Shown here: positions 1 to 64,000 of the stretch, one piece after another
Layout: each line of letters begins with the position of its first letter
Numbering within the stretch: the first letter of the stretch is position 1
Source: a virus
DNA length: 64,000 nt
IMG/VR virus record: IMGVR_UViG_3300045988_154312
Span: 160,001 to 224,000 of that record
Direction: 5' to 3' (one strand)
Position numbers and translations under genes: made by a program
The notes under the pieces: model-generated
Told to the model about the DNA's origin: nothing
The model's input: the letters and a program-made list of their open reading frames with translations, nothing else
The model's database searches: none

Positions 1-10
1 TAGAGACATT

Positions 11-1690
11 ATGGTACCTACAGCCAAGGCTATGGCCGAAGTTATGAACCGTGTAGCCAAAGAATTAGGTTATAAAGGTCGTAGCGAAGGCGAAAGAAAT
101 CTTGAAAATAAGGTTGTCGAAATGGGCAATCTTATTCTCGAAGATTGCCGCAAGTCCATTTTCAGCGTCGACGCTGATGGCGTAACTGTCAATAATTTAA
201 AGACAGCTTTGCCATACGTCGCTGATATGGTGGCAAGTGCTCTTGGCAAGGGCAACAAATATTCTTTAGCAAAAGAAGCAGGTTTTATCTATAGCGAAAA
301 CTGTTTCGCTAAGGAATATCTTGATGAATTGGCTGATCAATTCGGCGAAGAAAGATTGTACGTGCCTGTAACTGTTTACGGCCGTGATAACGTTGCATTA
401 AATATGTACCGCTACCACGACTTCGAAACAGGTCGTGAAGGAGAGTACGTATCTTTCTTCGACGGAATTAGCAGCGACAACTGCTTGTTCTTAAGCGAGA
501 AGATTTGCGGTCAATTCGAACTTTTCCGCAAAGGAAACACAGCTTACGTCATGAAAGACGTAAGAGATTCCTTTAATGCAGTAGAATTGAAAGGACGAAT
601 CGCGTTGAGAACTCGTACGGAAAATGCATCCGATGAGATCTTTAAACTCGTTAAGTGGAACGCTTTTGCTCCTGTGGAACAAAAGGCAGAATTCTATTTA
701 ATGAGCAGTAGCTGTGCTCGTTCTAAAGGAGCTTTGTGGTACGGCAAGAATAAAGAAGCCATTGGTGATGGCTTGTTCATTCTTGCTTCTGGCAGCAATA
801 AAGTTCCTAAAGGCACACCTATGCAAGTGTGCAAGTTTGATAAAGAAGGCGGTAAATACGTCTTCAATCAAACTGGCGAAGGTAAATTTGCTATTAAGGT
901 GAACATTGATGAGTTGTGCTTCAACTATATCGATGAAAACAAAGATAGCAAAAAGAACACTATTCTCTTGTTGATGACAAAACAAGAGTCTTGTGTTGTA
1001 TTGCCAGATCCAGAAAAACCTTTAGTAGAAGAAGTTAACGAAACTCCTACTGTTGAAGTCGTAGCAAAGGCCGGAGACTCTGCTACGAAGAGCGAATGGT
1101 TAAGCATGGATAACTATAAGCGCGAAGAAGGCGCGATGGTTATCTGTGCGACTGGCCATCGTTCAGATAAATTAGGTTGCGGCAAGGGAGATGATTGGAG
1201 CTCCAAATCTCCTAAGCTACAACCTGTTCGCGATAGAATCGAAGCGAAACTTCGTTCTATCCTCGATTTTCAAGTCCTAGCGGGCGAAAAGAAATTTGAG
1301 TTGATCAGCGGTATGGCGTTAGGCGTTGACCAACTGTTCTTTAGCGTAGGGAATCAGTTACGCAAAGAATATGCTGAGCAAGGTATTACAATCGTATTAA
1401 CGGCTGCAGTGCCTTGCATTGAGCAAGACGGCATATGGAAAGACGATTGCAAAATCTCATATGCTGCTATGCTTAAGGCAGCTGACAAAAAAGTTCGTAT
1501 TTCTAATAAGAAGTACGAAGACGATAAAGGCTGCATGCAGCGCAGAAACCGTTTCATGGTAGACAATGCCGATATGGTATTGGCTTACCATGATGGAAGC
1601 GAAGGCGGTACTAAGAACTGCATCGACTACGCAAAGAGCATCGGTGCAGTAATAGAGAACGCCTTCGAGGGTCCGGAGGAAAATAAATAA
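11..1690 (+). CDS. Fusion protein: unknown ~380-aa N-terminal region plus C-terminal SLOG/DUF1273 (YpsA/YoqJ-like) domain
   Basis: 559-aa ORF. C-terminal motifs ICATGHR, ISGMALGVDQ and RNRFMVDNADMVLAYHDGSEGGT fit the SLOG Rossmann-like signature of YpsA-type proteins. Confidence 0.6.
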   Translation: MVPTAKAMAEVMNRVAKELGYKGRSEGERNLENKVVEMGNLILEDCRKSIFSVDADGVTVNNLKTALPYVADMVASALGKGNKYSLAKEAGFIYSENCFAKEYLDELADQFGEERLYVPVTVYGRDNVALNMYRYHDFETGREGEYVSFFDGISSDNCLFLSEKICGQFELFRKGNTAYVMKDVRDSFNAVELKGRIALRTRTENASDEIFKLVKWNAFAPVEQKAEFYLMSSSCARSKGALWYGKNKEAIGDGLFILASGSNKVPKGTPMQVCKFDKEGGKYVFNQTGEGKFAIKVNIDELCFNYIDENKDSKKNTILLLMTKQESCVVLPDPEKPLVEEVNETPTVEVVAKAGDSATKSEWLSMDNYKREEGAMVICATGHRSDKLGCGKGDDWSSKSPKLQPVRDRIEAKLRSILDFQVLAGEKKFELISGMALGVDQLFFSVGNQLRKEYAEQGITIVLTAAVPCIEQDGIWKDDCKISYAAMLKAADKKVRISNKKYEDDKGCMQRRNRFMVDNADMVLAYHDGSEGGTKNCIDYAKSIGAVIENAFEGPEENK

Positions 1691-1713
1691 CCCTCCGGGT
1701 CCCCCCTTCTACG
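1690..1713 (+). promoter_or_regulatory. Variant GC hairpin (ACCC-TCC-GGGT) with CCTTCTACG 3' flank
   Basis: Lies immediately after the stop at 1690. It has the same TCC loop as the main motif, and its 3' flank CCTTCTACG is shared with the copy at 4710. Confidence 0.35.
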
Positions 1714-1912
1714 TTAACCGAAGTAAGACGTGGGAGGAACGACAATTACATATGAAGATACAGGAGTATATTTATCATTCTACGATAGATGTGCTCTGGC
1801 ACTGCTGTGCCGAAATTTTATTTGAGATTTATAAGGGATTTTCCCTGCCGGGGGCCTCCTGACGGAGAGTCCCCTGCGGGGCAAGTCCTATATAAGTCGA
1901 AGTTGTGTTTCC

Positions 1913-1929
1913 GGACTCCGTCCCGAAAC
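1913..1929 (+). promoter_or_regulatory. GC hairpin (TCC loop) + GAAA(C) motif copy
   Basis: GGAC-TCC-GTCC-C-GAAAC. The downstream flank TTCTTTGAAG resembles that of the 4831 copy. Confidence 0.4.
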
Positions 1930-2480
1930 ATTCTTTGAAGCAGTTATGCATATATATGCGTAACTGTCTTTAGTGAAGATATTGGGCGTTCTGCGATAGA
2001 AATGTCGCTCCGCTCCGAAATCATCTATGAGGAATTTTTATTCCTTATCGTCTTGGACCACGGAGACGTTAAATACACGCTGAGTGGTCGTCTTTGGGGG
2101 AAGCCGGACGTTAAAGGAGCTTCCCGATTTTTATAATATTATATGTGGACGGTCCATATTGAGTTATGGCGTGAGTTCGTGGTCACAGCCGTTCACATAT
2201 AATATTATCTTTCAGCTGAGCGGTAGACCCGCCGATATCGTCCTAACTTTGTCCTTAGTGGCAGTCATAGGAAGTAGAATCGGCGGGACTACAAAATGCT
2301 TCCGGTGTGGCTTATTATACACGACCGGGGGGACCGTCAGGAGTATATTTGTTACTTCTGGCGGTATATAAATTATCTATTAATGGTTAGTGGCGACCGT
2401 CCACTTTAAAATACCGGCAGGAGAAAAAGATAAAGTTGATTTAAGTTTTAAAATCATACGATAAGTATGATATCTGTAAT

Positions 2481-2771
2481 ATGTTCTTAGACTTTCTTAG
2501 CGGAAGTCTAGATTTTAAAGAATCTTCGTTAGAAGCAAAAGTAACGAATTTGTTCTTTGAAGAAAACGGAAATCTTCTAATTAATGTATCTGCTATGGCG
2601 GATACATCAATAGGAAGATTAAAATCTCTTTTACAATTCAAATTCACAGGAGAAGTTTTGTCCTGCGAGTTTGAAGGTATTGACTACACTGTTCCCCATG
2701 CACAAATCATGGGAGAATTGGTAGATGCAATAGAAAAATTGTGTCTACCTATGTATGAGGAGGAAGAATAG
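2481..2771 (+). CDS. hypothetical protein
   Basis: 96-aa ORF with protein-like composition and an acidic tail. There is no obvious SD. It is in the same frame as the next ORF, separated only by TAG at 2769-2771. Confidence 0.5.
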   Translation: MFLDFLSGSLDFKESSLEAKVTNLFFEENGNLLINVSAMADTSIGRLKSLLQFKFTGEVLSCEFEGIDYTVPHAQIMGELVDAIEKLCLPMYEEEE

Positions 2772-2843
2772 ATAAAGACCATCGATTTCAAATATAACGC
2801 AGAAAAATACTGCGTTAAAAATTTCTTAGACGATTCTGGATTA

Positions 2844-3155
2844 TTGTCCAGAAAAGTCTGGTTCGATGACCGTGAGGGGTGTCCTCACGACCGAAAGGAC
2901 CTCAGTATTGTTTCTGTTGTAGATAACATGGCAACATGTGCCTACACAGAGTTAGACAGGAATATCGGTGAATTTGTCGAGCTCACCGTAGAAGTTCCTG
3001 TCGGAAATCTTCACCTTCGCGGTTCAGAAGCCGTTGAGGTGGAATATGAACGTATCCTTTCTACTATAGATGAAGAAGCCGCGGCAATAATCCGCGGCTT
3101 AGTGTGGGAGAAGGAAAAAGATGCAGCTGTTGCCGGCTATAACGGCTGCATCTAA
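2844..3155 (+). CDS. hypothetical protein (start uncertain)
   Basis: The ORF is open from the TAG at 2769. The first canonical start is TTG at 2844, with no SD. It may be a continuation of the 2481 ORF. Confidence 0.45.
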   Translation: MSRKVWFDDREGCPHDRKDLSIVSVVDNMATCAYTELDRNIGEFVELTVEVPVGNLHLRGSEAVEVEYERILSTIDEEAAAIIRGLVWEKEKDAAVAGYNGCI

Positions 3156-3171
3156 TTTAATAGTTTATTCT

Positions 3172-3206
3172 AGAGAGCTCCATATGGGGCTCTCTTTATT
3201 TTTTAA
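3172..3206 (+). terminator. intrinsic terminator
   Basis: AGAGAGC...GCTCTCT stem followed by a T-run, just after the stop at 3155. Confidence 0.7.
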
Positions 3207-3222
3207 TAGGAGGCATACTGTT

Positions 3223-3552
3223 ATGTTAAACCGCACTGAACATTCTGTAAAAATTTATAATACCATTGGCGTAGAAACGCCAGATATGGTATTAGAACAA
3301 TACAAAGGGGAACCTATTAGAGTTTCCTGCGAATCTCGTAAAGTCGATACCATCGAAGGTATTGATATTTATGAAAATATTTATGGTGAGGTCACTGGCC
3401 TCCCAGAATTTGCGGAAGGCGTATACTACGTCGTTTCCGCTATGGTGCGTCAAGCACTACCCGGGAGAAAAGACTTACTTTCTCCTGGTCAATTAATTAG
3501 GAATGAGGCCGGACAACCAATAGGTTGCCTAGGTCTTGTTCGCAACAGTTAA
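3223..3552 (+). CDS. hypothetical protein
   Basis: ATG preceded by AGGAGG. 109 aa. The longer 3121 start in the ORF track overlaps the terminator and was discarded. Confidence 0.7.
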   Translation: MLNRTEHSVKIYNTIGVETPDMVLEQYKGEPIRVSCESRKVDTIEGIDIYENIYGEVTGLPEFAEGVYYVVSAMVRQALPGRKDLLSPGQLIRNEAGQPIGCLGLVRNS

Positions 3553-3558
3553 GTATTT

Positions 3559-3610
3559 TAGCTTTAGTCGTAGGTATATTATATATCTATGGCTAAAGCT
3601 TTATTTTTTG
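3559..3610 (+). terminator. intrinsic terminator
   Basis: TAGCTTTAG...CTAAAGCT stem followed by TTATTTTTT. Confidence 0.65.
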
Positions 3611-3692
3611 TTAATAAATATTATAATTATACTATTAATAGAGACATTGATGGCGTAATTATGATATTTATATTTTTTTTATAAATATCGTC

Positions 3693-3918
3693 CGGCGACA
3701 GGTGTCCGCCCACATTGTTTCGGCACTCACGAAATCACGTTTTTTTATAATATAACGTGAGTGTTATGTGGGCGGTACCGTATTTGCCTTCCGACGCTTG
3801 CGACGTTGGGCTCTGGGCCCGCGTTGCTTCGTCTCTGGTCGGCAAATACTCACCTGTCGCCTCTATATGTATTCCGGCAGTGTCCCTTCGGGTCGTATGT
3901 ACGGAATATATTTTTTTC
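3693..3918 (+). ncRNA. candidate structured small RNA with its own terminator
   Basis: Nested long-range helices: GCGACAGGTG (~3695) pairs with CACCTGTCGC (~3851); CCGCCCACAT (~3706) with ATGTGGGCGG (~3766); CACTCACG (~3725) with CGTGAGTG (~3757); GTATTTGCC (~3779) with GGCAAATAC (~3841). It ends in a TATTCCG...CGGAATA stem plus T7 (3870-3918). Confidence 0.5.
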
Positions 3919-3966
3919 TTATGTATGCGATCCTGCTGTGGTCGTTTACTAGTGTGTTTTTTATAT

Positions 3967-3985
3967 GACGCTCCGCGTCGAAATG
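3967..3985 (+). promoter_or_regulatory. GC hairpin (TCC loop) + GAAAT motif copy
   Basis: GACGC-TCC-GCGTC-GAAATG, about 60 nt upstream of the ATG at 4044. It is followed by a second hairpin, GAGGG...CCCTC. Confidence 0.5.
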
Positions 3986-4043
3986 TTTTATGAGGGTATT
4001 TTGCCCTCAGTATTTTATTTGTTTCATAGAGGAGGAAATTGTC

Positions 4044-4421
4044 ATGAAAAAGATTACTGTTATTAGAAAAAACGGCGTAATTGCCGATGTTGTAGTAAGT
4101 GGCACTGAAGAGCAAGGTAAAAACTTGTTTTTAGACCATCCGTTGTTCAAGAATTATTTCGTTCGGGAAGCTAGAGTATTTGCCCCAGAAACCGAATGTT
4201 GGCGGTTCAGCGTTCCTAACCATGACGACATGGAAGTGTCTGTAATCAGAAGCTCCATGACTTATGGAGGAGCAGAAGGGCTATTCGAGTTGGCGATGCT
4301 TCGCAATGATAGATGCATATATGATACGCCTATCACCAACGATGTAGTTGGTTGGCTAGATGAACAAGATGTACTGGACATCTTAGAAGATGTTCAACGC
4401 ATCTACGGAGAGGAGGCATAG
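4044..4421 (+). CDS. hypothetical protein
   Basis: ATG preceded by GAGGAGGAA. 125 aa. Confidence 0.75.
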   Translation: MKKITVIRKNGVIADVVVSGTEEQGKNLFLDHPLFKNYFVREARVFAPETECWRFSVPNHDDMEVSVIRSSMTYGGAEGLFELAMLRNDRCIYDTPITNDVVGWLDEQDVLDILEDVQRIYGEEA

Positions 4422-4422
4422 C

Positions 4423-4710
4423 ATGAAATTTATTCTTTTCGGTGAAGCTATGCCGAAGACAGAATTTAATAGCCCAGACTGCTACCATGCGTTACAATAT
4501 GTTTTGAACACCTTCTTCAAGGATTGTGTCGTTGCAGAAAATGTGACATCCTTAGAAGAAGATGTCGTAGCGGTCTGTATTCGTTCGTGGGCAAACATCA
4601 GTTCTGAAGAAGAACCGGTATCCTATGAACGTCATCCTGCATATTTATTGGACGAAGGGAGATATAACAAATTATCTCCTAGTACTCTAGCAATCATTGC
4701 TGGAGATTAG
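4423..4710 (+). CDS. hypothetical protein
   Basis: ATG preceded by GAGGAGG, starting 2 nt after the previous stop. 95 aa. Confidence 0.7.
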   Translation: MKFILFGEAMPKTEFNSPDCYHALQYVLNTFFKDCVVAENVTSLEEDVVAVCIRSWANISSEEEPVSYERHPAYLLDEGRYNKLSPSTLAIIAGD

Positions 4711-4740
4711 CCCCCCGCCGGGGCTAAACCTTCTACGGGA
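4710..4740 (+). promoter_or_regulatory. Variant GC hairpin (GCCCC-CCGCC-GGGGC) with CCTTCTACG flank
   Basis: Overlaps the stop codon at 4708-4710. It shares the flank CCTTCTACG with the 1690 copy. Confidence 0.35.
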
Positions 4741-4830
4741 TTACTATGTCGATATTTACGGCATGGTGCTCCTGTTGAAGAATATATATAGTCTTATGTA
4801 CGGCTATGTACATTTCTCTATGTATCACAC

Positions 4831-4850
4831 GCCCCCGCCGGGGCGAAATC
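4831..4850 (+). promoter_or_regulatory. GC hairpin + GAAATC motif copy
   Basis: GCCCC-CGCC-GGGGC-GAAATC, about 55 nt upstream of the ATG at 4904. It is followed by the hairpin GAGGGG...CCCTC. Confidence 0.5.
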
Positions 4851-4903
4851 TTCTTTGAGGGGTTCTTCCCTCATATTCGTCGTTCTGTGAAGGAGGAGAA
4901 AAT

Positions 4904-5068
4904 ATGTTTATCACAGGATTATATAATTATACGTTATTAACTCCAAATGGAGCTTATATTTCCGTACAAAGTACGGACGGTGTGTTTGATATTCTTCGTG
5001 AGAACGAAGGGTGTCAATTTATATCTAAAACATTAGTTGGTTATCAAAGTTGTGCAATGGCTGATTAA
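4904..5068 (+). CDS. hypothetical small protein (54 aa)
   Basis: Not in the ORF track because it is under 60 aa. ATG preceded by GAAGGAGGAG, and a terminator follows. Confidence 0.6.
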   Translation: MFITGLYNYTLLTPNGAYISVQSTDGVFDILRENEGCQFISKTLVGYQSCAMAD

Positions 5069-5074
5069 TGTAGA

Positions 5075-5107
5075 GGTGCTGGTAAGAGATTGCCGGCACC
5101 TTGCTTT
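5075..5107 (+). terminator. intrinsic terminator (weak T-run)
   Basis: GGTGCTGG...CCGGCACC stem followed by TTGCTTT. Confidence 0.5.
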
Positions 5108-5153
5108 AATTTAGTATTTGATATTTCATTATAAACATGAGGAGGTATACATC

Positions 5154-5300
5154 ATGTTAAAGAAACAATTTATTGGTTGGTTAAACGATTTTTACGCGGA
5201 AAATCCTATCACTTTCCGCATCTTTTGGTTTTTGGTGGGCTGGTTTATCGGCTCCACTGTCAAGATGGCTGTACTACAACATCGTCTAGCAAAACGCTAG
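5154..5300 (+). CDS. small membrane protein (48 aa)
   Basis: ATG preceded by GAGGAGG. Hydrophobic segment FRIFWFLVGWFIGSTV. Confidence 0.6.
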   Translation: MLKKQFIGWLNDFYAENPITFRIFWFLVGWFIGSTVKMAVLQHRLAKR

Positions 5301-5340
5301 CGGTGTAATGATTTCGCTGGAGGGTTAACTTTTGAAGTTT

Positions 5341-5358
5341 CCCCTCCGGGGCGAAATC
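5341..5358 (+). promoter_or_regulatory. GC hairpin (TCC loop) + GAAATC motif copy
   Basis: CCCC-TCC-GGGG-C-GAAATC, followed by the hairpin TGACC...GGTCA and a T-run. Confidence 0.45.
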
Positions 5359-5698
5359 TCCTGTGACCTTCTCATTAATAGTAGGTCATGTTTTATTTCA
5401 TATAAAGCTTTATATGGAATGCTATGAGGTGTATGTTAATGTACTCATAATACCTCCCTTTAATAGATGCTTAACAATCTGATATGTATCTCATAGCATT
5501 CGATATAAGGTTTTATATACCTTAAAGTAAAGCCGTAGACTTAAAAAGTCTTAAGCTGTAGAAGCCGTTGGGACCGGCTCAAAAGAATAAGGACTTTTAG
5601 TCAAACTTCTTAATAAGATGATTTAATATCATCTTTAAAATTGTATAGTCAAATGTTTTATTTGTTATACAAAGTTCCTAACCTTACGGGAGAAGACA

Positions 5699-5717
5699 GC
5701 CCCTCCGGGGCGAAATC
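5699..5717 (+). promoter_or_regulatory. GC hairpin (TCC loop) + GAAATC motif copy
   Basis: GCCCC-TCC-GGGGC-GAAATC, about 200 nt upstream of the ATG at 5918. Confidence 0.5.
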
Positions 5718-5830
5718 TCTCATGGGGCTTTCTGTGTGGAGGTCCCTTTCATACTTTTCTCCTCTCTCTCGCGGTGAGAAACTGCGGGAGATATGAGCGT
5801 TAGATGAGCGTTGACTTATCTAGCGTTGAT

Positions 5831-5868
5831 ATCTCTTGCATGTGTGTTGATGCAAGAGGAGATTTTTT
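5831..5868 (+). terminator. intrinsic terminator inside the 5918 leader (possible attenuator)
   Basis: ATCTCTTGCAT...ATGCAAGAGGA stem followed by GATTTTTT, about 50 nt upstream of the start codon. Confidence 0.6.
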
Positions 5869-5917
5869 CACCACGAGAAGCTCAGTCGTGGTACTTTCAA
5901 AGAAAGGAGACATTTAT

Positions 5918-6625
5918 ATGTCTAAATTTGCAAACGTTGTATGTTATTTGTTCGGCTCCAACTCTAATGGTTGGGCACAAATGTTATCCGCTGTTGTAGA
6001 GGGTGTTCCTGGTGTCCGTGACACCAAACCTGTCAGAATTGAAACAGCAGGTCAATCTTATGTGGGTATGGGCTGTAATGCCGTAGCCCAAATCTTGGAG
6101 TTGTTCGCCAACAAGTCCGTTAATTACGGACAGTTCACTGGTGAAGTAGTGACTAGCGACGCTGTCGCTATCCGCTGTTATTCTATCATGAAAGCTATTA
6201 AAGATGGCTTAACGCCAGCTAAAGTAGCTGACCATGTTATGAAAGAAGCGGATACAGCTGAAGACCGCGAGCAGTTTAAGCGTCTTGCTATGGCAATCAA
6301 AGACTGTCAAAGCCAGGGTGTGCGTCTTCGCATTAGCCGTCTTTCCCAAGAGCACAGTTATGCTCTTGAGGTGCCAGAAGGAGTAGAACTCCAAGCTGGC
6401 GACGTGGTCAAATTTGACCGCGGTGTATCCGAAGACGGTGTCAAACTTGCGTATGGAGTGCAATCCAGCTACGCTTATGAAGTGGCTGAGGTCAATGATG
6501 AGCTTAAAGCTCTCAGACCTAAAAACACTCCAAATAGCAAGCACAGAATGGCGTGCGTTAACGCCACTCTTAACTTGATTCGCGAAATCAAGGCAGAAGA
6601 GGTCTCCGCAGAAGACCTCATCTAA
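5918..6625 (+). CDS. hypothetical protein
   Basis: ATG preceded by AAAGGAGA. 235 aa. The upstream extension to 5804 covers the leader terminator and was rejected. Confidence 0.75.
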   Translation: MSKFANVVCYLFGSNSNGWAQMLSAVVEGVPGVRDTKPVRIETAGQSYVGMGCNAVAQILELFANKSVNYGQFTGEVVTSDAVAIRCYSIMKAIKDGLTPAKVADHVMKEADTAEDREQFKRLAMAIKDCQSQGVRLRISRLSQEHSYALEVPEGVELQAGDVVKFDRGVSEDGVKLAYGVQSSYAYEVAEVNDELKALRPKNTPNSKHRMACVNATLNLIREIKAEEVSAEDLI

Positions 6626-6629
6626 CATT

Positions 6630-6656
6630 GGGGGCATTTTGCCCCCTTTATTTTTA
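6630..6656 (+). terminator. intrinsic terminator
   Basis: GGGGGC-ATTTT-GCCCCC followed by TTTATTTTT. Confidence 0.8.
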
Positions 6657-6678
6657 TTAGTAAAGGAGGGAGCCCCTG

Positions 6679-7167
6679 ATGGCTACTTTTAATATTAAGC
6701 ATTCCAACCAATCTATTCTTGACTATATGAGAGAAAAGATTACGGTTGAGTATAATGGCTCTGTCGAAGATGTCGACGGAGGCATTAAAGTTGAGGTTGA
6801 TGACAATCACCTTAAAGACATTACGGACGCATTCAGCCGTGCGAAACGTAATGCCATGTTCTCAGGCTGGGTAAAATCTGCCACTAAGTTTGTTGGCAGA
6901 CAAGCTGACACTGTGAAAGATGTCGGCATCGGTGCAGTTGGCATTAGCGCCAAAGGTATCTTTGGTGGTCTTAAAAAGACTGCTGAAGTAGCTATGGGTG
7001 CTACTGCTGTAATCGTAAACGAGGGTAAAGAAGCTTGGAAAGAAGCTTCTGTGAGCGATGAGCTCAGAAACCTCAAGAAATCCTTCGGTAGTACTGGCAA
7101 TGATACAGAAGGTATCGAAATCATTAAGGAAGATACTGTAGAAAATACTGCTGGCGAAAGAGCCTAG
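6679..7167 (+). CDS. hypothetical protein (Gly/Ala-rich central region)
   Basis: ATG preceded by AAAGGAGGGAG. 162 aa. Confidence 0.7.
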   Translation: MATFNIKHSNQSILDYMREKITVEYNGSVEDVDGGIKVEVDDNHLKDITDAFSRAKRNAMFSGWVKSATKFVGRQADTVKDVGIGAVGISAKGIFGGLKKTAEVAMGATAVIVNEGKEAWKEASVSDELRNLKKSFGSTGNDTEGIEIIKEDTVENTAGERA

Positions 7168-7366
7168 CAGTATAGACGATTGCTATTAATCGTCGGTAAA
7201 TATTAATAGCAGTTGCTCTAGTTGTCAGGGGCGAGTGTAGGTGACAACCTTATTCTAGTTATTTAGGATATTCCTAACTAGAACTGATAAGATAACTATG
7301 AATATCCTTATTATACAGTAATTTTATGCTTTGGACTGTATAATAGAATAAAAAGCACTAGAAATA

Positions 7367-7421
7367 GGGTTTAGTCTAGAGGAGCAGGGTTTGCTCTTCT
7401 AGGCTAAACCTTTATTTTTTC
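7367..7421 (+). terminator. strong intrinsic terminator closing the GC-rich block
   Basis: An ~18-bp stem, GGTTTAGTCTAGAGGAGC...GCTCTTCTAGGCTAAACC, followed by TTTATTTTTT. Confidence 0.75.
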
Positions 7422-7639
7422 TTATGTTGAATATACATTTAGGTAATACTGTTGTTACAGCGTTAGCTAAATGTATATTTTTTTATAATTCGCGAAAAGC
7501 ATACCGCCTGAGTACGTATGGCGTAATTCGGGTGTCAGCTTTAGCGAAAGTCCATTTTTTTGGACACTTTTGGCAGGGGCTAATTTTTTTAGTGACTGCT
7601 TTTTTTTATCGGAACGATTACGTTTCCGATCGCCAAGAA

Positions 7640-8740
7640 TTATTAAGGAGCGAGCGTCAGCGAGCGAATGTATATTTGTTTGTATATAAGCCCGAGCGAG
7701 CGAAGCGAGCGGAGGGCGTTTATTAGGTTCTCTGTGTACTCTCTTCCAAGAGAGTAGTTTTGTTTATTATTTGTATTGTAAGGCGAGCGAAGCGAGCCGT
7801 TAATATTCTTTGTTTACTTTCTTCTTAAGAAAGTAAGTATTGTATTATTTATTAGTAGTAGTTCTCTGCTATCTCTCTTGTAAAGAGAGTAGTTATGTAT
7901 TATATATATTTATATATGTAGATTCTCTGTTATCTCTCTTCTCAAGAGAGTAATTAGTTATTTATATATATATGTATCATAATAGTATTAACGCAGCGAG
8001 CGAAGCGAGCGGAGTATCTGTTATGTATAGTATATAGTTATTCCCGACGAGTGAGGAGGATACGACGAGCGAGTTGTAGTGTCCTAGCGTAAGCGACGAT
8101 CATAAGAGTATATATTTATATATTATATATAGGGCGAGCGAAGCGACCGTCAGGGAGCGGAGCGAGCATAGTATTATTATATAATATATTATAGGGAGCC
8201 TCAGCGACCGGAGTATATATATAGTCTTATAGGAGCTAGATAGGCAATAAGGATTGATAAGGATTTAGTATATCGTGATATAGTATATCGTATTATACTA
8301 TAGTAGTATATAGTCGATCCTTATTTACAGTAAGAAGGAAAAATCGGCCTTGAATTTCTGGAACCGAAGGTTTTAAAAAATTACGATATTTTCCGCCCGG
8401 GAGTATCTGTATCATATATATAGTAGGGAGCGTTAGCGACCGATGGTATCATATATATACGTTAGTATATATTAAGTATTTTCTGCCGTCGGTATTTTGT
8501 TAAAAGAGAGACTAGTATATGTAATAATAGCCGCTTAGGATATTATGGTTTATATATAATATGTTTTTAGTTAATGTTTTTACTGTACATATTATATGTA
8601 CAGGTATTAAAAACTTTTAGGGTGGGATATCTTATAATAATATTGAACGTCAGTGAAATGTTATTATAGATTTAAATCTTATATTAGATATAATTTTAAT
8701 GAGAGCTATTAATGTGAAGAATAGGGAGCGCCGCGAATCT
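7640..8740. repeat. Dispersed GCGA-rich islands (GCGAGCGAAGCGAGCG-like) in an AT/TATA-rich background
   Basis: Copies near 7648, 7691, 7781, 7991, 8045, 8131, 8192, 8424 and 8721. Three of them are followed by GGAGTAT(C/A)T. Confidence 0.8.
7728..7953. repeat. Four copies of a ~30-nt hairpin unit (TTCTCTG..CTCTCTT-loop-AAGAGAG)
   Basis: Units near 7728, 7811 (variant ACTTTCTT/AAGAAAGT), 7862 and 7922. Confidence 0.7.
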
Positions 8741-9524
8741 ATTCAGCTATTAAAATTCTTAGTCGACACGATAGTATAGTATGGTAGAGATCGTGTCGAT
8801 AGGTTACGAGTGCTAACGAGTTATATGTAGAATTCGTTATTAAGAATAGTGTTATCGATGTAGCTTGCGAAGAGAAATAGTATTCTTTAGAATTCGTAAC
8901 AATATATCTAATGCGTTTGTGTGTCTATCGATATATATCAAGAAAATATATACCGACGTGTGCGAATGGAGTTTACGAAGTGTGGCACGCAATCAATTTT
9001 TATATCTCGTAACGAAGCCGTTTACGGTTCGTATTAGTATTATATATAGCGAAGCGAACAATGTAAGCGGAATGTAACTATATAATATTTAATACGAATT
9101 ATACCAAAGTATTAGAAGTTAGTAAGCGTCTAATAAGTAGGTGGTTTTTTGTTTGGGATCCGCCGTTATCTTAGTATTTCATTTACTAGCTAAGGTATTT
9201 AAAAGTCCCTTGCGTTTATTTTAGTCGAGTTATTATTTAATATATATTATATATAATAATAACGAAGAGCCATTACTGTTAAGAATGGATAGTAGACGAA
9301 ATTGGGAACGGGCCCCAATAATAGTTATTAGATTTTTAATATAATAACGTTAATGGTTCGTCGTGTACGATCCTCTGCGAGTTGTTTATCTTCACAGCAG
9401 ATTAATTACTATTAAGAGTTTGGAGCATTTTTAAAATGGGACAACATTTTGTTAGTATTCTTTGTCTATATTATATATATAAAAAAAAGACCCCCATGGG
9501 GCCGTTATATATTGTTTTGTATCT

Positions 9525-9561
9525 GGAGCGGTGAAACTTCGTTTCACCGGTATATTACTCA
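9525..9561 (+). repeat. Conserved 37-nt element, copy 1 (GGAGCGGTG hairpin CACCGGTATATTACTCA)
   Basis: Stem CGGTGAAAC/GTTTCACCG with a TTCG loop, and conserved flanks. Confidence 0.8.
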
Positions 9562-9684
9562 TGCTTGAGTAAGAGTTATTTAAAAAATAAAAAAATATGT
9601 CAGAAAATAAAAAAGACCCCGAAGGGCCGTTTTTATATAATTATTTTTTTAATGTTCAGCTGTCGCTATCAATAATAAATTATT

Positions 9685-9722
9685 GGAAGCGGTGTAACGT
9701 AGTTACACCGGTATATTACTCA
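9685..9722 (+). repeat. Conserved element, copy 2
   Basis: Stem CGGTGTAAC/GTTACACCG, with a compensatory A:T to T:A change relative to copy 1. It has the same GGTATATTACTCA flank. Confidence 0.8.
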
Positions 9723-9846
9723 CTTTAGATGCTTAGTTGTCAAAAAATAAAAAAATATTTTTTATTTAATTATATATATAGCAAACAATAAAAAAAAACA
9801 GCCTTAGATTTTTATATCCAAGACTGTTTTGTGTGTGTAAATTTCA

Positions 9847-9881
9847 GGAGCGGTGAACTGCGTTCACCGGTATATTACTCA
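9847..9881 (+). repeat. Conserved element, copy 3
   Basis: Stem CGGTGAAC/GTTCACCG with a TGC loop, and the same flanks. Confidence 0.8.
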
Positions 9882-9985
9882 TATTAGTATATCATTAATT
9901 AATTTTGTAAAAATAATTAAATATTCATTATTAATGCATAATTGAAAGTACGGATATTTTTAAGTAAAAAAAATACAAAAAATTA

Positions 9986-10011
9986 AAGTCAGATAATATC
10001 TGGCTTTTTTT
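9986..10011 (+). terminator. intrinsic terminator after element copy 3
   Basis: GTCAGAT-AAT-ATCTGGC followed by T7. Similar A-run/stem/T-run hairpins lie at ~9481-9506, ~9608-9635 and ~9790-9832. Confidence 0.55.
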
Positions 10012-10633
10012 AATTTTGGTGTCGCCTGCGGTATATATAGGAAACAATAAAACATAATATACAGAATATGTATATTTATGAATACGAGCTTTTTTCAAAA
10101 GCGTTCTTCGACCATAGCTTACTCCGAAAAGTTTAAATGAAACGTCGTAAGCGTAGTAGTGACGCGGGTTTTTAATAATTTTATGTATAAGATTATTTAG
10201 GGTTAGGAACGATCGATATAAAAATTGCTCCCTTAACAGTTCTTATTCATCTCTTATATATACTATATATATAATATAATAATATTTATTTTTTTAAATA
10301 GTCCGCCGTCTCCTCACGAGCGCCAACACCAGTTATTTATTGCTTTATATACTATATATATAGGTAAAGCTATGGCTTTGTTCGTGCAGAAGATACGGCT
10401 CTTGGACTATAGGTGATACTGACTATACAGTATGCTCCCTTGGGGGGTGGGGGGAGTCAGTAACACTCTCAAGTTAGTTATTTTTATCTAAAAACTAATA
10501 AAAATCGTTTATGGCTATTAAAATGATCATAAGTCCGCAACACTTTAAAATCTCCCTTTAACAGCTAAAAACTAGTATTTTTTAAAATATCAAGTTGCTT
10601 TTATTTGCTATATTTTAGCCTATTTTCATATTA

Positions 10634-10689
10634 GATGTATTTGGTCCGATGTATTTGGTCCGATGTATTTGGTCCGATGTATTTGGTCA
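10634..10689. repeat. 4 x 14-bp perfect tandem direct repeat (GATGTATTTGGTCC), iteron-like
   Basis: Read directly from the sequence. The last copy ends in A instead of C. Confidence 0.95.
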
Positions 10690-11015
10690 CATAATATATT
10701 TAATTAGCGTAGCGTATTACTATATATATCATTAATCTGTTATAGCAACTTTATTAGTACTTAATAGCTGTATATAGTCATATATATAGTTTATTGTTAT
10801 ATTATATATATGGTTTAATATATATTATTAGTATTAAGTTATATTATATATTGCTATACTATGTATATATAATAGTATTAGTATATATGTATTATGTTAT
10901 TATATATTGTATTAAGATATATAATTAAGAGAAACTATTAAATGGAAAGATGCGGGCGATTTTGTATATGGTATTTTATATCAAGTCGTTCACGGATCCG
11001 TATATGGATTTTTAA

Positions 11016-11204
11016 ATGTATTGTATTTTGTCGGAGGAAAATATTATTTTAATAATATCAGCAGTAATTATGTTTTTACTATATAAATTAGGCAATAAAT
11101 TATTTAAAGAGCACTATTATAACAGTCGATTAAAAACTATATATTTAATTTTATGTTTTATAATAGTATGCATATTAATTAGACTATTATATTTATATAT
11201 ATAA
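11016..11204 (+). CDS. small membrane protein
   Basis: 62-aa ORF with two hydrophobic segments. No clear SD. Confidence 0.4.
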   Translation: MYCILSEENIILIISAVIMFLLYKLGNKLFKEHYYNSRLKTIYLILCFIIVCILIRLLYLYI

Positions 11205-11222
11205 GATTAATATTCTTTAGTG

Positions 11223-11240
11223 CGTGCTCCGCACCGAAAT
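11223..11240 (+). promoter_or_regulatory. GC hairpin (TCC loop) + GAAATC motif copy at the head of the small-gene array
   Basis: GTGC-TCC-GCAC-C-GAAATC, about 47 nt upstream of the ATG at 11287. Confidence 0.5.
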
Positions 11241-11286
11241 CTCCCGTAGTCCTTTTTTGTTGTATAGGAGTTAATGAGCGTAGCGA

Positions 11287-11487
11287 ATGAATCAATATTT
11301 AGTCGATCAGATTGTCGACCATAGCGACTGGATACGGTATACGCGTCCAAGGAAGATGTGTTATTCTGACGATATAAGCAAGAAATATGATCTAGATAAT
11401 ATAATCGTAGCAATTAGCGAAAGTTATTATAAATATAGTGCTGAATTATATTTACAATATTATATGTATTTAATAGTAGCAGAATAA
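11287..11487 (+). CDS. Tyr-rich C-terminal motif family, member 1
   Basis: 66 aa. C-terminus KYSAELYLQYYMYLIV. Confidence 0.6.
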   Translation: MNQYLVDQIVDHSDWIRYTRPRKMCYSDDISKKYDLDNIIVAISESYYKYSAELYLQYYMYLIVAE

Positions 11488-11503
11488 ATGGAGGAAACTA
11501 ATA

Positions 11504-11767
11504 ATGAAATATTTAATACAAGAAAAAGTTGTCGGCGATATTAATCTTGAAATCGAAGCTTCCGATATGGTTAAAGCTGTTAAATTAGCTAGAAAATATA
11601 TCGAAGATAATTATAAAGATATTTTTATCGACTACGATTGTTTCCAAGAGAAACAAGTGTTTGGTTGTTCTGATCGAGAATTTAATAAAGACAGTAAAGA
11701 AGGATTTATTATGATTATTCGTGAAGACAAAAAAACAATGAGTCATTTTGAAATAAAAGTTAAATAA
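11504..11767 (+). CDS. hypothetical protein
   Basis: 87 aa. SD GGAGGAA upstream. Confidence 0.7.
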   Translation: MKYLIQEKVVGDINLEIEASDMVKAVKLARKYIEDNYKDIFIDYDCFQEKQVFGCSDREFNKDSKEGFIMIIREDKKTMSHFEIKVK

Positions 11768-11774
11768 AGTCGTT

Positions 11775-11978
11775 ATGAATAAGAATGAATTAATCGATAA
11801 TATTATCGATGCGGCCTGGATAATAAAAACAAAATATCCAAAATATATGCCGTCCCGAAACTTTCATATAGTCGACGTTATTACAAAAATTACTGTATAT
11901 AGTAATGGTAGTCAAGAAATTAACGGTATGATTTATTATAGCTATTATTTATTTTTAGGACATTTAGATTATGAATAA
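11775..11978 (+). CDS. Tyr-rich motif family, member 2
   Basis: 67 aa. C-terminus NGMIYYSYYLFLGHL. Confidence 0.6.
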   Translation: MNKNELIDNIIDAAWIIKTKYPKYMPSRNFHIVDVITKITVYSNGSQEINGMIYYSYYLFLGHLDYE

Positions 11979-12174
11979 ATCAAAGTTTTTCAATGAATTG
12001 GTATATTATAATATCGATAAATGTAAGATAAATAAATATGAAAAATATAATGTCGTTTATAATACTGGTTATAGTATTCTTAGGAATTATATTATTTATC
12101 GTAATGGCGACGAAAAATATAGTGCAAACATATATGTTTATTATTATCTATATTTAAGTTTAGAACATATATAA
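11971..12174 (+). CDS. Tyr-rich motif family, member 3
   Basis: 67 aa. C-terminus KYSANIYVYYYLYLSL. Confidence 0.65.
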   Translation: MNKSKFFNELVYYNIDKCKINKYEKYNVVYNTGYSILRNYIIYRNGDEKYSANIYVYYYLYLSLEHI

Positions 12175-12186
12175 AGGAGGGATTAT

Positions 12187-12414
12187 ATGGAATGTTATAC
12201 TATATCTAAAAGAGAAATATTTATATCAGAAGTCAGAAGAATGACATCTAACGTTATGTGCATTTCATATTTCCCCCATCGGAATATTGAGCCGGCATAC
12301 TTTAATTTAATGGAAGGAATGTCTTATGACGGCGTAAAAAAAGATCCTTTATTCTTATACGATTATTATATATATTTATCTCTTCTAGAATTAGGATATT
12401 ATAATGAACCATAA
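12187..12414 (+). CDS. Tyr-rich motif family, member 4
   Basis: 75 aa. SD AAGGAGGG. C-terminus LYDYYIYLSLLELGY. Confidence 0.7.
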   Translation: MECYTISKREIFISEVRRMTSNVMCISYFPHRNIEPAYFNLMEGMSYDGVKKDPLFLYDYYIYLSLLELGYYNEP

Positions 12415-12622
12415 ATTAAATAATATAGTTAGTAGAGAAAATTCAAAATTGCCTAATAAGATTTATAATAAATATATAGCAAGGCCAGATATTCAAGGCG
12501 ACTTATTAGTATATTATGATCTCGTATATGAATATGTATCTAATGGTATTGCATTATATGATTATTATATATTTTTAAATTATGTAGAATTAGGATACGA
12601 TAATGGACTGCAAAATAAATAA
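12404..12622 (+). CDS. Tyr-rich motif family, member 5
   Basis: 72 aa. C-terminus LYDYYIFLNYVELGY. The N-terminus is related to the members at 12603 and 16668. Confidence 0.65.
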   Translation: MNHKLNNIVSRENSKLPNKIYNKYIARPDIQGDLLVYYDLVYEYVSNGIALYDYYIFLNYVELGYDNGLQNK

Positions 12623-12797
12623 TATAATTTTTAATCATAATTTATTGTTACCTGATGAACTTTATAATAAATATATAATAAAACCAAATTTTTATAGTCG
12701 TATGGTAGTTTATTTCGGTCTTAGATATAAATACATATCTAATTCAAAAGAACTATATGACTATTATATATATTTATCATTAACAGGAACATTATGA
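12603..12797 (+). CDS. Tyr-rich motif family, member 6
   Basis: 64 aa. Contains LPDELYNKYII and KELYDYYIYLSL. Confidence 0.65.
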   Translation: MDCKINNIIFNHNLLLPDELYNKYIIKPNFYSRMVVYFGLRYKYISNSKELYDYYIYLSLTGTL

Positions 12798-13003
12798 AAG
12801 AATATCATTTATCAGAAGTATTAAGAATAACTTATCTTGTATACACTAAATATAATCGTAAGTATGATATAGATCTTAATTTTTTAATGTGTAGAAAATG
12901 AAATAATATTATCGTATATATAAATGAATATAACGATACGTATTCTGGTAACTTATATTATGATTATTATATATATTTAAGTTTAATGGATAACAGTATA
13001 TGA
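12794..13003 (+). pseudogene. Tyr-rich motif family member 7, interrupted by an in-frame TGA
   Basis: The reading frame is colinear with and highly similar to 20103..20312 (MKEYHLSE(V/I)LRI(T/S)YLVYT..YSGNLYYDYYI). TGA at 12899-12901 replaces the TTA (Leu) codon of the paralog. Confidence 0.75.
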
Positions 13004-13197
13004 ATTGGAAAATGAAGTATTATCTAATAAATTTTGAATATGATATAGTGAGCAATTCATTTAGATGTAATACACAAAAATATATACTAGTTAATAATTC
13101 AAAATTTTTATATAATATAAATCTTGATGACGATACAAGGAATAGTGGATTTTATTATTATTACTATATATACTTAATGTTTATTGACAAGAGCTAA
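13000..13197 (+). CDS. Tyr-rich motif family, member 8
   Basis: 65 aa. C-terminus GFYYYYYIYLMF, with mixed TAT and TAC codons. Confidence 0.65.
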   Translation: MNWKMKYYLINFEYDIVSNSFRCNTQKYILVNNSKFLYNINLDDDTRNSGFYYYYYIYLMFIDKS

Positions 13198-13209
13198 TAA
13201 GGAGAATAT

Positions 13210-13572
13210 ATGAAATTTGATCGATGTTTATTAAACGACAACACATATCTTTTCTTAGGCTATGATAAAGGACAAGAAGTATATTGCTTGCGAAATATTA
13301 TATGCATTAGAATTAAAGGAGTTTTAATGGTCGACGCTAGTTTGTTAAGAGTAAGAAAACGCAGCGCCGATAGTTTTGATATTAAGATGACATTACATAT
13401 TAATAGTAATAATGAAGTGTATAGATCATCCTATATATCGTTAAAACATCCTAATAAAAGTATTGTTATTAGAGATGACGACAGTCATCGTAAGGAATAT
13501 ATATTAGCATTAAGAAACTATATTATGGAATATAACAATATAGAACTATTAAGGAGTGAAAATATGTGTTAA
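13210..13572 (+). CDS. hypothetical protein
   Basis: 120 aa. SD TAAGGAGAA. Confidence 0.7.
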   Translation: MKFDRCLLNDNTYLFLGYDKGQEVYCLRNIICIRIKGVLMVDASLLRVRKRSADSFDIKMTLHINSNNEVYRSSYISLKHPNKSIVIRDDDSHRKEYILALRNYIMEYNNIELLRSENMC

Positions 13573-13886
13573 ACTTAATTTCAAAGTATCAAGACGATAT
13601 TAAAAACTTTATTATTAATAAATATAGTCTAGGTAAAAAAAAATATAATTTCGATTATTTTTGTGAATCAGTTTTTAATTTAAAAGAACTTGATCTTTAC
13701 TATAAAAATGCTTGTCATTGTAAAATTATAAAATATAGTTGGCATCATGATAAAGAAGATCCATATCCTAAAAATATTGTTATACAATTTGAAAATAAAG
13801 AAACATTAAAAGATGTATCTCTTGATGATTTATTTTTAACAAAAAGTTCGTTAAAACAATACAATTGGTTTTTTAAAGAGAATTAA
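13566..13886 (+). CDS. hypothetical protein; paralog of 18086..18538
   Basis: GTG start after AAGGAG. It shares C(H/K)(I/V)(I/V)KY(S/D)W...LF LT..SL(K/E)(Q/K)Y(N/G)WFFKE with the 18086 gene. Confidence 0.65.
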   Translation: MLNLISKYQDDIKNFIINKYSLGKKKYNFDYFCESVFNLKELDLYYKNACHCKIIKYSWHHDKEDPYPKNIVIQFENKETLKDVSLDDLFLTKSSLKQYNWFFKEN

Positions 13887-13901
13887 TAAGAAAGAACGCA
13901 C

Positions 13902-14231
13902 ATGAAACATTTATATTGTAAAGAAAAATTCGACAAAGAAAAATATGATCATATATTAAAATTAAAAGTATTAATATCTCAATGTAATTGCGGTAGTATG
14001 CTTCTATATCTTAATAAAATAATGGTTAAATTAGAAGCAATTGAACGCATCGAGTTCGATAAAAATAATGAATATCAATTAACATTATATATTCATTATC
14101 AAAAAAACAATAAAGATCTTTATGAAATCATCGAAGTAAAATTTGAAGATTATGAAGAATTCGAAGAATATAAAGAAATGATCGGCGACATTTTCTGTTA
14201 TACATTTATTAACGAAGAAGCGACTTATTAA
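13902..14231 (+). CDS. hypothetical protein
   Basis: 109-aa ORF in the + strand array. Confidence 0.6.
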   Translation: MKHLYCKEKFDKEKYDHILKLKVLISQCNCGSMLLYLNKIMVKLEAIERIEFDKNNEYQLTLYIHYQKNNKDLYEIIEVKFEDYEEFEEYKEMIGDIFCYTFINEEATY

Positions 14232-14242
14232 GGAGTAAAATT

Positions 14243-14557
14243 ATGGTACTAGAATTCTTAAGCGAAACCGATGCTCTTAATGCTTTTACATTTCATGGAC
14301 AAGATGTATTTAAAAGATTAAGAGAGCATCCATTATTCGTAGAAATTGAAAAAGAATATACACCGATAAAAGGCGAATCTATATTTAGTATCGGCTATGA
14401 TTCTGGACTAGAAAATCGTTATGTTACACGATTTATTAAAATAAAACGATATAAGAATTATGTGCGATTAATTCCAGAAAACGATACATATAATTGGATC
14501 GCAAAAGAATTAATCGATTTATTTATTTCCGATATGAAGTATAATGTTATTGTATAA
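14243..14557 (+). CDS. hypothetical protein
   Basis: 104 aa. SD TAAGGAG. Confidence 0.7.
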   Translation: MVLEFLSETDALNAFTFHGQDVFKRLREHPLFVEIEKEYTPIKGESIFSIGYDSGLENRYVTRFIKIKRYKNYVRLIPENDTYNWIAKELIDLFISDMKYNVIV

Positions 14558-14569
14558 GGAGTAAAAACT

Positions 14570-14779
14570 ATGAAAAATTACGACCATGTTATAAAAAACA
14601 AAATATTACCTGGCGGCAAGCTTATATCTGATTATCAGATTATGACAGGAAACGGCTTGAACGAAGTGGAGTTGGAATATATCGACGAAGTCGGTATTTT
14701 GCCAGTAGCCCCAAAAGATCAATGGATTATCCCGAAAGGCTACGTAGTTGATTTAGATGGCTGCGTTAAAAAAGCATGA
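14570..14779 (+). CDS. hypothetical protein
   Basis: 69 aa. SD TAAGGAG. Confidence 0.7.
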   Translation: MKNYDHVIKNKILPGGKLISDYQIMTGNGLNEVELEYIDEVGILPVAPKDQWIIPKGYVVDLDGCVKKA

Positions 14780-15084
14780 GAGATAAAAGTTACGCAATAG
14801 TATTTTATCACTATGATAAGAATAATAATTTTCATTACGGCGTTATTTCTTGTGAATACGGTTTTATGCGTCAATTATATTCTGCGTATTATACATATAT
14901 GACAGCTAGTATTGACTGTATGATTTCGATAATCGATGCTAACGAATTAAAGTATTTAGAAGAAATGGAACTAGCTTATGACGATCCAAATTATTATGCT
15001 AATGAAATACAAATGGCTATCGAAGAATGTAGCGTAACAGAATTGATTAAAAAATTAAATAAAAGAAGGGAAACTATACTATGA
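14776..15084 (+). CDS. hypothetical protein
   Basis: 102 aa. ATGA overlap with the previous gene. Confidence 0.65.
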   Translation: MRDKSYAIVFYHYDKNNNFHYGVISCEYGFMRQLYSAYYTYMTASIDCMISIIDANELKYLEEMELAYDDPNYYANEIQMAIEECSVTELIKKLNKRRETIL

Positions 15085-15302
15085 AAATATTATTAGCAGG
15101 ATTAATTATTGCTTTATTTACAGTATCAGCTATTGCCGCAAAAATATTAGGTATCGCAACAGTAATTGCTTTTGTATTAGCGTTAATCGGTTTATTCGAT
15201 GTACAAATGAGTACGGCTATTAATTTATTATTATTAACAGTCGGCGCCGGAACTTTTGCAATTATTTTAATGGCTATCGGTAAAGTATTAGCATTTAGAT
15301 AA
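15081..15302 (+). CDS. small membrane protein (2 predicted TM segments)
   Basis: 73 aa and almost entirely hydrophobic. ATGA overlap with the previous gene. Confidence 0.65.
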   Translation: MKILLAGLIIALFTVSAIAAKILGIATVIAFVLALIGLFDVQMSTAINLLLLTVGAGTFAIILMAIGKVLAFR

Positions 15303-15303
15303 T

Positions 15304-15480
15304 ATGAATAAAAAACTATATCATGATATAACAAAACATATATATAGTATAAGTCTTAATAGAGATTTCGATAGATTTTTAATAGTACTTAATCTTAATA
15401 TAGATTTAACTAAAATATATGATAGCGAGATATACTATACTTTATATAAATATTATCTATATATAATGATTAAGATATAA
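15304..15480 (+). CDS. Tyr-rich motif family, member 9 (58 aa, below the ORF-track cutoff)
   Basis: Translated by hand: MNKKLYHDITKH...EIYYTLYKYYLYIMIKI. Confidence 0.5.
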   Translation: MNKKLYHDITKHIYSISLNRDFDRFLIVLNLNIDLTKIYDSEIYYTLYKYYLYIMIKI

Positions 15481-15490
15481 AAGGTTTTGT

Positions 15491-15688
15491 ATGAAAAATA
15501 GATTAGAACAGATCTTAGTAAATATTGAATACAATATGAGAAATGACTATTACTGCTATAGTATTATTAAAAAATATCGTATAAATAATAATATTAGATT
15601 TAATCTTGGCGACGAAGATAGCTTTTTATTTGTCGATGAAAATTATTACTACTATTATATATATTTATGTATATTTAATATATCTTAG
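15491..15688 (+). CDS. Tyr-rich motif family, member 10
   Basis: 65 aa. C-terminus ENYYYYYIYLCIF. Confidence 0.65.
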   Translation: MKNRLEQILVNIEYNMRNDYYCYSIIKKYRINNNIRFNLGDEDSFLFVDENYYYYYIYLCIFNIS

Positions 15689-15715
15689 TATTAATATATA
15701 TTTAACGAGGTGATT

Positions 15716-16330
15716 ATGAAAAGTTCAAACGATACGAGTTTAGATTACTCGTTAAAACATATGCTAAATAAAAACGACTATAAGATTGTGTATTATGGTC
15801 AACATATTATGAAAAATGACGATTGTTATTTGTATGACTATCATACAGAAATAGAGCATAAAAATAGTCCTTATCTTATTAGTATTTTTCGAGAAGGTAA
15901 GGCGTCGCGTTTTTACGAAGATAATAAAGATTATTATTTCGTAAAAATCGTAAATCAATTAAATAACGATCAAATATCTTATCAAAGAATTAGCGAACGT
16001 TCTGAAGACGTAATTAAATATATCGTTAATAAATTATATGTTTTTAAAAATAATCAAGATATAGATTTATTAAAAGAATTTAAAGATCGATATACTAATA
16101 TATTTGTTACAGAAGACAATAAAATATGTTTATTATTTGTTGCCAACAATAAATTCACAAATTTTATTATTAAATATGAAGACAAAGAATATAAATTTAT
16201 TATTTCGTTAGACGGTTGTGATAGAGCCGAAAGAACTGCTAATAATAGAATAGAATTAATTAATCGTATCGAAGAACGATTAATGGAATTTGATGATATT
16301 ACAGAAGGCATTAGGAGCGATATAAAATAA
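15716..16330 (+). CDS. hypothetical protein
   Basis: ATG about 5 nt after the GAGG SD. About 204 aa. Confidence 0.65.
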   Translation: MKSSNDTSLDYSLKHMLNKNDYKIVYYGQHIMKNDDCYLYDYHTEIEHKNSPYLISIFREGKASRFYEDNKDYYFVKIVNQLNNDQISYQRISERSEDVIKYIVNKLYVFKNNQDIDLLKEFKDRYTNIFVTEDNKICLLFVANNKFTNFIIKYEDKEYKFIISLDGCDRAERTANNRIELINRIEERLMEFDDITEGIRSDIK

Positions 16331-16659
16331 TGGCTATTGAATTTAAATTTGATGAAGATATAAAGTTAATATATCAAGATTTTACGTACGATATATTTAT
16401 TGACGATCATTGCACAAAATATGAAATATATGATAGCGGAAATGCCGTAACTGGATATATTCGTTTATTTATATTAAATAAAGAAACTAATTATATTAAA
16501 ATTCTTAACGATATTTTTATCGAAATTGATCGTAATAATAATTTTATCTATATAGATCGAGATAATATTAGAGATGAATTATATCTTGTCCAATTATTAG
16601 AATTGAACGAAATTAAAAAATCTATATATAACTATATCGACAATATATCAGGATATTAA
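16330..16659 (+). CDS. hypothetical protein
   Basis: 109 aa. TAATG overlap with the previous gene. Confidence 0.6.
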   Translation: MAIEFKFDEDIKLIYQDFTYDIFIDDHCTKYEIYDSGNAVTGYIRLFILNKETNYIKILNDIFIEIDRNNNFIYIDRDNIRDELYLVQLLELNEIKKSIYNYIDNISGY

Positions 16660-16667
16660 TATGAAAA

Positions 16668-16874
16668 ATGAACGATAAAATAAGAAAAATAATTTTTAAT
16701 TATAATCTACAAATGCCTTGTGAACTTTATAATAAGTATATAATACGCTCAAATATGTATAATCGTATGATAATTTGTTTTAGTGCTAAACATAATTGTT
16801 CATCTAAAACAAAAGAATTATATGATTATTATATATTTTTAAATTGTATGGATATAATTAGACGAAATTACTAA
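16668..16874 (+). CDS. Tyr-rich motif family, member 11
   Basis: 68 aa. Contains MPCELYNKYII and KELYDYYIFLNCM. Closest to the member at 12603. Confidence 0.65.
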   Translation: MNDKIRKIIFNYNLQMPCELYNKYIIRSNMYNRMIICFSAKHNCSSKTKELYDYYIFLNCMDIIRRNY

Positions 16875-16889
16875 TAAGGAGGCGATCAT

Positions 16890-17222
16890 ATGAACTTCGA
16901 ATATAATAAAGAGAAATACATGTATAAAAATATTAAAGACGAATTACCATTCGATGATGATAGTTATATGTGGCGAAGTGATGAATACGGGCTATATGGC
17001 GTTGAATTTTATCCGGTAGAAGCACCAGGATCAAACGGTAAATTAGCTCAATGCTTCGGAAAGAATTTAGCTTTAGAAAGTTATGCATCTTACGATTCTA
17101 TGTATTTAACAGAGAAATCTGCAATCGACTTCGAAATCGATAAGATTATTTTTAAAAATATCACGAATCAAAAAGAACTTAATTATATGTATGAATTATT
17201 AATGTTAAAACAAAATGAATAG
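16890..17222 (+). CDS. hypothetical protein
   Basis: 110 aa. SD TAAGGAGG. Confidence 0.7.
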   Translation: MNFEYNKEKYMYKNIKDELPFDDDSYMWRSDEYGLYGVEFYPVEAPGSNGKLAQCFGKNLALESYASYDSMYLTEKSAIDFEIDKIIFKNITNQKELNYMYELLMLKQNE

Positions 17223-17418
17223 TCAAAAAATAAAACTTTTAAGAAATACTTGTGAAGGCCATATTTTAAATTTGGATAATCATATATATATAAAATATGC
17301 ATTATCGACAAACATTGAAAAAGATGGACTTGACCGTATTGAATCTGACGATGTTCTTTTTATGGGTCTTAGTTTTATATATAATTATTACATATATTTA
17401 AGTTATGTAGAATTATAA
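17215..17418 (+). CDS. Tyr-rich motif family, member 12
   Basis: 67 aa. C-terminus SFIYNYYIYLSYVEL. Confidence 0.65.
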   Translation: MNSQKIKLLRNTCEGHILNLDNHIYIKYALSTNIEKDGLDRIESDDVLFMGLSFIYNYYIYLSYVEL

Positions 17419-17432
17419 AAAGGATTAATAAT

Positions 17433-17762
17433 ATGTATAATAGTAATTGTTATTTAAATTTTAGGACTGATTTATTTGCCGACACTTTTTTTAACGTAAT
17501 TCAAAAACATCATGACCTAGAAATTCGTTGTGAACAAGCATTATGGGTACCGTTCGATTATTTATTGTATAAGAATACTATTACAATAAAATATAAAAAT
17601 CAATATAACGAAGAACTAACATTAATTCTCAATAAAGATAACGAAATAATAAAAGCAACGACCGTCGTTAAAGAAAAATATCCAGAAGACGGCACCGATT
17701 CGTTTTATTTTATCAATGCATTTCAAGAAGTAATGTTCAACGATTATTTTTTAAAGGATTAA
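17433..17762 (+). CDS. hypothetical protein; weak paralog of 17767..18084
   Basis: 109 aa. Both proteins end in (F/Y)NDYF. Confidence 0.6.
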   Translation: MYNSNCYLNFRTDLFADTFFNVIQKHHDLEIRCEQALWVPFDYLLYKNTITIKYKNQYNEELTLILNKDNEIIKATTVVKEKYPEDGTDSFYFINAFQEVMFNDYFLKD

Positions 17763-17766
17763 TATT

Positions 17767-18084
17767 ATGTATATAAGATTTAAAACAAAAAAATTCGCTA
17801 CTGAATTTATTGATGCAGTAAAAAAGAGCGCAGGAAAATCATTCTATTTTAAAGAATTCGGTACATGGGATTTTTATTATATCAACGAAAAAGAAAACGG
17901 AATCGTAATATCATATCGAAATAGAAAAACAGATTATATTATAATAATAAATATTTTTATTGATAAGTATATGAAAAATCAAATAATTTTTAATACGTAC
18001 GAAGGATATGATTCTATATATACTCCGTTATTTTATAATGAATATAAACAATTATTTTATAACGATTATTTTATCGGTGAATAA
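17767..18084 (+). CDS. hypothetical protein
   Basis: 105 aa. Confidence 0.6.
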   Translation: MYIRFKTKKFATEFIDAVKKSAGKSFYFKEFGTWDFYYINEKENGIVISYRNRKTDYIIIINIFIDKYMKNQIIFNTYEGYDSIYTPLFYNEYKQLFYNDYFIGE

Positions 18085-18085
18085 A

Positions 18086-18538
18086 ATGGATGAACACATA
18101 ATAGAAAATAAAAACTTTTGGGATATTATGTTTAATGAATTAGATAAGACTACCAATGAAGATTGGAAAAAATTTGTCGAAAAGCATGACGAGGAAAGGA
18201 ATAAAAAAATGGATAAACAATTATTTTTAAGATATCGAGATCATTTTGATAATCTTATCAGAGAAAAATATCTTCTCGACAACAAAACATATGACTTCGA
18301 TAACTACGATATCGAAGATTTTGAATTTGAAAAATTAGATTTTTATTATGACGACGGCCGTGAATGTAAAATCGTAAAATACGATTGGGACGGCGAAGGA
18401 AAATGGTCTTATATTAATAACATTACAATTCGTTTTTCTAACGGCGAAATAATGGAGCACGTAAGCGGATATCATCTTTTCTTAACAGTAGAATCATTAG
18501 AAAAATATGGCTGGTTCTTTAAAGAAGACGACTATTAA
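18086..18538 (+). CDS. hypothetical protein; paralog of 13566..13886
   Basis: The ATG at 18086 lies 2 nt after the previous stop. The longer 18008 start overlaps the upstream gene. Confidence 0.65.
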   Translation: MDEHIIENKNFWDIMFNELDKTTNEDWKKFVEKHDEERNKKMDKQLFLRYRDHFDNLIREKYLLDNKTYDFDNYDIEDFEFEKLDFYYDDGRECKIVKYDWDGEGKWSYINNITIRFSNGEIMEHVSGYHLFLTVESLEKYGWFFKEDDY

Positions 18539-18552
18539 TAGTATTTTGTCAA

Positions 18553-18720
18553 ATGAACGATAAACTAATAAGAATGATAAATAAGTTTCATAGGCACCAT
18601 TGTGAATCATATACTGGATATTATCGAACATATAGTATTAGATTTAATGTATCTCCTAACTATGTTAAATATATGCCCGATATATTATTTCATTATTATG
18701 AGTATTATACTTATATATAA
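18553..18720 (+). CDS. Tyr-rich motif family, member 13 (divergent, 55 aa)
   Basis: Translated by hand: MNDKLIRMINKF...ILFHYYEYYTYI. Confidence 0.45.
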   Translation: MNDKLIRMINKFHRHHCESYTGYYRTYSIRFNVSPNYVKYMPDILFHYYEYYTYI

Positions 18721-18731
18721 AGGAGAGATTT

Positions 18732-18944
18732 ATGAGATATAAAGTCGTATTTACTAAATTTAAAGGATTGAATCATTTCGAAGAAACCGAAAGTGCCAGC
18801 GACATAATCAAAGAATTCGTTAAACAAAACAATGCTTTAAAAATAAGAAATATTTTTACCGAAGATAATATTACCTTTGGTAAAGTTCAAGATCTCGATG
18901 GTTTTGATTACGGTATGATTATTATTAAAGAAGTTGCATCATGA
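18732..18944 (+). CDS. hypothetical protein
   Basis: 70 aa. SD AAGGAGAG. Confidence 0.7.
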   Translation: MRYKVVFTKFKGLNHFEETESASDIIKEFVKQNNALKIRNIFTEDNITFGKVQDLDGFDYGMIIIKEVAS

Positions 18945-19126
18945 TTAAAATAATAAATCAAAAGTTAGTCGATGCCGTTTTTAAATACGATGATTATGAG
19001 CCTAACGATCTTGTTCAATATTTAACGTGCGAAAATTTCGAAGAAAAATATTATACATATATGTATACTAATGGTGAATATTATTACTATTTTTATCTAT
19101 CAATAGGATTAATTTGTAATCTATAA
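18941..19126 (+). CDS. Tyr-rich motif family, member 14
   Basis: 61 aa. C-terminus NGEYYYYFYLSIG. Confidence 0.6.
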   Translation: MIKIINQKLVDAVFKYDDYEPNDLVQYLTCENFEEKYYTYMYTNGEYYYYFYLSIGLICNL

Positions 19127-19185
19127 AAGCGAACATATATCCGCTTTTAAGAATTTATGCAGTTTAATAATAATAGCAGGATTTT

Positions 19186-19214
19186 TTGTAAAAAAAAGTA
19201 TTTTATGATATAAT
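19186..19214 (+). promoter_or_regulatory. SigA/sigma70-type promoter
   Basis: TTGTAA, a 17-nt spacer ending in TGA (extended -10), then TATAAT. It lies in a 120-nt gap after a weak hairpin. Confidence 0.6.
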
Positions 19215-19247
19215 AAAAGGTTATGATATACTAATAAGGAGAATAAT

Positions 19248-19478
19248 ATGACTGAAAAAGAAGCAATAATTATCGAAGAAATATATTTAATAGAAAATTA
19301 ATTAAAAGAAAAAACATTAGATTATTTTCTCGATAAATATTATGGCGGTAAAACCTTAGAAAAATTACAACCATTTCAACGAGAAAAAATATTAAAATGG
19401 ATGCAGTCATGTCTCGAAAACGAAGAGATGGCTCTCGATAATATTAGTAGTTGGGCTTTAGAACATGGATATTTCTAA
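19248..19478 (+). pseudogene. hypothetical gene interrupted by an in-frame TAA
   Basis: ATG with SD TAAGGAGAA. A 77-codon frame is broken only by TAA at 19299-19301 (MTEKEAIIIEEIYLIEN*LKEKTLDYF...ALEHGYF). Confidence 0.55.
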
Positions 19479-19481
19479 ATC

Positions 19482-19703
19482 ATGACTGATAAATTTATAG
19501 AAAAAGTATACATTACGTTACAAATTAAAATATCGTTAGATATATTTAATCAGGATCTCGAGCGTTTTTTAATGGAAACAAATGCCAGAAAATTATATCG
19601 TATATATATTTTAACTAATAAAAATCAGAAATATGATGATTACTATGGCTATTATCTATACTTATTACTATGTACCGATACTTTATTGGAAGGAATAATA
19701 TAA
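19482..19703 (+). CDS. Tyr-rich motif family, member 15
   Basis: 73 aa. Contains YDDYYGYYLYLLL. Confidence 0.6.
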   Translation: MTDKFIEKVYITLQIKISLDIFNQDLERFLMETNARKLYRIYILTNKNQKYDDYYGYYLYLLLCTDTLLEGII

Positions 19704-19903
19704 TGTATACTGATAAGCTAGTAAAATATATGTCTTTAAAAAACGATCAGTATTATAAAGACGGTAATACTAAATATCTTTCGCTTAATAATTTAAATAA
19801 TCCTAAAGCGATATTTTCATATAAAGCGTATCAGGATCAAGAAGGAATAGCATATAGTGCCAATATATACTACTGGTATTATCTATGCTTAATATTAATA
19901 TGA
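19703..19903 (+). CDS. Tyr-rich motif family, member 16
   Basis: TAATG overlap start. C-terminus AYSANIYYWYYLCLIL. Confidence 0.6.
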   Translation: MYTDKLVKYMSLKNDQYYKDGNTKYLSLNNLNNPKAIFSYKAYQDQEGIAYSANIYYWYYLCLILI

Positions 19904-20106
19904 ATGGAAAAACAAATGAATTTAAGTTTTCATTAAAATTATTTGATCGTAAAATAAAAAGTAATAGCATATATATAAAATTAACACCAACAATTAATTG
20001 TCGAACAGTATATATTTTATTTATTAAAAATATAAAATATCGTAAATTATATTATTATTATATATATTATACATATTTATCATTATTAGATGTAGACACA
20101 CTATGA
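19900..20106 (+). CDS. Tyr-rich motif family, member 17
   Basis: ATGA overlap start. C-terminus KLYYYYIYYTYLSLL. Confidence 0.6.
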   Translation: MNGKTNEFKFSLKLFDRKIKSNSIYIKLTPTINCRTVYILFIKNIKYRKLYYYYIYYTYLSLLDVDTL

Positions 20107-20312
20107 AAGAATATCATTTATCAGAAATATTAAGGATATCTTATCTTGTATATACTAGATATAATCGTAAGTACGATATAGATCTTAATCTTTTAATATG
20201 TAGAAAATTAAACAATACTGTCGTATATATAAATGAATATAACGACAAATATTCTGGTAACTTATATTATGATTATTATATATTTTTATTGTTGTTAGGT
20301 AATATCGAATGA
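20103..20312 (+). CDS. Tyr-rich motif family, member 18
   Basis: 69 aa. C-terminus KYSGNLYYDYYIFLLL. This is the intact counterpart of the pseudogene at 12794. Confidence 0.7.
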   Translation: MKEYHLSEILRISYLVYTRYNRKYDIDLNLLICRKLNNTVVYINEYNDKYSGNLYYDYYIFLLLLGNIE

Positions 20313-20503
20313 CTAATAAAATGATAAAAGAATTAAATATATATATGAATACAATACAGGATAGTAGGCATTTAAGTATGCGATATATTAGAATACTTGA
20401 TAATATATCGATGCTACCAACATATTTTAAATTTAATCGTGGCCCATGTCAGTATTTATCTTGGTATTTTTTATACTATTTTTATAATCAGGAATTAAAA
20501 TGA
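20309..20503 (+). CDS. Tyr-rich motif family, member 19 (divergent)
   Basis: 64 aa. C-terminus YLSWYFLYYFY. Confidence 0.55.
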   Translation: MTNKMIKELNIYMNTIQDSRHLSMRYIRILDNISMLPTYFKFNRGPCQYLSWYFLYYFYNQELK

Positions 20504-20715
20504 TTGCGAACAATAAACTCGACGGCGTATTAGAATATTTTACAGAAGACATGTGTTATCATGACGAAATAGAGCCTGGTAGCGAACCATTTTTAATGTT
20601 ATATAATACACATGTTATTTTCGATTTAGATGACTGTCCAAATTTATATTATTACTATTATAGTTTTTATATATATGTTATGTTAATTAAGGAAGAAGGT
20701 CTATATGAAATTTAA
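20500..20715 (+). CDS. Tyr-rich motif family, member 20
   Basis: 71 aa. Contains NLYYYYYSFYIYVML. Confidence 0.6.
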   Translation: MIANNKLDGVLEYFTEDMCYHDEIEPGSEPFLMLYNTHVIFDLDDCPNLYYYYYSFYIYVMLIKEEGLYEI

Positions 20716-20917
20716 AGTATTACTATTAACAGTTCTGTTAGGTGTATCCGTATTAAGTATTAATGCATACGATTCCGATAAAAAAGAGTGTAATCAATAT
20801 TTAGACTGTAAATATTATCAAAATGTGAATATTATTAACTTACATTATGAAAATGACGGAAAATCTGTTAAATTGGTACAACCTAATAACAGTTTTCATT
20901 ATAAAAAAACAAAATGA
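20705..20917 (+). CDS. small secreted protein (signal peptide)
   Basis: N-terminus MKFKVLLLTVLLGVSVLSINA, then a polar mature part with 2 Cys. Confidence 0.6.
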   Translation: MKFKVLLLTVLLGVSVLSINAYDSDKKECNQYLDCKYYQNVNIINLHYENDGKSVKLVQPNNSFHYKKTK

Positions 20918-21138
20918 TCAGCAAACAAAATAGAGCTCTGTCGATAACTTATCGAGGTATAAAATTATACGAGAATTTTAATAAATATTCTATTGTTAAT
21001 AATTTAAAAATTCACGACAAATTAACAAATATATGTGTATATAATGACAATGAACGCATGTTTAGTGCTAATATGTATTATAGTTATTATGTTATATTAC
21101 ATTTAATTGACGAAAAATTTAAAAGGAGAAGGACATGA
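20914..21138 (+). CDS. Tyr-rich motif family, member 21
   Basis: 74 aa. Contains MFSANMYYSYYVILHL. Confidence 0.65.
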   Translation: MISKQNRALSITYRGIKLYENFNKYSIVNNLKIHDKLTNICVYNDNERMFSANMYYSYYVILHLIDEKFKRRRT

Positions 21139-21602
21139 ATTGTGAGAAGAATTTGAAAATTAAGTCTTCGGGCTTAACAAAGTTGTTGCGATCTATGAAT
21201 TACAATACGTCTGTCGTCGTTATTAAAACAGATTACGGTTATAAAACAACGTTAATGGCTTTACGTGACGATGGTAATTTTTTACAATTAACAGTATGCT
21301 TAAATTATCATGGTAGCATTGTCGATACTATACATATTCGTATGAATAATACTAAGAAAGATTTAAAATACGAAGATTTTATTTATTTTAAAGCTAACGA
21401 TCCGTATACTGAACGTAAGGACTTATCCGAAGCTATTGCTAATTTAATTATTAATACGAATAGAAAAGTCGATATGTTTTATACTTTTTCATTAAAAAAT
21501 ATTAAAACAGCCTTATTAGACCCAGTATTAATTAGACAATATTTATCTGTGCAACGACAAATGAATAGAATTACTAATACTATTAATGAAGTAAAGATTT
21601 AA
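21135..21602 (+). CDS. hypothetical protein
   Basis: 155 aa. ATGA overlap and SD AAAGGAGAAGG. Confidence 0.7.
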   Translation: MNCEKNLKIKSSGLTKLLRSMNYNTSVVVIKTDYGYKTTLMALRDDGNFLQLTVCLNYHGSIVDTIHIRMNNTKKDLKYEDFIYFKANDPYTERKDLSEAIANLIINTNRKVDMFYTFSLKNIKTALLDPVLIRQYLSVQRQMNRITNTINEVKI

Positions 21603-21604
21603 AA

Positions 21605-21865
21605 ATGGTTTATAATATTATTAAATATAGCAGACATAATAACGATACATATGTATATATACAAAAAATGCCTGGCATTTATAATCGAAATCTAAGTTTA
21701 TATTTTGCATATATATATAGTATATTCGACTTTAAGTTTCGATATAGTATTGTTAAAGATATAGATTTTCAAGCATATGTTAATTTTAGATTATTAGATG
21801 AAAGTATTAATCCTAAAAATGTCGACATCTTAAATATATTAAAGAGTAAAAATTATGAAATATAA
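21605..21865 (+). CDS. hypothetical protein
   Basis: 86 aa. Confidence 0.55.
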   Translation: MVYNIIKYSRHNNDTYVYIQKMPGIYNRNLSLYFAYIYSIFDFKFRYSIVKDIDFQAYVNFRLLDESINPKNVDILNILKSKNYEI

Positions 21866-22139
21866 AATATTATTAAGAAAGATGCCAGTCGATGAATATG
21901 CCTATGAATTATGTTACGATGCTTTTAATAGTAATTTTAATAGTTCTTTATATATAACATATTTGTTGTTTAATATGTATCCAAAAAGTAGTGTATATTT
22001 AGTTAGCAATACAAAATTAGAGGCATTAGTGTCAATACCTACCCCTGATTATATATTTATGGAAGAGTTAGAAAAACATAATTTATTAAGTATTATAGAA
22101 AGAAATAAAGATGAATCTATTAAGCGAGACAGAATATAA
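21855..22139 (+). CDS. hypothetical protein
   Basis: 94 aa. Confidence 0.55.
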   Translation: MKYKILLRKMPVDEYAYELCYDAFNSNFNSSLYITYLLFNMYPKSSVYLVSNTKLEALVSIPTPDYIFMEELEKHNLLSIIERNKDESIKRDRI

Positions 22140-22476
22140 ATTAAAAGAGCTTGGCCTCACATTAGACGATATTCAGTTTGTGATGTGTACGGAATCTGAA
22201 TACGGTAGCGACTTTATTTTTATGAACAAAGATACGTTTATTGGAAAGGCTACCCTCGTTAATTACGATAATGGATATGGATCTCAAGAGATTAAAAATA
22301 ACTTAACAATTTATACTAAGACTCATATCATTTATCGATTTGAATACGACGGAGCAGAATGCTGGAAATATATTCCGACAATTACTGGCCTTGACGAATT
22401 CTTACAGGATGAAAAAAACTGGAAAGAATTTAAGCTTGAATCAAAGGATTATTATGAAAAACAAATTCCGTTCTAG
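22111..22476 (+). CDS. hypothetical protein
   Basis: 121 aa. Confidence 0.6.
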   Translation: MNLLSETEYKLKELGLTLDDIQFVMCTESEYGSDFIFMNKDTFIGKATLVNYDNGYGSQEIKNNLTIYTKTHIIYRFEYDGAECWKYIPTITGLDEFLQDEKNWKEFKLESKDYYEKQIPF

Positions 22477-22667
22477 AATTAATAAATGGATTAAAACTAA
22501 AATCTCATCAGTATTGCTTCCATATTATACATGGATAGTATTTGAAAAGCAGGAAAAAATTGGTGAAAAAAATTTAAATTATACCACATTTATTTCTTTT
22601 TCTTAGAAAAATATTTATAATTATAATAAAGAAGAGAAATAATTGTGGATTTTTTTATAGGAAAAAT

Positions 22668-22970
22668 ATGAGTGAAACATATATAATTTCGTCATATGCA
22701 AAAAATGATAGGGATCGATTATGTCGGTTTAAAACATATAAAGCTGATAATATGTTCGTTCGAGCATACCATCTAGCATATTATGTATATATTAGTTATG
22801 CGTATGAGAAATATCGTATTTGTATATATCCAGAAGGAACGATAGGCAATCGATACGATATAACGTTCGAGCAGATTGCTGAAATGTACGATATTGTTCA
22901 TTGTATTAAAAATAAAGAGTATAGCAAAAAAATGAATTCTAAAAAACGTAAGTGGTTGAAAATATTTTAG
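22668..22970 (+). CDS. hypothetical protein
   Basis: 100 aa. Internal aromatic stretch AYHLAYYVYISYAY. Confidence 0.6.
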   Translation: MSETYIISSYAKNDRDRLCRFKTYKADNMFVRAYHLAYYVYISYAYEKYRICIYPEGTIGNRYDITFEQIAEMYDIVHCIKNKEYSKKMNSKKRKWLKIF

Positions 22971-22980
22971 GAGGTATTTA

Positions 22981-23283
22981 ATGGGTTATACGTTAAAACA
23001 TAGTATTGAAAAAACTGCCAAAATTATTAATAATCTTGATATTAATCAGTTTAATGGCGATCGTCAAAACTATTATATTGAGTCAGTAGAGTTTGTTAAC
23101 GAAGGTATATTCCCATCAATTCGTTTTATTATTAGAAATGACCAGACTGGTGCAATTGATAAACGTTGCGGTATGTTGCGCAAAATTCCGAATAGTAACG
23201 AAGTCGAATATCGTGACGGAACAGTTAAAATGTATGACGGTATCATCTGGACATTTTTAAAAGAAGCAGGTATAACATTATGA
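22981..23283 (+). CDS. hypothetical protein
   Basis: 100 aa. SD TAGGAGG. Confidence 0.7.
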   Translation: MGYTLKHSIEKTAKIINNLDINQFNGDRQNYYIESVEFVNEGIFPSIRFIIRNDQTGAIDKRCGMLRKIPNSNEVEYRDGTVKMYDGIIWTFLKEAGITL

Positions 23284-23474
23284 ATCATAAAAATTATTAT
23301 GATATCTGTGATTCAGCTCAAAAAATTTATGATAATAATCCTGCATTTTTTCCAGGAAATAATATTAAGAATGATGCAAAAACTAAAATGAGAGAATTCA
23401 ATGTTATTGGTGACGAATTTAATGCTTTATTCTACTATGAATATATTATGTATTTAATCGGAAAAAATTTATAA
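23280..23474 (+). CDS. Tyr-rich motif family, member 22
   Basis: 64 aa. C-terminus FNALFYYEYIMYLIG. Confidence 0.6.
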   Translation: MNHKNYYDICDSAQKIYDNNPAFFPGNNIKNDAKTKMREFNVIGDEFNALFYYEYIMYLIGKNL

Positions 23475-23926
23475 TGTTTAAAACTCAAAAAGAATTAGTT
23501 GAAAATTTATTTTATGTAGGATATAATCCTAAGCTTATTCTATGTAATTTGAAACAAGATCGTATTATTAGGATTGCTTCAAAAAGTGAAAGCATGTCGA
23601 GCCCTAAAAACGGCATATGTATTATTGAATTTAAACTAAAAGATCATCGTTTAATACATCATACAGGTTATAATTTAAATTATACGAGGACTCCGATCGT
23701 TAATTTTATTATCGATGTAAAAAATAAAAAAATTAAAGAAATAGAATTTAAATATCGAGCAGCAAATAATTCCGGCTATATAAAAAATTTTTCGAGTATC
23801 GATAATATTAATTATTTGTTCGATAAAAATCTATTAATTTATCATGATTATATTGTCGGATTTCTATTTGTAAATTATGTTAAGAAAACTGTTAAAAATC
23901 TTAGTAAAAACTACGAGGAGGAATAA
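23474..23926 (+). CDS. hypothetical protein
   Basis: 150 aa. TAATG overlap. Confidence 0.6.
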   Translation: MFKTQKELVENLFYVGYNPKLILCNLKQDRIIRIASKSESMSSPKNGICIIEFKLKDHRLIHHTGYNLNYTRTPIVNFIIDVKNKKIKEIEFKYRAANNSGYIKNFSSIDNINYLFDKNLLIYHDYIVGFLFVNYVKKTVKNLSKNYEEE

Positions 23927-23992
23927 ATATGTTTAAGAAATTCATGAATGAATTGCGTTGGTATATTGAAGAACTATTAAAGGAAATTTAAT

Positions 23993-24211
23993 ATGAAATA
24001 TCGATTAATATTTAACAAATTAAAAATCGAAATAGTATGTGACTGTAATGATTTAACAAAGACAATCGATACTGTTATTATGAATCATAATAAATATGTT
24101 AAAAACAATCACGAATTGAATTATCAAATATATGGCAATGGTCATGGTAGTAATGTCGAAATATATTATAATGGCACATTACTCGAGATTGTTGAAGTAT
24201 CAAAAGCATGA
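23993..24211 (+). CDS. hypothetical protein
   Basis: 72 aa. Confidence 0.55.
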   Translation: MKYRLIFNKLKIEIVCDCNDLTKTIDTVIMNHNKYVKNNHELNYQIYGNGHGSNVEIYYNGTLLEIVEVSKA

Positions 24212-24603
24212 TTAACTGGTTTAAATTATTATATTCGATTAATCATTATAGTCCGATGGTTCGTATTAAATCATCTACTAAAGATTATTCAACTATTTAT
24301 TATTTATTAAGAATAGATGATGAACCATTATATTTTACATTTTTTAACAGTTCCGATACCATTGATTTTCAAGTCATGTTTTTTACATATAATATTCGTA
24401 GAAATATTCGTGAATATTCTATTACGTTAGCTGCTTTTCAGAATAATGGAAAAATGCATCAAGTATATACTATAGATAATCATTTATTGTATAATATAAT
24501 TAATAAAAGTATGTGTAAGCATTTAATATATTATATGTACTTAGAAACTGATAAAGCTCGACAATTAATTGACGAAATATTAGAGGAATATAAAGATGAA
24601 TGA
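24208..24603 (+). CDS. hypothetical protein
   Basis: 131 aa. ATGA overlap. Confidence 0.6.
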   Translation: MINWFKLLYSINHYSPMVRIKSSTKDYSTIYYLLRIDDEPLYFTFFNSSDTIDFQVMFFTYNIRRNIREYSITLAAFQNNGKMHQVYTIDNHLLYNIINKSMCKHLIYYMYLETDKARQLIDEILEEYKDE

Positions 24604-24784
24604 TTTTGGAAAAGTGTTATCGACATATTTTATGTATGATAACAATATCGAAAATAAAAGCCCGACTGATCTTTGTATTGATCTATATAATATAAAACAA
24701 GAATTAGATGCGATCGAAGATGAAAGAACAGTCCGCGAATATTTAAAATTAGCAAAGCTATTAAGAAAAATAGGGCAGCTATGA
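24596..24784 (+). CDS. hypothetical protein
   Basis: 62 aa. Confidence 0.55.
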   Translation: MNDFGKVLSTYFMYDNNIENKSPTDLCIDLYNIKQELDAIEDERTVREYLKLAKLLRKIGQL

Positions 24785-25170
24785 AGTGGGACAAATTTAT
24801 AAAAGAATATAACGATTTAACTGAGTATTTATATAATTATTGGCTTTTTAAAGGTAAAGAAAATAAAAAATTAAATTTATTTTTATTTCAGCATCCGCTT
24901 AAAATTAATTATATTAAATATTATTATTCATATGAAATTGCTCAAAATCAAATTAATTTTCAAATTAGTGTAAAACAATCTGGAAAATCAGTCGATTGTT
25001 TTAATCTATTTTTTAATGAAAAAAATAATATTCGATATGCATTAAGAGAAAATGATTTTTTTAATCGACAATCATTATCTAATATAAACGTCCATAAAAC
25101 TATATTTTTATGGACGTATTTTTTAATGCTTTCAAAAGTTGCTGAATATGAAATAGGAGAATGTTTATGA
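24781..25170 (+). CDS. hypothetical protein
   Basis: 129 aa. ATGA overlap. Confidence 0.6.
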   Translation: MKWDKFIKEYNDLTEYLYNYWLFKGKENKKLNLFLFQHPLKINYIKYYYSYEIAQNQINFQISVKQSGKSVDCFNLFFNEKNNIRYALRENDFFNRQSLSNINVHKTIFLWTYFLMLSKVAEYEIGECL

Positions 25171-25538
25171 CTTTATTCGATAAATCAAACGCAATTGCTT
25201 CCATTCTAGAACGTCATAAAAGTCTTAATATTTTAGATGACATTACTGATATGGAAATTTATAATCAAGACTTTAAAATTTATTTTTTAGTCGCTAAAAC
25301 TATGCTAGGATTAAATAATGAATTACCAGAAGTACTATATTTTAGTATTGAAGATGGTGACGATGTAGTATACTTCGATTTATTCGTCGAAAAAGATAAA
25401 GACGAAGATTATGATCCTGTCTTTATTACGACTGAAACAGAAGATAATATTATAAACTATAACAATTCTTTAGAAGTATTATTCCCAGCTTTAATAGAAT
25501 TAGCATATTATAAATTAAAGGAACGAATGTTTAATTAA
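25161..25538 (+). CDS. hypothetical acidic protein
   Basis: 125 aa. Confidence 0.6.
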   Translation: MFMTLFDKSNAIASILERHKSLNILDDITDMEIYNQDFKIYFLVAKTMLGLNNELPEVLYFSIEDGDDVVYFDLFVEKDKDEDYDPVFITTETEDNIINYNNSLEVLFPALIELAYYKLKERMFN

Positions 25539-25587
25539 TAAGTTAAGCTAGGGCTGTCACTAATTTACCACCATTTACTTTACGGTT

Positions 25588-25605
25588 GGGCTCCGCCCCG
25601 AAATC
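25588..25605 (+). promoter_or_regulatory. GC hairpin (TCC loop) + GAAATC motif copy
   Basis: GGGC-TCC-GCCC-C-GAAATC in a 115-nt gap, about 50 nt upstream of the ATG at 25654. Confidence 0.5.
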
Positions 25606-25653
25606 TCTTCACACGTTTTCTAATGTGGTTTAGTTAGACGAAAGGAATATATT

Positions 25654-26007
25654 ATGCAACAGGTAACATTTGAATCTAAAGAACAAGCTAAAGAGTTTTT
25701 TATTGCTTTGGGTGAAAATCTTAAAGCCAGTCAAAACAAAATTTTTGAATTTAGTGGTCAACAATGGAACTTCGATAAAACTCCAGAAGTAACACCTAAT
25801 ATTATTAATGCTGTATTAGTATCTGAAAACAACGTACTATATGTAACAGCTAATTTAAGTAATGATACAGTATATTCCGATATTGATTTAGAAGATAATA
25901 TCTCTGGATTTAGTTATAATCAATTACAAAAATCTGTATTATTGTCTAATTTAGTATATATTATATTAGAAGATTATACTCAATTTATGTTCTGTAAAAA
26001 TGAATAA
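25654..26007 (+). CDS. hypothetical protein
   Basis: 117 aa. SD GAAAGGAA. Confidence 0.65.
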   Translation: MQQVTFESKEQAKEFFIALGENLKASQNKIFEFSGQQWNFDKTPEVTPNIINAVLVSENNVLYVTANLSNDTVYSDIDLEDNISGFSYNQLQKSVLLSNLVYIILEDYTQFMFCKNE

Positions 26008-26383
26008 TAAAACCAGTTCTAGATTACTTAGTGCAATGTTTTTTAACGTGAGCTTTTTCCAATCGAGAATACCAGCATTAATAATAGGTGACCGACGTTT
26101 TAAAATCGATTTTGATGTTGACGATGGATCTAATATTATTGTACGAACATACGATGATTTTTTTAACGAACAAGTTATATTTTTTAGTACGAGGTTAATG
26201 GCTGTCGAATCGATGACTCAGCTCTCGACAAAAGAAGAAGATGCATTATTTTCTGGTTTAATACATCGTACGGTTATCCCGAAAAAATTATATTCAGAAT
26301 TCGATACGTACAGAATATTAAAACAATTTAATTTATACGTGCAGTATATAATATTTTCATTTAACTATATGCACTGGAGGTGA
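26000..26383 (+). CDS. hypothetical protein
   Basis: 127 aa. Confidence 0.6.
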   Translation: MNNKTSSRLLSAMFFNVSFFQSRIPALIIGDRRFKIDFDVDDGSNIIVRTYDDFFNEQVIFFSTRLMAVESMTQLSTKEEDALFSGLIHRTVIPKKLYSEFDTYRILKQFNLYVQYIIFSFNYMHWR

Positions 26384-26387
26384 TAGT

Positions 26388-26672
26388 ATGATTCAATTAG
26401 GTTTTGGATCTGATAAAGAAACAAAAGATGTATATAATAATTTAAAAAAATTAATTGAAAAAAATATGTTCCCAGAATATGCTATTACAAATTTCGAAGA
26501 AAATAAGGCATGTGATTCTTTTTCATTTACGATTGAATACGACGAAGAATGTATATATTCATATACTATATGGTACGAAGCCGGTATCTTATATATCGAA
26601 CCAGAAAAAGAAGATTACGGCACGGAAGATATTGCATTTATTTTATATCCGATTGCCGAAATGTTATTGTAG
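26388..26672 (+). CDS. hypothetical protein
   Basis: 94 aa. SD TGGAGGTGA. Confidence 0.7.
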   Translation: MIQLGFGSDKETKDVYNNLKKLIEKNMFPEYAITNFEENKACDSFSFTIEYDEECIYSYTIWYEAGILYIEPEKEDYGTEDIAFILYPIAEMLL

Positions 26673-26686
26673 AAAGGTCGACGTAT

Positions 26687-26779
26687 ATGTTAGCATTATT
26701 ATTAGCCATATTTTTAATGGTATATTTAGCATTAGCTATTGGAGGAACATTAGCTGGCTGGGACGAGAAAGAAAAATAA
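26687..26779 (+). CDS. 30-aa hydrophobic peptide
   Basis: MLALLLAIFLMVYLALAIGGTLAGWDEKEK. SD GAAAGG upstream. This is the tail of the alternative-frame ORF 26549..26779. Confidence 0.4.
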   Translation: MLALLLAIFLMVYLALAIGGTLAGWDEKEK

Positions 26780-26780
26780 T

Positions 26781-27014
26781 ATGGATCAGTTCTATATAGA
26801 TTTTGCATCATTAATAATATTCATAATAATATTTTTAATGTTTATATTAATTATATATCTTTTACATACTACATATAGAATATATAAAACAAAAAAAGTA
26901 TTAGATTCATTTGACTATACACTTAAGATGTATTATCGAATGTTTTTTAAATTTTGGACAATATCAATATTATTTTTCGTATGTGGCATAATCATTAAGA
27001 GTATATTAGAATAA
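26781..27014 (+). CDS. small membrane protein (2 TM segments)
   Basis: 77 aa with two long hydrophobic segments. Confidence 0.6.
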   Translation: MDQFYIDFASLIIFIIIFLMFILIIYLLHTTYRIYKTKKVLDSFDYTLKMYYRMFFKFWTISILFFVCGIIIKSILE

Positions 27015-27325
27015 TGTATTTAAAAGATCTAATAAATTGTGTAAACAATTGTAAGATAAATGATGAAAAAAATATATATCTATTAAAGAATGAAAGATTT
27101 CAAATATTTATGCTTATTTCTATTGTAGATAGTAGTTTACGATTTTCAATATATGATCTTCATTCGTCAAACACAACTGTTTTAGAACTAGAAGCACAAA
27201 ATAAACATAGTTTGCATGAATGGCATGGATATACTGTATGGTTAGAAGATTTTAAAAAGAAACTACCTAATATGTGTACATACTTAGCATATTTGTATGT
27301 TTTTAATATAAACAAAAATGAATAG
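27014..27325 (+). CDS. hypothetical protein
   Basis: 103 aa. TAATG overlap. Confidence 0.6.
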   Translation: MYLKDLINCVNNCKINDEKNIYLLKNERFQIFMLISIVDSSLRFSIYDLHSSNTTVLELEAQNKHSLHEWHGYTVWLEDFKKKLPNMCTYLAYLYVFNINKNE

Positions 27326-27962
27326 AATAAAAATAGAAGATAAAATATTTTTTAAGCGGTTCGAAGTATTTCGAAGTAGTAATCGTAATCGTATTACGAT
27401 GAGGCGACGAAAATATAAAATTCATCAATATTATACGACCGAAGGATCTCGATACGAAGTATTAGATCGAAACGAAGTTTGTATCGGAGTTTTTAAAATC
27501 GACGAAGTCGAACAGTTTATGTATTCTGTCGATTTAAGCGAAGAAGATTTGCTATTAATTATTAAAGGTATAGAAAATGTTATTTATTCATATCGTATTC
27601 CGTTAAAGTACGATGGCTATTCGTCTTTAGCATATATTGAAGAAGCTGTTAATCAGTTACAATTTAATAATGTTATTGTTATCGGAGATCATAAAGTAGC
27701 ATTTGAATTAAATCGAGTTAACGACACTATCGGAGAAATTAGAATCGAAGCTAGAACTACTAATATCGATATGTATAATATGCAGATGATATTACAGTAT
27801 CAGTTCTACGATAATTGCATGCATATATTTTGGTATAAAACATTAGTAAAAAGCAAAGAAAAAACATATAAGATATACTATAAATTCTTAATAGCTTTAT
27901 GTAGCTTAATACAATATCAATACATTAATTGTATATTAAGCGTAGAAAGAATTCCGTTTTGA
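27318..27962 (+). CDS. hypothetical protein
   Basis: 214 aa. Confidence 0.65.
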   Translation: MNRIKIEDKIFFKRFEVFRSSNRNRITMRRRKYKIHQYYTTEGSRYEVLDRNEVCIGVFKIDEVEQFMYSVDLSEEDLLLIIKGIENVIYSYRIPLKYDGYSSLAYIEEAVNQLQFNNVIVIGDHKVAFELNRVNDTIGEIRIEARTTNIDMYNMQMILQYQFYDNCMHIFWYKTLVKSKEKTYKIYYKFLIALCSLIQYQYINCILSVERIPF

Positions 27963-27969
27963 GGTAAAT

Positions 27970-28269
27970 ATGGATACATATATTAGAATTACAGACTGGG
28001 CAATATGCCAGCATTTTGAAATGTTAATTAATACTCATCGAACAACTGGTAAGTTTACTATCGAAGACTTAGACAATGTATCGTGTGAAATTGCATATGA
28101 CAATGCATATCATCGATTACATATATTAATCGACGAAGATAATTATTTTATTAGCGCAATATATGATGCTAATGTAAAAACATTATATTGGAATGTTGAA
28201 AATAATATTTCGTTTGACGATTTTGAAAAAGTATTACAGGGAGCTCAATATGTTAACCCTGTCGCTTGA
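27970..28269 (+). CDS. hypothetical protein
   Basis: 99 aa. SD GAGG upstream. Confidence 0.65.
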   Translation: MDTYIRITDWAICQHFEMLINTHRTTGKFTIEDLDNVSCEIAYDNAYHRLHILIDEDNYFISAIYDANVKTLYWNVENNISFDDFEKVLQGAQYVNPVA

Positions 28270-28471
28270 AACACTTGAATATATAAAAATATTTTTAGAT
28301 ATAATTTTAGGAGCGTTGTTAGGCGCAGGTATACATTTTTTACTTACAAAATATGTCGATAAAATATATAACGTATATAATGAAGACGGCGATATTAAAT
28401 TATTGTTAACAGTATTGCCATCGACTATTATCGTATTAATGCTATGGAGTATTATTGTATGGATGAGATGA
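28250..28471 (+). CDS. small membrane protein
   Basis: Internal ATG after GGGAG. 73 aa with 2 hydrophobic segments. Confidence 0.55.
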   Translation: MLTLSLETLEYIKIFLDIILGALLGAGIHFLLTKYVDKIYNVYNEDGDIKLLLTVLPSTIIVLMLWSIIVWMR

Positions 28472-28746
28472 AATTACAATTAGAAGTATTATATAAAATC
28501 TTAACATTAGATTTTCATAAATTCTATCGTCGGCAAAAAGGATCGTATGACCTAACTATTAAAAAAATAAGTGATGCTGCTCTCGTTACGGTTGACTGGA
28601 ACGAAAACAAAGATTTCGTTAAATTCCAGATTTACTGGAATTCAGAAGAAAGACACGTAAACTTTAGTTTTAATTTCGATACGAATAAAACAGATGCATT
28701 ACTTATCGTAAAAGATTTGTTGCGAGGCAATGAAGATAATGATTGA
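28468..28746 (+). CDS. hypothetical protein
   Basis: ATGA overlap start chosen. 92 aa. Confidence 0.55.
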   Translation: MKLQLEVLYKILTLDFHKFYRRQKGSYDLTIKKISDAALVTVDWNENKDFVKFQIYWNSEERHVNFSFNFDTNKTDALLIVKDLLRGNEDND

Positions 28747-28763
28747 TATAAGGAGGTATTTTT

Positions 28764-29048
28764 ATGGGAATGATTAACGAAATTACTAATAAATTAATTG
28801 GCGTTAAAGGCCGTATTGCATTTGAACACAAAGGATATATTGTTTATATCGATAATTCTCGTAAGAAAGAAGTCGATAGCGGCGATATTCAGATCTTTAA
28901 AGATCGCGAACAAGTATACGATTATTCTATCGCATATCCTTGTAAAGAATGTAAATCTAAAGGTATTTACAACAATAAAAAAGATAAATTTATTAATAAT
29001 ATCGATCTAGAAAAACTGTACGAGATTATTATGACAACGGATTTATAA
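28764..29048 (+). CDS. hypothetical protein
   Basis: 94 aa. SD AAGGAGG. Confidence 0.7.
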   Translation: MGMINEITNKLIGVKGRIAFEHKGYIVYIDNSRKKEVDSGDIQIFKDREQVYDYSIAYPCKECKSKGIYNNKKDKFINNIDLEKLYEIIMTTDL

Positions 29049-29049
29049 C

Positions 29050-29697
29050 ATGATTTTTCTAAAAGATAAATATCGAATTGTTCTAGATAAAAGAAACGTA
29101 ACATCAATTATCGTTACGGCATTAACTGTGCTATTTTTTGTGTTTTGTGATCTTAATTATGCTACCGATAATGAAAAACTGGTATTATATCAAACGCCGA
29201 TATTAATTATCGTCGTAAGTATTATTACAATCGATATGTTACCTAGTAAAGTTAATCCATTTCATGCTGATAGTTTAATATTAAGTAGAATTGATGAAAA
29301 ACAAGCTGATAAAGTATTCGAAATATTTAAAAATACTTTCGATTTTATAATACATGAAATATTCTATTCTCCACATGAAATGCATTTAGAAATTGAGAAT
29401 ATTTCGATCGGTCAATTAAAAGATATAACATTATCAATTAATGCTAGATACGTAATGGATACAGGCATTAGAACTATACTTATTGATATAGCGATATATA
29501 AATTAGATAAAAATAATTCTTTAGTGTCTTTTTTTATACCATTGTCATCTAATGTTCCTAAATCTATTAATGAAATGCGAATTTCTAAAAATTTAGCACA
29601 ATGGACAGATATTATTATATTTACTAAAACAATAGAATATTATTTATTAAATCATCAATATAACGGAGCTATTAAAAATGAAAAAAGAAGAATTTAG
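29050..29697 (+). CDS. membrane-anchored hypothetical protein
   Basis: 215 aa with N-terminal hydrophobic segments. Confidence 0.6.
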   Translation: MIFLKDKYRIVLDKRNVTSIIVTALTVLFFVFCDLNYATDNEKLVLYQTPILIIVVSIITIDMLPSKVNPFHADSLILSRIDEKQADKVFEIFKNTFDFIIHEIFYSPHEMHLEIENISIGQLKDITLSINARYVMDTGIRTILIDIAIYKLDKNNSLVSFFIPLSSNVPKSINEMRISKNLAQWTDIIIFTKTIEYYLLNHQYNGAIKNEKRRI

Positions 29698-30082
29698 ACA
29701 ATTATGTTGGCTATTTCGACTATTTTTAATAGCTATCGATATTGAAAATTATCAATCAAAAGATTTTAAAATCGGCGAATTTAAATATGCTCTTAGATTA
29801 ACAGCTGTCGAACATATTCTTCATATCGAGTTGTTAAAGAAAAATAATCCGATCGTTGCTTCGTTATCAGGTGTTGATTATTTTCCGCAGGAATCGTTAA
29901 GTTTTAATTTTAGAACGAACGATATATTAAACGATTATTTCGAATTATTCTTTGACGGTAGTAAAGTAATTGAAGAAAATCTTAATATACTGTATAATAT
30001 ATCATATAATATATGTAATCCTGTAGAAATAATGAAAGGACTAGTTAATAACAATGGTCGGAAGAATAAAATTTACTGGTAA
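29678..30082 (+). CDS. hypothetical protein
   Basis: 134 aa. Confidence 0.55.
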   Translation: MKKEEFRQLCWLFRLFLIAIDIENYQSKDFKIGEFKYALRLTAVEHILHIELLKKNNPIVASLSGVDYFPQESLSFNFRTNDILNDYFELFFDGSKVIEENLNILYNISYNICNPVEIMKGLVNNNGRKNKIYW

Positions 30083-30368
30083 GCTAAGTGCTATTAATAG
30101 AATTAATAATGAATTATTGAATAAAGATATGTTCGCAGGCAATTGTATCGTTAAAGAAAAAATTCGTTGCGATAATATTTTAATGCTAACAATCGAAACT
30201 GATTACGATATTAATTCTGCATATTTAGTTTCATTAAGCGATACATATCATGTGAATATCGAATATAGTATTAGCAATCATGTCGATCATATAAAACATA
30301 GTGGTATTATTGTATTCGAACATAATAAAGCTGAAATCGTAGAAGAAAAGAAATTTACATATGAATAA
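30054..30368 (+). CDS. hypothetical protein
   Basis: 104 aa. Confidence 0.55.
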   Translation: MVGRIKFTGKLSAINRINNELLNKDMFAGNCIVKEKIRCDNILMLTIETDYDINSAYLVSLSDTYHVNIEYSISNHVDHIKHSGIIVFEHNKAEIVEEKKFTYE

Positions 30369-30819
30369 AAAATTAAATCGAAAAGTATTTTTCTCGATCA
30401 AACATAATATGTTAATGAATTCATTTTGTCGAGACTATAAGTTTAAAAACTTTGAAATTTCGGCTTATAAGACAAACATAAGATTGTTTAATAAAGAAAC
30501 CAAATTGTTAAAAATTGCTAATAGTTGTAAAACGTTAGAAACGTTAGTTAATACATACGAAGAATTAAGACAAGTCGGTATGATTATATGGCTATTAGGC
30601 TTTTACGCATTTCAATTAGATAAAGATTTAGATGTTAAAAAACATTTTAAACTATTCGAAGAAATCGAAAAAGTAACATTAACACAACCATTAAACTTAA
30701 GTCCAGACGATATTCAGATCCGTCAGTTAAGAGAGTCGTTAGAACAAGCAGCCAATAGAATTAATGCACAAATAAATTTTTGGTCGAATATACTTCCCGA
30801 AAGGAATGGTGGTCGATGA
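30361..30819 (+). CDS. hypothetical protein
   Basis: 152 aa. Confidence 0.6.
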   Translation: MNKKLNRKVFFSIKHNMLMNSFCRDYKFKNFEISAYKTNIRLFNKETKLLKIANSCKTLETLVNTYEELRQVGMIIWLLGFYAFQLDKDLDVKKHFKLFEEIEKVTLTQPLNLSPDDIQIRQLRESLEQAANRINAQINFWSNILPERNGGR

Positions 30820-31493
30820 ACGGAAGTTTACGTAATTTATTTAAACGTCATCGTCAAAACTTTAATCCAGAAAGTTTATTACGCGATCTAAAAAAAGATC
30901 AGAATAAAAAAAATCTGGTCGATAAAATTAAAGAAATGGAGGAAACTAGGAAAGCAGAAGTGTTAGAACCTGAACGAAACAACTATCCTCAGTGTAAGGT
31001 CGATTTGGTCGCACAAGTACAAAAAGAAATCGAAGAAGAAAATACTCCGAATGAACCGGCGGACGATATTCAAGAAATTTCAGTACATGCTGATTGTCCG
31101 ACCGTATCGTTAGATAATTGGACGACAGAAGAACTTGTGCGATCGATTCAAAAAGGTAAAGAAGCCGCTAAACATATCTTACAAAATTATGAGTTCTGGA
31201 ATAGTATGGTCAAAGAATGCGATCAGGCATTAGGCGATTTGCGTCATTTCGCAGAATTCTACGACGATGCGACACAAGAAGAAATTAATAAAGTATATAC
31301 CTTAATGACAGAGTACAGTCGTAAACGTCGTGTATATAAAGACCGTGTCGAAATCTTTAAAGACATGTTTGCTGGCAAAACTAGATTTGAAAATATCTAT
31401 GCACCAGTTAATCAAATGTCTAATAAATTTAATAAGATGAATATTGAGCGTCAGTATTCTCCACGGATACTTAAGGACTTGTTCGAGCGTTAG
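30816..31493 (+). CDS. hypothetical protein
   Basis: ATGA overlap start. 225 aa. Confidence 0.65.
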   Translation: MNGSLRNLFKRHRQNFNPESLLRDLKKDQNKKNLVDKIKEMEETRKAEVLEPERNNYPQCKVDLVAQVQKEIEEENTPNEPADDIQEISVHADCPTVSLDNWTTEELVRSIQKGKEAAKHILQNYEFWNSMVKECDQALGDLRHFAEFYDDATQEEINKVYTLMTEYSRKRRVYKDRVEIFKDMFAGKTRFENIYAPVNQMSNKFNKMNIERQYSPRILKDLFER

Positions 31494-31515
31494 TCACGTT
31501 CTACATTATCCTTCT

Positions 31516-31534
31516 GGGGCTCCGCCCCGAAATC
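31516..31534 (+). promoter_or_regulatory. GC hairpin (TCC loop) + GAAATC motif copy
   Basis: GGGGC-TCC-GCCCC-GAAATC. The stem is the strand-swapped version of the 5699 copy, with the same loop and flank. Confidence 0.5.
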
Positions 31535-31551
31535 ACTTTTGTGTTCTTTAC

Positions 31552-31582
31552 AAGAAGCTAGGTTTAACTAGCTTCTTTTTTT
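31552..31582 (+). terminator. intrinsic terminator between the motif and the next gene
   Basis: AAGAAGCTAG...CTAGCTTCTT followed by T7. It ends 7 nt before the ATG at 31589. Confidence 0.75.
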
Positions 31583-31588
31583 GTATAT

Positions 31589-31942
31589 ATGGATAGTTAC
31601 GATAGAATAATAAAACGATTAATATCGGCAAAAATCCCTAAGAGATTCCGAGATATCCGTGAATATCTTATTGACGATAAAGATTTTAAATATAAACATA
31701 CGTCGATCACATTATTCGATCGGGATTGGAGAATTTCAGGATACGTGCCGAATACTTTTGTCGTAACTGATTTTTCAGCAAATCATACGATGAATCATTA
31801 TATCGATTATAATACAAAACGATATTTAATTCATAAGCATTGTAAAGTATTTGATAGCCGAAAAGAAGTTACGAATGAGGAAGCATATAAAGCTAAAATT
31901 CTATTATTGTGGTTAGTATATTTTTATTATACGGGGTATTAA
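31589..31942 (+). CDS. hypothetical protein
   Basis: 117 aa. Confidence 0.6.
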   Translation: MDSYDRIIKRLISAKIPKRFRDIREYLIDDKDFKYKHTSITLFDRDWRISGYVPNTFVVTDFSANHTMNHYIDYNTKRYLIHKHCKVFDSRKEVTNEEAYKAKILLLWLVYFYYTGY

Positions 31943-31944
31943 AA

Positions 31945-32310
31945 ATGAAATACTATCTTGAAGTCGAGAGTGATATTCATCACCCAACAGCAAAAGAAAT
32001 TGCCGAAATTATCGGCATATATAATATAAGTAATCAGCCTCACGCTATGTTCGTACGAGCATATCTAGGACGTAGTACATTACAGTATTTAGGACGTAAC
32101 GGTATGGTTCAAGTATTTAATAATTACTCAGCTATATTAGCATTAGCTAACGACATGTATGAATATTGTAAGCGTGAAGGTATTAACGAAGTGTATTATA
32201 GTTTAGATGACGGACGCGGATATAATTTAAAATTATTTAAGGGCCGTATTCGTACAGCTATTAATAGATTGGAAAATATGTGTAAGGGAATGATAGAAAA
32301 TGAAAAATAA
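31945..32310 (+). CDS. hypothetical protein
   Basis: The ATG lies 2 nt after the previous stop. 121 aa. Confidence 0.6.
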   Translation: MKYYLEVESDIHHPTAKEIAEIIGIYNISNQPHAMFVRAYLGRSTLQYLGRNGMVQVFNNYSAILALANDMYEYCKREGINEVYYSLDDGRGYNLKLFKGRIRTAINRLENMCKGMIENEK

Positions 32311-32566
32311 TAACCAAGCAGAAATCTGCCGCAAAATTGGAATCATTATCGGCAGTTTATTGAATATTTGTGTAACGTTAATATTAGCATTAGTTAAAGC
32401 TGTATCTTCTGAAGCTAAAAATGTATCGAAAGGATTCGACGAGGCTGAAGAAGTAACATCTGAAGATATTAAATCTGTCGAAATTAAAAATGAAGTCAAC
32501 GATATCGATGCCGAAATCGAACGTTTAATGGCATTGAAACAAGCTAAAGAATCTAATAACAATTAA
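32300..32566 (+). CDS. membrane-anchored acidic protein
   Basis: 88 aa with one TM segment and an acidic tail. Confidence 0.6.
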   Translation: MKNNNQAEICRKIGIIIGSLLNICVTLILALVKAVSSEAKNVSKGFDEAEEVTSEDIKSVEIKNEVNDIDAEIERLMALKQAKESNNN

Positions 32567-32568
32567 TT

Positions 32569-33282
32569 ATGGCTTATATATCAATTGGCAAAGAAGAAAG
32601 AATTATTTTATCGACGATATATGAATTTGTAGCACAATATCCAGCATTAAAATATGATTATATTTTGTCCCCTGATCCTAATCGTACTCATATTAGAATC
32701 GAAAAAATTTTCGTATTAGAAGATACAATTACTGTGCATATAGAATATAGAACTATAAACAATAAAGAAATAATAGCATTTGAATTAAACTTAAATACTA
32801 ATACTGTTAATTTTGATAACGATGCAGATCGTGAATTTATTAGAGATATTATGTTTTTACCAAGTGTCGTGAATTATAAATTCATCGAGACATATAAAAG
32901 TAAAGATTTGTCGACTTTTGCTAATAATTTAAGAGAATGCTATTTTTTAAGAATAAGTAAAGGTTATGATCTTTGGTATAAATTTTTGTTTATATTTTCT
33001 GATATGTTTAGCGATATAAACGATGGTGCGCTTTTTAGTATTGATACTATGTTTTTAGCAGAAGAATCAGCTATTAGATTTTTAAAAAACGGATCGATTT
33101 GTATCGTAGATAGTAATCAAACAAATAAATATAATAAAAATATTAGATTTTTGCCATTATATTTAATGGAATATTTAATTCAGGGGTATTATTTAGATGC
33201 AGTACAAATTCAAAGCGATATCGAAGAATTTCGACGACAATCAGAAGAAAATGTTAATAACTGGATCGCTGTTAATGGATAA
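32569..33282 (+). CDS. hypothetical protein
   Basis: 237 aa. Confidence 0.65.
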   Translation: MAYISIGKEERIILSTIYEFVAQYPALKYDYILSPDPNRTHIRIEKIFVLEDTITVHIEYRTINNKEIIAFELNLNTNTVNFDNDADREFIRDIMFLPSVVNYKFIETYKSKDLSTFANNLRECYFLRISKGYDLWYKFLFIFSDMFSDINDGALFSIDTMFLAEESAIRFLKNGSICIVDSNQTNKYNKNIRFLPLYLMEYLIQGYYLDAVQIQSDIEEFRRQSEENVNNWIAVNG

Positions 33283-33583
33283 TAATGAATATTTCATTAA
33301 TAGTATTCCGGTCGATCCAAAAACAATTGGTCAATCGACTGGACTAAGGGATAAACATGATCAAGAAATATTTATTAACGATATCATTCATTTTAAAGCA
33401 AACTATGGTAGTTATTTACTAGAATTAGCTACGGCAACTGTAGGATTTGATAAACTAAATGGTAGATTAGCTGTTAAAATGAATGATAATATATTGGCGT
33501 TATGCGATATGAATTATTCGGATGTTGAGTACGAAGTGCTCGGAAACATATGGGAAGGAAAAATAGATGGACAGAAACTTTAA
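33275..33583 (+). CDS. YopX-like protein (start uncertain)
   Basis: Contains GQSTGLRDKHDQEIFINDII...YEVLGNIWE, which fits the YopX-family pattern. It is a tandem paralog of the next gene. Confidence 0.55.
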   Translation: MDNNEYFINSIPVDPKTIGQSTGLRDKHDQEIFINDIIHFKANYGSYLLELATATVGFDKLNGRLAVKMNDNILALCDMNYSDVEYEVLGNIWEGKIDGQKL

Positions 33584-33950
33584 AGCAAGATGTCTGAAAG
33601 ACAGATCTTGGAAAACTGGTTTTTATTTAATTAAGAAAAAAGAACCATGTATTAAAGATATTAAAAATGTATGGCCAGTACACGAACAAACGATTTGTCA
33701 AAGTACTGGCTATTTAGATTGTAATAAGAAAGAAATCTTTATCGACGATCTAATTAAGTTTAGTGCAGAATTAAACAGCGAAAAAATTGAATTCGAAGAA
33801 ATTCAAGTATTATTTGATCCGGTGTATGCTAAATTAGTATTATTTGCTGGCGATCATTCTTATGATTTTGTCGATCCTAATTATAAAAATCCTCGATACG
33901 AAGTTGTCGGAAATATTTGGGATAAAGTTGCATTGGCAAAGAAGAAGTAA
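33567..33950 (+). CDS. YopX-like protein
   Basis: Contains CQSTGYLDCNKKEIFIDDLI...YEVVGNIWD. Confidence 0.55.
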   Translation: MDRNFKARCLKDRSWKTGFYLIKKKEPCIKDIKNVWPVHEQTICQSTGYLDCNKKEIFIDDLIKFSAELNSEKIEFEEIQVLFDPVYAKLVLFAGDHSYDFVDPNYKNPRYEVVGNIWDKVALAKKK

Positions 33951-33994
33951 TATAATAGGTGTACAAGCTTGTTTTTTTAAAAGAAGGTATACCT

Positions 33995-34345
33995 ATGAAT
34001 TATCACAAACTTTTAGAAGACTGTGACTTTATTAAGGTAAAGCAAACAGTCGAAATCCGTCCTCATGACGAAAACAAAGGCTTTTTTGAATATGTAAATC
34101 ATATTTTTAAAAGTGTAAATAACGGTCATCGTTATGGACCTGCTGTTAAGACTAATATCTTAACGATATATAATCGTGGCAATTATATTGCTTGCGAGAT
34201 GGGCGATCAACGTATCGACATCCGTCGAAATAAGATCGTTATTTATGTCCCTGGTTTAAAAGCTAGTAACGAAGAAACATATAGAAAATATGCTGTATGT
34301 AATATCGGCGTATTAAGCTATATTTACAATTGTAAAAAATACTAG
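33995..34345 (+). CDS. hypothetical protein
   Basis: ATG after GAAGG. 116 aa. Confidence 0.6.
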   Translation: MNYHKLLEDCDFIKVKQTVEIRPHDENKGFFEYVNHIFKSVNNGHRYGPAVKTNILTIYNRGNYIACEMGDQRIDIRRNKIVIYVPGLKASNEETYRKYAVCNIGVLSYIYNCKKY

Positions 34346-34775
34346 CTTTTAAATAATAATTGCGGTATTGAAACGAAAGCTAAGTCGTAAGATATGCCAA
34401 CGTTTACTGAAGGTTATATGTAATAATATAGTCAAGTGCCCAATGGATTGAAACTCATAAGAGAATATAATATCCTAAAAGACCGCAACTTTCATTAGTA
34501 ACAATACTAGCGTGGAAGAAGTAGTGGGCTACCATATCAAAAGATATGGATTAATTAATCCTAGTATAACATGCTAGGCCTAAGACATAGGATGCAAGGT
34601 ATGAGATAGCCTAGACATAGCGTTAATCTTAGGAGAGCCGTCAGCGAAATGTTGCCGGACATTGAAGAATTCGTCGATAATATATTGACGAACGTTAGAA
34701 GACTCGTTAGCAAAAAAGCTAACGACCATTAAGAGAGCGATCATCAATAGCTAAGATGGTCGCTCTTTTTTATTT
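34346..34775 (+). ncRNA. candidate ~430-nt structured non-coding RNA (class unknown)
   Basis: No ORF and locally higher GC. Several helices are visible: TTGCGGT pairs with ACCGCAA at long range; GGATTAATTAATCC; CCTAG..CTAGG; TTCGTC..GACGAA; GTTAGC..GCTAAC. It ends in a 12-bp-stem terminator. Confidence 0.5.
34734..34775 (+). terminator. strong intrinsic terminator
   Basis: AGAGCGATCATC-loop-GATGGTCGCTCT followed by TTTTTTATTTT. Confidence 0.8.
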
Positions 34776-34789
34776 TAGGAGACTAAGTA

Positions 34790-34996
34790 ATGAACTACGA
34801 AACATTAGTAACGATCGGCGTAATTTCTTTAGGATTATTAGCTACGATTTGTTTCGTCGTATATCAAGTATTTGAAACACGACGTATGCGTATTCAATAT
34901 GATAATGGATATACTGAAGCTGAAATTAAAGAAATTTTACATGCCGAAATTGATCCGCTATTAAATATTAATAAAGGAAAAGCTAATACAAAATGA
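34790..34996 (+). CDS. small membrane-anchored protein
   Basis: 68 aa. SD TAGGAGA. N-terminal TM segment. Confidence 0.7.
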   Translation: MNYETLVTIGVISLGLLATICFVVYQVFETRRMRIQYDNGYTEAEIKEILHAEIDPLLNINKGKANTK

Positions 34997-35355
34997 AATA
35001 TTGTATAGAAGATAATTACAACGATTTATTAAATTTATTCTTTGGAATACAAAAAAAACAAGCTGCTGGTACAGTATATATGTTATTGCAAAATGAATTA
35101 TATATTATCGATACAGAATTAATTGCTTGTAGCGACAAAATTTTAATTAATTTTAAAGTATCAGAAGATCAAAAAAAGAAAACTGAAAATTTTAAAACAT
35201 ATGTTTGTATATTATCAAAATCCAATTTTGATAACGGTGTCTTTAAAATCAATATTGAAAATAATGAAGATACCAGTGTCGAATTAGAAATTATTCAATT
35301 ATTAACTGAAAAATTGTATGGTCATAATACAATTAGGGATGCGAAAGGATTTTAG
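34993..35355 (+). CDS. hypothetical protein
   Basis: 120 aa. ATGA overlap. Confidence 0.6.
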   Translation: MKYCIEDNYNDLLNLFFGIQKKQAAGTVYMLLQNELYIIDTELIACSDKILINFKVSEDQKKKTENFKTYVCILSKSNFDNGVFKINIENNEDTSVELEIIQLLTEKLYGHNTIRDAKGF

Positions 35356-35356
35356 T

Positions 35357-35749
35357 ATGAAAATCGACATTAACGATAATTTTAAATGGCTTTTAGAAAG
35401 TTTGTTAAACGAAGGTTATGACGGATTTTTCATCGATGATATGTACGGTGCTATATTCACTAAGAATGGTAAAGTTACAAGTATCGATACTTCTAATTTT
35501 ATCACGAGTAATTTTTACAAAGCTTGTTCTGATTTAGAAGAAAACATTGAATATAGTATTAAAGATTTTATCGAAGGAAAGCTTGATGATAAGAATTTTA
35601 AATTTGGCGATAAAGTTATCATTAGACTTAACTGTGAAGAATTTAACGGTATTTTTATTAGAAAAAGCAATAAAAGTAATGTCGTTGCTACTGAAGAATC
35701 TAAAGGCTTATTATTAATTAGTAATAAAAATATTAGAAAAGCTGATTAA
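35357..35749 (+). CDS. hypothetical protein
   Basis: ATG after AAAGGA, 2 nt past the previous stop. 130 aa. Confidence 0.6.
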   Translation: MKIDINDNFKWLLESLLNEGYDGFFIDDMYGAIFTKNGKVTSIDTSNFITSNFYKACSDLEENIEYSIKDFIEGKLDDKNFKFGDKVIIRLNCEEFNGIFIRKSNKSNVVATEESKGLLLISNKNIRKAD

Positions 35750-35772
35750 TTTTTAATTAATAAGGTGAAAAA

Positions 35773-36285
35773 ATGATCGACTTAAATAAATTAAAAAAAT
35801 GTATCGATTTAGATAATCCAAATAAAGCTTTAGAATATTTAGAGAATAATATAACTAAACATGAATTATACATGTATATTGTTAATAAAATCATCGATCA
35901 AAAAAATAATGATTGTGTTTGTATTCCGATGCCTACAGTCTATAATTTATTTATGTCTTATATTCAGGATAAGTGTAATGAACCTTATAAATTATTAGAA
36001 GAAGTCATTGAAGAAAAACCATTAATCGATGTTAAATTATCTAATAATTTAAAAAATCTTCGTTTGAAAAATCTAGATGATTTTAGAAAAAAATTTATCG
36101 GAACAGAAGATGAACATAGATGGATTATTGATTTTACTAGATATATTATATATATTAATAAAGGCAAAGCAAAACATATTTATATATTAAGTCCTTTTTA
36201 TTCTAAAAAAGAAGACAATATATATGGCATGTTTGTTTATAACGTTAATTTTATCGATAATTTTAAATTCGTAGATGAACGATAA
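35773..36285 (+). CDS. hypothetical protein, tandem duplicate A
   Basis: 170 aa. Its N-terminal ~85 aa are closely similar to the next gene (YIVNKIIDQK(N/D)N(D/E)CV..PMPT(V/M)YNLFMS(Y/F)IQD). Confidence 0.7.
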   Translation: MIDLNKLKKCIDLDNPNKALEYLENNITKHELYMYIVNKIIDQKNNDCVCIPMPTVYNLFMSYIQDKCNEPYKLLEEVIEEKPLIDVKLSNNLKNLRLKNLDDFRKKFIGTEDEHRWIIDFTRYIIYINKGKAKHIYILSPFYSKKEDNIYGMFVYNVNFIDNFKFVDER

Positions 36286-36300
36286 TTAAAAGGTGAAAAA

Positions 36301-36876
36301 ATGAAAGAATTTAAATTAGAAGAACTTAAAAAAGCTATCGATCCTAAAGATCCGAAGAAAGCTATTAAATATTTAGGCGAAACGATTACACGTGAGCAAA
36401 TGTATACATATATCGTTAATAAAATTATCGATCAAAAAGATAACGAATGTGTATTTTTACCAATGCCTACGATGTATAATTTATTTATGTCATTCATTCA
36501 AGATATGTGTGACGAACCATACAAACTATTAAGTGATATCATTCAGGAGAAACCAACGTTAGAGATTAAAAAGCTCAAAGAGCTTGAAATTAAAGAAGTC
36601 GAAACTGTTGGTCCTGTTGCTAAATATTTGCTTAATAAGTTTAATCTTGAAGATTATGATGACTTTAGAAAAAAATATATCGATACAGATTTCGAATATC
36701 GTTGGTGGCCATTATTCGTAAAATATATTTTAGAAAAGAATAATGGTAAGGCTAAGAAATTTGAATTATTAAGCCCGTTTTATGCTCCGAAAAATAGTAC
36801 GAGCGATTATGACCTTTTTGCTCCTGAAGATTTCGAAGTAATCGATGATTATAAGTTCGTAAATGAAAGGGAATAA
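36301..36876 (+). CDS. hypothetical protein, tandem duplicate B
   Basis: 191 aa. It has the same SD context (AAGGTGAAAAAATG) as duplicate A. Confidence 0.7.
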   Translation: MKEFKLEELKKAIDPKDPKKAIKYLGETITREQMYTYIVNKIIDQKDNECVFLPMPTMYNLFMSFIQDMCDEPYKLLSDIIQEKPTLEIKKLKELEIKEVETVGPVAKYLLNKFNLEDYDDFRKKYIDTDFEYRWWPLFVKYILEKNNGKAKKFELLSPFYAPKNSTSDYDLFAPEDFEVIDDYKFVNERE

Positions 36877-37431
36877 TGCGTTTAGTATATAATAATAGAG
36901 TCTATCACATGGTCTATCTAACAGATGCCGTATTAAAAGATGGCACCTATTAAAATGCAAAAGAGCACTCGTGATTTTAATCGTGAGATAAATTTTGCAA
37001 GCTAGTAGGGGTGTTGGGAAACTAGCACCTAGCGGCGGTTTTTACCCGTCCAACAAAGACACTGAATTGCTGGAAACTCCTAAAGCTTGAATAGCTACTG
37101 CGTGATATCTTTTTAAGATATGAGCGTAAATGCAGCGAAAGCAGAAAAAATATTCAAGATGGTATATGGTTAAATCCTAAGTGCTATAATAATGGACAAT
37201 CAGCAGCCAAGCCCGCAAGGGAAGGTTCAACGACTAGACCTCGTGAGGGTCGTACACTATAAGCGTTTGATAGTGGAAGTGGTGTCGCCTAAGTTGTATG
37301 TTATTACGATATGGATAAGATATAGTCTGTGCTCATGTGAAAGCATGAGGTGCACGTAATGGTGCCGGTCAGAAGTAGCGATTTTGATTGAACAATCATC
37401 CTCTCAAAGAAGTATTCTTCGGTTTTATATA

Positions 37432-37460
37432 TTGAAATTAAACACTAAATTTGGTAATAT
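37432..37460 (+). promoter_or_regulatory. SigA-type promoter for tnpB inside the element
   Basis: TTGAAA, a 17-nt spacer, then TAATAT (within TGGTAATATAAT). Confidence 0.5.
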
Positions 37461-37502
37461 AATAGTATATATCTATTATTATTACGAAAGGAGGTGTGCC
37501 TC

Positions 37503-38594
37503 ATGAATAAAAGTTTTAAAATTAGAATTTATCCTAACCAAGAACAACAAATATTAATTAATAAAACATTTGGTTGTATTCGATATGTTTATAATTATAT
37601 GCTGAATCTTAAACAAAAAGCATATAATATATTTGAACTTAAAATAAATTTTGTAAAAACATCTAGTATTCTTACAAGACTTAAACAACGTAAATCTTGG
37701 CTTTGCGAAGTTGATGCTGTTGCTTTACAGCAATGTTTAAGAGATTTAGATGCTGCATATACTAAATTTTTTAATGGCTCAGGATATCCTAATTTTAAAT
37801 CTAAACGAGGTAAAAACTCCTATCGTACTAATGGTAAAACTATAACTTTAGATCAAAATAATAAAAAAATTAAAATCCCTAAAGTTGGTTGGATTAAATT
37901 TAGAGATAAAACTAATTTTATTGGTTTAATTAAGATTAATAATATTACTATTTCTAAATCTTCTAGCGGAAAATATTTCGCTAGTATTTTAGCCGAAGTC
38001 GATATTACAGCTTTTGCGAAAACCAAGAAAAGCTGTGGTGTCGACTTAGGGTTAAAAGATTTTTGTATTTTGAACAATGGAACTAAATTTGAAAATCCAA
38101 AATTTTTAGTGCGTAACGAACGACGGCTCAGATTATTACAAAAATCTTTAAGTCGTAAAGTATATGGCTCTAAGAATTATGAAAAGGCCAGAATTAAATT
38201 GGCTAAATTTCATGAATATATAGCTAACTGTCGTAAAGATTATTTGCATAAAATATCATTATTTTTAGTTAAGAACTACGATATTATTTGTGCCGAAACT
38301 TTACAAGTTAAAAATATGCTTAAGAATCGCAAACTAGCTAAAGCCATTAGCGATGTTAGTTGGTATGAATTTTGTCGACAATTAGAATATAAATGCTTGT
38401 GGTATGATAAGAAATTTGTACAAATTAATACATATTTTGCATCATCACAACTATGTTCTAATTGTGGATTTAAAAATTCTGACGTTAAAAATCTCGATGT
38501 CCGTGAATGGACTTGCCCAGAATGTGGACAACATCACGATCGAGATATTAACGCAGCAACTAATATTTTAAATCAAGGATTAACTTTAATATAA
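37503..38594 (+). CDS. tnpB: TnpB (IS200/IS605-family RuvC-like RNA-guided nuclease)
   Basis: 363 aa. SD AAAGGAGG. RuvC motifs CGVDLGLKDF and IICAETLQVKNM, zinc ribbon CSNCG..CPECG, and C-terminal HDRDINAATNI. No tnpA gene is nearby. Confidence 0.85.
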   Translation: MNKSFKIRIYPNQEQQILINKTFGCIRYVYNYMLNLKQKAYNIFELKINFVKTSSILTRLKQRKSWLCEVDAVALQQCLRDLDAAYTKFFNGSGYPNFKSKRGKNSYRTNGKTITLDQNNKKIKIPKVGWIKFRDKTNFIGLIKINNITISKSSSGKYFASILAEVDITAFAKTKKSCGVDLGLKDFCILNNGTKFENPKFLVRNERRLRLLQKSLSRKVYGSKNYEKARIKLAKFHEYIANCRKDYLHKISLFLVKNYDIICAETLQVKNMLKNRKLAKAISDVSWYEFCRQLEYKCLWYDKKFVQINTYFASSQLCSNCGFKNSDVKNLDVREWTCPECGQHHDRDINAATNILNQGLTLI

Positions 38595-38789
38595 TTTCAA
38601 TATATAGAACCGTGGGACTCACGGGGATAGCCTACTGTCTTAGTATAAGACGTGCGTAATAAGCATAAGCTTATTATAAACGCAACTATTGGGTAGGAAC
38701 CTCGTCACTTTTAGTGATGAGAGGATGTCAGGTTAGTGAAGGACTGTGTGAAGACGGTAAATCTTATATTATTAATTGGGAGGATAAAG
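38595..38789 (+). ncRNA. putative omega RNA scaffold / intron 3' segment
   Basis: Directly downstream of tnpB. Hairpins include CCGTGGGACTCACGG and CTCGTCACT-TTT-AGTGATGAG. The extent is uncertain. Confidence 0.4.
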
Positions 38790-38909
38790 ATTTTGATATA
38801 GAATATCCTAGTTCAATTTCTTTAGCATAAACTGAGTAATATATAATTGCCAGTACTGTTAAAATATACATAAGTGTGCTGGTTTTTTAGTATAACGAAA
38901 GGAAACAGC

Positions 38910-39155
38910 ATGAGCGCATCCTTTGTAATATCGATTGTCCAGCTACTCATGTTGATGGGTACTTTCATACTTTGTATAGCTTCTATATTAATAGTAGCTG
39001 GAATATTCGATCTTCTTTGTTCTAAAGAAGAAATACGTAAAAAAGAAATTAACACACAATTAACATGGAGCATCGTCGCATTTTTAGCAACGTTGTTCTT
39101 TATTTATATTTTGTTCGATATGCAACATTTAATCGAAATAAATATAATACCTTAA
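38910..39155 (+). CDS. small membrane protein (2 TM segments)
   Basis: ATG after AAAGGAAA. 81 aa. Confidence 0.6.
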   Translation: MSASFVISIVQLLMLMGTFILCIASILIVAGIFDLLCSKEEIRKKEINTQLTWSIVAFLATLFFIYILFDMQHLIEINIIP

Positions 39156-39319
39156 TTTCTATATGGATCGTATCGGTAAAACTATCGATTGTAATTTCAA
39201 ATTAGTGTTTTTTAGCCTTGGAGATGGTTGAATTTCGCTAATTTTCATGTCGCCATACGATTTGTTATTTAATATAATAGCAATAAGAAGACGAAACAGA
39301 AAGTTAGGAGATCAAACAT

Positions 39320-39637
39320 ATGAAGATTTTAAAAACTGTATTTTTTGCTTTTACGTTATTATTAGGTATTGCTTGCATACCTAATGCTAACGCTACTGAA
39401 TTAACTGCGTATACGCATACAGGTAGCGTAATGGCTAACGGTGAATGGCCATACGAGGGTGCAGTTGCTAGTAACGATTATGCCCTTGGTACAATTTTAA
39501 ATATTAACGGCTACAACTATGTAGTTGCAGATCGAATGGCACCTGGTATTCATGGAGTTATTGATATCTTCATGAATGACTATGATAGAGCTATTAAATT
39601 CGGTCGACAATACGGCGAAGTCTACGTCGTAGCGTAA
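39320..39637 (+). CDS. secreted 3D-domain (MltA/RlpA-like barrel) protein
   Basis: Signal peptide MKILKTVFFAFTLLLGIACIPNANA. Contains LTAYTHTGSVMANG, GTILNI and VVADRMAPG..IDIFM, which fit the 3D-domain pattern. Confidence 0.6.
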   Translation: MKILKTVFFAFTLLLGIACIPNANATELTAYTHTGSVMANGEWPYEGAVASNDYALGTILNINGYNYVVADRMAPGIHGVIDIFMNDYDRAIKFGRQYGEVYVVA

Positions 39638-39780
39638 TCATAATCGATCCATTTTACGTATTACTCTCCCGTTAAAGTACTGGATACTATCCAGCACATG
39701 TATATTTTAATATATTTACATATAACGTTACTATTCTCTCGTCATAGTAACTATTAATAAATAAGGATAGGCGTCTTATT

Positions 39781-40296
39781 ATGAATAATTTATTAAAAGA
39801 TTTGTCGGCATTTGGATATGCCAGAGCTCTCGGACTTCGGACGAGATTTTTAAGTCGTGAATTTTGGACATCTTTTGTATTTACTATTATATTTTTAGCT
39901 AATATGCTATTGTTCGATCATTGTAATAATATGACAATGTTTCATTTAATAGTATTATCTTTACCATATTTAATCGTATTATTTGTGTTAAATGCAATTT
40001 ATCATAATACGGTTATGTATTTACTAGGTAAAGTAAAACGTGTCGACGAAGAAAATGAATTGTATTTAGCTAGTATTGCTGGCTATGCTATTTTAAATAA
40101 TATTATGAATGCCATTGGCATTATTTTTAGTATGACCGGATTATTTTATTATTCCGGCTTTGATCAAGGGATTTTAATGAATCCTATTCTGTTTGTGTTC
40201 ATTGTATTCCTTGTGATTTTTAACACATATATCTGTTTAGCCAATATGGTAAACGGATTTAAAATATATTTAATTACACGAAATCAAGAGGAGTAA
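39781..40296 (+). CDS. polytopic membrane protein
   Basis: 171 aa with 4-5 hydrophobic segments. Confidence 0.65.
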   Translation: MNNLLKDLSAFGYARALGLRTRFLSREFWTSFVFTIIFLANMLLFDHCNNMTMFHLIVLSLPYLIVLFVLNAIYHNTVMYLLGKVKRVDEENELYLASIAGYAILNNIMNAIGIIFSMTGLFYYSGFDQGILMNPILFVFIVFLVIFNTYICLANMVNGFKIYLITRNQEE

Positions 40297-40298
40297 TT

Positions 40299-40700
40299 AT
40301 GCCTATTCTATGGAAAACTACAAAATCTAATAAGACAAGTACATATAAAGGATATGTACCAATACCATCGACAATCGATGAACCATCATTTGCTGAAAAA
40401 TGGAAACGATGGCGAACTGGAGATCCTGCTAAGTTTTTGACATATAAAGATTTACAAGAATTAGTTTTATATTGCTATAATAAAAATCTTAGCGTAACGA
40501 CGACAGAATTAGAATTAGTTTTCCATGATAAGCATATTTATGACAAAGAAACGGCAATTAAATATATTAATGAACACATGAATGAGTTCGGCTATATCGA
40601 TGAATATAGCGGACGAGTTATACATCCTGGTCAAGGAGGTAATAATACAGGAACTAATAATAGCAATAATAATTGCTGTTGTTGCTGTAAAAAACCATAA
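40299..40700 (+). CDS. hypothetical protein with C-terminal Asn-rich tract and a CCCCC-KKP tail
   Basis: 133 aa. SD GAGGAG. It ends ...NNTGTNNSNNNCCCCCKKP. Confidence 0.65.
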   Translation: MPILWKTTKSNKTSTYKGYVPIPSTIDEPSFAEKWKRWRTGDPAKFLTYKDLQELVLYCYNKNLSVTTTELELVFHDKHIYDKETAIKYINEHMNEFGYIDEYSGRVIHPGQGGNNTGTNNSNNNCCCCCKKP

Positions 40701-41071
40701 TGGACATACATAAAATATATATCGATATTTTAACTAGTTATAATATATTAACAGTCTTTAAAGGCGATGTCGACAAGGAAGACTTAAAAATTATTATTAG
40801 CTTATTTTTATTAAGCTATACAAATCTTAGTATTATTAATCGAGATCGCAGTCTTAAAAAAGACGAAAAAGTCGAGAATTTCTTTAATGCTATCGATAAA
40901 ATTATCGACAAACGATTCGTTAAAGATATCCTAGATAAAGAAACATTAGAATCTATCATATTAGATTTTAATAAACGTATTAAATATATGAAAGAACATG
41001 GACTCGATATCGAAGTCTATGAAGAAATGAAGACGCCTGGCGTCGATTCGATTAAATATATTATCGAATAA
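40700..41071 (+). CDS. hypothetical protein
   Basis: 123 aa. TAATG overlap. Confidence 0.6.
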   Translation: MDIHKIYIDILTSYNILTVFKGDVDKEDLKIIISLFLLSYTNLSIINRDRSLKKDEKVENFFNAIDKIIDKRFVKDILDKETLESIILDFNKRIKYMKEHGLDIEVYEEMKTPGVDSIKYIIE

Positions 41072-41075
41072 GTTA

Positions 41076-41115
41076 AGCTCCCCACGATAAACTTATCGTA
41101 AAGGGAGCTTTTTTA
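41076..41115 (+). terminator. intrinsic terminator
   Basis: AGCTCCC..(inner ACGATAA/TTATCGT)..GGGAGCT followed by TTTTT. Confidence 0.75.
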
Positions 41116-41127
41116 ATTGGAGGTATA

Positions 41128-41469
41128 ATGCGAAATATAGATTTAATTCGTAACTATAACAAAATCCAAGATATTGTCGCTATCTTTAATAGCATTAAAG
41201 TAAGTCGTCGAGCAGTATTCGGTGAAGAAATTATGAAAAAACAAACTATTAATGTCGAATTAGGCAAATTGTTTGTTAAACATAAAGTACTTGACGATTA
41301 TCCTGTCTTTAAAATTCTTGTAAAATTACTTGTCGCATGCTATAATAACCCAGAAGAAACAAACATCTCTGAGCTTAAGATTACAAACGATCTTACAGAC
41401 GATGAAATTAAAGAAATTTACGATAGCTTAGAAGAACAAATTAAAGAAAATCCAGGTATTTTCGCATGA
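41128..41469 (+). CDS. hypothetical protein
   Basis: 113 aa. SD TGGAGG. Confidence 0.65.
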   Translation: MRNIDLIRNYNKIQDIVAIFNSIKVSRRAVFGEEIMKKQTINVELGKLFVKHKVLDDYPVFKILVKLLVACYNNPEETNISELKITNDLTDDEIKEIYDSLEEQIKENPGIFA

Positions 41470-41762
41470 ATTTAACTGTAAATCAGATCTTGAGTTTAGA
41501 CGATCCTGAAGAGTATATTCGTGGTCTATTCGTTCGACTATGTATTATTAACTATCGTATAAAACAAAAAGGATTGACTAAAGAAGACCAATACGAAGTC
41601 ATGCAATTAATCGAAAGTATCGCTAATACGGTCGGATACAAAGAAGAAATTCTTAATAAGTGTATCGATATTTTTAGCGTTACGATGAATATGCATCATG
41701 ACTTCTATTTATCTTGGGACTTGGTCGATGAATATTTGAAGGACAAAGTAAAATTATTATGA
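41466..41762 (+). CDS. hypothetical protein
   Basis: 98 aa. ATGA overlap. Confidence 0.6.
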   Translation: MNLTVNQILSLDDPEEYIRGLFVRLCIINYRIKQKGLTKEDQYEVMQLIESIANTVGYKEEILNKCIDIFSVTMNMHHDFYLSWDLVDEYLKDKVKLL

Positions 41763-42190
41763 TTTTTATAAAGGAAAATGTTCTGAAACATGTCGACAAA
41801 ATGGTCGAAGATTTAAACTTTCCAGAACAAATCGGAAGTTTACAAGAATTAAAAGAAATTATTACGCAGGCAATTAATTATAGTACAAGTAAAGATCGAT
41901 CAGAACAATTGTATTTTAGCCTAAATGAAAAACGATTAATTCTATCGATTGATGAGCAGAATTTAGGCACATTCTATTCGGAAGAAGCAGATATGCCAAT
42001 TATCTGGACAGAAATCGAAGATTTTGTACCGTCGCCACATGAAGACGATCAATATACTTATGTAAGTACAGTATACGAGACTATTATCATTAGTGATAAA
42101 TTAAAGCCATTGATTGTTGGCCTATTTTTAGATATTAGTTCAGTGTTACCAGTTAATTATATTAGGAGTTTTAAATATGAATGTAAATAA
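41759..42190 (+). CDS. hypothetical protein
   Basis: 143 aa. ATGA overlap. Confidence 0.6.
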   Translation: MIFIKENVLKHVDKMVEDLNFPEQIGSLQELKEIITQAINYSTSKDRSEQLYFSLNEKRLILSIDEQNLGTFYSEEADMPIIWTEIEDFVPSPHEDDQYTYVSTVYETIIISDKLKPLIVGLFLDISSVLPVNYIRSFKYECK

Positions 42191-42653
42191 AGCTATTAAA
42201 GAAATTAATAATGCACTGACTAATACGGTCGTCGAGATTTATGGAGACAGCGGATCTGGAAAAAGTTATATTGCAGATAAAGTTGCCGAAACAAAAGATT
42301 TTGCTTTGCTAATCGATAGTCTTATGCAACGTACAGAAGGTCAGTATTATATTATTCAATCCAACAAATTGGAAGATGCCGAAGAATTAATTAAAGATTT
42401 TGACTTAATTGTTATCGATGACTTCTTCCAATTGGCTGGTGATCCTAGGAGCAATATTTACAAATTACAAGAATGGGTTTATAATAATAGAAAGTTGTCA
42501 ATTATTTTAATTAATCAGATTCGTGCAAATTTTAATGAACGACGTCCAGAAAAATTTGTTCCGTATGCTGATTATTTATTACAACGTTACGCCGATCGGA
42601 GATTCTATACAGAATTCAAAAATGGCGAATATGTAATTACTCAAGTTAAATGA
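42177..42653 (+). CDS. small P-loop NTPase
   Basis: Walker A at YGDSGSGKS and a Walker-B-like LIVIDDFF. 158 aa. Confidence 0.6.
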   Translation: MNVNKAIKEINNALTNTVVEIYGDSGSGKSYIADKVAETKDFALLIDSLMQRTEGQYYIIQSNKLEDAEELIKDFDLIVIDDFFQLAGDPRSNIYKLQEWVYNNRKLSIILINQIRANFNERRPEKFVPYADYLLQRYADRRFYTEFKNGEYVITQVK

Positions 42654-42662
42654 GGTGAACCT

Positions 42663-43259
42663 ATGATTATTGTAATTTCTGGCCCGAGTGGTAGTGGCAA
42701 AAGTACGCTTGCCGGCTTATTCGAAGTTAAAGGTTTTAAACGTATCGTAACCTCGACTAATCGCGATCGTCGATTAAACGATCCAGAAGGTCAATATTAT
42801 TTCGTTCCGAAAGAAGAATGGAACGACGACGATTATATTTGTGTTACTAATTATGGTGGCAATAAATATGGTATTGATAAAGGTTATTTCGACGAGATTA
42901 ATAAAGACTTAAATTATATTGTCGTATTAGACGAGCCAGGTCTTAAAGAACTAAAAGAATATTATGACAATGTATATGGTTTTTATTTAAATGTTGTCGA
43001 AAAGACTTGTCGTGAACGCATGGCTCAACGTGGTGATGCTGCTGACAATATCGAGAAAAGAATTGCTTATGATAAAGAGCATGATCGTTTTAATTATTTA
43101 ATTGACGACGACGATTTATACGATCAAGCATTCTTTGGCGAAGAACATCCGTCAGTTATCATGCGTCAGATCATGGATTATTTTAATAATAATCCAGATA
43201 GCGAAGAAACGATCGACGAAGGCGAAGAAATTCTTGCTATGCTACATAAACAAAAATAA
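42663..43259 (+). CDS. guanylate-kinase-like nucleoside monophosphate kinase
   Basis: Contains ISGPSGSGKSTL, TSTNRDRR..PEGQYYFV and RMAQRGD, which fit the Gmk-fold pattern. Confidence 0.6.
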   Translation: MIIVISGPSGSGKSTLAGLFEVKGFKRIVTSTNRDRRLNDPEGQYYFVPKEEWNDDDYICVTNYGGNKYGIDKGYFDEINKDLNYIVVLDEPGLKELKEYYDNVYGFYLNVVEKTCRERMAQRGDAADNIEKRIAYDKEHDRFNYLIDDDDLYDQAFFGEEHPSVIMRQIMDYFNNNPDSEETIDEGEEILAMLHKQK

Positions 43260-43270
43260 ATAATATATAA

Positions 43271-43296
43271 AGCCCCTTTTATAGGGGCTATTTTTA
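43271..43296 (+). terminator. intrinsic terminator
   Basis: AGCCCC-TTTTATA-GGGGCT followed by ATTTTT. Confidence 0.75.
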
Positions 43297-43308
43297 ATGG
43301 AGGAAGTA

Positions 43309-44025
43309 ATGGCATATTCTGATAAAATCGAACAGGCTGCTGTAATTTTATTTGATAAACGTGATGATCGTAATAAATTAAGCCTGCGTATTCGTGACCT
43401 ATGTAATATGGATTGGTCAACCGAAACATTTACGTCATTCTCTGCTATGTGTGCTATCGAAATGTCTAAAAAGCATTATTGGGCTAAAGATTGGTCTAAT
43501 ATGAATTCATTGCATATGGCACGTATTTGGTGTATTCTAAATGCCGACGGTGCTACGTTAAGAGAACGTATCGATAATGCTGGCTTTACAGGCCAAAAAA
43601 TTAACGAGATGATTATCGAAGGTGGCGGGACATTACGAAAACAAAAATTTGATATAACTATTCGTAATAGTGAATGCTTTAATAGTACTGAAATTAAATT
43701 ATTAGAAGCTATTAATAGTAGAACTAAAAATAAACGTTTAGCGTCGATGCGTGAAAAGATCACGCCAGAACATCGTGAATTGGCTACGAAGCATCGTTTA
43801 GAAACTCATCAGTATGCTAAACATAAGGAAATTGCAAACAAAACTTTAAAAGAAGCAGTTAAAACTGTTAAAGAAATTAAGAAGCCAGCTCCACGATATG
43901 TTACATATAAATGTATCGTTATCGATAGTAAAAAAAGTAAATTTGATAATATTGTCAATGCAATAAAATTAATTTTGAGTGGTAATTTTAAGGAAGTAAA
44001 GGAAGAAGTCCGTGAGTGTAATTAA
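43309..44025 (+). CDS. hypothetical protein
   Basis: ATG after GGAGGAAG. 238 aa. Confidence 0.65.
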   Translation: MAYSDKIEQAAVILFDKRDDRNKLSLRIRDLCNMDWSTETFTSFSAMCAIEMSKKHYWAKDWSNMNSLHMARIWCILNADGATLRERIDNAGFTGQKINEMIIEGGGTLRKQKFDITIRNSECFNSTEIKLLEAINSRTKNKRLASMREKITPEHRELATKHRLETHQYAKHKEIANKTLKEAVKTVKEIKKPAPRYVTYKCIVIDSKKSKFDNIVNAIKLILSGNFKEVKEEVRECN

Positions 44026-44581
44026 AGATAATGACGGTGTTCGCATCGGTATTTTTGATAAAATGCTCGAAGAACGAGTATTATTTATCGTCGGAGAGAT
44101 TAATGACGAGTTAGCAAATTCTATCGTTGCCCATTTGTTATATCTTAATAGTAAAGATAGCCGTAAACCAATTACATTGTATATTAATAGTCCTGGCGGT
44201 GTGATTACTTCCGGATTCGCTATCTATGATACGATGAAATTAGTTAAAGCACCAGTTCATACTATCGGTTATGGTATGTGTGCTAGTATGGCTAGTTTTC
44301 TATTAAGTATGGGTGATAAACGTAGTGTATTGCCTAATACATGTGTAATGATTCATCAACCATTGGGTGGCGCACAAGGTCAACAGACCGAAATCGAAAT
44401 CACATATAAACGTATCACATCTCTTCGTGAGAAATTTGAAAAGATGTATGCCGAAAAATCTAACGGCAAATCTTCTTATAAGCAAATTCACGAAGCTTGT
44501 GAACGTGATAATTATCTCGATGCTAAAGAAGCACTAGATATGGGTTTAGTCGATGAAATTATCGGAGGTGAAGACGAATAA
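44012..44581 (+). CDS. clpP: ClpP-family serine protease
   Basis: GTG start. Contains LYINSPGG, GMCASMASFLL (catalytic Ser), MIHQPLGG (His) and ERDNYL (Asp region). Confidence 0.85.
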   Translation: MSVIKDNDGVRIGIFDKMLEERVLFIVGEINDELANSIVAHLLYLNSKDSRKPITLYINSPGGVITSGFAIYDTMKLVKAPVHTIGYGMCASMASFLLSMGDKRSVLPNTCVMIHQPLGGAQGQQTEIEITYKRITSLREKFEKMYAEKSNGKSSYKQIHEACERDNYLDAKEALDMGLVDEIIGGEDE

Positions 44582-45876
44582 TGAAATGTTCATTTTGTGG
44601 TAAAGACATCAACGATAATGAAAATAATCGAGTGACCTTTAGTTCTTCTGTAGACGAAAATATTTTCATCTGCCAAGATTGCGTTGAAAATATGAGTATT
44701 CAGTTGGTCGAAGATAATCCAGATTTAAATTTTGGTGTTAACTTGGAAGAAGATTTTGGTCTCGAAGATACACCAAAACCAAAGGTTAAAAAATCTAAAT
44801 TATTACCTTCACAAATTAAAGAATATTTAGACGAAAGTGTAATTAATCAAGATTATGCTAAGAAAATTTTAAGTGTAGCTGTAGCTAATCATACTAAGCT
44901 ATTAGAATATAATGCACTTAAAAAAGAAAAAACTGGTATCGATGTAGAGAAATCGAACCTTTTACTTTTGGGCAAAACGGGATCGGGTAAGACATGGATA
45001 ATTAAACAAATTTCTAAATATTTAAAACGTCCTTGTGTTATTGCCGACGCGAGTAGCCTTACAAAAAGCGGATTCGTGGGGGAAGATGTAAATAGCATAA
45101 TTGCAAAATTATACAGAGAAGCTGGCGAAGACGTTTCGAAGACTGAACAAGGAATTGTGTACATCGATGAAATCGATAAGATTGCTGCTCGAGATCCTGA
45201 AAACGCAGGTGCTCAAGGTAGTGATATCGGTGGTCGAGATGTGCAATATGAATTATTAAAACTTGTTGAAGGTGGCAAGGTTGCTATTAAAACAGGTGGT
45301 ATGTTAGGTCAAGGTTCGACAGTCGAAATCGATACGACAAATATTCTATTTATTTGTGGCGGTGCCTTTACCGGTATTGAAAAAAAGATTGCCGAACGTT
45401 TAAATAAGTCGATCGATAACGGTTTCGGCTTTACAAATGTAAAGTCCGAAAACGAAATTCAAGATGAAATCACTTACAACGGTTTAATCGATAATATCTT
45501 GCCAGAAGATTTAAGTAACTTCGGTATTATTCCAGAGTTATTGGGTCGATTACCAGTGATTTGTCCGTTAAAAGAATTAAGTATCGAAGATTTAGAAAAT
45601 ATTTTAACACAACCTAAGCATGCTATCTTTAAACAATTAAAAGAATTAGTAAGCATGTATGGTGTCGAATTAGAATTTGATGACGATACGATTCATACGA
45701 TTGCTAAATTAGCTTATGAACGTAAAACTGGTGCTCGTGCACTACGAAGTGTATGTGAAGCATTAGTCGACGATAAGATTTTCGAGATCACTCCGAAGAC
45801 TAAGAAAATTAAAATTACTAAGGAAGATGTCGAAAAGAAATTTGAATTTTATCTAAAGAAGGAGGAAAATGAATAG
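44581..45876 (+). CDS. clpX: ClpX AAA+ unfoldase
   Basis: N-terminal zinc ribbon CSFCGK..CQDC. Walker A at LLLGKTGSGKT and Walker B at IVYIDEIDKI. Contains TGARALRS. TAATG-coupled to clpP. Confidence 0.9.
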   Translation: MKCSFCGKDINDNENNRVTFSSSVDENIFICQDCVENMSIQLVEDNPDLNFGVNLEEDFGLEDTPKPKVKKSKLLPSQIKEYLDESVINQDYAKKILSVAVANHTKLLEYNALKKEKTGIDVEKSNLLLLGKTGSGKTWIIKQISKYLKRPCVIADASSLTKSGFVGEDVNSIIAKLYREAGEDVSKTEQGIVYIDEIDKIAARDPENAGAQGSDIGGRDVQYELLKLVEGGKVAIKTGGMLGQGSTVEIDTTNILFICGGAFTGIEKKIAERLNKSIDNGFGFTNVKSENEIQDEITYNGLIDNILPEDLSNFGIIPELLGRLPVICPLKELSIEDLENILTQPKHAIFKQLKELVSMYGVELEFDDDTIHTIAKLAYERKTGARALRSVCEALVDDKIFEITPKTKKIKITKEDVEKKFEFYLKKEENE

Positions 45877-46731
45877 ATGTACGATTTAGTATCTATCATC
45901 GAAGCAGCATTAATTACAGCAGCTGATAAGATGGCTAATAATATCGATAAATTAAATGTCGATGAGATTAGACTGCTTCATGAAATGTATATTGCCGGTA
46001 CTATCGAAAAACTTCAACAAAAGCTTGTTGCCGAAAATAATCAGGAACCAGCAGTTGAAAAAGAAACTAAAGAAACTGTATCGGAAATCATAACGGCTAA
46101 CAAAGAAGTTAAAGAAGAAAAACCTAAAGCTAAGCGTGGTCGTCCTAAATCAAAAGCTAAAGAAGAAGACGTGCCTGTAACAGATTTCGAAGGTAATGTA
46201 TTGCCTCCAGAAAAATTAGCTAAAGGTAGCGAAGATAAAGTTCATGATGAAGAACCAGCTTTCGTACCCAGTAAAGCAGAAGTTAAACCTGAAGTTGTTG
46301 TCGAAGAAACTTCTGCAACTGAAGAAGCAACAAAACCTTTAGAGTTTAACGAAGCTCAATTAGATTGTTATGTGTCTGAATTTAAACGTGAAGAAACATT
46401 TGAATCTAATCCAGAAGCAAAAGCTAAACTTACGCCTCAACGTAAGAAAATTAATGCTTTCGTAAAAGAAGCCGAAGGCAATAAGGCATTATTACGTAAA
46501 TATTTTGACGAGATCTTAGACGACGCCGACAAAGGTATGTCGTTTAAAGAAATTACGCCTTTCTATGTCGATAATTTAGCGCATTATTTAACGTTGCGTG
46601 AAGAATTAGCACGTTATAACGAAGATCAAATTGTCGAAAAGATGAAAGAAATTTCTGGCGGAGTGTTGCACGATATCTCTCAATTGAATCGCTATAATAT
46701 CGAAGCCATTTTAACAGTTCTTAAAGCATAA
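45877..46731 (+). CDS. hypothetical Lys/Glu-rich protein with an AT-hook-like KRGRPKSK
   Basis: 284 aa. It starts 1 nt after the clpX stop. Confidence 0.65.
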   Translation: MYDLVSIIEAALITAADKMANNIDKLNVDEIRLLHEMYIAGTIEKLQQKLVAENNQEPAVEKETKETVSEIITANKEVKEEKPKAKRGRPKSKAKEEDVPVTDFEGNVLPPEKLAKGSEDKVHDEEPAFVPSKAEVKPEVVVEETSATEEATKPLEFNEAQLDCYVSEFKREETFESNPEAKAKLTPQRKKINAFVKEAEGNKALLRKYFDEILDDADKGMSFKEITPFYVDNLAHYLTLREELARYNEDQIVEKMKEISGGVLHDISQLNRYNIEAILTVLKA

Positions 46732-46786
46732 TATATGCTTAAGATATATTTTAAATAATTTTATTTAAGAAAAGGAGACAATTAAC

Positions 46787-47221
46787 ATGTCTATGAACAA
46801 ATTGATTTTACAAGGTCGTATTCCTGCAAGCGAAAAATTCCGTTTTGACGTTCGTTTCGGCGATGGCGAAAATGAACGTTCTTTTGCTAATTTTCAAATG
46901 TCTGTACGCCGTAATTGGAAACCAAAAGACGAACAATATTATCCTGAAGATATCTTTAATGTAGTAGCTTATGGTCCTAATGCTGACATTATTGGTAAAC
47001 ACGTAAAACGTGGCGAAGAATTTTTGATTGCTTGTCATTTACAAAATAGAACATACGAAGACAAAAATGGTAATACTGTTTATACTAATGATATTATTGT
47101 CGACGAATTCTATTTTGAAGATCATCGTTCTGGTGGTAATAGCCAATCTAATTTCGATAATTTTGACGATGCACCAGCTAATAACACAACAGACGATGAC
47201 GACGACGTTCTCGACATCTAA
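46787..47221 (+). CDS. ssb: single-stranded DNA-binding protein
   Basis: OB-fold SSB pattern (LILQGRI..FNVVAYGPNADIIGKHVKRGEEFLI..RTYEDKNGN) and an acidic tail DDDDDVLDI. Confidence 0.85.
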   Translation: MSMNKLILQGRIPASEKFRFDVRFGDGENERSFANFQMSVRRNWKPKDEQYYPEDIFNVVAYGPNADIIGKHVKRGEEFLIACHLQNRTYEDKNGNTVYTNDIIVDEFYFEDHRSGGNSQSNFDNFDDAPANNTTDDDDDVLDI

Positions 47222-47250
47222 TTGTTAAATTAGCCATCGTATGGTATAAT
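47222..47250 (+). promoter_or_regulatory. SigA-type promoter
   Basis: TTGTTA, a 17-nt spacer ending in TGG, then TATAAT. Confidence 0.5.
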
Positions 47251-47253
47251 TGT

Positions 47254-47287
47254 AGTGGGTATACATATTGTGTGCCCACTATTTTTA
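47254..47287 (+). terminator. hairpin + T-run after ssb (overlaps the predicted +1 of the promoter)
   Basis: AGTGGG...CCCACT followed by ATTTTT. Confidence 0.5.
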
Positions 47288-47308
47288 TTATATTTACGAG
47301 GTGTGCTT

Positions 47309-47689
47309 ATGGATCAATTAGAGCATATTGATTCCCAGATTCAAGACTGGGAAAAGTTTTTTAAATTAGATAATGAACTTAGAAGTAACTTAAATCAAAT
47401 TTCAGAATATGTCGGAGAAAAACTTGCTAAAGGCAAATTTGGCGAACCTATTCAGGTCGAATTCGACGACAAAATATTCCAGTTTGTATTTAGAGTTGGT
47501 ACTTCTGGTTTACGTGGTCGTGTCGATTCTTATATTGCTAATAGTAAATTATTAGTAAAACCTAGAGGCTTTAAAGCACAAGTCGATTTTAACCAAGACG
47601 TATCATTAGCCGAGACGATTGGCGAAACGGCTCGAGGTATTTTGTATCGTTATTATGATTTGATCGACGACGAAGATCACGTATATTAG
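47309..47689 (+). CDS. hypothetical protein
   Basis: ATG after CGAGGTG. 126 aa. Confidence 0.65.
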   Translation: MDQLEHIDSQIQDWEKFFKLDNELRSNLNQISEYVGEKLAKGKFGEPIQVEFDDKIFQFVFRVGTSGLRGRVDSYIANSKLLVKPRGFKAQVDFNQDVSLAETIGETARGILYRYYDLIDDEDHVY

Positions 47690-47697
47690 GTGTTTAT

Positions 47698-48636
47698 ATG
47701 TTTAAAAATATGATTTGCGGTCTACGTAATTATCTTAAGAATACTTATAATAATAACGTCGACGCACAATATTTAAGTATTTTAACTAATATTATTGCTA
47801 ATGGTACTCGCAAAGAAAACCGTACAGGTACTGCTGCGTATAGTATTCCGCATCAGCGTATGTCTTTTGATTTATCAAAAGAATTCCCGCTGCTGACAAG
47901 TAAATTTGTCGGTCTTAAAACAGCGACGAAAGAAATGTTATGGATTTGGCAAGATAAATCTAACGACGTTAATTTATTAAATAAGAAATACGGCGTTAAG
48001 ATATGGGACGAATGGAAACGTACTGACGGTACTATCGGTAAGGCATATGGTTATCAGTTAGCAAAACAATATAAGTATTTTGACGTCGATGCTGAAAATG
48101 CTTTTAAACTTAAAAAAGAAGGCAAAATTAGTGATTATCGTGTCGGTAAAAATGGCGAAATCTATATGGATCAGGTCGATAAATTAATTTACGATTTACA
48201 TTATAATCGCGATAGTCGACGTATGGTCGTTAGTTTGTGGAATGTCGAAGATCTTAACGATATGGCATTACAACCATGTGCATTTTTAACCGAATGGAAT
48301 GTTACCGATGGTAAATTACATTGTCTACTCAATCTCAGATCGAGCGACTGGTGCATTGGGAGCCCCTATAATATAGCACAATATGCAATGTTAGTATTGG
48401 TATTAGCTAAAACTAGTGGATTAAAACCTGGTAAGTTTACCGTTATGATTAACGACTGTCACGTGTATGAGAATCATCTAAAAGGTGCTGTTCAGCAATT
48501 AGCTAATAAGACATATGCATTACCAAAAGTAACATTAAAAGAAGGCTTCGACAGTTTTTATGAATTCGATGCTGACTGTTTTGAAGTTAAAAATTATAAA
48601 CATAGTGGCAAAATCGAATTTGAGGTTGCCGTATGA
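47698..48636 (+). CDS. thyA: thymidylate synthase (ThyA type)
   Basis: Contains NRTGT, KIWDEW, DSRRMVVSLWNV, LQPCAF (catalytic Cys) and LRSSDWCIGSPYNIAQYA. Confidence 0.9.
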   Translation: MFKNMICGLRNYLKNTYNNNVDAQYLSILTNIIANGTRKENRTGTAAYSIPHQRMSFDLSKEFPLLTSKFVGLKTATKEMLWIWQDKSNDVNLLNKKYGVKIWDEWKRTDGTIGKAYGYQLAKQYKYFDVDAENAFKLKKEGKISDYRVGKNGEIYMDQVDKLIYDLHYNRDSRRMVVSLWNVEDLNDMALQPCAFLTEWNVTDGKLHCLLNLRSSDWCIGSPYNIAQYAMLVLVLAKTSGLKPGKFTVMINDCHVYENHLKGAVQQLANKTYALPKVTLKEGFDSFYEFDADCFEVKNYKHSGKIEFEVAV

Positions 48637-49109
48637 TTAATATAATCGTTTGTAAAAATAACTTCGATTATATCGGTAAAGATAATAAAATGTTATATCA
48701 CATCCCAAAGGATTTAGCATTTTTTAAACGAAAAACCGTTAACCATGTAATTATAATGGGCAGAAAAACATTTGAAAGTTTACCTGGTTTATTACCTAAC
48801 CGTGAACATTGGGTTATTACCAGAGATCCGAGTTTTAACAAAGCTCGTTCATTTAATAGTATCGATGACGTTCTAGAGGCCATCGATCAAAATGTAGACT
48901 ATTATATTATTGGTGGCGGTGAAATATATAAACAATTTATGCCATATGCCGATTCTTTATATATAACAGAAGTCGATGATTTTAAAGTAGGCGACGTTAG
49001 ATTTCCGTCGATCGACATGACAAAATGGCATTTATCTGTTTCGCGTATCGATATCGATGAAAAATCTAACTTAACTCTACAATTTAAGAAATATTTACGA
49101 AAGGGCTAA
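48633..49109 (+). CDS. folA: dihydrofolate reductase
   Basis: Contains IGKDNKMLYHIPKDLAFFKRKT, IMGRKTFESL and YIIGGGEIY. ATGA-coupled to thyA. Confidence 0.85.
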   Translation: MINIIVCKNNFDYIGKDNKMLYHIPKDLAFFKRKTVNHVIIMGRKTFESLPGLLPNREHWVITRDPSFNKARSFNSIDDVLEAIDQNVDYYIIGGGEIYKQFMPYADSLYITEVDDFKVGDVRFPSIDMTKWHLSVSRIDIDEKSNLTLQFKKYLRKG

Positions 49110-49114
49110 ACCTT

Positions 49115-49699
49115 GTGAATAATTTCATTAATATTGCCGGAACGTTATGTGATATAAAAAAATCACATACCGAACGTTCTGGCCAAGATATATATTCTGC
49201 TAATGTTAGCATGAATATTGAAAAGAAACATATTAAAGTACCTGTTCAATTTAAAGATAATGTTAAACAGGTCTATAATTTAAAAGAAGATTCACACGTA
49301 AATCTTTACGGTGAATTGCGAACAAAAAATCTTAAACAAGATAATGACAAAAGTAAATTAAGCGTATTTGCTTTTATTACACAAGGTAATCGGCAAGTTA
49401 ATAATTATAACGAAGTTGTATTAACTGGTTTTATTTGTAAAAAGAGTAAAATTATCAATAAAAAAAGTCATAATATCTGTAGCGTGATCATTGCTGTTAA
49501 ACGTAATAACGATACGGTTCATGATTTTATTCCTTGTGTCGGTCATAACTTAAATGCTAATCTATTTCGAGATATGAAGTTACGAACTAATATTAAAGTT
49601 ATCGGTAAATTTGTTAATCGAGAATATTACGATCATAAAGAACAATGTACGAAAACGACTTACGAAGTTCTCGTAAAAGATATTCAGGTGTTACCATGA
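49115..49699 (+). CDS. hypothetical protein (possibly an OB-fold, SSB-like)
   Basis: GTG start. 194 aa. Only a weak resemblance to the SSB N-terminus (INIAGTL..VNLYGELRT). Confidence 0.5.
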   Translation: MNNFINIAGTLCDIKKSHTERSGQDIYSANVSMNIEKKHIKVPVQFKDNVKQVYNLKEDSHVNLYGELRTKNLKQDNDKSKLSVFAFITQGNRQVNNYNEVVLTGFICKKSKIINKKSHNICSVIIAVKRNNDTVHDFIPCVGHNLNANLFRDMKLRTNIKVIGKFVNREYYDHKEQCTKTTYEVLVKDIQVLP

Positions 49700-50445
49700 T
49701 CAATCTTCGTAAACCGATCGTACGATTCGAAAAAGATTCGTTATATCGTATAACAAAAGAACCCGATACATATCTTAAAATAGAAAATCGTGTATATTAT
49801 TTCTATACAAGATTAAATAATTATCTTAACTACAATATACATATGAAATACTTAGTCGTTACTAAGCAAGGTTGGTATAAAGTAATTAGTGGTGAGATGC
49901 TCGATATTAAACGAAAACAAAAAATCATCACTTTGTCTAATAATGATGATGAAATTGTGGCAATCGAACCATTATACTCCAATTTATTCTACGTTGTTAC
50001 GACTCATAACAAAATTCTTCTTATCGATATCGAGTTCAAACCGATGAACTTACGCACAACACGTGAAAGTGCCGGTAAAAAGAATCTTGTTAAACTAAGC
50101 AACGGCGAAGAAATTAAGCTAGTCCTTAATCGTTTCTACGAACAGGAACTTAATAGCTTGCTTATTATTAACGATCGTGGAGAAATTAAAGTTATTGACG
50201 ATGCCCCGCATAGAAGAAAAGGTAATTTGCCAAAACCTATCTCCAAAGATATCCCTATTAAACTTATCGTTCCTTTAAATAAATTAAACAATTCGATTAT
50301 CGGTATCGATAATTATATATATTTATTAAATGAATATGATTTTAAAGATTACGTTAAAAAATATAACGGAATGTTTAAAAAGTATCCTAAATTTAAAGGA
50401 AAAGTATTTACGAACTATGAGCTCGTTAAAGGTGTAACATATTAA
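49696..50445 (+). CDS. hypothetical protein
   Basis: ATGA overlap start. 249 aa. Confidence 0.6.
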   Translation: MINLRKPIVRFEKDSLYRITKEPDTYLKIENRVYYFYTRLNNYLNYNIHMKYLVVTKQGWYKVISGEMLDIKRKQKIITLSNNDDEIVAIEPLYSNLFYVVTTHNKILLIDIEFKPMNLRTTRESAGKKNLVKLSNGEEIKLVLNRFYEQELNSLLIINDRGEIKVIDDAPHRRKGNLPKPISKDIPIKLIVPLNKLNNSIIGIDNYIYLLNEYDFKDYVKKYNGMFKKYPKFKGKVFTNYELVKGVTY

Positions 50446-50738
50446 TGGACACAACACATTTAGAAACTTCTTTAGCCTCATATGTCGGTATGTTCTCTCA
50501 AACATTACAAGGAACAAATACCGAAAAGAATCAAGCAATTATTAGTACTTTTTTAAAAGTAATTAATAATTTAATGATTGCTGAAGACGTACAAAAAGAT
50601 GTTGCTATTAAACCTATTATTATGTTAGTATTAGAATACTTAGTAGATTATAATAATTTACTTGCTAAAAATGGCAAAGCCGACCAAGATGTAGCTACGG
50701 CAATTAAAGTACTTAATACTATTTCTAACAGACAATAG
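50445..50738 (+). CDS. hypothetical protein
   Basis: 97 aa. TAATG overlap. Confidence 0.6.
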   Translation: MDTTHLETSLASYVGMFSQTLQGTNTEKNQAIISTFLKVINNLMIAEDVQKDVAIKPIIMLVLEYLVDYNNLLAKNGKADQDVATAIKVLNTISNRQ

Positions 50739-50747
50739 GAGGTTTAT

Positions 50748-51011
50748 ATGGCAAGAAAAAAAGCAGAAACTATTATCGAAGACAAAGCCAAAGTAACTGA
50801 TATCGAACGTAAAAAACGTATCGAACTCGTAATGGCAAATCTTCGCAAAAAAAACGATGGTATTATTGTCGGAAAGCTCAGTGATCCTGAAGTAAAAGAA
50901 CAGCTTCACTTTGAATTTATTCCGACACCATCGATTAATTTTAATTCTGCGACTGGCGGAGGTATTCCTAAAGGAAATGTTTGTATTATCGCCGGTGCAG
51001 AAGATTCGGGT
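50748..51011 (+). CDS. recA: RecA-like recombinase, exon 1
   Basis: SD TAGGAGG. It ends inside the Walker A motif (IIAGAEDSG|), and the in-frame continuation is intron sequence. Confidence 0.8.
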
Positions 51012-51224
51012 AAAATATTTGCCCCTACAATTAGTGATAATTGTATGCAAATTCTGTGATATGCTGGAAAGCCCTATGAGGTAATCAGCAGGCAGCTTAA
51101 TCGCGCCCCAACGACTATCCGTAAGGAGTACGCTACAGAAGTAGCGGAAGCGCAGAACATCTTAATTAAGATGATGATATAGTCTACTCCCCTAATAAAT
51201 ATCGGGAAACCGAGGGTATGAAGG
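51012..51224 (+). mobile_element. ORF-less group I intron (213 nt) in the recA-like gene
   Basis: U at -1 (51011) and a terminal G (51224). An IGS-like GCCC at 51021 can pair with exon CGGGU. P/Q/R/S-like blocks are ATATGCTGGAAAGC, AATCAGCAGGC, CAACGACTATCC and GATATAGTCTAC. Splicing restores GAEDSGKTSLILE. Confidence 0.8.
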
Positions 51225-52136
51225 AAAACAAGTTTAATTCTTGAAACAATCGGTAAGATGCACCGTGAAAACTCAGAAGGTCATTTTGCTTTATGGCTTG
51301 AAAGCGAAGCATCACTAAACTTAGATTATATGGTAAATCAGTTTGGTATCGATCCAGAACGATTTTTCTTTATTCAGTTCGATCGAAACCATTCGGCCGA
51401 ACAATGTTTAGATCAAGCTGAATCATTATTGCAAACTGGCGTATTCGATTTATTCTGTATCAATACATTAAAAGCATTAATTCCAGAATCTGAAATGAAT
51501 AAATCGATGGAACAAATTAATGTTGGTGCCGCTGCGCGAATGAATAGTCGGGCAATGGGTAAATTCGTACCGTTGATTAAACAATATAAAACGGCAATGG
51601 TATTAATCCAACATTTAACGACTAACATCGGTGGTTTTAGTATGTATGGCGACAATTTAATTTTAGCTGGCGGTCGTGCTATTCGTACGGCTAGCATACT
51701 AACTGTCGAAATGCGTAAAGCTAGTATATTGGATACTGATCCTATCGGTAAAGAAGACGGTATTAAAATTAATTGTAAGATTACTAAAAACCATTGTATT
51801 CCGAGAGAATTCCCGTATCGTAAATTTACGTATTATGCAATCTTTGGTGAAGGCATCGAACAAATTCTTAGTACACTCGATGAATTAATCGATATGGGTA
51901 TTATTCATAAAGCTGGTGCTTGGATGCAACAGCTTGATCCAGAGACTGGAGAGATTGTCGACAAATGGAATGGCCGTAATGCCTTTAGAGAAGACATGAA
52001 AGCCAATCCTGATAAACTTGAAAAGCTTAAATCTTTAGTTCACGGTACCTTCGAAACTCTTAGCGAAGAAGAGGTTGTCGAAATTAAAGAACAAGAAAAA
52101 TTAGCCGAAGAAGCTGAAGAGGCTACTAATGGCTAA
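51225..52136 (+). CDS. recA: RecA-like recombinase, exon 2
   Basis: Continues KTSLILETIGK..., with RecA core motifs (LFCINTLKALIP, QINVGAAARMNSRAM, VLIQHLT). The spliced product is about 392 aa. Confidence 0.8.
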   Translation, partial: KTSLILETIGKMHRENSEGHFALWLESEASLNLDYMVNQFGIDPERFFFIQFDRNHSAEQCLDQAESLLQTGVFDLFCINTLKALIPESEMNKSMEQINVGAAARMNSRAMGKFVPLIKQYKTAMVLIQHLTTNIGGFSMYGDNLILAGGRAIRTASILTVEMRKASILDTDPIGKEDGIKINCKITKNHCIPREFPYRKFTYYAIFGEGIEQILSTLDELIDMGIIHKAGAWMQQLDPETGEIVDKWNGRNAFREDMKANPDKLEKLKSLVHGTFETLSEEEVVEIKEQEKLAEEAEEATNG

Positions 52137-52752
52137 TTGTTTATTCGGAGATGAGTGGTATACATGTCTTACCGTTACGGGAAATAAATGTACAGAATGT
52201 ATTAAACATGACTCTGAACTAAGTAAGAAAAAATTAAAACAAACTAAATTTAAAGCCCGTCCGGATAAACGGATGGGCTCTAAATTTGAGTTGAAGAATC
52301 ATAATGCTAACGAAGCTTTAGTTAACGATGTCGTTAATAGAATGACTCCTAATAGTGGAGCGGGCAAGATTAAAGGCGATCAAGAAATTAAAGGTATTAT
52401 TAGCGTTAGCGAAGAATTAAAAACTCAAGTAGCTGAAAAGGCTCGCGGAAAGAAAACATTTACGATCCATAAAGAATGGCTCGATAAATTAAAGCGAGAA
52501 TCTCAGGATCGAGAATTTTACTACTTGAAATTTTGTTTTCACGAAAGTGAAGACGATGTATTTGTCGTCGTCGATCAAGAAATCATTATGTCTATGATTA
52601 AGACTATGATCGAAGACAGGAGAAAGGCTAATAATGCTGATCATCTAATACGATTAGCTAATCTCGAACGAGATAAAGCTATAGCCGAAAATAATCTATT
52701 AAGAGCCGAGAAGGCACTGTTGGAGGAAAAGATAAATGAGCCTACTGAATGA
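52129..52752 (+). CDS. hypothetical protein; possible PD-(D/E)XK nuclease/resolvase with N-terminal Cys cluster and C-terminal coiled coil
   Basis: Contains C..C..C..C at the N-terminus, then GSKFE, NSGAGKIKGD and SEELK, compatible with an E/D/ExK motif. Lies next to the recA-like gene. Confidence 0.4.
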   Translation: MANCLFGDEWYTCLTVTGNKCTECIKHDSELSKKKLKQTKFKARPDKRMGSKFELKNHNANEALVNDVVNRMTPNSGAGKIKGDQEIKGIISVSEELKTQVAEKARGKKTFTIHKEWLDKLKRESQDREFYYLKFCFHESEDDVFVVVDQEIIMSMIKTMIEDRRKANNADHLIRLANLERDKAIAENNLLRAEKALLEEKINEPTE

Positions 52753-53359
52753 AGCTCGTAGTAAACATGCCGAACGTATCTGGAACGAATATTTAGAAAA
52801 TTACAAACAATATCCTGTTCCAGAATATGTAAAGCAAGATTTATTACTACCTATTAACTCAGAGCCTGAAAAGCGTAGCGATATTATAATTATTAAAGAT
52901 CCGTATCCAGAAAGTACATCTGTATTTGATAGAGATCATGTATATGCTTCAGTGTTTAAAGTATTAAATAAGAATATTCCGATTAAAGGTAATACTGTTA
53001 TCGATTGCTTGCCATATACTCCGTTCGTTACGATCGGAGATAAAATTAAATATCGTGCGCCAAATCTTGAAGAGCAAAAGATTGCACGACAATATTTATA
53101 CGAACTAATCGATTGCGTTAACCCTAAGTTGATTATCTTATTCGGGAATATTTCTTTACATATGTTTAAAGAAGATAGTACTATTTTAAAAGATAGAGGT
53201 ACGGCTTTTACTAATATGGGTCATTTATTCTTCCCAATGTATAGTGTTAACTATATTAAAAAATTAGAAGGAGAGATGAAGAAAGAAGCCGAATCTATTC
53301 TAATTAAAGATATCGAAACGTGTAGTGCACTATATAAAACAATTATGGAGGAAAAATAA
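52736..53359 (+). CDS. hypothetical protein; possible uracil-DNA-glycosylase-fold domain
   Basis: Weak pattern only: NPKLIILFGNISLHMF and FFPMYS resemble motifs of family-4-like UDG folds. Confidence 0.35.
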   Translation: MSLLNEARSKHAERIWNEYLENYKQYPVPEYVKQDLLLPINSEPEKRSDIIIIKDPYPESTSVFDRDHVYASVFKVLNKNIPIKGNTVIDCLPYTPFVTIGDKIKYRAPNLEEQKIARQYLYELIDCVNPKLIILFGNISLHMFKEDSTILKDRGTAFTNMGHLFFPMYSVNYIKKLEGEMKKEAESILIKDIETCSALYKTIMEEK

Positions 53360-54051
53360 TGCCGTTAGATAAAGATTTTGATCTATTTGATGAAATCGAA
53401 GATCAGGAAGTACCTGGTCTAGATACTGAACTTAAAGAAGAATCTAAACTAGATCTTATTACAGATGAAGATACTGTTACTATTAAAGAAGAAGTAACAG
53501 AAGAAATTAACGAAGAAACTGTTAAGGAAGATGAAGTTGTCGAAGACAACGAACCAATTAAGAAAATTAAAACGACAGGTGAAACATTTAATCGTATCAG
53601 TGATTTTATTGTCAATCCTGTAGCTGACGATGAATGGGAACGCTTTAAAAACGATACCTTGATTAAAATGTCTGGTATTCAAATTAAAGAAAACATTCCG
53701 CCTAACGTTATTTTACATGTAGCAGCTGATTTGGATAGCATGTATAGTTCTATCTACGATAAATATATGGAGACAAAAACTGGCTTAGAAAATTTTACGA
53801 ATAAAGAAGACGGTATTTTAGCCGTTATTAAGGCAACGAATGCTAAAGGTTCTAACGAAACAGAACGTAAGGCTAATGGCGTTGCTGCAGCTGAAAAATA
53901 TAAAATCGATAAGACAACTGTTAATTTATTTCATTTGATTGCAGAAACACGTAGTCGTTTGAATTTCTTGCAAGGAATTATTGACCAAGTTCGTTTTAAG
54001 AAAGATTTATTAGTGACAGCATCTGCTGCAATTAAGGTATTAAATAAGTAG
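53359..54051 (+). CDS. hypothetical protein with a highly acidic N-terminal third
   Basis: 230 aa. TAATG overlap. Confidence 0.65.
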   Translation: MPLDKDFDLFDEIEDQEVPGLDTELKEESKLDLITDEDTVTIKEEVTEEINEETVKEDEVVEDNEPIKKIKTTGETFNRISDFIVNPVADDEWERFKNDTLIKMSGIQIKENIPPNVILHVAADLDSMYSSIYDKYMETKTGLENFTNKEDGILAVIKATNAKGSNETERKANGVAAAEKYKIDKTTVNLFHLIAETRSRLNFLQGIIDQVRFKKDLLVTASAAIKVLNK

Positions 54052-54118
54052 ACAAATAGCTTCTTTTATGATATTATAATTGTATAAACAATGTAATTAT
54101 TATAAAGGAGCATTTTCT

Positions 54119-54748
54119 ATGTTAACATTAAAAGAAATTTTTCAAACAAGAAATATCAGTCAAGACTTTTTTAAGTCTAATAAGTATGTGAATCAAGGCG
54201 CATCATATTTAAGTATTGATGACGTTACTATGATTCTTAATGAGTTGTTTAATGGCAACTGGTCTTTTGAAGTAGTACGTACTTGGTCAGAAACATATCT
54301 CGCTTATAATCAAGAAAAATCTGATAATAAGACAGAAGACACATATTTCTATGCCCACGGTCGTTTAACTATTAATACATTAAACGAAGACGGATCTCCT
54401 TTACAAATTATTAAAGAAGATATTGGCAGTAATTGTGTTCGTAAGTCTGATAAAAATAATAGAATGGATTATTCTAGCGGATATAAATCTGCCGTAAGTA
54501 GTGCTTTAAAAGGCTGTGCTGCCAACTTAAATATTGCTGTATTTAAAGATGATAATTTCGACAATATTAAAGAATTTATTAATAAGAAAAAACTTAAAGC
54601 ATATAAAGCTCAGGATGGAAAATGTTTTAGTGATATTGTTACTAAGTTTGCAGAAAATAATAATATTAGTCCAAAAGAAGCTTTAAGTGATCGTAAATTC
54701 TTAAATATGTTAGTATTATACATCGAAAGAGAAAGTGGCGAACAATAA
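54119..54748 (+). CDS. Rad52/Sak-like single-strand annealing protein (tentative)
   Basis: ATG after AAAGGAG. Contains ILNELFNGNWSFEV, HGRLTI and SSGYKSAVSSALKGCAANLNIA, which resemble Rad52-family SSAP motifs. Confidence 0.5.
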   Translation: MLTLKEIFQTRNISQDFFKSNKYVNQGASYLSIDDVTMILNELFNGNWSFEVVRTWSETYLAYNQEKSDNKTEDTYFYAHGRLTINTLNEDGSPLQIIKEDIGSNCVRKSDKNNRMDYSSGYKSAVSSALKGCAANLNIAVFKDDNFDNIKEFINKKKLKAYKAQDGKCFSDIVTKFAENNNISPKEALSDRKFLNMLVLYIERESGEQ

Positions 54749-54939
54749 TGATTATTTCAGATCCAGAGGATAAAGTATATTTTAAATGTCCTCGATGCGG
54801 GAATCGACGATTCGAAAAGGTCGAGTTATTTGAGTTCAAAATGTTCCCACGACAAAATGAATATACTGCATTAAAAGATGCGGATGTTTATCGTTGTCAT
54901 AACTGTAAACATATCGTAACGAAAGATCAAGTCCGTTAA
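54748..54939 (+). CDS. zinc-ribbon protein
   Basis: 63 aa. CPRCG ... CHNCK. Confidence 0.65.
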   Translation: MIISDPEDKVYFKCPRCGNRRFEKVELFEFKMFPRQNEYTALKDADVYRCHNCKHIVTKDQVR

Positions 54940-54957
54940 GGGCTTGGTCTTTTTTTA
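54925..54957 (+). terminator. intrinsic terminator (overlaps the stop codon)
   Basis: GATCAAG...CTTGGTC (one G:U pair) followed by T7. Confidence 0.5.
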
Positions 54958-54975
54958 TTAGTATAGGAGACAACA

Positions 54976-55590
54976 ATGTTAATTAATTTGTACGATTATC
55001 GAATTAACATTAGAACGGCTGGCCCATCGATGCACGATAATTTGCGAAGTGAATTATACTTTGCGGGTTGTCAACGTGCTATGAATGGTACACCATGTAA
55101 GGGTTGTTTTAACTATGATCTATGGCAAAGTGATGTCGGCAGCATGATCGATCACAAATTAATAGTTCTTAAGTTAAACGACATGGGATCTGTTAAGAGT
55201 GTTACGATTGTCGGTGGTGAACCTACTGATCAAATCGATGGCTTAGTTGAATTATGTAAAGAATTAAAAGCTAACGGCTATCATATTATCGTAATCACAT
55301 GGAAGTCGTTAGAAGATATTTGGAAATTTGACGATGTCGATAAATATATCGAGTTATTCTATAACATCGATATGTTAGTCGATGGCGTATACGATGAACA
55401 TCAACGTATCTATGATGATACCGAAACAGTTCCGTTATATAGTTTTGTCGGTAGTTCTAATCAATTAATTCATGACTTCAGTAAGTATATTGAAGGTCAT
55501 AAAGTTTTTAAATCATATCGCATCACAAAAGATATTATCGATATGAAAATTCGTGAAGATGGAGGGGCTGAATTTGTCCGACGTAATTAA
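54976..55590 (+). CDS. nrdG: NrdG-like radical-SAM activase (anaerobic RNR activating protein family)
   Basis: Contains FAGC..8..CKGCFN, TIVGGEPTDQ, MLVDGVYD and VGSSNQLIHDF, matching the NrdG layout. Confidence 0.55.
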   Translation: MLINLYDYRINIRTAGPSMHDNLRSELYFAGCQRAMNGTPCKGCFNYDLWQSDVGSMIDHKLIVLKLNDMGSVKSVTIVGGEPTDQIDGLVELCKELKANGYHIIVITWKSLEDIWKFDDVDKYIELFYNIDMLVDGVYDEHQRIYDDTETVPLYSFVGSSNQLIHDFSKYIEGHKVFKSYRITKDIIDMKIREDGGAEFVRRN

Positions 55591-56050
55591 TATTAAAGAA
55601 ACATTAATTAATACATCATTAATTTTAGATCAAGATAAAAAGAACTTTTCTATTAAATACGATCTTAATATCGATGAAGACGATGCTGTATTAAATTTTA
55701 GCATTACTAGTGCTGATAATAAACAAACGATTACTGAACATTTAGATTGGGATGAAGATGTTATCCCGATGCTAAGTAAATGTATTAAAGGTAAATGTTC
55801 GTTAACAGAATTAAAACAATATAACGATTATGTTAAAACATTAGTCGCTGAAAAATTTACGTTAGATTTTCTTAATGGTTTCGTCGATACTCTCGAAATA
55901 TTCTATCAAGAAGTATGTAAAATTAGCGATAGAACTATTGCTGCTAAACTTAATAGTGGTTTTACCGAAACTATTAAGACAATGGATATTTTTATTACTC
56001 AAATGAATGAATATCTCGAAGAAGATAGAAAAATTAGTTTGAGTGCTTAA
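55553..56050 (+). CDS. hypothetical protein (start uncertain)
   Basis: 165 aa. It overlaps the previous gene by about 38 nt. Confidence 0.55.
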   Translation: MKMEGLNLSDVINIKETLINTSLILDQDKKNFSIKYDLNIDEDDAVLNFSITSADNKQTITEHLDWDEDVIPMLSKCIKGKCSLTELKQYNDYVKTLVAEKFTLDFLNGFVDTLEIFYQEVCKISDRTIAAKLNSGFTETIKTMDIFITQMNEYLEEDRKISLSA

Positions 56051-56075
56051 TTTTAATTAACAAAAGGAAGTAAAA

Positions 56076-57146
56076 ATGGATAATCTTAAATTAATTAACA
56101 TGGGTAAAGGTAACGGCTATCGCCCTGTCGTATGGATTAAATCTTTAGAACGCGAACGTGCGATGTCTTATGTATTTAATCTTATCGACGAAGATAATCG
56201 TAGTTTAGGTTCTTCTGATTTAGAAGATTGTTTCGCAGAAACAGAATCTAAAAAAGTATTGGTATTATCTCCCGAAAGATTTTTAGGAGAGTTTAATCTT
56301 AATTCTTTAAAAAATAAAAAAGAGCGTTCTTTCGACTATAACGAAGATATTAAAGTAATCGATACGCTTAAAAATAAACAACAAATTCGTAATGCATTAA
56401 TGGCATTAGAAGCATTAAAAGAAAATGAATTAAAAGGTTTGCCTGCATTATTTATCGAGCCAAATTTATTGTTTACGAATGAAACATATTTGTATTTGTT
56501 TAGTAATATGATTAATTTTAAAGCCGATGGTTCTGCTATTTATGTCGTATCAACAGTAAGTCCTAATGAAAAGATTAAGAACTTATGCTACGAAATTGAT
56601 CTCGATGCTCTTACGCTAAAAGAAATCAAACGTTATTTAAATAAATATGAATGTGAAGACATCGATAAATGTGCCGAAGCTTTGTTAGGTCTTACGTATA
56701 TTCAAATGTTACAAACTATTGAATATGTAGCTGATAATAAGACTATTAACGAAGCTGAAATTCATAAATTTAAATCTGAAAACTTCGATACAAGTATGCT
56801 CGAAGTAAGTCATCCTACTATGTCTGTCGACGATATGGGTGGCTATAAAGATTTTAAAGATTATGTAAAAACATTACCAATGTTCTATACAAAAGAAGCA
56901 CGCGAAAAGCATATTAAATCTCCTAAAGGTTTTATTGCGTTTGGTGTGCCAGGTTGCTCTAAAACTGTATCGGCAAGTATTATTGCAAATACATTAAATG
57001 TTCCGTTAGTTAATATTAATTTGAGTAAAATTATGCAAGGCTTTGTTGGTGCTTCTGAAGCTAATATGGAACAAGCACTTAACCAAGTAAAACAGTTAAA
57101 ATACTGTGTCTTGTTGCTTGACGAAGCGGAAAAGCTCTTTGGCGGT
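56076..57146 (+). CDS. Ycf46-like AAA+ ATPase, exon 1
   Basis: Walker A at FGVPGCSKT and Walker B at VLLLDEAEKLFGG|. The ORF then runs into a stop 9 nt later, inside the intron. Confidence 0.8.
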
Positions 57147-57159
57147 TATTATTAAGAGT

Positions 57160-57188
57160 TTGCAAATACCTTTTTTATCCTGTAATAT
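57160..57188 (+). promoter_or_regulatory. possible SigA-type promoter for the intron ORF
   Basis: TTGCAA, a 17-nt spacer, then TAATAT. Confidence 0.35.
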
Positions 57189-57222
57189 ATAGTTAAATAC
57201 TAGTTATTTACAGGAGTTTAAC

Positions 57223-58407
57223 ATGGAAAACAATAAAAATAAATGGATATTCTATACATGTAAAAATTGTAGCTCGGAATTTAAACGTATGAGATGCGAC
57301 GTTAATTTTCGAAAAAAGAAAAATCCAGACTTTGAACCATTATTTTGTTCAAAAAAATGCATGCATGAATTTGCTCATAAAAACATTGTATATCATGACT
57401 ACATCTGTCTTGAATGTGGAAATATGTTTCAAAAAAGTGAGCGAGAAATTAAAAATGCTAATAAAAAAAATCAGCCTATAAAATTCTGTTCTCGAGAATG
57501 TAAAGATAAACATTGGGGACGTAATCAGTTAAATGTAAAATGTGATTGCTGTGGGAAAGATTTTAAGGTACAACGAAAATTTAAAAACAAAAAACATTAT
57601 TTTTGTTCTTCTAATTGTTGTAAAAAATTTAATGAAGATAATAATCTTCGAGGAACAACTATTGATTTAATTTGTAAAAAATGCGGAAAGACTTTTACAG
57701 TTACAAATAGTTATCTTAAAAAACAATTAAAAAGAAAACAAAATGTAGTATATTGTTCATTAGAATGTAAAAATTCTGATCATGAAAATTTTAAAAAAAA
57801 ATATGATTACAAATTAGAAAGTTTAAAATGTGATTATTGTGGCAAAAGAATAGAAAAAGGTTTAAATCGATTAAAAGATTATTTTCTTGGTAAAAATAAA
57901 CACATTTATTGTTCTAATGAATGTGCCACTTTGGCAAAGAAAAAACAAATCGAAGTTTCTTGTGACTATTGTCATAAAAAATATACTATAAATGAATATC
58001 GTTTTAAAAACAATAATAAAAATTTTTGTTGTTTAGAGCATAAGAAAGCATTTGTTCAAAAAGAAAAAGAAACGTATGCAGAAATATCGCATTATTTAAG
58101 AACATCTAAAAAATATAATACATGGAGGCTTTCATGTATGGAACGAGATAATTTTAAATGTGTAGAATGTCATGAAGATTCTAACTTAATTGTTCATCAT
58201 ATTAATGAATTATATAATATTGTAAAAAAATATAATTTTATTTTAGATGACATATTAAATAGTTTTGAATTTAATGACATAAATAATGGTATGACATTAT
58301 GTAAAGAATGTCATAATAAAAAACATCCATGGTTAAAAGATGAAAAAGGAAGATTTGTAAATAGCATAGCCGCGTCATTATCAACAGATTCAGAAGATAA
58401 TGACTAG
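57223..58407 (+). CDS. HNH homing endonuclease with six tandem zinc-ribbon repeats
   Basis: C-terminal motif CVECHEDSNLIVHHIN...NNGMTLCKECHNKKH. The N-terminal ~270 aa hold six repeats of C-x2-C-x(15-25)-(F/Y)C(S/C)xxC. Confidence 0.85.
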   Translation: MENNKNKWIFYTCKNCSSEFKRMRCDVNFRKKKNPDFEPLFCSKKCMHEFAHKNIVYHDYICLECGNMFQKSEREIKNANKKNQPIKFCSRECKDKHWGRNQLNVKCDCCGKDFKVQRKFKNKKHYFCSSNCCKKFNEDNNLRGTTIDLICKKCGKTFTVTNSYLKKQLKRKQNVVYCSLECKNSDHENFKKKYDYKLESLKCDYCGKRIEKGLNRLKDYFLGKNKHIYCSNECATLAKKKQIEVSCDYCHKKYTINEYRFKNNNKNFCCLEHKKAFVQKEKETYAEISHYLRTSKKYNTWRLSCMERDNFKCVECHEDSNLIVHHINELYNIVKKYNFILDDILNSFEFNDINNGMTLCKECHNKKHPWLKDEKGRFVNSIAASLSTDSEDND

Positions 58408-58660
58408 CTTTGGGGAAAAAATCTGGAAGGCTAAGTTGTATTAATATACAATATGCTAATCAGAGGTGAAGGTTTAATAAAATTAAACCAGCCGCAACGC
58501 GTAGTAGGTGAAAAGATATAATCCTACCAAGAGGCCCCAACCCTATGAATCTTTTATAAAGGTGAAAAGGTACGCTAAACTGGATCGGAAAAGACCGATC
58601 GATGAAAATGAAGGAAACTTCCAGAGCTGTATGTAAAAATATACAGGATAATAACATATG

Positions 58661-59227
58661 TATGCAAGTTCTAATAGTACTGATGGAGGCACTTTGTCTC
58701 GTGTAATGAGTCGTTTGTTAACATTCTTGCACGAAAATGAAAATACACTTACTATCTTTACTAGTAACGATATTACGAAGTTACCTCCAGAACTATTACG
58801 TGCTGGACGTATCGACAGTCAATGGTATTTCCCAGTACCTAATAAGAAAGAAGCTCGTGAAATCTTAGATATCTATTTAGCAAAATATGATATTAAAGTA
58901 ACGCCAGCTATGATGAAACATTTAATGTCTGGTATCGATAAATTTACTGGTGCTGAAATCGAACAAACTGTAATTAATTTACAACGTGTATTGTTCTTAA
59001 ATCAAACAGAAACATTGACTAAGAAATTAATCGAAGAAGCATTAAGTACTATCGTACCAGTTACACGTAGCTCTACCGATGCAATTCGTATGCTCGAAGA
59101 ACATGCTCGTCGCTTTGCTGTGTATGCATCTAAACCAGAAACTGATCTTATTAATGATAATGAAGACGAAGATTATTCTGTGTTTCAAGACGACGAAGAA
59201 GACGAAGCAGTAAGTATGTTTAAATAA
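58661..59227 (+). CDS. Ycf46-like AAA+ ATPase, exon 2
   Basis: Contains TIFTSNDITKLPPELLRAGRIDSQWYFPVPNKKEAREIL (sensor and arginine-finger region). The spliced product is about 545 aa. Confidence 0.8.
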   Translation, partial: YASSNSTDGGTLSRVMSRLLTFLHENENTLTIFTSNDITKLPPELLRAGRIDSQWYFPVPNKKEAREILDIYLAKYDIKVTPAMMKHLMSGIDKFTGAEIEQTVINLQRVLFLNQTETLTKKLIEEALSTIVPVTRSSTDAIRMLEEHARRFAVYASKPETDLINDNEDEDYSVFQDDEEDEAVSMFK

Positions 59228-59243
59228 GGAATTAGATTAATAA

Positions 59244-59615
59244 ATGGCAATTATTAAGTTTAATGCTAATGCAAATGCTAAAAAAGAATCTAATTCTGAA
59301 AAAGCTAAAGCATTAGCAAAACAATTAAATGAAAAAGCTGATAAGAAATTGAAGGAGGAGGCACAGATTCTCATTCGAGATATCAATGTCTGCCTTCAAT
59401 CTCTTCAAGCTTTCGAAGCATTAACAGAAGATGTATTTCCCGTAAGTGAAGTATTAGCCGACACATTATCGACTATTACACGAGTTATTATTGACTCTAA
59501 GGGGAATACATTCTATAATGATAGTAAGGCAGTCGAACTTCGTCAAAAAGCGAAAAAAGGCTATATTAAACGAACTTTTCCTAAAGAATATAAGTTCGTT
59601 AAAGATAATATCTAG
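59244..59615 (+). CDS. hypothetical protein
   Basis: 123 aa, Lys/Ala-rich at the N-terminus. Confidence 0.6.
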   Translation: MAIIKFNANANAKKESNSEKAKALAKQLNEKADKKLKEEAQILIRDINVCLQSLQAFEALTEDVFPVSEVLADTLSTITRVIIDSKGNTFYNDSKAVELRQKAKKGYIKRTFPKEYKFVKDNI

Positions 59616-59624
59616 GTAATATAT

Positions 59625-59649
59625 AATTACGATACCGTAATTATTTTTA
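59625..59649 (+). terminator. intrinsic terminator
   Basis: AATTACG-ATAC-CGTAATT followed by ATTTTT. Confidence 0.5.
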
Positions 59650-59693
59650 CAATATATACGTATATTTTATTTTAAAACAGGAGGACAATTATT

Positions 59694-60101
59694 ATGTCTA
59701 AATACGTACGTCAACAAATCGAAACTTTATCTGATGTGGATCAATCCGTTTTCATGCAAATGATGCAAGACGATCGTTTTGAAAAAGGCTTTACAGTCGA
59801 CTTCGACGATAAACGCCTTGCTGACAATTACTATGGCGTAACAGTACCAAGAGATCAACGTGATGTTGATTGCACTGTTCGCATCAATGGTAAAACTCAA
59901 GTCGGTCTTGTATTCAAAGAAGATGGTAAACTTGAAATCCGTGGCGATTTCTGGGGCACTAGCATGTCTTTGAAAACTTTGTCCGAACAATTGGGTATGT
60001 TGTATCAAGCATATAACTTTGCTTATCAATTGGACGCTATGAATTTCATGGGTCAAATCGAACAAACTCAAGATTATATCGAACTTACTTATACTCGATA
60101 A
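59694..60101 (+). CDS. DUF1257 (Ycf35)-like protein
   Basis: SD CAGGAGGA. Contains VGLVFKEDGKLEIRGDFWG, which resembles the DUF1257 signature. Confidence 0.45.
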   Translation: MSKYVRQQIETLSDVDQSVFMQMMQDDRFEKGFTVDFDDKRLADNYYGVTVPRDQRDVDCTVRINGKTQVGLVFKEDGKLEIRGDFWGTSMSLKTLSEQLGMLYQAYNFAYQLDAMNFMGQIEQTQDYIELTYTR

Positions 60102-60111
60102 TATAAATAAT

Positions 60112-60148
60112 AAGGGGTCGTTTTTCGGCCCCTTTTATTTATTTTTTT
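60112..60148 (+). terminator. intrinsic terminator
   Basis: AAGGGGTCG-TTTTT-CGGCCCCTT followed by a T-rich run. Confidence 0.8.
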
Positions 60149-60175
60149 AGTTAATCAGAAAAGGAAGATTTAAAA

Positions 60176-60364
60176 ATGCAAGAAATTAAAATTCGTATTA
60201 CAAAAGACGGTCAAGTTACATATGAAACTCAAGGTTTCCAAGGTCAATCTTGTGAACAAATCGTTCAACAAGTAATGGTATCCAATGGTAAAGTTGAAGA
60301 AGATACTAATAAACCAGAATACTATGATAGTGTACCTGAATTTATTAATAACATTGGTAACTAA
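60176..60364 (+). CDS. DUF2997-like small protein
   Basis: IKIRITKDGQVTYETQGFQGQSCEQ...PEYY matches my recollection of the DUF2997 pattern. Confidence 0.45.
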   Translation: MQEIKIRITKDGQVTYETQGFQGQSCEQIVQQVMVSNGKVEEDTNKPEYYDSVPEFINNIGN

Positions 60365-60379
60365 TAAATAAGAAAAATA

Positions 60380-60407
60380 AGTCGGCAGTTAATTCTGTCG
60401 ACTTTTA
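60380..60407 (+). terminator. intrinsic terminator
   Basis: AGTCGGCAG-TTAATT-CTGTCGACT followed by TTTT. Confidence 0.7.
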
Positions 60408-60479
60408 TTATATCTAATTATTTAGGCGTATAGCCTGTTCTTAATTGTTATATGTATTATATATGAAAGGAGAGGCTAT

Positions 60480-62448
60480 ATGTCTAAGTTATTAGAAGGT
60501 CTAAATGAACAACAATTGCCTGTAGCAAAACGCATTAACGGAAAATTTATCGTTAATGCTAGTGCCAGGCAGTGGTAAGACTGCAACTATCGTTACTCGT
60601 ACTGCTTATATGATCGAACAAGGTATCGATCCTGCCAATATTTTAATGTTTACATTTACTCGTAAAGCAGCACTTGAAATGAAAGAACGCATGATTGCTA
60701 AAATCGGTGCAATTGCTAAACCAGTTACAGTATGTACATATCATTCTTTCAGTTCTATGTTATTAAGAAAATTTTCCTATCTTATTGGATATGAAAATAA
60801 CTTCACAGTATGTGATGCTGACGAGAGTGAAAAAATCATTAAAGATATTTGTGGTTCTAATATTAAATTAAAAGACGTTGCGATCATTATGATCGGTCAA
60901 TGGAAAACACAAGGTTTAACATATACTGAAGCTAAGCAAGATAAAGAAATCCAAGCTAATTTTACATTAGCTGCCGATGTCTATGAGAAATACCAACGTA
61001 AATTAGAATCCGAAAACATGATGGATTTTAATGATCTAACTATGTTAGCTGCTCGTATTTTGAATAACTATACAGAAGTGCAACAATACGTTTGGAATAA
61101 ATATAAATACGTTATCGTCGACGAAGCCCAAGATAGCGCGGTTTCTAACTGGTATTTCATTAACAAGATTGCTGAAGGCAATGAAAACTTATGCATGGTT
61201 ATGGATAATAATCAAAGTATTTATGCATTCCGTGGTGCTGAAATTGATTTCATCTGTAAGCAAATTGTCGACGGTGGTTTCGATCAATACGTGTTAGAGC
61301 AAAATTATCGCTCTACTAGCAATATTGTTAATGCAAGTAATGCCGTTGTCGATAATAATCCAGCTATTATTAAAAAAGAAGCTTTTAGTAAACAAGATGC
61401 TGGTACTAAAATTTACGTTAAGCAAGTTAATGATCAAACTGCTGAATCTGAATATGTCGTAAGAAGTATTCATGCCGCAGTTAAAGGCGGTCTTAACTAT
61501 AAAGATATTTGTATTTTAGCTAGAACTAAACGTCAATTTGAAATTTTTGAAAAAACTTTTTTAAAATGTGCAATTCCTTATACATTAGTAAGTGGTTTAC
61601 CATTTTGTAATCGTAAAGAAATTAAAGATATTCTAGCTGTATTAAGATTGCTGTTAAATAATAAAGATGAAGAAGCATTAAAACGTATTATTAATATTCC
61701 TAAATGTGGTATTGGCGATGCATCCTTTAATAAATTAATGTTAGAATGTGGTGAATCTAGCGTTATTGAAAAAGCTAAGAAAAATGTAATGCTATTAAAA
61801 GGCAAGGCTAAAAAAGGCGCCGAAACATTCTTGAAAAAGTTTGGTAGAGTCGTAAAATTTGCTCAAGAAAATGTCGAACCAGCATTAATTATCGAATATT
61901 ATTTAAATGAATTTGATTATAAAAATTATTTGATCGAGTCCTATCGCTCTGAAGAAGACAAAGAAAAAAATGACGAAGACAAAACTCAAAACGAAGCTTG
62001 GACTCGTCAAAAGAATGTCGATGAGTTAATTCATATTGCGGAAGAATATGATTGTGTAAGCGATCTATTAGAATCGACATTAGGTTTCGACGAGGAATCT
62101 GTCGAAGAAGAAGAACGTGATGCTGTTAGCCTTATGACTATTCATGCATCTAAAGGTCTTGAATTCGATATGGTATTTATCGTTGGCGGTAATGAAGGAT
62201 TATTCCCTCACCAAAATTCTTTAAACGACATTGCTCAGATTCAAGAAGAACGTCGTCTATGGTATGTAGCTATGACTCGAGCTAAAAGCATTCTAAGCAT
62301 TTCTTACTTCAATTTATATAAACAATTTGGTCAAACTAAAGTATTAAAAGGTAGTCGCTTTATCGAAGAGATTCCGTCTGAATTTAAAAAAGAAAGTTTA
62401 ATGGAATCTAAAAAAGTTAAAGTTGAGAATATTGATAATTTATTTTAA
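60480..62448 (+). CDS. UvrD/PcrA-like SF1 helicase; needs a +1 frame change near 60567
   Basis: The ATG at 60480 (SD GAAAGGAGAGG) encodes MSKLLEGLNEQQLPVAKRINGKFIVNASA and stops at 60576-60578. The next frame carries GSGKT from 60556 on, plus the motifs VIVDEAQD, QNYRS, MTIHASKGLEFD and LWYVAMTRA. Confidence 0.8.
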
Positions 62449-62501
62449 TTTTAATGGTAATATATTAGTACGGTTAAGATTTAAATAAAAGGATATTCTC
62501 T

Positions 62502-63128
62502 ATGCAATTTTTAAAATTATTATTTGAAATGCTGAAAGAATTTTATACTAAGCATAAGATAATATGCTGGGCTATATTAGCAATTATTATTATGATAGTA
62601 ACTAATTTATTTCAGTATTTTGTCGATCAAAAAAAATATGAGGATTGGGATCGTAAACATCATGTAACTAGTTACAGTTTTGAAGATCAAAAGCATATGT
62701 CTTATAATGATAAATTAACTTTTGATAATATGCGAAGAGAGCTAATAAATAAGAGAAGCACTCCGGTCATTCAAGAAGTAGTTAAAACTCAATATGTATA
62801 TGGTCAAGAACCTCAAACTGTATTTAAAGAAGTCCAATACGTTGCTCGTGGCGGTGAATCTAATATTATTAGTCAAAAAACACAAGAAGCGATTCGTGGC
62901 AAAGCCGACGAAACTAAAATTATCGAAGAAGAAAAAAGTGTCGACGTATATAAGATTAATCACGAGAAAAAGTTTAAATTAAAAGTCGGAGCTACTTATC
63001 TAGACGGTAAAGGTTATATGAACTATGGCGTTCAATATAAGCGTATCGAAGGCATTGTTCATACTAAAGATATGAATCCAAGTCATATCGATGGCGGTAC
63101 AGTAATGTGGACGGCATATCAACGATGA
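62502..63128 (+). CDS. membrane-anchored hypothetical protein
   Basis: 208 aa with an N-terminal TM segment. Confidence 0.65.
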   Translation: MQFLKLLFEMLKEFYTKHKIICWAILAIIIMIVTNLFQYFVDQKKYEDWDRKHHVTSYSFEDQKHMSYNDKLTFDNMRRELINKRSTPVIQEVVKTQYVYGQEPQTVFKEVQYVARGGESNIISQKTQEAIRGKADETKIIEEEKSVDVYKINHEKKFKLKVGATYLDGKGYMNYGVQYKRIEGIVHTKDMNPSHIDGGTVMWTAYQR

Positions 63129-63433
63129 TGTGTCAGAAACTAATAAGCCCTAATGAATTATTAAACCAGTATATTAAAGAAACTGGCATGACGACTAAAG
63201 AATGGGCTACGATATTAGATATTCCTTATAGAAAATTAAAATTAATAAGAATCGGCGCAGAGGATGTCGATCTTACATTACTAACTAAATTAAGTATGGC
63301 TACTAAAACTTCATATCGTATATGGAGCGACTGTTTTTGGACACATAAAGCTTATGTATATAGCCAGGCAATATTAGATAAATTTCCGACAAAGTTTAAG
63401 AAAACTATTAACAAATTAATAGGATATGAATAG
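63125..63433 (+). CDS. hypothetical protein with a possible helix-turn-helix
   Basis: ATGA overlap start. Contains GMTTKEWATILDIPYRKLKLI, which looks like an HTH. Confidence 0.5.
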   Translation: MMCQKLISPNELLNQYIKETGMTTKEWATILDIPYRKLKLIRIGAEDVDLTLLTKLSMATKTSYRIWSDCFWTHKAYVYSQAILDKFPTKFKKTINKLIGYE

Positions 63434-63461
63434 ACGGTCTCATTGAGGCCGTCTTTTTTTA
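63433..63461 (+). terminator. intrinsic terminator
   Basis: GACGGTCT-CATTG-AGGCCGTC followed by T7. Confidence 0.75.
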
Positions 63462-63482
63462 TTATATAAAGGAATAAAAAAA

Positions 63483-64000
63483 ATGAGAGATTTAATTATT
63501 ATGCGAGGCTGTCCGGGTTGTGGTAAAAGTACAGCTATCGAAGAATCTGGTCTTAAAAATTATGTATTAAGTCCAGACGATATTCGATTAATGTTACGTG
63601 CCCCAGAAGTAAACGAAGACGGCGAATATCGCATTAGTCAACAAGATAATGCGTTAGTATTTCAAATATTGGATACGATGCTCGTTAATCGTATGAAAAA
63701 CGGTTCACCAACGATTATCGATGCGACTCATTGTAGTTCTGGTAAATGGCATACAAAACAAATTAATCGATATCGTGATCTTGCTAAAGAATATAAATAT
63801 CGATTATTCTATTGGGAACCAGAACGTGAAGATGTCGAAGTGTATGTCGAACGAAATAAATATCGTGACGAATTAAATCGTGTTCCGGAAAACGTAATTC
63901 GTAATATGTATCATAATTGGGAAACAATTAATTTGTCTAAAGATTTTACAAAATTAGATACATTAGCATTTCGTGATGATTTTAGTAATCTAATAAAAGA
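63483..64000 (+). CDS. P-loop kinase, polynucleotide-kinase/AAA_33-like (partial; runs off the window)
   Basis: Hand-translated open frame: MRDLIIMRGCPGCGKSTAIE...IIDATHCS.... No stop before 64000. Confidence 0.6.
   Translation, partial: MRDLIIMRGCPGCGKSTAIEESGLKNYVLSPDDIRLMLRAPEVNEDGEYRISQQDNALVFQILDTMLVNRMKNGSPTIIDATHCSSGKWHTKQINRYRDLAKEYKYRLFYWEPEREDVEVYVERNKYRDELNRVPENVIRNMYHNWETINLSKDFTKLDTLAFRDDFSNLIK

Follow-up and report, generated by a model that had tools for sequence, protein, structure and literature searches.

The window, the whole 64,000-nucleotide stretch of viral DNA analysed here, carries a recurrent intergenic motif, a short GC-rich hairpin with a TCC loop followed by CGAAAT, which clusters downstream of a gene for a predicted non-canonical RNA polymerase. 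With moderate confidence, its copies can be read as promoters of this polymerase, an RdRP/YonO-like enzyme that would work in the mode of the phage N4 hairpin promoters while being unrelated to the N4 enzyme. Of the genome, roughly 230 kb in all, the analysis covered about 75 kb.

The motif can be written as NNNC-TCC-GNNN-C-GAAAT-Y-(YYYN)-TGAGG. Its closing C:G pair, loop and CGAAAT are essentially invariant across copies (loop counts: TCC 203, GCC 14, TCT 1). The first-pass annotation had given the stem as 4-5 bp; the proper stem has 4, its innermost pair is C:G, and GAAAT is preceded by an unpaired C that does not vary. A covariance model trained on 43 distinct copies, and run over the window with filters off, gave 11 matches at E<0.01, namely 10 canonical copies and one variant (4709). 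All 11 are intergenic, on the + strand and confined to 1.8-31.5 kb; none fall in 32-64 kb, and the next best match in the window has E=0.53. The string TCCGNNNNGAAAT occurs seven times against 0.57 expected, a count that 0 of 100 shuffles reached. The eight copies first reported were all recovered at their positions and with their stems, and the matches therefore add two canonical copies to them, at 1795 (loop TGCT) and 2001 (2-bp stem). In 316 kb of relatives the model found 100 matches, every one in gene orientation and downstream of the polymerase gene, and none in the 4-10 kb upstream of that gene.

Both CCTTCTACG variants described earlier (1690 and 4710) are present. The first lies at the polymerase stop codon (ACCC-TCC-GGGT; 1690..1713, +), matches the model weakly at 8.5 bits, and has CCCCCC-TTCTACG where canonical copies have CGAAAT. 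Three tandem copies follow, spaced 92-113 nt apart. GGCAC-TGCT-GTGCC-GAAATT (1795..1826, +; 22.3 bits, E 4e-4) has a 4-nt loop; in its orthologues, GTGC-TCC-GTAT, there are G:T wobbles on the top strand. GGAC-TCC-GTCC-C-GAAAC occupies 1909..1939 (+; 33.1 bits). TCGC-TCC-GCTC-C-GAAATC (2001..2031, +; 24.3 bits) has only two stem pairs and keeps GCTCCGC; L002, L003, L004, L048 and L122 share its imperfect stem. Five copies in the window retain this heptamer, even one that has lost the rest of its stem. Next come GACGC-TCC-GCGTC-GAAATG (3964..3994, +; 39.3 bits; start codon 4044) and the second variant, GCCCC-CCGCC-GGGGC followed by TAAAC-CTTCTACG (4709..4739, +; 19.7 bits), which sits at the ORF 4390-4710 stop codon and is one orthologous site that relatives retain. 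CCCC-GCC-GGGG-C-GAAATC (4829..4859, +; 37.2 bits; start codon 4904) had been assigned a CGCC loop, which is better replaced by a GCC triloop closed by the usual C:G pair; relatives show this form in GCCCC-GCC-GGGGC.

Further downstream, CCCC-TCC-GGGG-C-GAAATC (5337..5367, +; 39.0 bits) has no ORF directly after it and is followed by GCCCC-TCC-GGGGC-GAAATC (5696..5726, +; 37.5 bits). Iteron-like and AT-rich repeats resembling an origin occupy 7.8-10.9 kb, away from the motif copies. The first copy past this ORF-poor repeat region, GTGC-TCC-GCAC-C-GAAATC (11220..11250, +; 31.3 bits; start codon 11287), heads a block of small ORFs of about 14 kb. GGGC-TCC-GCCC-C-GAAATC (25584..25614, +; 32.2 bits; start codon 25654) has conserved counterparts in over 30 related loci. 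The last copy, GGGGC-TCC-GCCCC-GAAATC (31513..31543, +; 38.2 bits), marks the border between the small-ORF block and DNA-metabolism genes.

The earlier proposal that structure is conserved through covariation holds, as orthologous sites differ and yet pair. For example, the site at 5699 in the window has GCCCC/GGGGC, while its counterparts have GCAC/GTGC in L002 and GGGC/GCCC in L006. At the three variable pairs, 11 or more different Watson-Crick combinations occur, orthologous sites in relatives included, and these pairs take GC, CG, AU and UA forms in an alignment that had been selected for pairing. Stem covariation is thus real. Among the few imperfect stems, top-strand G:T wobbles (about four events) outnumber bottom-strand ones (about one), a bias that leans weakly towards a fold in RNA or the top strand and counts against the promoter reading.

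Most copies are followed about 10 nt downstream by a second hairpin, as first described: at 1931..1977 (+), 2027..2048 (+, with a top-strand G:U wobble inside), 3991-4009, 4856-4873, 5363-5389 and 5724-5746. Top-strand G:U wobbles are frequent in these hairpins, which are therefore transcribed RNA; most have no U-tract. Start codons lie 46-59 nt past the end of GAAATC, in line with the 47-60 nt noted before. From GAAA to the downstream ATG the distance is constant (51-64 nt), whereas that from the upstream stop codon to the motif varies from 19 to 415 nt. Spacing fixed to the start codon rather than the stop codon supports a promoter, as does the RNA nature of the hairpin downstream of the motif.

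The polymerase gene provides a second line of evidence. The ORF at 11..1690 (+), cut by the window start, is predicted from its sequence to encode the C-terminal 559 aa of an RdRP/YonO-like two-barrel RNA polymerase, with a YpsA/SLOG domain at its C-terminus (Pfam YpsA). A full-length orthologue of 1488 aa (L006:7211-11677) matches Pfam RdRP PF05183 at 27.5 bits (cut-off 23.8) and carries DYDTD at 686-690; Pfam RdRP also exceeds the cut-off in P0105 and P0108, and GGSDxDxD and RxPHAGE are invariant across polymerase lineages. This polymerase is not the giant T7-like enzyme of the N4 virion that the first-pass annotation suggested looking for. In three lineages, whose polymerases share only 25-30% identity and occur as one fused protein (1488 aa) or as three separate ORFs, the motif cluster starts within about 100 nt of the polymerase stop codon. 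This linkage favours promoters, as does the placement of all copies on one strand, between genes and downstream of the polymerase gene. A different intergenic motif, TGGGTGY-YTYNYGAR, also on the + strand, occurs on contigs that encode distant homologues of the polymerase (L162, L164); most of its copies lie 47-135 nt upstream of start codons and its downstream half resembles the window motif, which further supports this reading. Counted against it are the persistence of the same motif despite 70-75% polymerase divergence between lineages, the AlphaFold pLDDT of 42 for the polymerase and the lack of any match in a profile search of PDB sequences.

The closest likeness of the motif itself is to N4. 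The template oligo of N4 promoter P2 (5'-...CCAAAAGAAGCGGAGCTTC-3') gives an RNA-like strand of GAAGC-TCC-GCTTC-TTTT-G, and the window's GGGGC-TCC-GCCCC-GAAA-T agrees with it in its loop, closing pair, 5-bp stem and spacer of 4 nt, a core match that supports the promoter reading. On the template strand the motif would form a C(GGA)G DNA mini-hairpin, a stable fold; d(C-GNA-G) is an unusually stable DNA fold used by phage N4. The early promoters P1-P3 of the virion RNA polymerase of N4, a member of the Schitoviridae, and the early and middle hairpin promoters of LUZ7 likewise have a GC stem of 4-7 bp and a 3-nt loop, which is closed by C:G and reads 5'-GGA-3' on the template strand. Further shared features are a GC-rich heptamer in the RNA-like strand, GCTCCGC, stem bases free to vary provided they pair, about 4 nt from stem to the N4 +1 position, and copies that stand in tandem and cluster in the early region. 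However, the N4 enzyme is an unrelated T7-like protein of 3500 aa, no N4-like genes were seen here, and this genome, of about 230 kb, probably belongs to a phage of a Gram-positive oral Firmicute. The spacer is GAAA rather than TTTT, and CGAAAT and the TGAGG element are additional. Two differences weigh against promoters: the N4-equivalent +1, 11 nt from the loop centre, is an almost invariant T instead of G, an unusual initiating base on the RNA-like strand, and the template -8G required in N4 occurs in only about half of distinct copies.

Other non-canonical two-barrel phage polymerases of this superfamily (Pfam RdRP, DxDxD loop) include YonO of SPbeta, gp66 of the crAss-like phage phi14:2 and gp96/gp64 of P23-45, all of which resemble the window enzyme in involving no sigma factor, at a similarity below BLAST detection. 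In vitro, gp66 transcribes only single-stranded or denatured DNA, a precedent within the enzyme family that supports the promoter reading; it has no known early promoter motif, and the promoter of YonO is likewise undefined. In P23-45 the motifs are linear and AT- or GC-rich, unlike the hairpin here, and hairpin use is reported for none of the three. T7 class II promoters cluster right after gene 1, and the T7 polymerase reads through host terminators. Their position parallels that of the motif cluster, but they are 23-bp duplex sequences without a hairpin.

An unlikely alternative, raised at the outset, is a processive antitermination signal at the RNA level (nut-, rrn- or put-like), in which the UCC-loop hairpin and single-stranded CGAAAU-YUUCUNUGAG would load a phage or Nus-type factor so that polymerase passes the region's many terminators. 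Such terminators exist, and the two placed earlier between motif and gene were found again, at 31552 and 5832: terminator-like hairpins lie 3' of copy 5696 at 5796-5859, and an intrinsic-terminator-like hairpin with a run of seven T lies at 31552..31577 (+), between copy 31513 and the ATG at 31589, the sole intergenic + strand terminator call in 13-32.5 kb. This order suits antitermination too and counts against promoters. The 1.7-7.8 kb region is terminator-dense (40 found, 7.6 expected), and at least one gene (6679), directly 3' of a terminator with no space for a promoter, therefore needs read-through in any case. Lambda nut, rrn boxB-boxA and HK022 put also place an intergenic hairpin with covarying stems and a linear element ahead of terminators; the hairpin-then-linear order is that of rrn boxB-boxA, the second hairpin is RNA, and imperfect stems prefer top-strand G:U. 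In some copies (window 1925, 4845) there is a boxA-like TTCTTTGA, which resembles the Firmicute rrn boxA TGTTCTTTGAAAACT. However, this stretch is variable (TTCTATGA, TCCTGTGA, CTCATGGG) and partly buried in the second hairpin, boxA has no counterpart of the invariant CGAAAU, and the UCC triloop differs in sequence and size from purine-rich boxB-type loops. Known systems have 1-2 sites per operon rather than 10-11 copies in 30 kb with close tandems, most second hairpins lack a U-tract, and no N-like protein was identified here. Nor does this reading account for the tight polymerase-gene linkage or for a core that exactly matches that of the N4 DNA hairpin.

Cleavage of polycistronic early RNA by a host or phage endoribonuclease that recognises the hairpin and CGAAAU and cuts close by, yielding monocistronic or shorter mRNAs with new 5' ends guarded by the second hairpin, is quite improbable. 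It would suit the constant spacing to the next start codon, a hairpin placed like a 5' stabiliser, and the intergenic copies at 11223, 25588 and 31516, which lie 19-50 nt past stop codons with no terminator between. In early RNA of Bacillus phage SP82, RNase III cuts at intergenic hairpins. However, RNase III needs a longer stem than these 4 bp, C(UCC)G triloops are not the target of any known nuclease, and the N4 core identity and polymerase-gene linkage would both be coincidental. A strong terminator at 3560-3600, about 360 nt before copy 3964, means that a promoter would still be needed there. It is very unlikely that the motif stops or pauses the phage polymerase, is some other DNA-level binding site for a protein, such as an operator, or serves as a one-strand priming or nicking site: the strict orientation, intergenic location and two variants exactly at stop codons (1690, 4709) would fit, but spacing follows the downstream start codon, tandem copies (1795, 1909, 2001) make poor terminators, U-tracts are absent, compensatory stem changes speak against a duplex-DNA operator, and the origin-like repeats lie elsewhere.

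For promoters of the phage polymerase, we infer the following role, folding strand and transcription start site. Negative supercoiling or single-strand binding proteins would expose a C:G-closed mini-hairpin of 4-5 bp around the GGA triloop on the template (bottom) strand of each copy, and the polymerase would recognise the shape of the hairpin plus two invariant elements, C(GGA)G and, next to it, CGAAAT. RNA would start about 8-20 nt 3' of the loop, in CGAAAT or the Y-rich/TGAG stretch, so that transcripts would have their first bases just a few nucleotides ahead of the second hairpin, which would shield their 5' ends ahead of the Shine-Dalgarno sequence and start codon. Such a polymerase may pass host-type terminators, for instance that at 31552. 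The initial view that either mechanism would be unusual for a phage with this gene content needs revising, as that content includes a putative dedicated, non-canonical RNA polymerase.

The motif is a real, conserved and structured element. Every copy listed by the first-pass annotation was recovered where it had been placed and as it had been described, in a window with a G+C content of 30.8%, and the pattern TCCGNNNNGAAAT occurs seven times against 0.57 expected from shuffles. A 31-nt covariance model (R1), built from 43 distinct copies in the window and its relatives and run on the window with filters off, gave 11 matches at E<0.01, starting at 1795, 1909, 2001, 3964, 4709, 4829, 5337, 5696, 11220, 25584 and 31513. 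All 11 are intergenic and on the + strand. The next-best match in the window has E=0.53, and the same unfiltered search returned no match between 32 and 64 kb. Rfam covariance models did not match the motif, either at the gathering threshold or at E<=1.

The refined consensus reads NNNC-TCC-GNNN-C-GAAAT-(C/T)-(T/A)YYYN-TGAG. Its innermost stem pair is C:G in every copy, the position 5' of GAAAT is an invariant, unpaired C, and G-A-A-A is likewise invariant, followed by a T that is more than 90% conserved. Among GC-rich hairpins with a three-nucleotide loop followed by GAAA in the DNA of this phage family, the loop is TCC in 203 cases, GCC in 14 and TCT in one, C-TCC-G being the top-strand sequence in 203 of the 218. 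The stem has 4 bp, with a fifth pair in some copies, and the loop has 3 nt in nine of the ten canonical window copies, the exception being copy 1795 with a 4-nt loop (TGCT). A CGCC tetraloop had been assigned to the copy at 4831, for which CCCC-GCC-GGGG is the better reading. Variants carrying CCTTCTACG amount to two sites only, and TTCTAYG, considered as a second shared element, shows no enrichment (21 occurrences against 22.5 expected).

The three variable stem pairs take at least 11 Watson-Crick combinations. The compensatory changes seen at first pass hold up: pairs of the GC, CG, AU and UA types all occur in the motif alignment (A1), with 67 cells changed on both sides, and its 100% pairing is partly by construction because A1 was selected for pairing. 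Independent covariation comes from orthologous sites that were fetched via neighbouring proteins and not via the motif. These differ from one another, with GCCCC/GGGGC at window 5699, GCAC/GTGC in the related locus L002 and GGGC/GCCC in the related locus L006. The imperfect copy at 2001 (TCGC-TCC-GCTC) has two pairs left, and five relatives keep the same form; orthologues of copy 1795 read GTGC-TCC-GTAT, with G:T wobbles on the top strand.

The position of the motif links it to a polymerase gene. The polymerase stop codon is followed within ~100 nt by the start of the motif cluster in each of the three lineages. On 316 kb of relatives, the covariance model gave 100 matches, all in gene orientation and all downstream of the polymerase gene, and it found none in the 4-10 kb upstream of that gene. 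In the window, the + strand copies between 1.8 and 5.8 kb precede small genes, copy 11220 (+) the beginning of a small-ORF block of ~14 kb, copy 25584 (+) a second block, and copy 31513 (+) the boundary with DNA-metabolism genes. In five copies, GAAA lies a steady 51-64 nt from the next start codon, whereas 19 to 415 nt separate the motif from the preceding stop codon, a pattern that couples the motif to the gene after it.

A protein of 1488 aa, whole in L006, is represented in the window by its 559 C-terminal residues, encoded by the ORF at 11-1690, which has a YpsA/SLOG domain. The L006 protein matches Pfam RdRP (PF05183) at 27.5 bits, and its homologues P0105 and P0108 at 25.8 and 26.6 bits, against a cut-off of 23.8. 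Its metal-binding loop DxDxD reads DYDTD at residues 686-690, and RxPHAGE and GGSDxDxD are invariant across all three homologue lineages, which share 25-30% identity with one another. A profile search of 1.84 billion representative proteins returned 11 relatives only, the most distant being single chains of ~1150 aa that match Pfam RdRP independently. The Pfam matches, the DYDTD loop and the invariant motifs place the gene product in the RdRP/YonO/crAss-gp66 branch. On this sequence basis, the gene probably encodes a two-barrel RNA polymerase of that branch, with two double-psi beta-barrels as its putative fold. A profile of the catalytic region found no match in the PDB, phmmer against PDB sequences matched the SLOG domain only, tblastn against phage genomes gave SLOG matches only, and the AlphaFold model of the middle subunit (pLDDT 42, shallow alignment) is unusable for the fold.

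The gene comes in two forms. In the window's lineage it encodes one 1488-aa chain with a C-terminal SLOG domain (window 11-1690; L006:7211-11677). Two lineages have three separate ORFs of about 369, 464 and 350 aa instead; examples at L157:6395-9984 (-) and L156:3936-7520 lack SLOG and are 25-30% identical. Phages with the split polymerase have early regions ~86% identical to the window. The polymerase gene also has a conserved neighbour just upstream, coding for a protein with an RNase H1 N-terminal (hybrid-binding) domain.

The closest known counterpart of the motif is the hairpin promoter of phage N4. N4 promoters have a GC-rich heptamer centred at -11 with inverted repeats on both sides and the template bases -8G, -9C, -10G, -11G and -12A. 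Within their loop is a sheared G:A pair, and four A residues serve as a ruler up to +1. For example, the N4 P2 promoter oligonucleotide is 5'-...AGCCAAAAGAAGCGGAGCTTCAAC-3', with GAAGC-TCC-GCTTC-TTTT-G(+1) as the complementary, RNA-like strand. Copy 31513, GGGGC-TCC-GCCCC-GAAA-T-C, shares its loop, closing pair, inner GC pair, stem length and spacer length. The stem and loop agree with the N4 rule of a 5-7 bp stem (4 bp here, with a fifth pair in some copies) and a 3-nt loop, and LUZ7 promoters accept stems of at least 4 bp. The special stability of the GNA mini-hairpin lets N4 promoters extrude at physiological supercoiling, and in N4 both supercoiling and SSB drive the extrusion. The N4 template loop 5'-GGA-3', closed by -9C:-13G, is present in the motif, whose bottom strand is C(GGA)G, a GNA mini-hairpin of this kind. 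A UCC RNA triloop is not known to have a comparable stability property.

There are also differences. The base after TCCG on the top strand is C in ~47%, G in 26% and T in 26% of distinct copies, so the template -8G of N4 is found in about half of the copies only. The initiating nucleotide in N4 is GTP, 11 nt past the loop centre; at that position the motif has a nearly invariant T on the RNA-like strand, and its CGAAAT and TGAG elements have no N4 counterpart. The enzymes are unrelated, that of N4 being a giant T7-like virion RNA polymerase (gp50) and the one here RdRP-like. An ORF homologous to gp50 was absent from the window and flanking loci (~75 kb of the ~230-kb genome). The earlier idea of a hairpin promoter keeps its template loop GGA and its stem and loop geometry, but the adjacent polymerase is not the giant virion enzyme first suggested. 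In the literature searched, hairpin promoters are reported for N4-like phages only. By analogy, the motif would work like an N4 promoter as its candidate function, outside that promoter family because the cognate enzyme differs.

Whether the motif is the promoter of the phage's RdRP/YonO-like polymerase is, in our judgement, about evenly balanced; that it acts through an N4-like template-strand hairpin is a more tentative proposal. We infer its function, folding strand and transcription start site alike. A second hairpin starts ~10 nt 3' of GAAAT, with a semi-conserved 5' arm, (A/G/T)TGAGG. It covaries and has several top-strand G:U wobbles, which indicates a transcribed RNA structure, and, were transcription to start at the motif, it would suit a stabilising role near the 5' end. 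At copy 31513, its place is taken by a full terminator-like hairpin (31552-31577), then T7, before the ATG at 31589.

The main alternative is an RNA antitermination signal of the lambda nut or rrn type. The setting is rich in terminators, two copies have terminators on their 3' side, and stem wobbles slightly favour the top strand, although the independent events are too few to tell which strand folds. A boxA-like TTCTTTGA also occurs in a minority of copies; the column consensus of the alignment is only YWYYYNTGAG. The conserved purine-rich loop of the boxB type bound by N peptides is absent from the motif, in which the loop is UCC. Antitermination would leave unexplained both the identity with the N4 DNA core and the linkage to the polymerase gene. 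The same two observations are left unexplained by an RNA processing site, another alternative, which would suit those copies that come 19-50 nt behind a stop codon and have no terminator in between. Copy 3964 speaks against both: it lies ~360 nt after a strong terminator (3560-3600), and initiation is therefore needed there anyway.

A terminator, operator or origin fits poorly, given the lack of a U-tract, the tandem copies, the compensatory stem changes and the origin-like repeats elsewhere; an intrinsic terminator was rejected in that CGAAAT, not a U-tract, directly follows the hairpin. Other rejected identities were a hammerhead or other stem-GAAA ribozyme (no CUGAUGA or other core upstream), a CRISPR repeat, Cas6-type hairpin or repeat-mimic RNA (stems vary among copies; no array), and a mobile miniature element or IS200/IS605 end (copy flanks are unrelated, and the sole transposase, at 37494-38594, is far off).

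The window is part of a novel large phage. Megablast against phage genomes gave no match to it, and its helicase shares ~35% identity with helicases of Bacillus, Listeria and Staphylococcus phages. In IMG/VR, related contigs are as long as 230-236 kb, and the family is common in human metagenomes (100 protein clusters, many contigs of ~230 kb); one of its proteins is recorded under Mogibacterium diversum. The window has neither tRNA nor tmRNA genes.

Several other features of the window deserve mention. The 3.3 kb at 7757-11016 hold no convincing ORFs and look like an origin or genome terminus. They contain 2.3 copies of a 61-bp repeat at 7837-7973, 3.9 copies of a perfect 14-bp repeat, GATGTATTTGGTCC, at 10634-10688, and degenerate AT-rich repeats at 10771-10923, as well as terminator-like hairpins on the minus strand at 9.5-9.8 kb. 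Within this ORF-poor region, 9289-9459 (+) matches Rfam RF03053 (OTKONC RNA) at 138.5 bits (E 9e-23), just below the gathering score of 141.4; the literature searched does not mention OTKONC RNA. Between the strong terminator and copy 3964 lies a GC-rich non-coding segment of ~210 nt (3690-3900; genome 31% GC) with long-range complementarity (ggcgacaggtg...cacctgtcgcc; gtccgcccacat...atgtgggcgg) and no Rfam match. A nested GC hairpin, GGGGCCTCCTGACGGAGAGTCCCCTGCGGGGC, at 1838-1886 between copies 1795 and 1909, is conserved in the divergent lineage C (L079 ~6630-6665). The 366-aa ORF at 37494-38594 (+) matches phage transposase family phrog_506 (E 1e-129), which makes it probable that the DNA-metabolism genes harbour an insertion element, and an HNH endonuclease is encoded at 57223-58407. 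In the small-ORF block, 19128-19214 (+) holds a terminator-like hairpin, then a near-consensus host-type promoter (TTGTAA-17-TATAAT with a TG extension), so host polymerase may read part of the block.

For related enzymes, crAss gp66 does not transcribe duplex DNA but is efficient on single-stranded or denatured DNA, and no common upstream motif was found for its early transcripts. The YonO promoter has been left undefined in published work, and no TCC-loop hairpin was found near the SPbeta YonO start site. In the contigs of distant polymerase homologues, TGGGTG(C/T)-YTYNYGAR has eight intergenic + strand copies in L162 (52% GC) and seven in L164 (38% GC), mostly 47-135 nt 5' of start codons and often with a hairpin on their 3' side. 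Its downstream half resembles that of the motif (GAAATC-TTCTATGAGG), and the element may be a promoter feature that YonO-type polymerases have in common. In SPbeta, the 240-bp stretch between the P_YonO primer-extension primers contains TTATGAGGGTGCGAGG, a lead and not a test. A sequence similar to the same element, TGAGGGTGC, occurs at ~20437 of the SPbeta locus (L045, minus strand), inside the region for YonO start mapping.

For sigma-less two-barrel phage polymerases such as YonO and crAss gp66, publications report no promoter motif, and a compact covarying motif locked to the gene of such a polymerase is a directly testable promoter candidate. It is conceivable, though on balance doubtful, that the motif is the first promoter class for the RdRP/YonO/crAss-gp66 branch: a DNA mini-hairpin on the template strand, C(GGA)G, together with CGAAAT, convergent with the hairpin promoters that an unrelated enzyme, the T7-like virion polymerase of N4, recognises, in a widespread ~230-kb phage of human oral Firmicutes with fused and three-subunit split forms of the enzyme. 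A defined orthogonal promoter-polymerase pair would have practical use. If the N4-like mechanism is true, polymerases of two unrelated folds would have arrived at the same GNA mini-hairpin, and such convergence would suggest a general physical way of opening DNA when no sigma factor takes part.

Follow-up and report, generated by a model that had tools for sequence, protein, structure and literature searches.

Hairpin-box elements beside an RdRP/QDE-1-like RNA polymerase gene in a jumbo phage: possible structure-dependent initiation sites

How single-subunit two-barrel RNA polymerases locate their start sites is not yet understood, for the phage enzyme YonO and crAss-like gp66 as for the eukaryotic RNAi polymerases. 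The latter belong to this same family and prefer single-stranded DNA templates. To our knowledge, no hairpin promoters have been described for the phage members (YonO, gp66, P23-45). No promoter sequence is established for YonO (PMC5467207), and the regions upstream of crAss-like gp66 early transcripts yielded no shared motif (bioRxiv 10.1101/2020.03.07.982082). The locus presented here gives this question a concrete form. In an uncultivated phage of about 230 kb, from a human-associated jumbo lineage, three hairpin-box elements (H1 to H3) lie within a long non-coding region adjoining the gene of a polymerase of this kind. The elements, examined in a window of 64,000 nucleotides of DNA, are proposed to be strand-asymmetric DNA sites. 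Their structure and conservation suggest, at a probability of roughly 35%, that they are structure-dependent initiation sites, that is, promoters acting as extrudable hairpins at the DNA level, for the phage's own RdRP/QDE-1-like polymerase. If so, and if the TCC-loop elements described below are read by the same enzyme, the two families would be the first promoter architecture defined for this polymerase family and a convergent re-invention of the strategy of phage N4 by an unrelated enzyme.

The polymerase assignment rests on several signatures. Pfam PF05183 (RdRP) is matched by 12 of 12 polymerase homologues at E <= 0.01 (best 9.3e-7), the RdRP domain is precomputed in 25 of 30, and the motifs RNPHAGE (the RNPxxHxGx block) and GGSDxDxD (the catalytic DxDxD) are invariant among homologues. 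The enzyme thereby resembles SPbeta YonO, crAss-like gp66 and P23-45 gp64/gp96, which are large single-chain phage polymerases with a DxDxD motif and an RdRP-family signature; unlike that group, it is fused to a YpsA/SLOG domain. An hhalign comparison with YonO was not significant, and a search with the polymerase alignment returned six relatives, all close. No T7-like polymerase (Pfam RNA_pol) was matched among the ORFs of the 64-kb window. The layout is reminiscent of SPbeta, where yonO is followed by 1.7 kb of non-coding DNA and then yonK; here the polymerase gene adjoins a long non-coding region with a non-coding RNA. Inspection by eye found no similar motif in the SPbeta region upstream of yonK, and the hairpin-box elements also differ from the one AT-rich and one GC-rich motif used by P23-45. 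The two ORFs to the left of the non-coding region had no match in Pfam or PDB searches. All genes in the window read rightward, and the features of the region are listed in Table 1.

Table 1. Positions of the polymerase gene and of the features of the non-coding region, numbered from the first letter of the window.
Feature	Position	Strand	Description
RdRP/QDE-1-like RNA polymerase	2..1690	+	C-terminal 562 aa of ~1,500 aa, fused to YpsA/SLOG domain; window starts inside gene
OTKONC RNA homologue (Rfam RF03053)	9289..9459	+	directly upstream of the array
T1	9481..9503 (hairpin 9489-9503)	-	intrinsic terminator; GGCCCCATGGGGGTC then T run; between OTKONC 3' end and H1
H1	9525..9558	+	GGAG; 9-bp stem, arms CGGTGAAAC/GTTTCACCG, TTC loop (9529-9549); box GTATATTAC (9550-9558)
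AT-rich block after H1	9559..9605		conserved, indel-free; ~15 variable nt followed by AGTTAT and A-rich tracts
T2	9606..9628 (hairpin 9615-9628)	-	terminator; GGCCC-UUCG-GGGUC then U run
H2	9686..9719	+	GAAG; 9-bp stem, arms CGGTGTAAC/GTTACACCG, GTA loop (9690-9710); box GTATATTAC (9711-9719)
AT-rich block after H2	9720..9785		
T3	9786..9830 (hairpin 9795-9830)	-	terminator; 15 pairs then U run; both directions usable in a few relatives
H3	9847..9878	+	GGAG; 8-bp stem, arms CGGTGAAC/GTTCACCG, TGC loop (9851-9869); box GTATATTAC (9870-9878)
AT-rich block after H3	9879..9984		core AAAATAATTA..TACATTATT..TG[CT]ATAAT conserved between clades A and B
T4	9985..10014 (hairpin 9985-10007)	+	intrinsic terminator; one T.G pair, then T run; invariant in clade A

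The three elements stand where the original prediction had placed them, and nowhere else in the window. The 64 kb contain the 17-mer CACCGGTATATTACTCA exactly three times, a number reached in 0 of 100 shuffles, and a covariance model built from 23 variants recovers only H1 to H3, at 57-61 bits, with the next plus-strand match at 12 bits. All copies in the window thus lie at one locus and on the gene strand. More than 40 related viral contigs, which fall into two clades (A and B) and include circular genomes of about 230 kb, carry the triplet at the corresponding locus. DNA and protein searches found no close relatives among cultured phages. A metagenome scan for the elements returned mostly chance single matches and a few further copies of the same locus, and yielded no transcript evidence; a scan of a genome collection gave two matches only, both due to chance. 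No Rfam 15 family covers H1 to H3, even at E <= 5, beyond chance-level matches; the neighbouring OTKONC RNA scores 138.5 bits, just under the gathering score of 141.4, with E about 1e-22.

At the core of each element is a perfect palindrome whose arms pair over 8-9 bp around a 3-nt loop. On the gene strand an invariant AG precedes it and the invariant box GTATATTAC follows it, and the surroundings are very AT-rich. The hairpins are 19-21 nt long and, folded as single-stranded DNA, have energies of -7.8 to -9.9 kcal/mol (z = -4.0 to -5.5). The loops are TTC, GTA and TGC, which corrects the TTCG first given for H1. The compensatory change in the stems, already noted from the three copies, proved wider in a survey of 114 element instances from about 44 related loci: 16 stem variants occur, each is fully Watson-Crick and none contains a G.U pair. 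In a 23-row alignment, 100% of the cells are paired, and five of the eight pairs changed on both sides and none on one side only. The neighbouring terminator hairpins, unlike these stems, carry G.U pairs freely, so the constraint on the elements looks DNA-like.

Conservation around the stem is just as sharply bounded. The 4 nt 5' of the hairpin foot read RRAG, as AAAG in 27, GAAG in 35 and GGAG in 37 of the 114 instances, with AG nearly invariant. Loops vary (TTC, TGC, GTA, TAC, TT, TGTC and others) and are mostly 3 nt long; read on the minus strand, 64 of the 114 are GAA, GCA or GTA closed by C-G, and 70 are purine-N-A. The box itself is invariant and conservation drops abruptly after its TTAC; the following 15-20 nt are variable and generally unstructured. 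This invariant box, its sharp cut-off and the variable, unstructured stretch beyond it together form a promoter-like pattern of conservation. A general second hairpin directly after the box was considered and rejected, the mean MFE (-2.4) equalling that of shuffles (-2.2), although perfect 6-8 bp hairpins do stand there in some variants. A guide-RNA-like reading of the 15-20 nt was likewise rejected because a core TTTGA/TTTAG is kept, which is not spacer-like.

On a larger scale, the three tandem mini-units first described are borne out, since each is conserved as a block of hairpin, box and 50-105 nt of AT-rich DNA up to the next hairpin, without indels (the AT-rich blocks of the window measure 47-106 nt). 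Least conserved is the linker that joins terminator and hairpin, which in some genomes is deleted or about 40 nt longer. RNAalifold alignments contain no conserved structure other than the hairpin and the terminator.

The terminators bear on the direction of transcription. The hairpin predicted before each element is indeed present, as T1 to T3, 14-60 nt upstream; its supposed bidirectional character did not hold, for T1 to T3 are strong terminators on the minus strand only and T4 on the plus strand only. A terminator scan called T1 to T3 on the minus strand alone, each with six to nine T (the stem-closing T counted). Their mismatches are A.C on the plus strand and G.U on the minus strand, just as the single T.G pair of T4 is a G.U wobble in plus-strand RNA only. 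T1 has no T run on the plus strand, every variant of it is fully paired in minus-strand RNA only, and in its 5' arm A and G replace each other opposite U, as do C and U opposite G, exchanges that are neutral in minus-strand RNA alone. In most variants the terminator fold is far stabler in minus- than in plus-strand RNA, for example -17.3 vs -8.9 and -9.6 vs -4.7 kcal/mol.

This polarity, the sole direct evidence on transcription direction, favours three tandem small-RNA genes on the minus strand. A weak AT-rich promoter on the right-hand side of each element would drive leftward transcription as far as T1, T2 or T3; the RNA would carry the 9-nt single-stranded GUAAUAUAC as a seed or protein-binding site, then the hairpin, the variable linker and the terminator, and T1 would double as a convergent terminator for the OTKONC RNA. 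The strong minus-strand terminator before each element is what leftward units lead one to expect and counts against the promoter reading. Besides the base exchanges in T1, the UUCG loop of T2 and the GNA-type loops of the elements are also found on the minus strand. RNAalifold gives that strand the lower consensus energy each time (-34.0 vs -17.5, -25.7 vs -15.9 and -24.2 vs -21.5, minus vs plus), and in both clades a perfect minus-strand TATAAT adjoins unit 2 on its right. Tandem small-RNA paralogues with their own terminators have precedents in Firmicutes, namely LhrC1-4 of Listeria and the csRNAs of streptococci, which share with this locus repeated units of about 110-160 nt, each with a short motif, a hairpin and its own terminator, in one intergenic region.

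Leftward small RNAs are nevertheless rather unlikely. Unlike LhrC1-4 and the csRNAs, the units here belong to a phage genome and have no recognisable promoters: a minus-strand -35/-10 pair occurs inconsistently, in 13 of 96 distinct units and with a 19-nt spacer only. The linker, which would be part of the RNA, is the portion that evolution preserves least, and nothing outside hairpin and terminator is structurally conserved. The 16 stem variants avoid G.U even though the adjacent RNA hairpins tolerate it, and the orientation would be opposite to that of all genes and of the TCC-loop elements described below. If the elements are promoters, T1 to T3, which are leftward and outside that model, must belong to separate minus-strand transcription.

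A second transcriptional reading takes the TATATT of the box as a -10 hexamer for a host sigma-70-type polymerase, which would produce three short rightward small RNAs, each ending at the next bidirectional terminator. The hexamer is invariant and matches the -10 consensus at five of six positions, unit 3 ends at a genuine plus-strand terminator (T4), and host-type machinery is in use elsewhere in the window. This proposal of the original prediction is now very improbable. At H1 to H3 there is neither a sigma-70-type -35 box at 16-18 bp spacing nor a TGn extension; the GC-rich hairpin fills the spacer and the -35 region, and 5' flank and box lie 2 nt further apart with 9-bp than with 8-bp stems. 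T1 to T3 are poor terminators on the plus strand, with A.C mismatches and, in T1, the missing T run, and a scan of the region found 26 promoter-like sites vs 23 expected, no excess over chance. Elsewhere in the window, canonical TTGACA-N17-(TGn)TATAAT promoters display the known consensus that H1 to H3 fail to match, for example in the gaps 57156-57222 and 47222-47308. Genes of the middle region have such canonical host-type promoters together with terminators, so it is plausible that another part of the genome has a promoter class of its own. A phiKZ/AR9-type early promoter was also rejected: the box includes TATATTAC, but the window shows no enrichment of this 8-mer, with 10 copies where 12 are expected, and the AR9 early promoter consensus, AAATATATATTAT-N6-G, has just one loose match there, at 8117.

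A comparison of the elements with the promoters of the N4 virion RNA polymerase is instructive. Like P1, P2 and P3 of N4, they number three, lie early in the genome and are on the gene strand (PMC4496689). Both systems have an inverted repeat that can form a short hairpin with a 3-nt loop, stem positions that may vary yet must pair (here through covariation of an 8-9 bp stem), conserved bases adjoining the hairpin (in N4 up to the start site) and a GNA-type loop on the template strand, which in N4 is a c-GGA-g loop with a sheared G:A pair (PMC4496689).

Despite these likenesses, the differences are considerable. The stem has 8-9 bp here and 5-7 bp in N4; the loop is not conserved here, and the loop-centred, GC-rich heptamer of N4 (GC-GGA-GC, with its central purine) is absent; and the box has 9 nt, GTATATTAC, where N4 has AAAA and then C at +1. 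The polymerase is RdRP/QDE-1-like, and the T7-like one of N4 has no counterpart seen among the window ORFs. Moreover, no ORFs follow the elements, and leftward terminators adjoin each site. The polymerase class, the longer stems, the plus-strand GNA loops (GTA, 18 of 114 instances) and the 2-nt loops (15 of 114) all count against the promoter reading, as does the lack of any good plus-strand terminator ahead of T3 or T4 for rightward RNAs from H1 and H2, RNAs that would moreover encode nothing. The non-canonical RNA polymerase gene immediately upstream counts in its favour.

A working model for the promoter reading can be put together from these features. Negative supercoiling and the AT-rich flanks would enable the palindrome to extrude, and recognition by the polymerase would involve both the adjacent box and the hairpin of the template (minus) strand, whose loop is mostly c-GNA-g. 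Transcription would start within the box or at its end and proceed rightward, and the products would be short AU-rich non-coding RNAs ending at T4.

In this model, the elements may constitute a second class of promoter beside a more numerous family, the TCC-loop elements. The latter have a 4-5 bp GC stem and a TCC or GCC loop followed by CGAAATC, and they lie upstream of ORFs. Their plus to minus strand ratio is 102:3, and on the minus strand the motif reads GC-GGA-GC in many copies. With the search pattern used, matches are confined to window positions ~1,800-37,400, a span of about 35 kb that includes the array, and a closed 236-kb genome has none outside the corresponding span. The TCC-loop motif is thus an early-region-specific signal with the same architecture as the hairpin-box elements: both are strand-specific, with a Watson-Crick-only hairpin and an adjacent box of 7-9 nt on the gene strand. 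The alternative raised in the original prediction, that H1 to H3 are recognition sites of the TCC-loop class, therefore fits better than the small-RNA units it put first. The TCC-loop elements are themselves only putative promoters, which counts against the promoter reading of H1 to H3. That both families together form the extruded-hairpin promoters of the single-subunit RdRP/QDE-1-like polymerase is a tentative extension, attractive but doubtful. The locus offers two compact covarying hairpin-plus-box motifs beside a polymerase gene, in more than 40 natural variants, as candidate templates for in vitro work.

Watson-Crick-only covariation also fits recognition of single-stranded DNA by a nuclease. 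The elements could be targets of an HUH (Y1) endonuclease that acts on single-stranded DNA, as in IS200/IS605 or REP-RAYT systems. Such an enzyme would bind the plus-strand hairpin, pair the RRAG guide with TTAC and cut 3' of TTAC, 9 nt from the foot, in the service of nicking, replication priming or recombination. In IS608 the subterminal hairpins measure 21-22 nt, the guide (G_L = AAAG) abuts the hairpin foot on its 5' side, the cleavage or target tetranucleotide (C_L) is TTAC, and the right end is cut 10 nt beyond the foot in the 3' direction (PMC3201880). The likeness to IS608 and REP is close, with structure kept over stem sequence in hairpins of about 20 nt (19-21 nt here), a 4-nt guide (AAAG or RRAG) directly 5' of the foot whose purines at positions 1-2 can pair with TT, and TTAC 9-10 nt 3' of the foot, here at +6 to +9, with conservation ending exactly 3' of it. 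The window also encodes an IS605-type TnpB at 37494-38594.

Yet such a role is improbable. Domain searches of the roughly 120 ORFs of the window found no Y1 transposase, Rep, relaxase or RAYT, and the flanks of the TnpB element lack an H-like hairpin. Unlike those of IS608 and REP, the palindromes are perfect and have no extrahelical base, the sites resemble right ends only, with no paired left end, and three tandem copies occupy a fixed locus in all genomes, without the dispersal expected of mobile copies. The stable GNA loops lie mostly on the other strand. Furthermore, the match emerged after comparison with several known systems, so partial coincidence is possible. Should the elements prove to be HUH sites or small-RNA modules, they would even then represent a conserved and previously undescribed feature of a human-associated jumbo phage lineage that is widespread, and the orphan OTKONC RNA would also gain a genomic context.

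Finally, the elements might have another role at the DNA level, as termination or insulator signals of the phage polymerase between transcription domains, or as a replication origin in which hairpins adjoin AT-rich unwinding blocks. The array lies at the boundary between a 40%-GC block (the polymerase gene and small ORFs) and early genes of 23-30% GC, intrinsic terminators of both polarities surround it, and a conserved AT-rich block adjoins each hairpin. This role is quite improbable, since the cumulative GC skew has no inflection and no initiator gene was identified in the window. Nearly all large contigs are broken within a few kb of the array, many 0.1-3.7 kb away, which would suit such a role. 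A physical genome end or terminal repeat at the array was rejected, however, because the breaks are scattered over about 5 kb, as cuts in circular assemblies with no fixed end. Two contigs, of 230 and 236 kb, are closed circularly, with ends that abut at window positions 5840/5841 and 6665/6674, and the breaks are more likely assembly breaks in a variable region.

The array at 9481-10011 lies in a 3.6-kb stretch without a convincing ORF, in a window whose plus strand carries every sizeable ORF. As the original prediction held, its three elements, H1, H2 and H3, share one plan: a 5' flank, a stem and loop, and the 3' box GTATATTAC. The 17-mer CACCGGTATATTACTCA has exactly three copies in the window, a number of matches reached in 0 of 100 shuffles, and the hairpins fold as single-stranded DNA at -7.8 to -9.9 kcal/mol (z-scores -4.0 to -5.5). 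The covariance-model search that had been proposed, run with a model built from 23 variants, recovered H1-H3 alone from the 64 kb at 57-61 bits, the next plus-strand match scoring 12 bits.

Features of the array and its surroundings (window positions)
Feature	Position	Strand	Description
Polymerase gene, 3' part	2-1690	+	residues 933-1498
TCC-loop copies	1913, 3967-3979, ~4831-4850, 5341, 5699-5711, 11224, 25588, 31516	+	a plus-strand ORF follows each copy
Non-coding stretch	~7170-10790		contains the array
AGCG repeats	7640-8170, 9044-9063		GCGAGCGAAGCGAGCGGAG
Four hairpins	7737-7962		stem CTCTCTT..AAGAGAG or related (second: TTTCTT..AAGAAA)
OTKONC RNA	9289-9459	+	RF03053
T1	9489-9503	-	terminator scan; T run on minus strand
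H1	stem 9529-9549, box 9550-9558	+	GGAG; CGGTGAAAC-TTC-GTTTCACCG
T2	9615-9628	-	terminator scan; T run and UUCG loop on minus strand
H2	stem 9690-9710, box 9711-9719	+	GAAG; CGGTGTAAC-GTA-GTTACACCG
T3	9795-9830	-	terminator scan; T run on minus strand
H3	stem 9851-9869, box 9870-9878	+	GGAG; CGGTGAAC-TGC-GTTCACCG
T4	9985-10007	+	terminator scan
Conserved blocks	10020-10110, 10255-10324		first: GTATATATAGGAAACAATAAAACATAATATACAG...CGAGCTTTTTTCAAAAGCG
Tandem repeat	10634-10688		14 nt, four copies, GATGTATTTGGTCC
TnpB gene; 3' flank	37494-38594; 38595-38909		IS605-type; flank GC-rich, 315 nt
Textbook promoters	gaps 47222-47308, 57156-57222		TTGTTA-N17 (with TGG)-TATAAT; TTGCAA-N17-TAATAT
HNH endonuclease gene	57223-58407		
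Other GC-rich inserts	34346-34789, 36877-37191, 51060-51257, 58408-58657		non-coding

The elements are conserved in related phages, the exact 17-mer occurring in 20 related IMG/VR contigs and a relaxed pattern in 41, several of them 227-236 kb long; the related contigs are of human-associated metagenomic origin. Of the two clades, A resembles the window; B likewise has three units, with a first-unit stem of TAGTGAAC/GTTCACTA or, in one genome, TAGTGGAC/GTCCACTA. The compensatory stem variation first noticed among the three copies extends to these relatives, where 16 stem variants over 114 instances are each fully Watson-Crick. An alignment of 23 rows has 100% of its cells paired, with both sides changing in five of the eight pairs and one-sided changes numbering 0; shifting the 3' partners 1-3 columns lowers pairing to 18-44%. 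On the 5' side AG is invariant and usually preceded by purines (GGAG 37, GAAG 35 and AAAG 27 of the 114 instances), while on the 3' side GTATATTAC is invariant except for a first G changed to A in three copies. The entire non-coding region is ~80% identical among relatives and no less conserved than the ORFs on either side. The block from hairpin to next terminator is indel-free. A unit varies most in the linker that joins terminator to hairpin, which is deleted in some genomes and expanded with AGCG-rich inserts in others. The hairpin-box feature is genuine and undescribed, with strong conservation and a constrained structure. Around it lie an RdRP-like polymerase gene, an orphan sRNA and a second family of hairpin-box elements, and this neighbourhood makes a testable role for the array plausible.

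The array had been tentatively read as three tiny transcription units (sRNAs or decoys), with TATATT as a possible -10 box, in effect a sigma-70 model of rightward sRNAs. The box does match five of the six consensus positions, but the elements have neither a -35 box nor a TG extension, and their -35 region is the hairpin itself, which varies in length by 2 nt. Read on the minus strand the box is TAATAT, with a -35-like hexamer in 13 of 96 distinct units and only at a 19-nt spacer. A scan of the array region for promoter-like sites gave the chance level (26 sites, 23 expected). Textbook promoters, such as the two tabulated, and ordinary plus-strand intrinsic terminators occur elsewhere in the window, and sigma-70 promoters in the array are very unlikely.

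The flanking terminators, thought to be bidirectional, each scored on one strand only. Mismatches of T1-T3 in relatives are A.C on the plus strand and G.U on the minus; the minus-strand 5' arm of T1 is GGCC, GACC or GGCCT facing an invariant GGGGUC, and all T1 variants pair as minus-strand but not as plus-strand RNA. For most terminator variants the minus-strand fold is far stabler (for example, -17.3 vs -8.9 and -9.6 vs -4.7 kcal/mol), and a few T3 variants favour the plus strand. Because T1-T3 are polar on the minus strand, leftward transcription, as read from these sequences, must occur and stop 14-60 nt left of each element. The simplest explanation of this polarity would be a leftward small RNA from each unit, carrying GUAAUAUAC and the hairpin. 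RNAalifold gives lower consensus energies on the minus strand, which agrees with such an RNA, but finds no conserved structure apart from hairpin and terminators, and we regard the small-RNA reading as doubtful.

The window opens within the gene of a ~1,500-aa protein, with 92% identity to a full-length homologue, P0001. Full-length versions occur at 3683-8212 of a related locus (L040) and in 30 database clusters, all in 221-234 kb contigs. All 12 members tested match Pfam RdRP (PF05183; best E 9.3e-7), the C-terminus is a YpsA/SLOG domain, and the blocks RNPHAGE and GGSDxDxD (the catalytic block) are invariant; we take these to be the counterparts of RNPxxHPGD and SGSDLDGD in cellular RdRPs and QDE-1. 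The matches and invariant blocks together indicate that the phage encodes its own putative non-canonical RNA polymerase of the RdRP/QDE-1-like two-barrel type. The crAss-like gp66 and YonO are structurally related to this cellular family. A homologue search in cultured phages detected none, and an hhalign comparison with YonO was not significant. SPbeta has a similar layout of yonO, yonN, 1.7 kb of non-coding DNA and yonK (record positions 58961-63875), although its YpsA-like gene, yoqJ, is separate whereas the domain is here fused to the polymerase. In L016, L025 and other related loci the frame left of the window start is split into 3-4 ORFs of ~170-510 aa, which may be a genuine split or assembly frameshifts.

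The H elements may be DNA-level, structure-dependent sites read by this polymerase, the reading we favour, at a probability of about 0.35. It is suggested by stems that are Watson-Crick only, unlike the adjoining G.U-rich terminators, by C-G-closed triloops whose minus-strand sequence is GNA in 64 of 114 copies, by the AT-rich setting and by the sharp end of conservation after the box. The logic would be that of an N4-like hairpin promoter with a different polymerase family, oriented as the genes and the TCC-loop elements are; the polarity of T1-T3 is the main objection. Conservation stops abruptly after TTAC, followed by 15-20 variable nt lacking general structure (mean MFE -2.4 vs -2.2 in shuffles), then by semi-conserved AGTTAT/GGTTAA and A/T tracts. 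That TTAC, 9 nt 3' of the hairpin foot, and the purine-rich RRAG immediately 5' of a ~20-nt hairpin recall IS608, where the guide G_L is AAAG and TTAC is the cleavage and target site (PMC3201880). The elements might by this likeness be HUH-nuclease substrates, but the 64-kb window encodes no HUH nuclease, every palindrome is perfect and the copies form a fixed tandem array, making the idea improbable. A different function at the DNA level, for instance as an origin or as a terminator or insulator specific to the polymerase, seems slightly less probable still.

The second family, the TCC-loop motif, combines a GC stem of 4-5 bp with a loop of TCC (79 copies) or GCC (17) and then CGAAATC, and lies on the plus strand in 102 cases and the minus in 3 across the loci analysed. 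Many copies, taken on the minus strand, give GC-GGA-GC, which is the N4 promoter heptamer (PMC4496689). Matches to the pattern CTCCGSSSCGAAATCTC in related contigs all fall within window positions ~1,800-37,400, and in a closed 236-kb contig at 4712-6665 and 24303-33462; by this pattern the motif is therefore limited to ~35 kb around the array.

The sole Rfam match in the window, OTKONC (138.5 bits, E ~1e-22, 3 bits under the gathering score of 141.4), is a candidate sRNA and the best-conserved non-coding block between the two clades (86%). This orphan metagenomic family is thereby placed, by sequence match, in a jumbo phage, adjoining the hairpin array. The purine-rich AGCG repeats, which are found inserted in some linkers as well (L001, L003, L006 and L018), contain a GCGAAGC mini-hairpin motif and are similar to the 5' part (AGCGGTG) of the H elements; their extent appears to grow and shrink from strain to strain. 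Four upstream hairpins, each followed by T-rich sequence, are kept between clades, and three of them were detected as a repeat family. The stretch from the array to the first early ORFs holds a nearly invariant block, a second block conserved from clade to clade and a tandem repeat. Eight plus-strand copies of TATATATAG occur at 8124-10781 in the non-coding region, and the motif is rare elsewhere. In at least two cases, among them the copy at 10355, what follows is GC-rich and may be structured, and the motif could show where further non-coding RNAs begin.

Composition changes sharply from ~40% GC at 1-7170 (polymerase gene and small-ORF block) to 23-30% at 11000-37000, an early-looking array of ~60 small ORFs. 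The window's strong AAGGAG ribosome-binding sites and 23-30% GC point to a probable low-GC host outside Bacteroidota. The GC-rich 3' flank of the TnpB gene resembles an omega-RNA. The other GC-rich non-coding inserts, without a match in Rfam, might be introns or guide RNAs, and one adjoins the HNH endonuclease gene.

Follow-up and report, generated by a model that had tools for sequence, protein, structure and literature searches.

A dense array of small-protein genes sharing a tyrosine-rich motif in a jumbo phage of the human mouth

In Bacillus phage SPO1, a large Firmicute phage, the genes gp37-gp60 form a host-takeover module in the terminal region, and the poxvirus gene K3L is an example of a gene accordion. 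In SspB-type ClpX adaptors, the part that binds the substrate precedes a short, conserved docking peptide at the C-terminus, and in studied ClpX proteins it is the N-terminal zinc domain that binds adaptors. In the tifA region of phage T4, counter-defence genes undergo tandem amplification (PMC9391042). The hyperplastic regions of T4-type phages are shuffled via repeated PeSL cassettes (Arbiol et al., 2010, PMC2839356; Comeau et al., 2014, PMC4122927). The internal proteins of T-even phages (IPI, IPII, IPIII and their variants) share a capsid-targeting sequence, and IPI counters GmrSD (PMC3012670).

The locus compared here belongs to a ~230-kb jumbo phage from the human mouth. In the window, i.e., the whole stretch of 64,000 nucleotides that was analyzed, positions 11,287-23,474 (plus strand) contain 22 copies of a family of small proteins of ~65 residues, consisting of 21 intact ORFs (55-77 aa) and one copy with an in-frame TGA. 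Each protein combines an N-terminal part of ~45 residues, which is strongly divergent between copies, with a constrained aromatic segment near the C-terminus; the motif Φ-Y-x-Y-Y-Φ-(Y/F)-L is found in all 22 copies, about 5-14 residues before the C-terminus. An earlier note had described 22 ORFs sharing a Tyr-rich C-terminal motif, and all of them, together with every peptide it quoted, were located on the plus strand where it had placed them. A profile HMM trained on the 21 intact members assigned each of them at least 25.9 bits, whereas unrelated six-frame ORFs from anywhere in the 64 kb reached 10.4 bits at most, and the C-terminal half of the interrupted copy, which had been left out of training, reached 30.4 bits (E 2e-8). 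A strict regular expression for the motif matched 17 of the 45 ORFs between 11 and 24 kb, none of the 85 ORFs between 24 and 64 kb and none on the minus strand. Residue shuffling predicted 0.46 matches (maximum 4 in 2000 shuffles), which corresponds to a ~37-fold excess. The motif is thus not a product of chance, and the HMM likewise separates members from noise.

The first array gene (11287..11487, 66 aa, ...KYSAELYLQYYMYLIVAE), with orthologs in L005, L011 and L111, is followed by members at 11775..11978 (67 aa, ...INGMIYYSYYLFL...), 11971..12174 (67 aa, ...KYSANIYVYYYLYL...) and 12187..12414 (75 aa, ...LYDYYIYLSLLELGYYNEP; orthologs P0037 and P0041). The gene at 12404..12622 (72 aa) is a tandem duplicate of that at 12603..12797 (64 aa; P0001), and both form, with 16668..16874 (68 aa), the LP.ELYNKYII subfamily recognized earlier. 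The copy at 12794..13003 is nearly identical to its intact paralog at 20103..20312 (69 aa, ...KYSGNLYYDYYIFL...), as the note had stated; it had also been called a pseudogene, and while the copy is indeed interrupted, it is not frameshifted, as a single TGA at 12899-12901 (TTA in 20103) is followed in the same frame by a perfect motif. Further members are located at 13000..13197 (65 aa, ...FYYYYYIYLMF...; P0039), 15304..15480 (58 aa, ...LYKYYLYIMIKI), 15491..15688 (65 aa, ...NYYYYYIYLCIF...; P0036), 17215..17418 (67 aa, ...FIYNYYIYLSYVEL; P0035) and 18941..19126 (61 aa, ...EYYYYFYLSIGLICNL), and the shortest one, at 18553..18720 (55 aa, ...HYYEYYTYI), carries the motif at its extreme C-terminus. 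The type richest in database orthologs (19482..19703, 73 aa, ...DDYYGYYLYLLL...) precedes two members with corrected likely starts, 19703 instead of 19670 (19703..19903, 66 aa, ...AYSANIYYWYYLCLILI; P0008) and an ATGA-coupled 19900 instead of 19885 (19900..20106, 68 aa, ...LYYYYIYYTYLSL...). The member at 20309..20503 (64 aa, ...YLSWYFLYYFYNQELK) has the most divergent motif (27.1 bits) and is followed by those at 20500..20715 (71 aa, ...LYYYYYSFYIYVML...) and 20914..21138 (74 aa, ...MFSANMYYSYYVIL...). An outlying copy in a collinear conserved block (23280..23474, 64 aa, ...FNALFYYEYIMYLIGKNL) has the best-conserved ortholog. The translational coupling noted before was confirmed: ATGA overlaps start seven family genes and TAATG one, and others overlap by 8-20 nt.

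Searches against Pfam, PHROGs, NCBIfam, PADLOC, PDB, GenBank phages and Foldseek returned no match to the family, in line with its earlier description as unrecognized. When 1.84 billion proteins were searched with a profile, only members from one clade of human-oral jumbo phages were retrieved. Among these, 24 related loci carry 9-22 copies each, which comprise 271 distinct sequences and at least 28 types of N-terminal part; no informative fusion, homolog or structural neighbor was found. As judged from sequence, the array members are a coding family of predicted small cytoplasmic proteins limited to this clade, and the Tyr-motif family appears to be previously undescribed. The proteins are predicted to be soluble: their pI values lie between 4.1 and 9.7, 19-residue Kyte-Doolittle means peak at 1.3 or less, and no member contains a membrane-spanning segment or an uncharged or hydrophobic run of more than 15 aa. 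Two AlphaFold2 models concur in placing one helix at the N-terminus and another, which bears the motif, at the C-terminus, though the helical assignment and any conclusion on oligomers are weak because the models are of low confidence (pLDDT 64-67, pTM 0.40). As the aromatic segment is hydrophobic on nearly every face, its full burial in a 65-residue monomer is unlikely.

Comparison of 111 orthologous pairs yielded a pN of 0.053 and a pS of 0.470 for the motif (ω ~0.07), and a pN of 0.171 and a pS of 0.340 for the N-terminal part (ω ~0.43). Conservation is therefore not equally strong at synonymous sites, and the claim of selection on the protein is upheld by the low ω of the motif, its free synonymous change and a share of TAC among Tyr codons (14.4%) close to the background (15.0%); the mixture of TAT and TAC pointed out for the genes at 13000 and 15491 is present. 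The N-terminal part evolves about twice as fast as neighboring genes (ω 0.22), yet its ω remains below 1. This value does not support the term “diversifying” in the sense of positive selection.

The family gains and loses copies quickly. Between relatives, 11.3-20.9 kb is a mosaic segment, whereas the sequence is collinear from 20.9 kb onward; together with the 9-22 copies per genome, this agrees with the earlier picture of a dense multigene family and adds fast turnover. Recent pairs are limited to two, 12404/12603 and 12794/20103, and the majority of copies are ancient and can hardly be aligned beyond the motif. In the tandem unit, positions 12355-12577 match 12554-12776, and in its C-terminal tail 12404 corresponds to the upstream gene 12187, not to its sister 12603. 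Similarly, the stretch over which 12794 and 20103 are homologous opens within the upstream gene's motif and extends to the motif of the copy itself. Members that are otherwise unrelated share a 38-nt tract with 89% identity, and the chimera L015_2522 is joined within the motif. These duplication units span motif to motif and thereby point to unequal crossing-over at motif-coding DNA, although some repeat boundaries would fall near motifs in any case, given that no other part is as well conserved. In this model, neighboring genes would undergo unequal homologous recombination at their motif-coding tracts of 25-40 nt, by which units are duplicated, deleted and recombined; such growth and shrinkage by motif-to-motif units has been partly shown.

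Upstream of the array lie a strong terminator and a non-coding control region of 4 kb. Within the array, a host-type extended -10 promoter (19186..19214, plus strand, TTGTAA-N14-TGATATAAT) is conserved as TTGNNA-N14-TGNTATAAT (σ70/σA-type) in 22 of the 24 related loci, with variation at non-consensus positions only. This predicted promoter supports early transcription of the array, and thus the “early region” of the note, for the distal half that it precedes. Overall, we consider it somewhat probable that the array encodes an early host-interaction set with a variable front and a shared aromatic helix, in which copies turn over by motif recombination. The aromatic segment would serve as a common fold core or as an oligomerization or docking surface, the variable N-terminal parts would provide differing binding specificities, and the whole set would act as early-expressed proteins in host takeover or counter-defence, a role that we infer from context.

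Two alternatives concern the nature of the family itself. The conservation could reflect a nucleotide-level element (a promoter, recombination site or RNA structure) or AT-rich low complexity, with the ORFs being incidental. The array region has a GC content of 23-27%, the motif DNA TATTATATATATTTA is AT-only, and motif tracts seem to act as recombination substrates; moreover, Ile in the motifs of the window paralogs is encoded by ATA in 15 of 16 cases and Leu by TTA or CTA in 29 of 29. This NTA bias is read as shared ancestry or motif recombination and not as a DNA signal, because synonymous sites vary freely in orthologs. Given the excess of pS over pN in the motif, ten different residues at position x, conservative changes at Φ positions through different codons, ORFs that stay open across 24 loci, σ70-like sites without enrichment (163 found, 160 expected) and no motif matches in alternative frames, on the opposite strand or in the remaining 40 kb of AT-rich sequence, this explanation is largely refuted and hardly credible. 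Alternatively, the members might not be one family by descent, if unrelated small N-terminal modules were repeatedly joined to a mobile C-terminal cassette via motif recombination. Once the motif is removed, homology does not appear demonstrable for most N-terminal types: hhalign gave a probability of at least 50 for 4 of 136 subtype pairs, and leave-one-out tests were individually significant for one subfamily alone; this non-detection is weak evidence, however, because profiles of ~40 residues have little power. The chimera, whose junction with a different paralog family lies inside the motif, and the motif-bounded duplication units, which are offset from gene boundaries, also fit such capture. 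Collectively, by contrast, N-terminal similarity exceeds controls (hhalign family-family over family-control scores, p 1.6e-8), 10 of 21 members rank 1-2 of 867 in a held-out test of this part only, and the proteins share similar length, an MNxK start and a central (K/R)(Y/F)Φ..N block whose Asn is nearly invariant in an alignment of 56 sequences. Repeated capture is thus possible but rather doubtful, and the diverged N-terminal halves reported earlier are better described as weakly similar, significantly so as a group and individually for few subtypes only.

Other readings assign the motif a different function. It might be a docking tag for a single machine, the proteins being adaptors or decoys with variable target-binding N-termini and the hub being phage ClpXP, host RNA polymerase, a chaperone or a membrane surface. 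The pairing of a variable recognition part with an invariant short segment (ω ~0.07), the hydrophobicity on nearly all faces, which suits burial in a partner, and a phage ClpP gene (44012-44581) adjoining that of a ClpX (44581-45876) that retains its N-terminal C4 zinc domain all suit this idea. As the sequences resemble neither SspB nor any other known adaptor, the motif is aromatic unlike the basic-hydrophobic XB peptide and lies 5-14 residues from the end, and the tails behind it lack a consensus, we regard it as unlikely. The same logic of a short conserved segment on diverse small proteins at a polymorphic locus underlies a sorting signal like that of T-even phages, by which the proteins would enter the virion and be injected together with the DNA as ready-made counter-defence factors; here, the segment is near the C-terminus instead of the N-terminus, the array lies behind a host-type promoter and distant from recognizable virion genes, no protease-site pattern occurs before or after the motif, and 22 packaged species would be unusual, which makes it very unlikely. 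Finally, the extreme richness in aromatic and β-branched residues, together with two other proteins of the array, one small and two-TM-like (15081-15302) and one with a signal peptide (20705-20917), could indicate peripheral-membrane or aggregation-prone (amyloid-like) peptides, whose Tyr/Ile/Leu segment would sit at the membrane interface or self-assemble, e.g., to exclude superinfecting phages, to time lysis or to build a scaffold or condensate. The short hydrophobic runs and low Kyte-Doolittle means described above argue against this proposal, which also leaves the need for at least 28 N-terminal types unexplained and is distinctly improbable.

The favored host-interaction set resembles several of the known systems in part. 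As in SspB, a binding part is combined with a short conserved segment towards the C-terminus, and the phage encodes ClpP and a zinc-domain ClpX; in contrast to SspB, the family has an aromatic motif that lies short of the extreme C-terminus, and sequence or predicted-fold similarity is absent, so that a link to such adaptors would be purely hypothetical. With SPO1 gp37-gp60, the array shares dense small early genes, host-type promoters and proximity to a non-coding control region, whereas the SPO1 genes are not mutual paralogs and lack a common motif; no sequence similarity was found between the family and that module. As in gene accordions (T4 tifA, PMC9391042), unequal recombination alters copy number in a viral accessory region and close relatives differ, but accordions consist of recent, nearly identical repeats of a single gene, while the copies of the oral phage, apart from the two recent pairs, are mostly ancient. 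T-even internal-protein loci (PMC3012670) are likewise polymorphic and encode diverse small proteins with one short conserved peptide in common, and in T4 these proteins have counter-defence roles; their capsid-targeting sequence is located at the N-terminus, the prohead protease cleaves it off and the proteins end up in the virion, whereas the oral-phage motif is near the C-terminus and the array has a host-type promoter and a far higher copy number. T4-type hyperplastic regions (PMC2839356, PMC4122927) also comprise small, mostly ORFan, non-essential early genes between conserved core blocks, their content differs among close relatives, and recombination between short repeats flanking each gene drives gain, loss and replacement. 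There, the repeat is an intergenic promoter and stem-loop cassette and the genes are mutually unrelated, whereas in the oral phage the genes adjoin or overlap one another and leave hardly any intergenic space, and the repeat is a strongly selected protein motif within the coding sequence.

The observation of the earlier note, a 22-copy family of small proteins sharing a Tyr-rich C-terminal motif, was confirmed as a whole. The array comprises 21 intact ORFs, 55-77 aa in length, plus a single interrupted copy between positions 11,287 and 23,474, and the motif Φ-Y-x-Y-Y-Φ-(Y/F)-L is present in all 22 copies, 5-14 residues ahead of the stop codon and often directly preceded by (K/A/M)(Y/F)S(A/G)N. 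With an HMM trained on the 21 intact members, these members reach 25.9-62 bits and the second half of the interrupted copy, which was not used for training, reaches 30.4 bits, the top score among the 866 other six-frame ORFs of the 64-kb window being 10.4 bits. A strict regular expression matched 17 of the 45 ORFs located in the 11-24 kb segment, where 0.46 matches are expected if residues are shuffled within each ORF (2000 shuffles; maximum 4), and it matched neither the opposite strand nor any of the 85 ORFs in the 24-64 kb segment. Tyr accounts for 15% of family residues vs 7% in neighboring genes. The described subfamily of 12404, 12603, and 16668 (members are named by their start positions), the near-identical pair 12794/20103, the coupling of copies via ATGA and TAATG, and the mixture of TAT and TAC among the Tyr codons were all recovered. 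The supposed pseudogene 12794 is indeed interrupted, but by one in-frame TGA rather than by a frameshift: its paralog carries TTA where the TGA stands, and the frame runs on through a perfect motif to 13,003. Two other members probably start at 19,703 and 19,900.

The array contains a further in-frame stop, a TAA at codon 18 of a 76-aa gene (19248-19478, + strand) that is conserved in all relatives (MTEKEAIIIEEIYLIEN.LKEK...); either a nonsense mutation particular to this strain or an error in the assembly may underlie it. GC content changes sharply ahead of the array, from 40-43% in positions 1-8000, where ORFs are short, to 23-27% within it. Stop-codon recoding was considered for the short ORFs, the higher GC content of the 1-8 kb segment, and the two in-frame stops, but is not supported, as read-through of TAG, TGA, or TAA hardly lengthens the ORFs. 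As the ATGA overlaps demonstrate, TGA is a working stop codon.

The motif could in principle be a DNA element that happens to be translated. The array was therefore taken from six lineages and Nei-Gojobori distances were calculated for 111 orthologous pairs. The ten motif codons exhibit a pN of 0.053 and a pS of 0.470 (ω about 0.07), compared with 0.171 and 0.340 for the N-terminal part (ω about 0.43) and 0.135 and 0.451 for 125 pairs of non-family neighbors (ω about 0.22). Judged by pS against pN, the synonymous sites of the motif are as free as elsewhere or freer and its amino acids are near-fixed. This is the reverse of the pattern expected from a nucleotide-level element, and the DNA-signal reading was rejected. 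The TAC share of Tyr codons is 14.4% in the motif and 15.0% in the background; together with the low ω and the free synonymous sites, this bears out the earlier claim of selection at the protein level. Ten different residues occur at the "x" position, and the hydrophobic positions exchange conservatively, via different codons. Within the window, paralogs nearly always have NTA for Ile and Leu in their motif, a bias attributed to shared ancestry or to recombination at the motif, as it is not a constraint among orthologs. The variable N-terminal part is also under purifying selection.

Similarity outside the motif is faint. In an alignment of 56 sequences, the nearly invariant positions are the central Asn and two Tyr; most members start with MNxK and show only loose N-terminal similarity, and paralog identity is mostly 12-30%. 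With the motif removed, a leave-one-out HMM placed 10 of the 21 held-out N-termini at rank 1 or 2 in a set of 867 ORFs, individual significance being reached only in the 12404/12603/16668 subfamily. Whole-protein single-linkage clustering joined subtypes via the common motif and was consequently repeated on the N-termini alone. In N-terminal-only profile-profile comparisons, the 17 subtypes scored higher among each other than against 34 control gene families drawn from the same loci (Mann-Whitney p 1.6e-8), with a probability of 50 or more in only 4 of 136 subtype pairs. These tests suggest that common descent with extreme divergence is likely for some subtypes and that the remaining ones may be unrelated N-terminal modules captured onto a common C-terminal cassette.

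The family had not been recognised in the earlier note, and its novelty withstood database comparison. For all 21 members, no family match was obtained in Pfam-A, PHROGs v4, NCBIfam 20, PADLOC 2.0, or PDB sequences. The best E-values in the curated libraries (0.012-0.04) each concern one member only and each a different family; PADLOC 2.0 returned zero matches among the 21 members, and the best PDB profile E-value was 1.7. A tblastn search of the family against 50,697 deposited phage records found nothing, and a near-DNA search of the array against GenBank phages yielded no match. Ten matches came from an exhaustive profile search across 1.84 billion representative proteins, and nine of them are small proteins of this phage clade; the tenth was discarded as an unrelated repeat protein in which FYYQYYIS alone matches. 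A word-indexed search of 5.8 billion proteins gave 32 matches, all of them unannotated, 57-94 aa in length, and orthologous to individual members of the window. The family was found in 24 of 24 related loci with 9-22 copies each, and it is confined to one phage clade of the human oral cavity. In total, the 312 hits comprise 271 unique sequences, whose N-termini fall into at least 28 types; about 20 or more sequences are available for each of the 19482-, 20500-, 20914-, and 23280-types. Between lineages, positions 11.3-20.9 kb align in single-gene blocks only, and 20.9-24.5 kb are collinear at 78-85% identity. From the spread in copy number and the single-gene-block alignment, it follows that the family sits in a hypervariable segment.

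The traces of this variability point to the motif-coding DNA. In the tandem pair 12404/12603, the unit 12355-12577 repeats as 12554-12776, starting 9 nt ahead of one motif anchor and ending 14 nt past the next. Because the unit runs from motif to motif, the tail of 12404 (…VELGYDNG…) resembles that of the upstream member 12187 (…LELGYYNEP) and not that of its sister 12603 (SLTGTL), an arrangement which is the specific product expected of unequal crossing-over between the motifs of adjacent genes. In the only other recent duplicate pair, 12794 and 20103, homology starts in the motif and tail of each upstream gene and ends just past the copy's own motif. Tracts of 38 nt with 89% identity were found at the motif of otherwise unrelated members, and in a related lineage the chimeric gene L015_2522 begins with a family N-terminus and switches, within the motif, to the C-terminal domain of another paralog family from the same region. 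Copy number changes would thus be consistent with recombination at motif-coding DNA, homology ending at the motif being partly expected anyway, as this is the most conserved part. Synteny breakpoints between lineages fall at gene-sized blocks, where "motif" and "gene end" are not separable. The partner family in the chimera (L015:2522-2887) is the 13566/18086-type, represented in the window at 13566-13886 and 18086-18538, whose C-terminal domain ends in ...KYxW...FLTxxSLxxYxWFFKE. A second small paralog pair of the array is located at 17433-17762 and 17767-18084.

A generic σ70 scan was uninformative in this AT-rich DNA (163 sites vs 160 expected). A strict extended -10 pattern was informative and retains one site in 37 kb, TTGTAA-N14-TGATATAAT at 19,186-19,214, which is kept in 22 of 24 related loci, varies at non-consensus positions only, and persists where the gene downstream is another one. 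This conservation supports the view that host RNA polymerase transcribes the array early in infection, at least in its distal half. The assignment to an early region made in the earlier note thus gains support for the distal half, and the segment that holds the family is hypervariable and probably early. No terminators were found between family genes, which are separated by gaps of -20 to +16 nt. A strong terminator (7,366-7,412) precedes the array and opens a gene-poor control region of ~4 kb (7366-11290), whose position is conserved in relatives. This region contains GC-rich AGCGAGCGAAGCGAGCGGAG repeats (7695-8171), three tandem hairpins (7806-7962), terminator-like hairpins on the minus strand (9489-9830), three ~160-nt tandem units with a GGTGAAAC/GTTTCACC hairpin (9520-9913), and a fourfold 14-nt repeat GATGTATTTGGTCC (10634-10688). 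The same gene-poor stretch carries a full-length match to Rfam RF03053 (OTKONC RNA; 9289-9459, + strand) just below the gathering score (138.5 vs 141.4 bits, E 4e-23). Directly upstream of the first family gene, two non-coding blocks (~10925-10990 and ~11228-11290) are 100% identical in four lineages, in surroundings of about 65% identity; the second reads GTGCTCCGCACCGAAATCTCCCGTAGTCCTTTTTT, followed by the RBS.

The source genome is that of a large phage of the virulent type. All genes of the window are located on the + strand, and recognisable ones encode thymidylate synthase, a nucleotide kinase, a UvrD-type helicase, and HNH endonucleases; the first ORF (11-1690) carries a C-terminal YpsA/SLOG domain. 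A human oral metagenome (PRJEB6997) yielded a contig of 229,885 bp with an identical copy of the array, and related contigs span 160-236 kb. The best protein identities are only 35-42%. DNA-level similarity to deposited phages was not found, the only near-DNA match of the window to GenBank phages being a ~80-nt stretch that is part of a group I intron (RF00028; 51002-51206, + strand; 66.2 bits, gathering score 50) and shares 85-89% identity with unannotated sites in phages of Staphylococcus, Listeria, Enterococcus, Bacillus (SPbeta-like), and Lactobacillus. This intron, missed by a whole-window Rfam run at gathering threshold, splits a RecA/UvsX gene into an upstream Walker-A exon and a remainder of the ORF that continues from 51258. 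Another gene that may be interrupted by a mobile element is the AAA ATPase ORF at 56076-58407 (+ strand), which stops inside the ATPase domain (Pfam AAA 4-71 of 131, at the C-terminal end of the ORF) and is followed by an HNH endonuclease gene. The position of a TnpB (IS605 OrfB) element differs between lineages (37494-38594, + strand, in the window; L013:15596-16849 and L015:15784-16869 in related loci), and a strong extended -10 promoter closely precedes it at least in L013 and in the unannotated loci L098 and L112, where such an element appears to be encoded. Identity to its best bacterial matches is at most 52%, and these come from scattered taxa, mostly Bacillota; inference of a host from them was rejected. 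Embedded in the array are also two non-family genes, coding for a very hydrophobic 73-aa protein with probably two TM segments (15081-15302, + strand) and for a conserved 70-aa protein (20705-20917, + strand; ω about 0.10) with the signal-peptide-like N-terminus MKFKVLLLTVLLGVSVLSINA.

Several roles of the Tyr-rich segment can be envisaged. A tail-anchored or single-pass membrane peptide was rejected, as a hydrophobic segment of about 18 or more residues is missing: the longest uncharged runs of members measure 5-15 aa, and Kyte-Doolittle means over 19 residues do not exceed 1.28. The pI of members ranges from 4.1 to 9.7. AlphaFold2 models of the 19482-type and 20500-type concur, at low confidence (pLDDT about 67 and 64, pTM 0.40), in two helices, one N-terminal (about residues 4-20) and the other C-terminal and carrying the motif. 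A Foldseek search with such a low-confidence model (pLDDT 66.7) gave no match at a cut-off of E 0.001 (best E-values 7.4 in PDB and 2.8 in BFVD), an absence which is weak evidence. Since hydrophobic or aromatic residues occupy 7 of 8 motif positions, the segment would be expected to be buried in an oligomer or a partner and not to lie on the surface of a 65-residue monomer. A candidate partner machine is encoded in the window, where ClpP (Pfam CLP_protease, E 3e-62) adjoins a ClpX that has kept its N-terminal C4 zinc-binding domain (CSFCGK...CQDC; residues 1-45 of the ORF 44581-45876; both genes within 44012-45876, + strand). SspB-like ClpX adaptors combine the SspB fold with an extreme C-terminal XB peptide for the ClpX zinc domain; the family motif is not extreme C-terminal, and no SspB match to family members was found in Pfam or NCBIfam.

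The array represents a real, selected, and clade-restricted family with a modular pattern of conservation, and the interpretation in the earlier note is partly supported, namely with regard to protein-level selection, novelty, and probable early expression, the anti-defense role proposed there being a conjecture. The family members would form a set of host-interaction proteins in which the N-terminal part confers specificity and the aromatic helix serves all of them as a core, for assembly, or for docking. A more elaborate scheme, which appears rather improbable, is a modular effector system in which one invariant Tyr helix connects exchangeable N-terminal "warheads" of at least 28 types to a single machine, e.g., as adaptors feeding host defense or housekeeping proteins to the phage ClpXP or as subunits of one mixed oligomer, the helix DNA doubling as a recombination handle by which warheads are swapped, duplicated, and captured. 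If this modular scheme were true, a single short sequence would act in the protein and at the same time keep the locus evolvable.

Variable blocks of small early genes hold most of the still-unknown host-manipulation and counter-defense tools of phages and are hard to study, as their genes are usually unrelated ORFans. Here, up to 22 such genes per genome are built on one recognisable framework within a single oral jumbo-phage clade, which offers a family-wide handle for cloning, pull-downs, and structure work as well as a natural library of at least 28 N-terminal variants with many orthologs for evolutionary tests. If the aromatic helix is a common docking or assembly element, it would show that phages can organize small effectors in a modular way; even if neither the docking nor the crossover role holds, a well-defined new protein family is gained for phage annotation.

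The Tyr-motif family is new, and the type of genome feature it forms is already known from other phages. T-even internal proteins have only a capsid-targeting sequence in common (PMC3012670), a conserved N-terminal peptide of roughly 10 aa in the T4-type class, whose members are packaged in the virion and cleaved by the prohead protease. The conserved segment of the present family lies 5-14 residues from the C-terminus and its N-terminus shares a loose MNxK only, which speaks against membership in this class. RiPP precursor arrays combine a conserved leader and a variable core with adjacent modifying enzymes; here, conservation is concentrated in a hydrophobic C-terminal part, purifying selection acts on the variable part, and 0 of 15 neighboring array proteins carry a Pfam domain, which speaks against this class. 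Gene accordions, as in the amplification of counter-defense genes (PMC9391042), consist of near-identical tandem copies of one gene, in numbers that vary between close strains. The array does vary between 9 and 22 copies, but its paralogs are mostly 12-30% identical and only two recent pairs exist, so that it does not belong to this class. T4-type hyperplastic regions are shuffled via repeated PeSL cassettes, i.e., an intergenic early promoter and a terminator stem-loop beside the genes (PMC2839356, PMC4122927). Such cassettes were rejected in view of the narrow gene spacing, the missing σ70 enrichment and inter-gene terminators, and the one strong promoter inside the array. A PeSL-like bounding role may be taken by the Tyr-motif DNA, which bounds two duplication units and one chimera, with the reservation that motif conservation biases homology ends. 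T4 hyperplastic regions, T-even internal proteins, and counter-defense gene amplification can be regarded as the closest analogues, in a conceptual and not a homologous sense. Should crossover at the motif DNA be confirmed, this DNA would correspond, inside genes, to the T4-type intergenic shuffling cassettes. The distinctive trait of this array is that its repeated, putative recombination handle lies within the genes and coincides with the protein part under the strongest selection.
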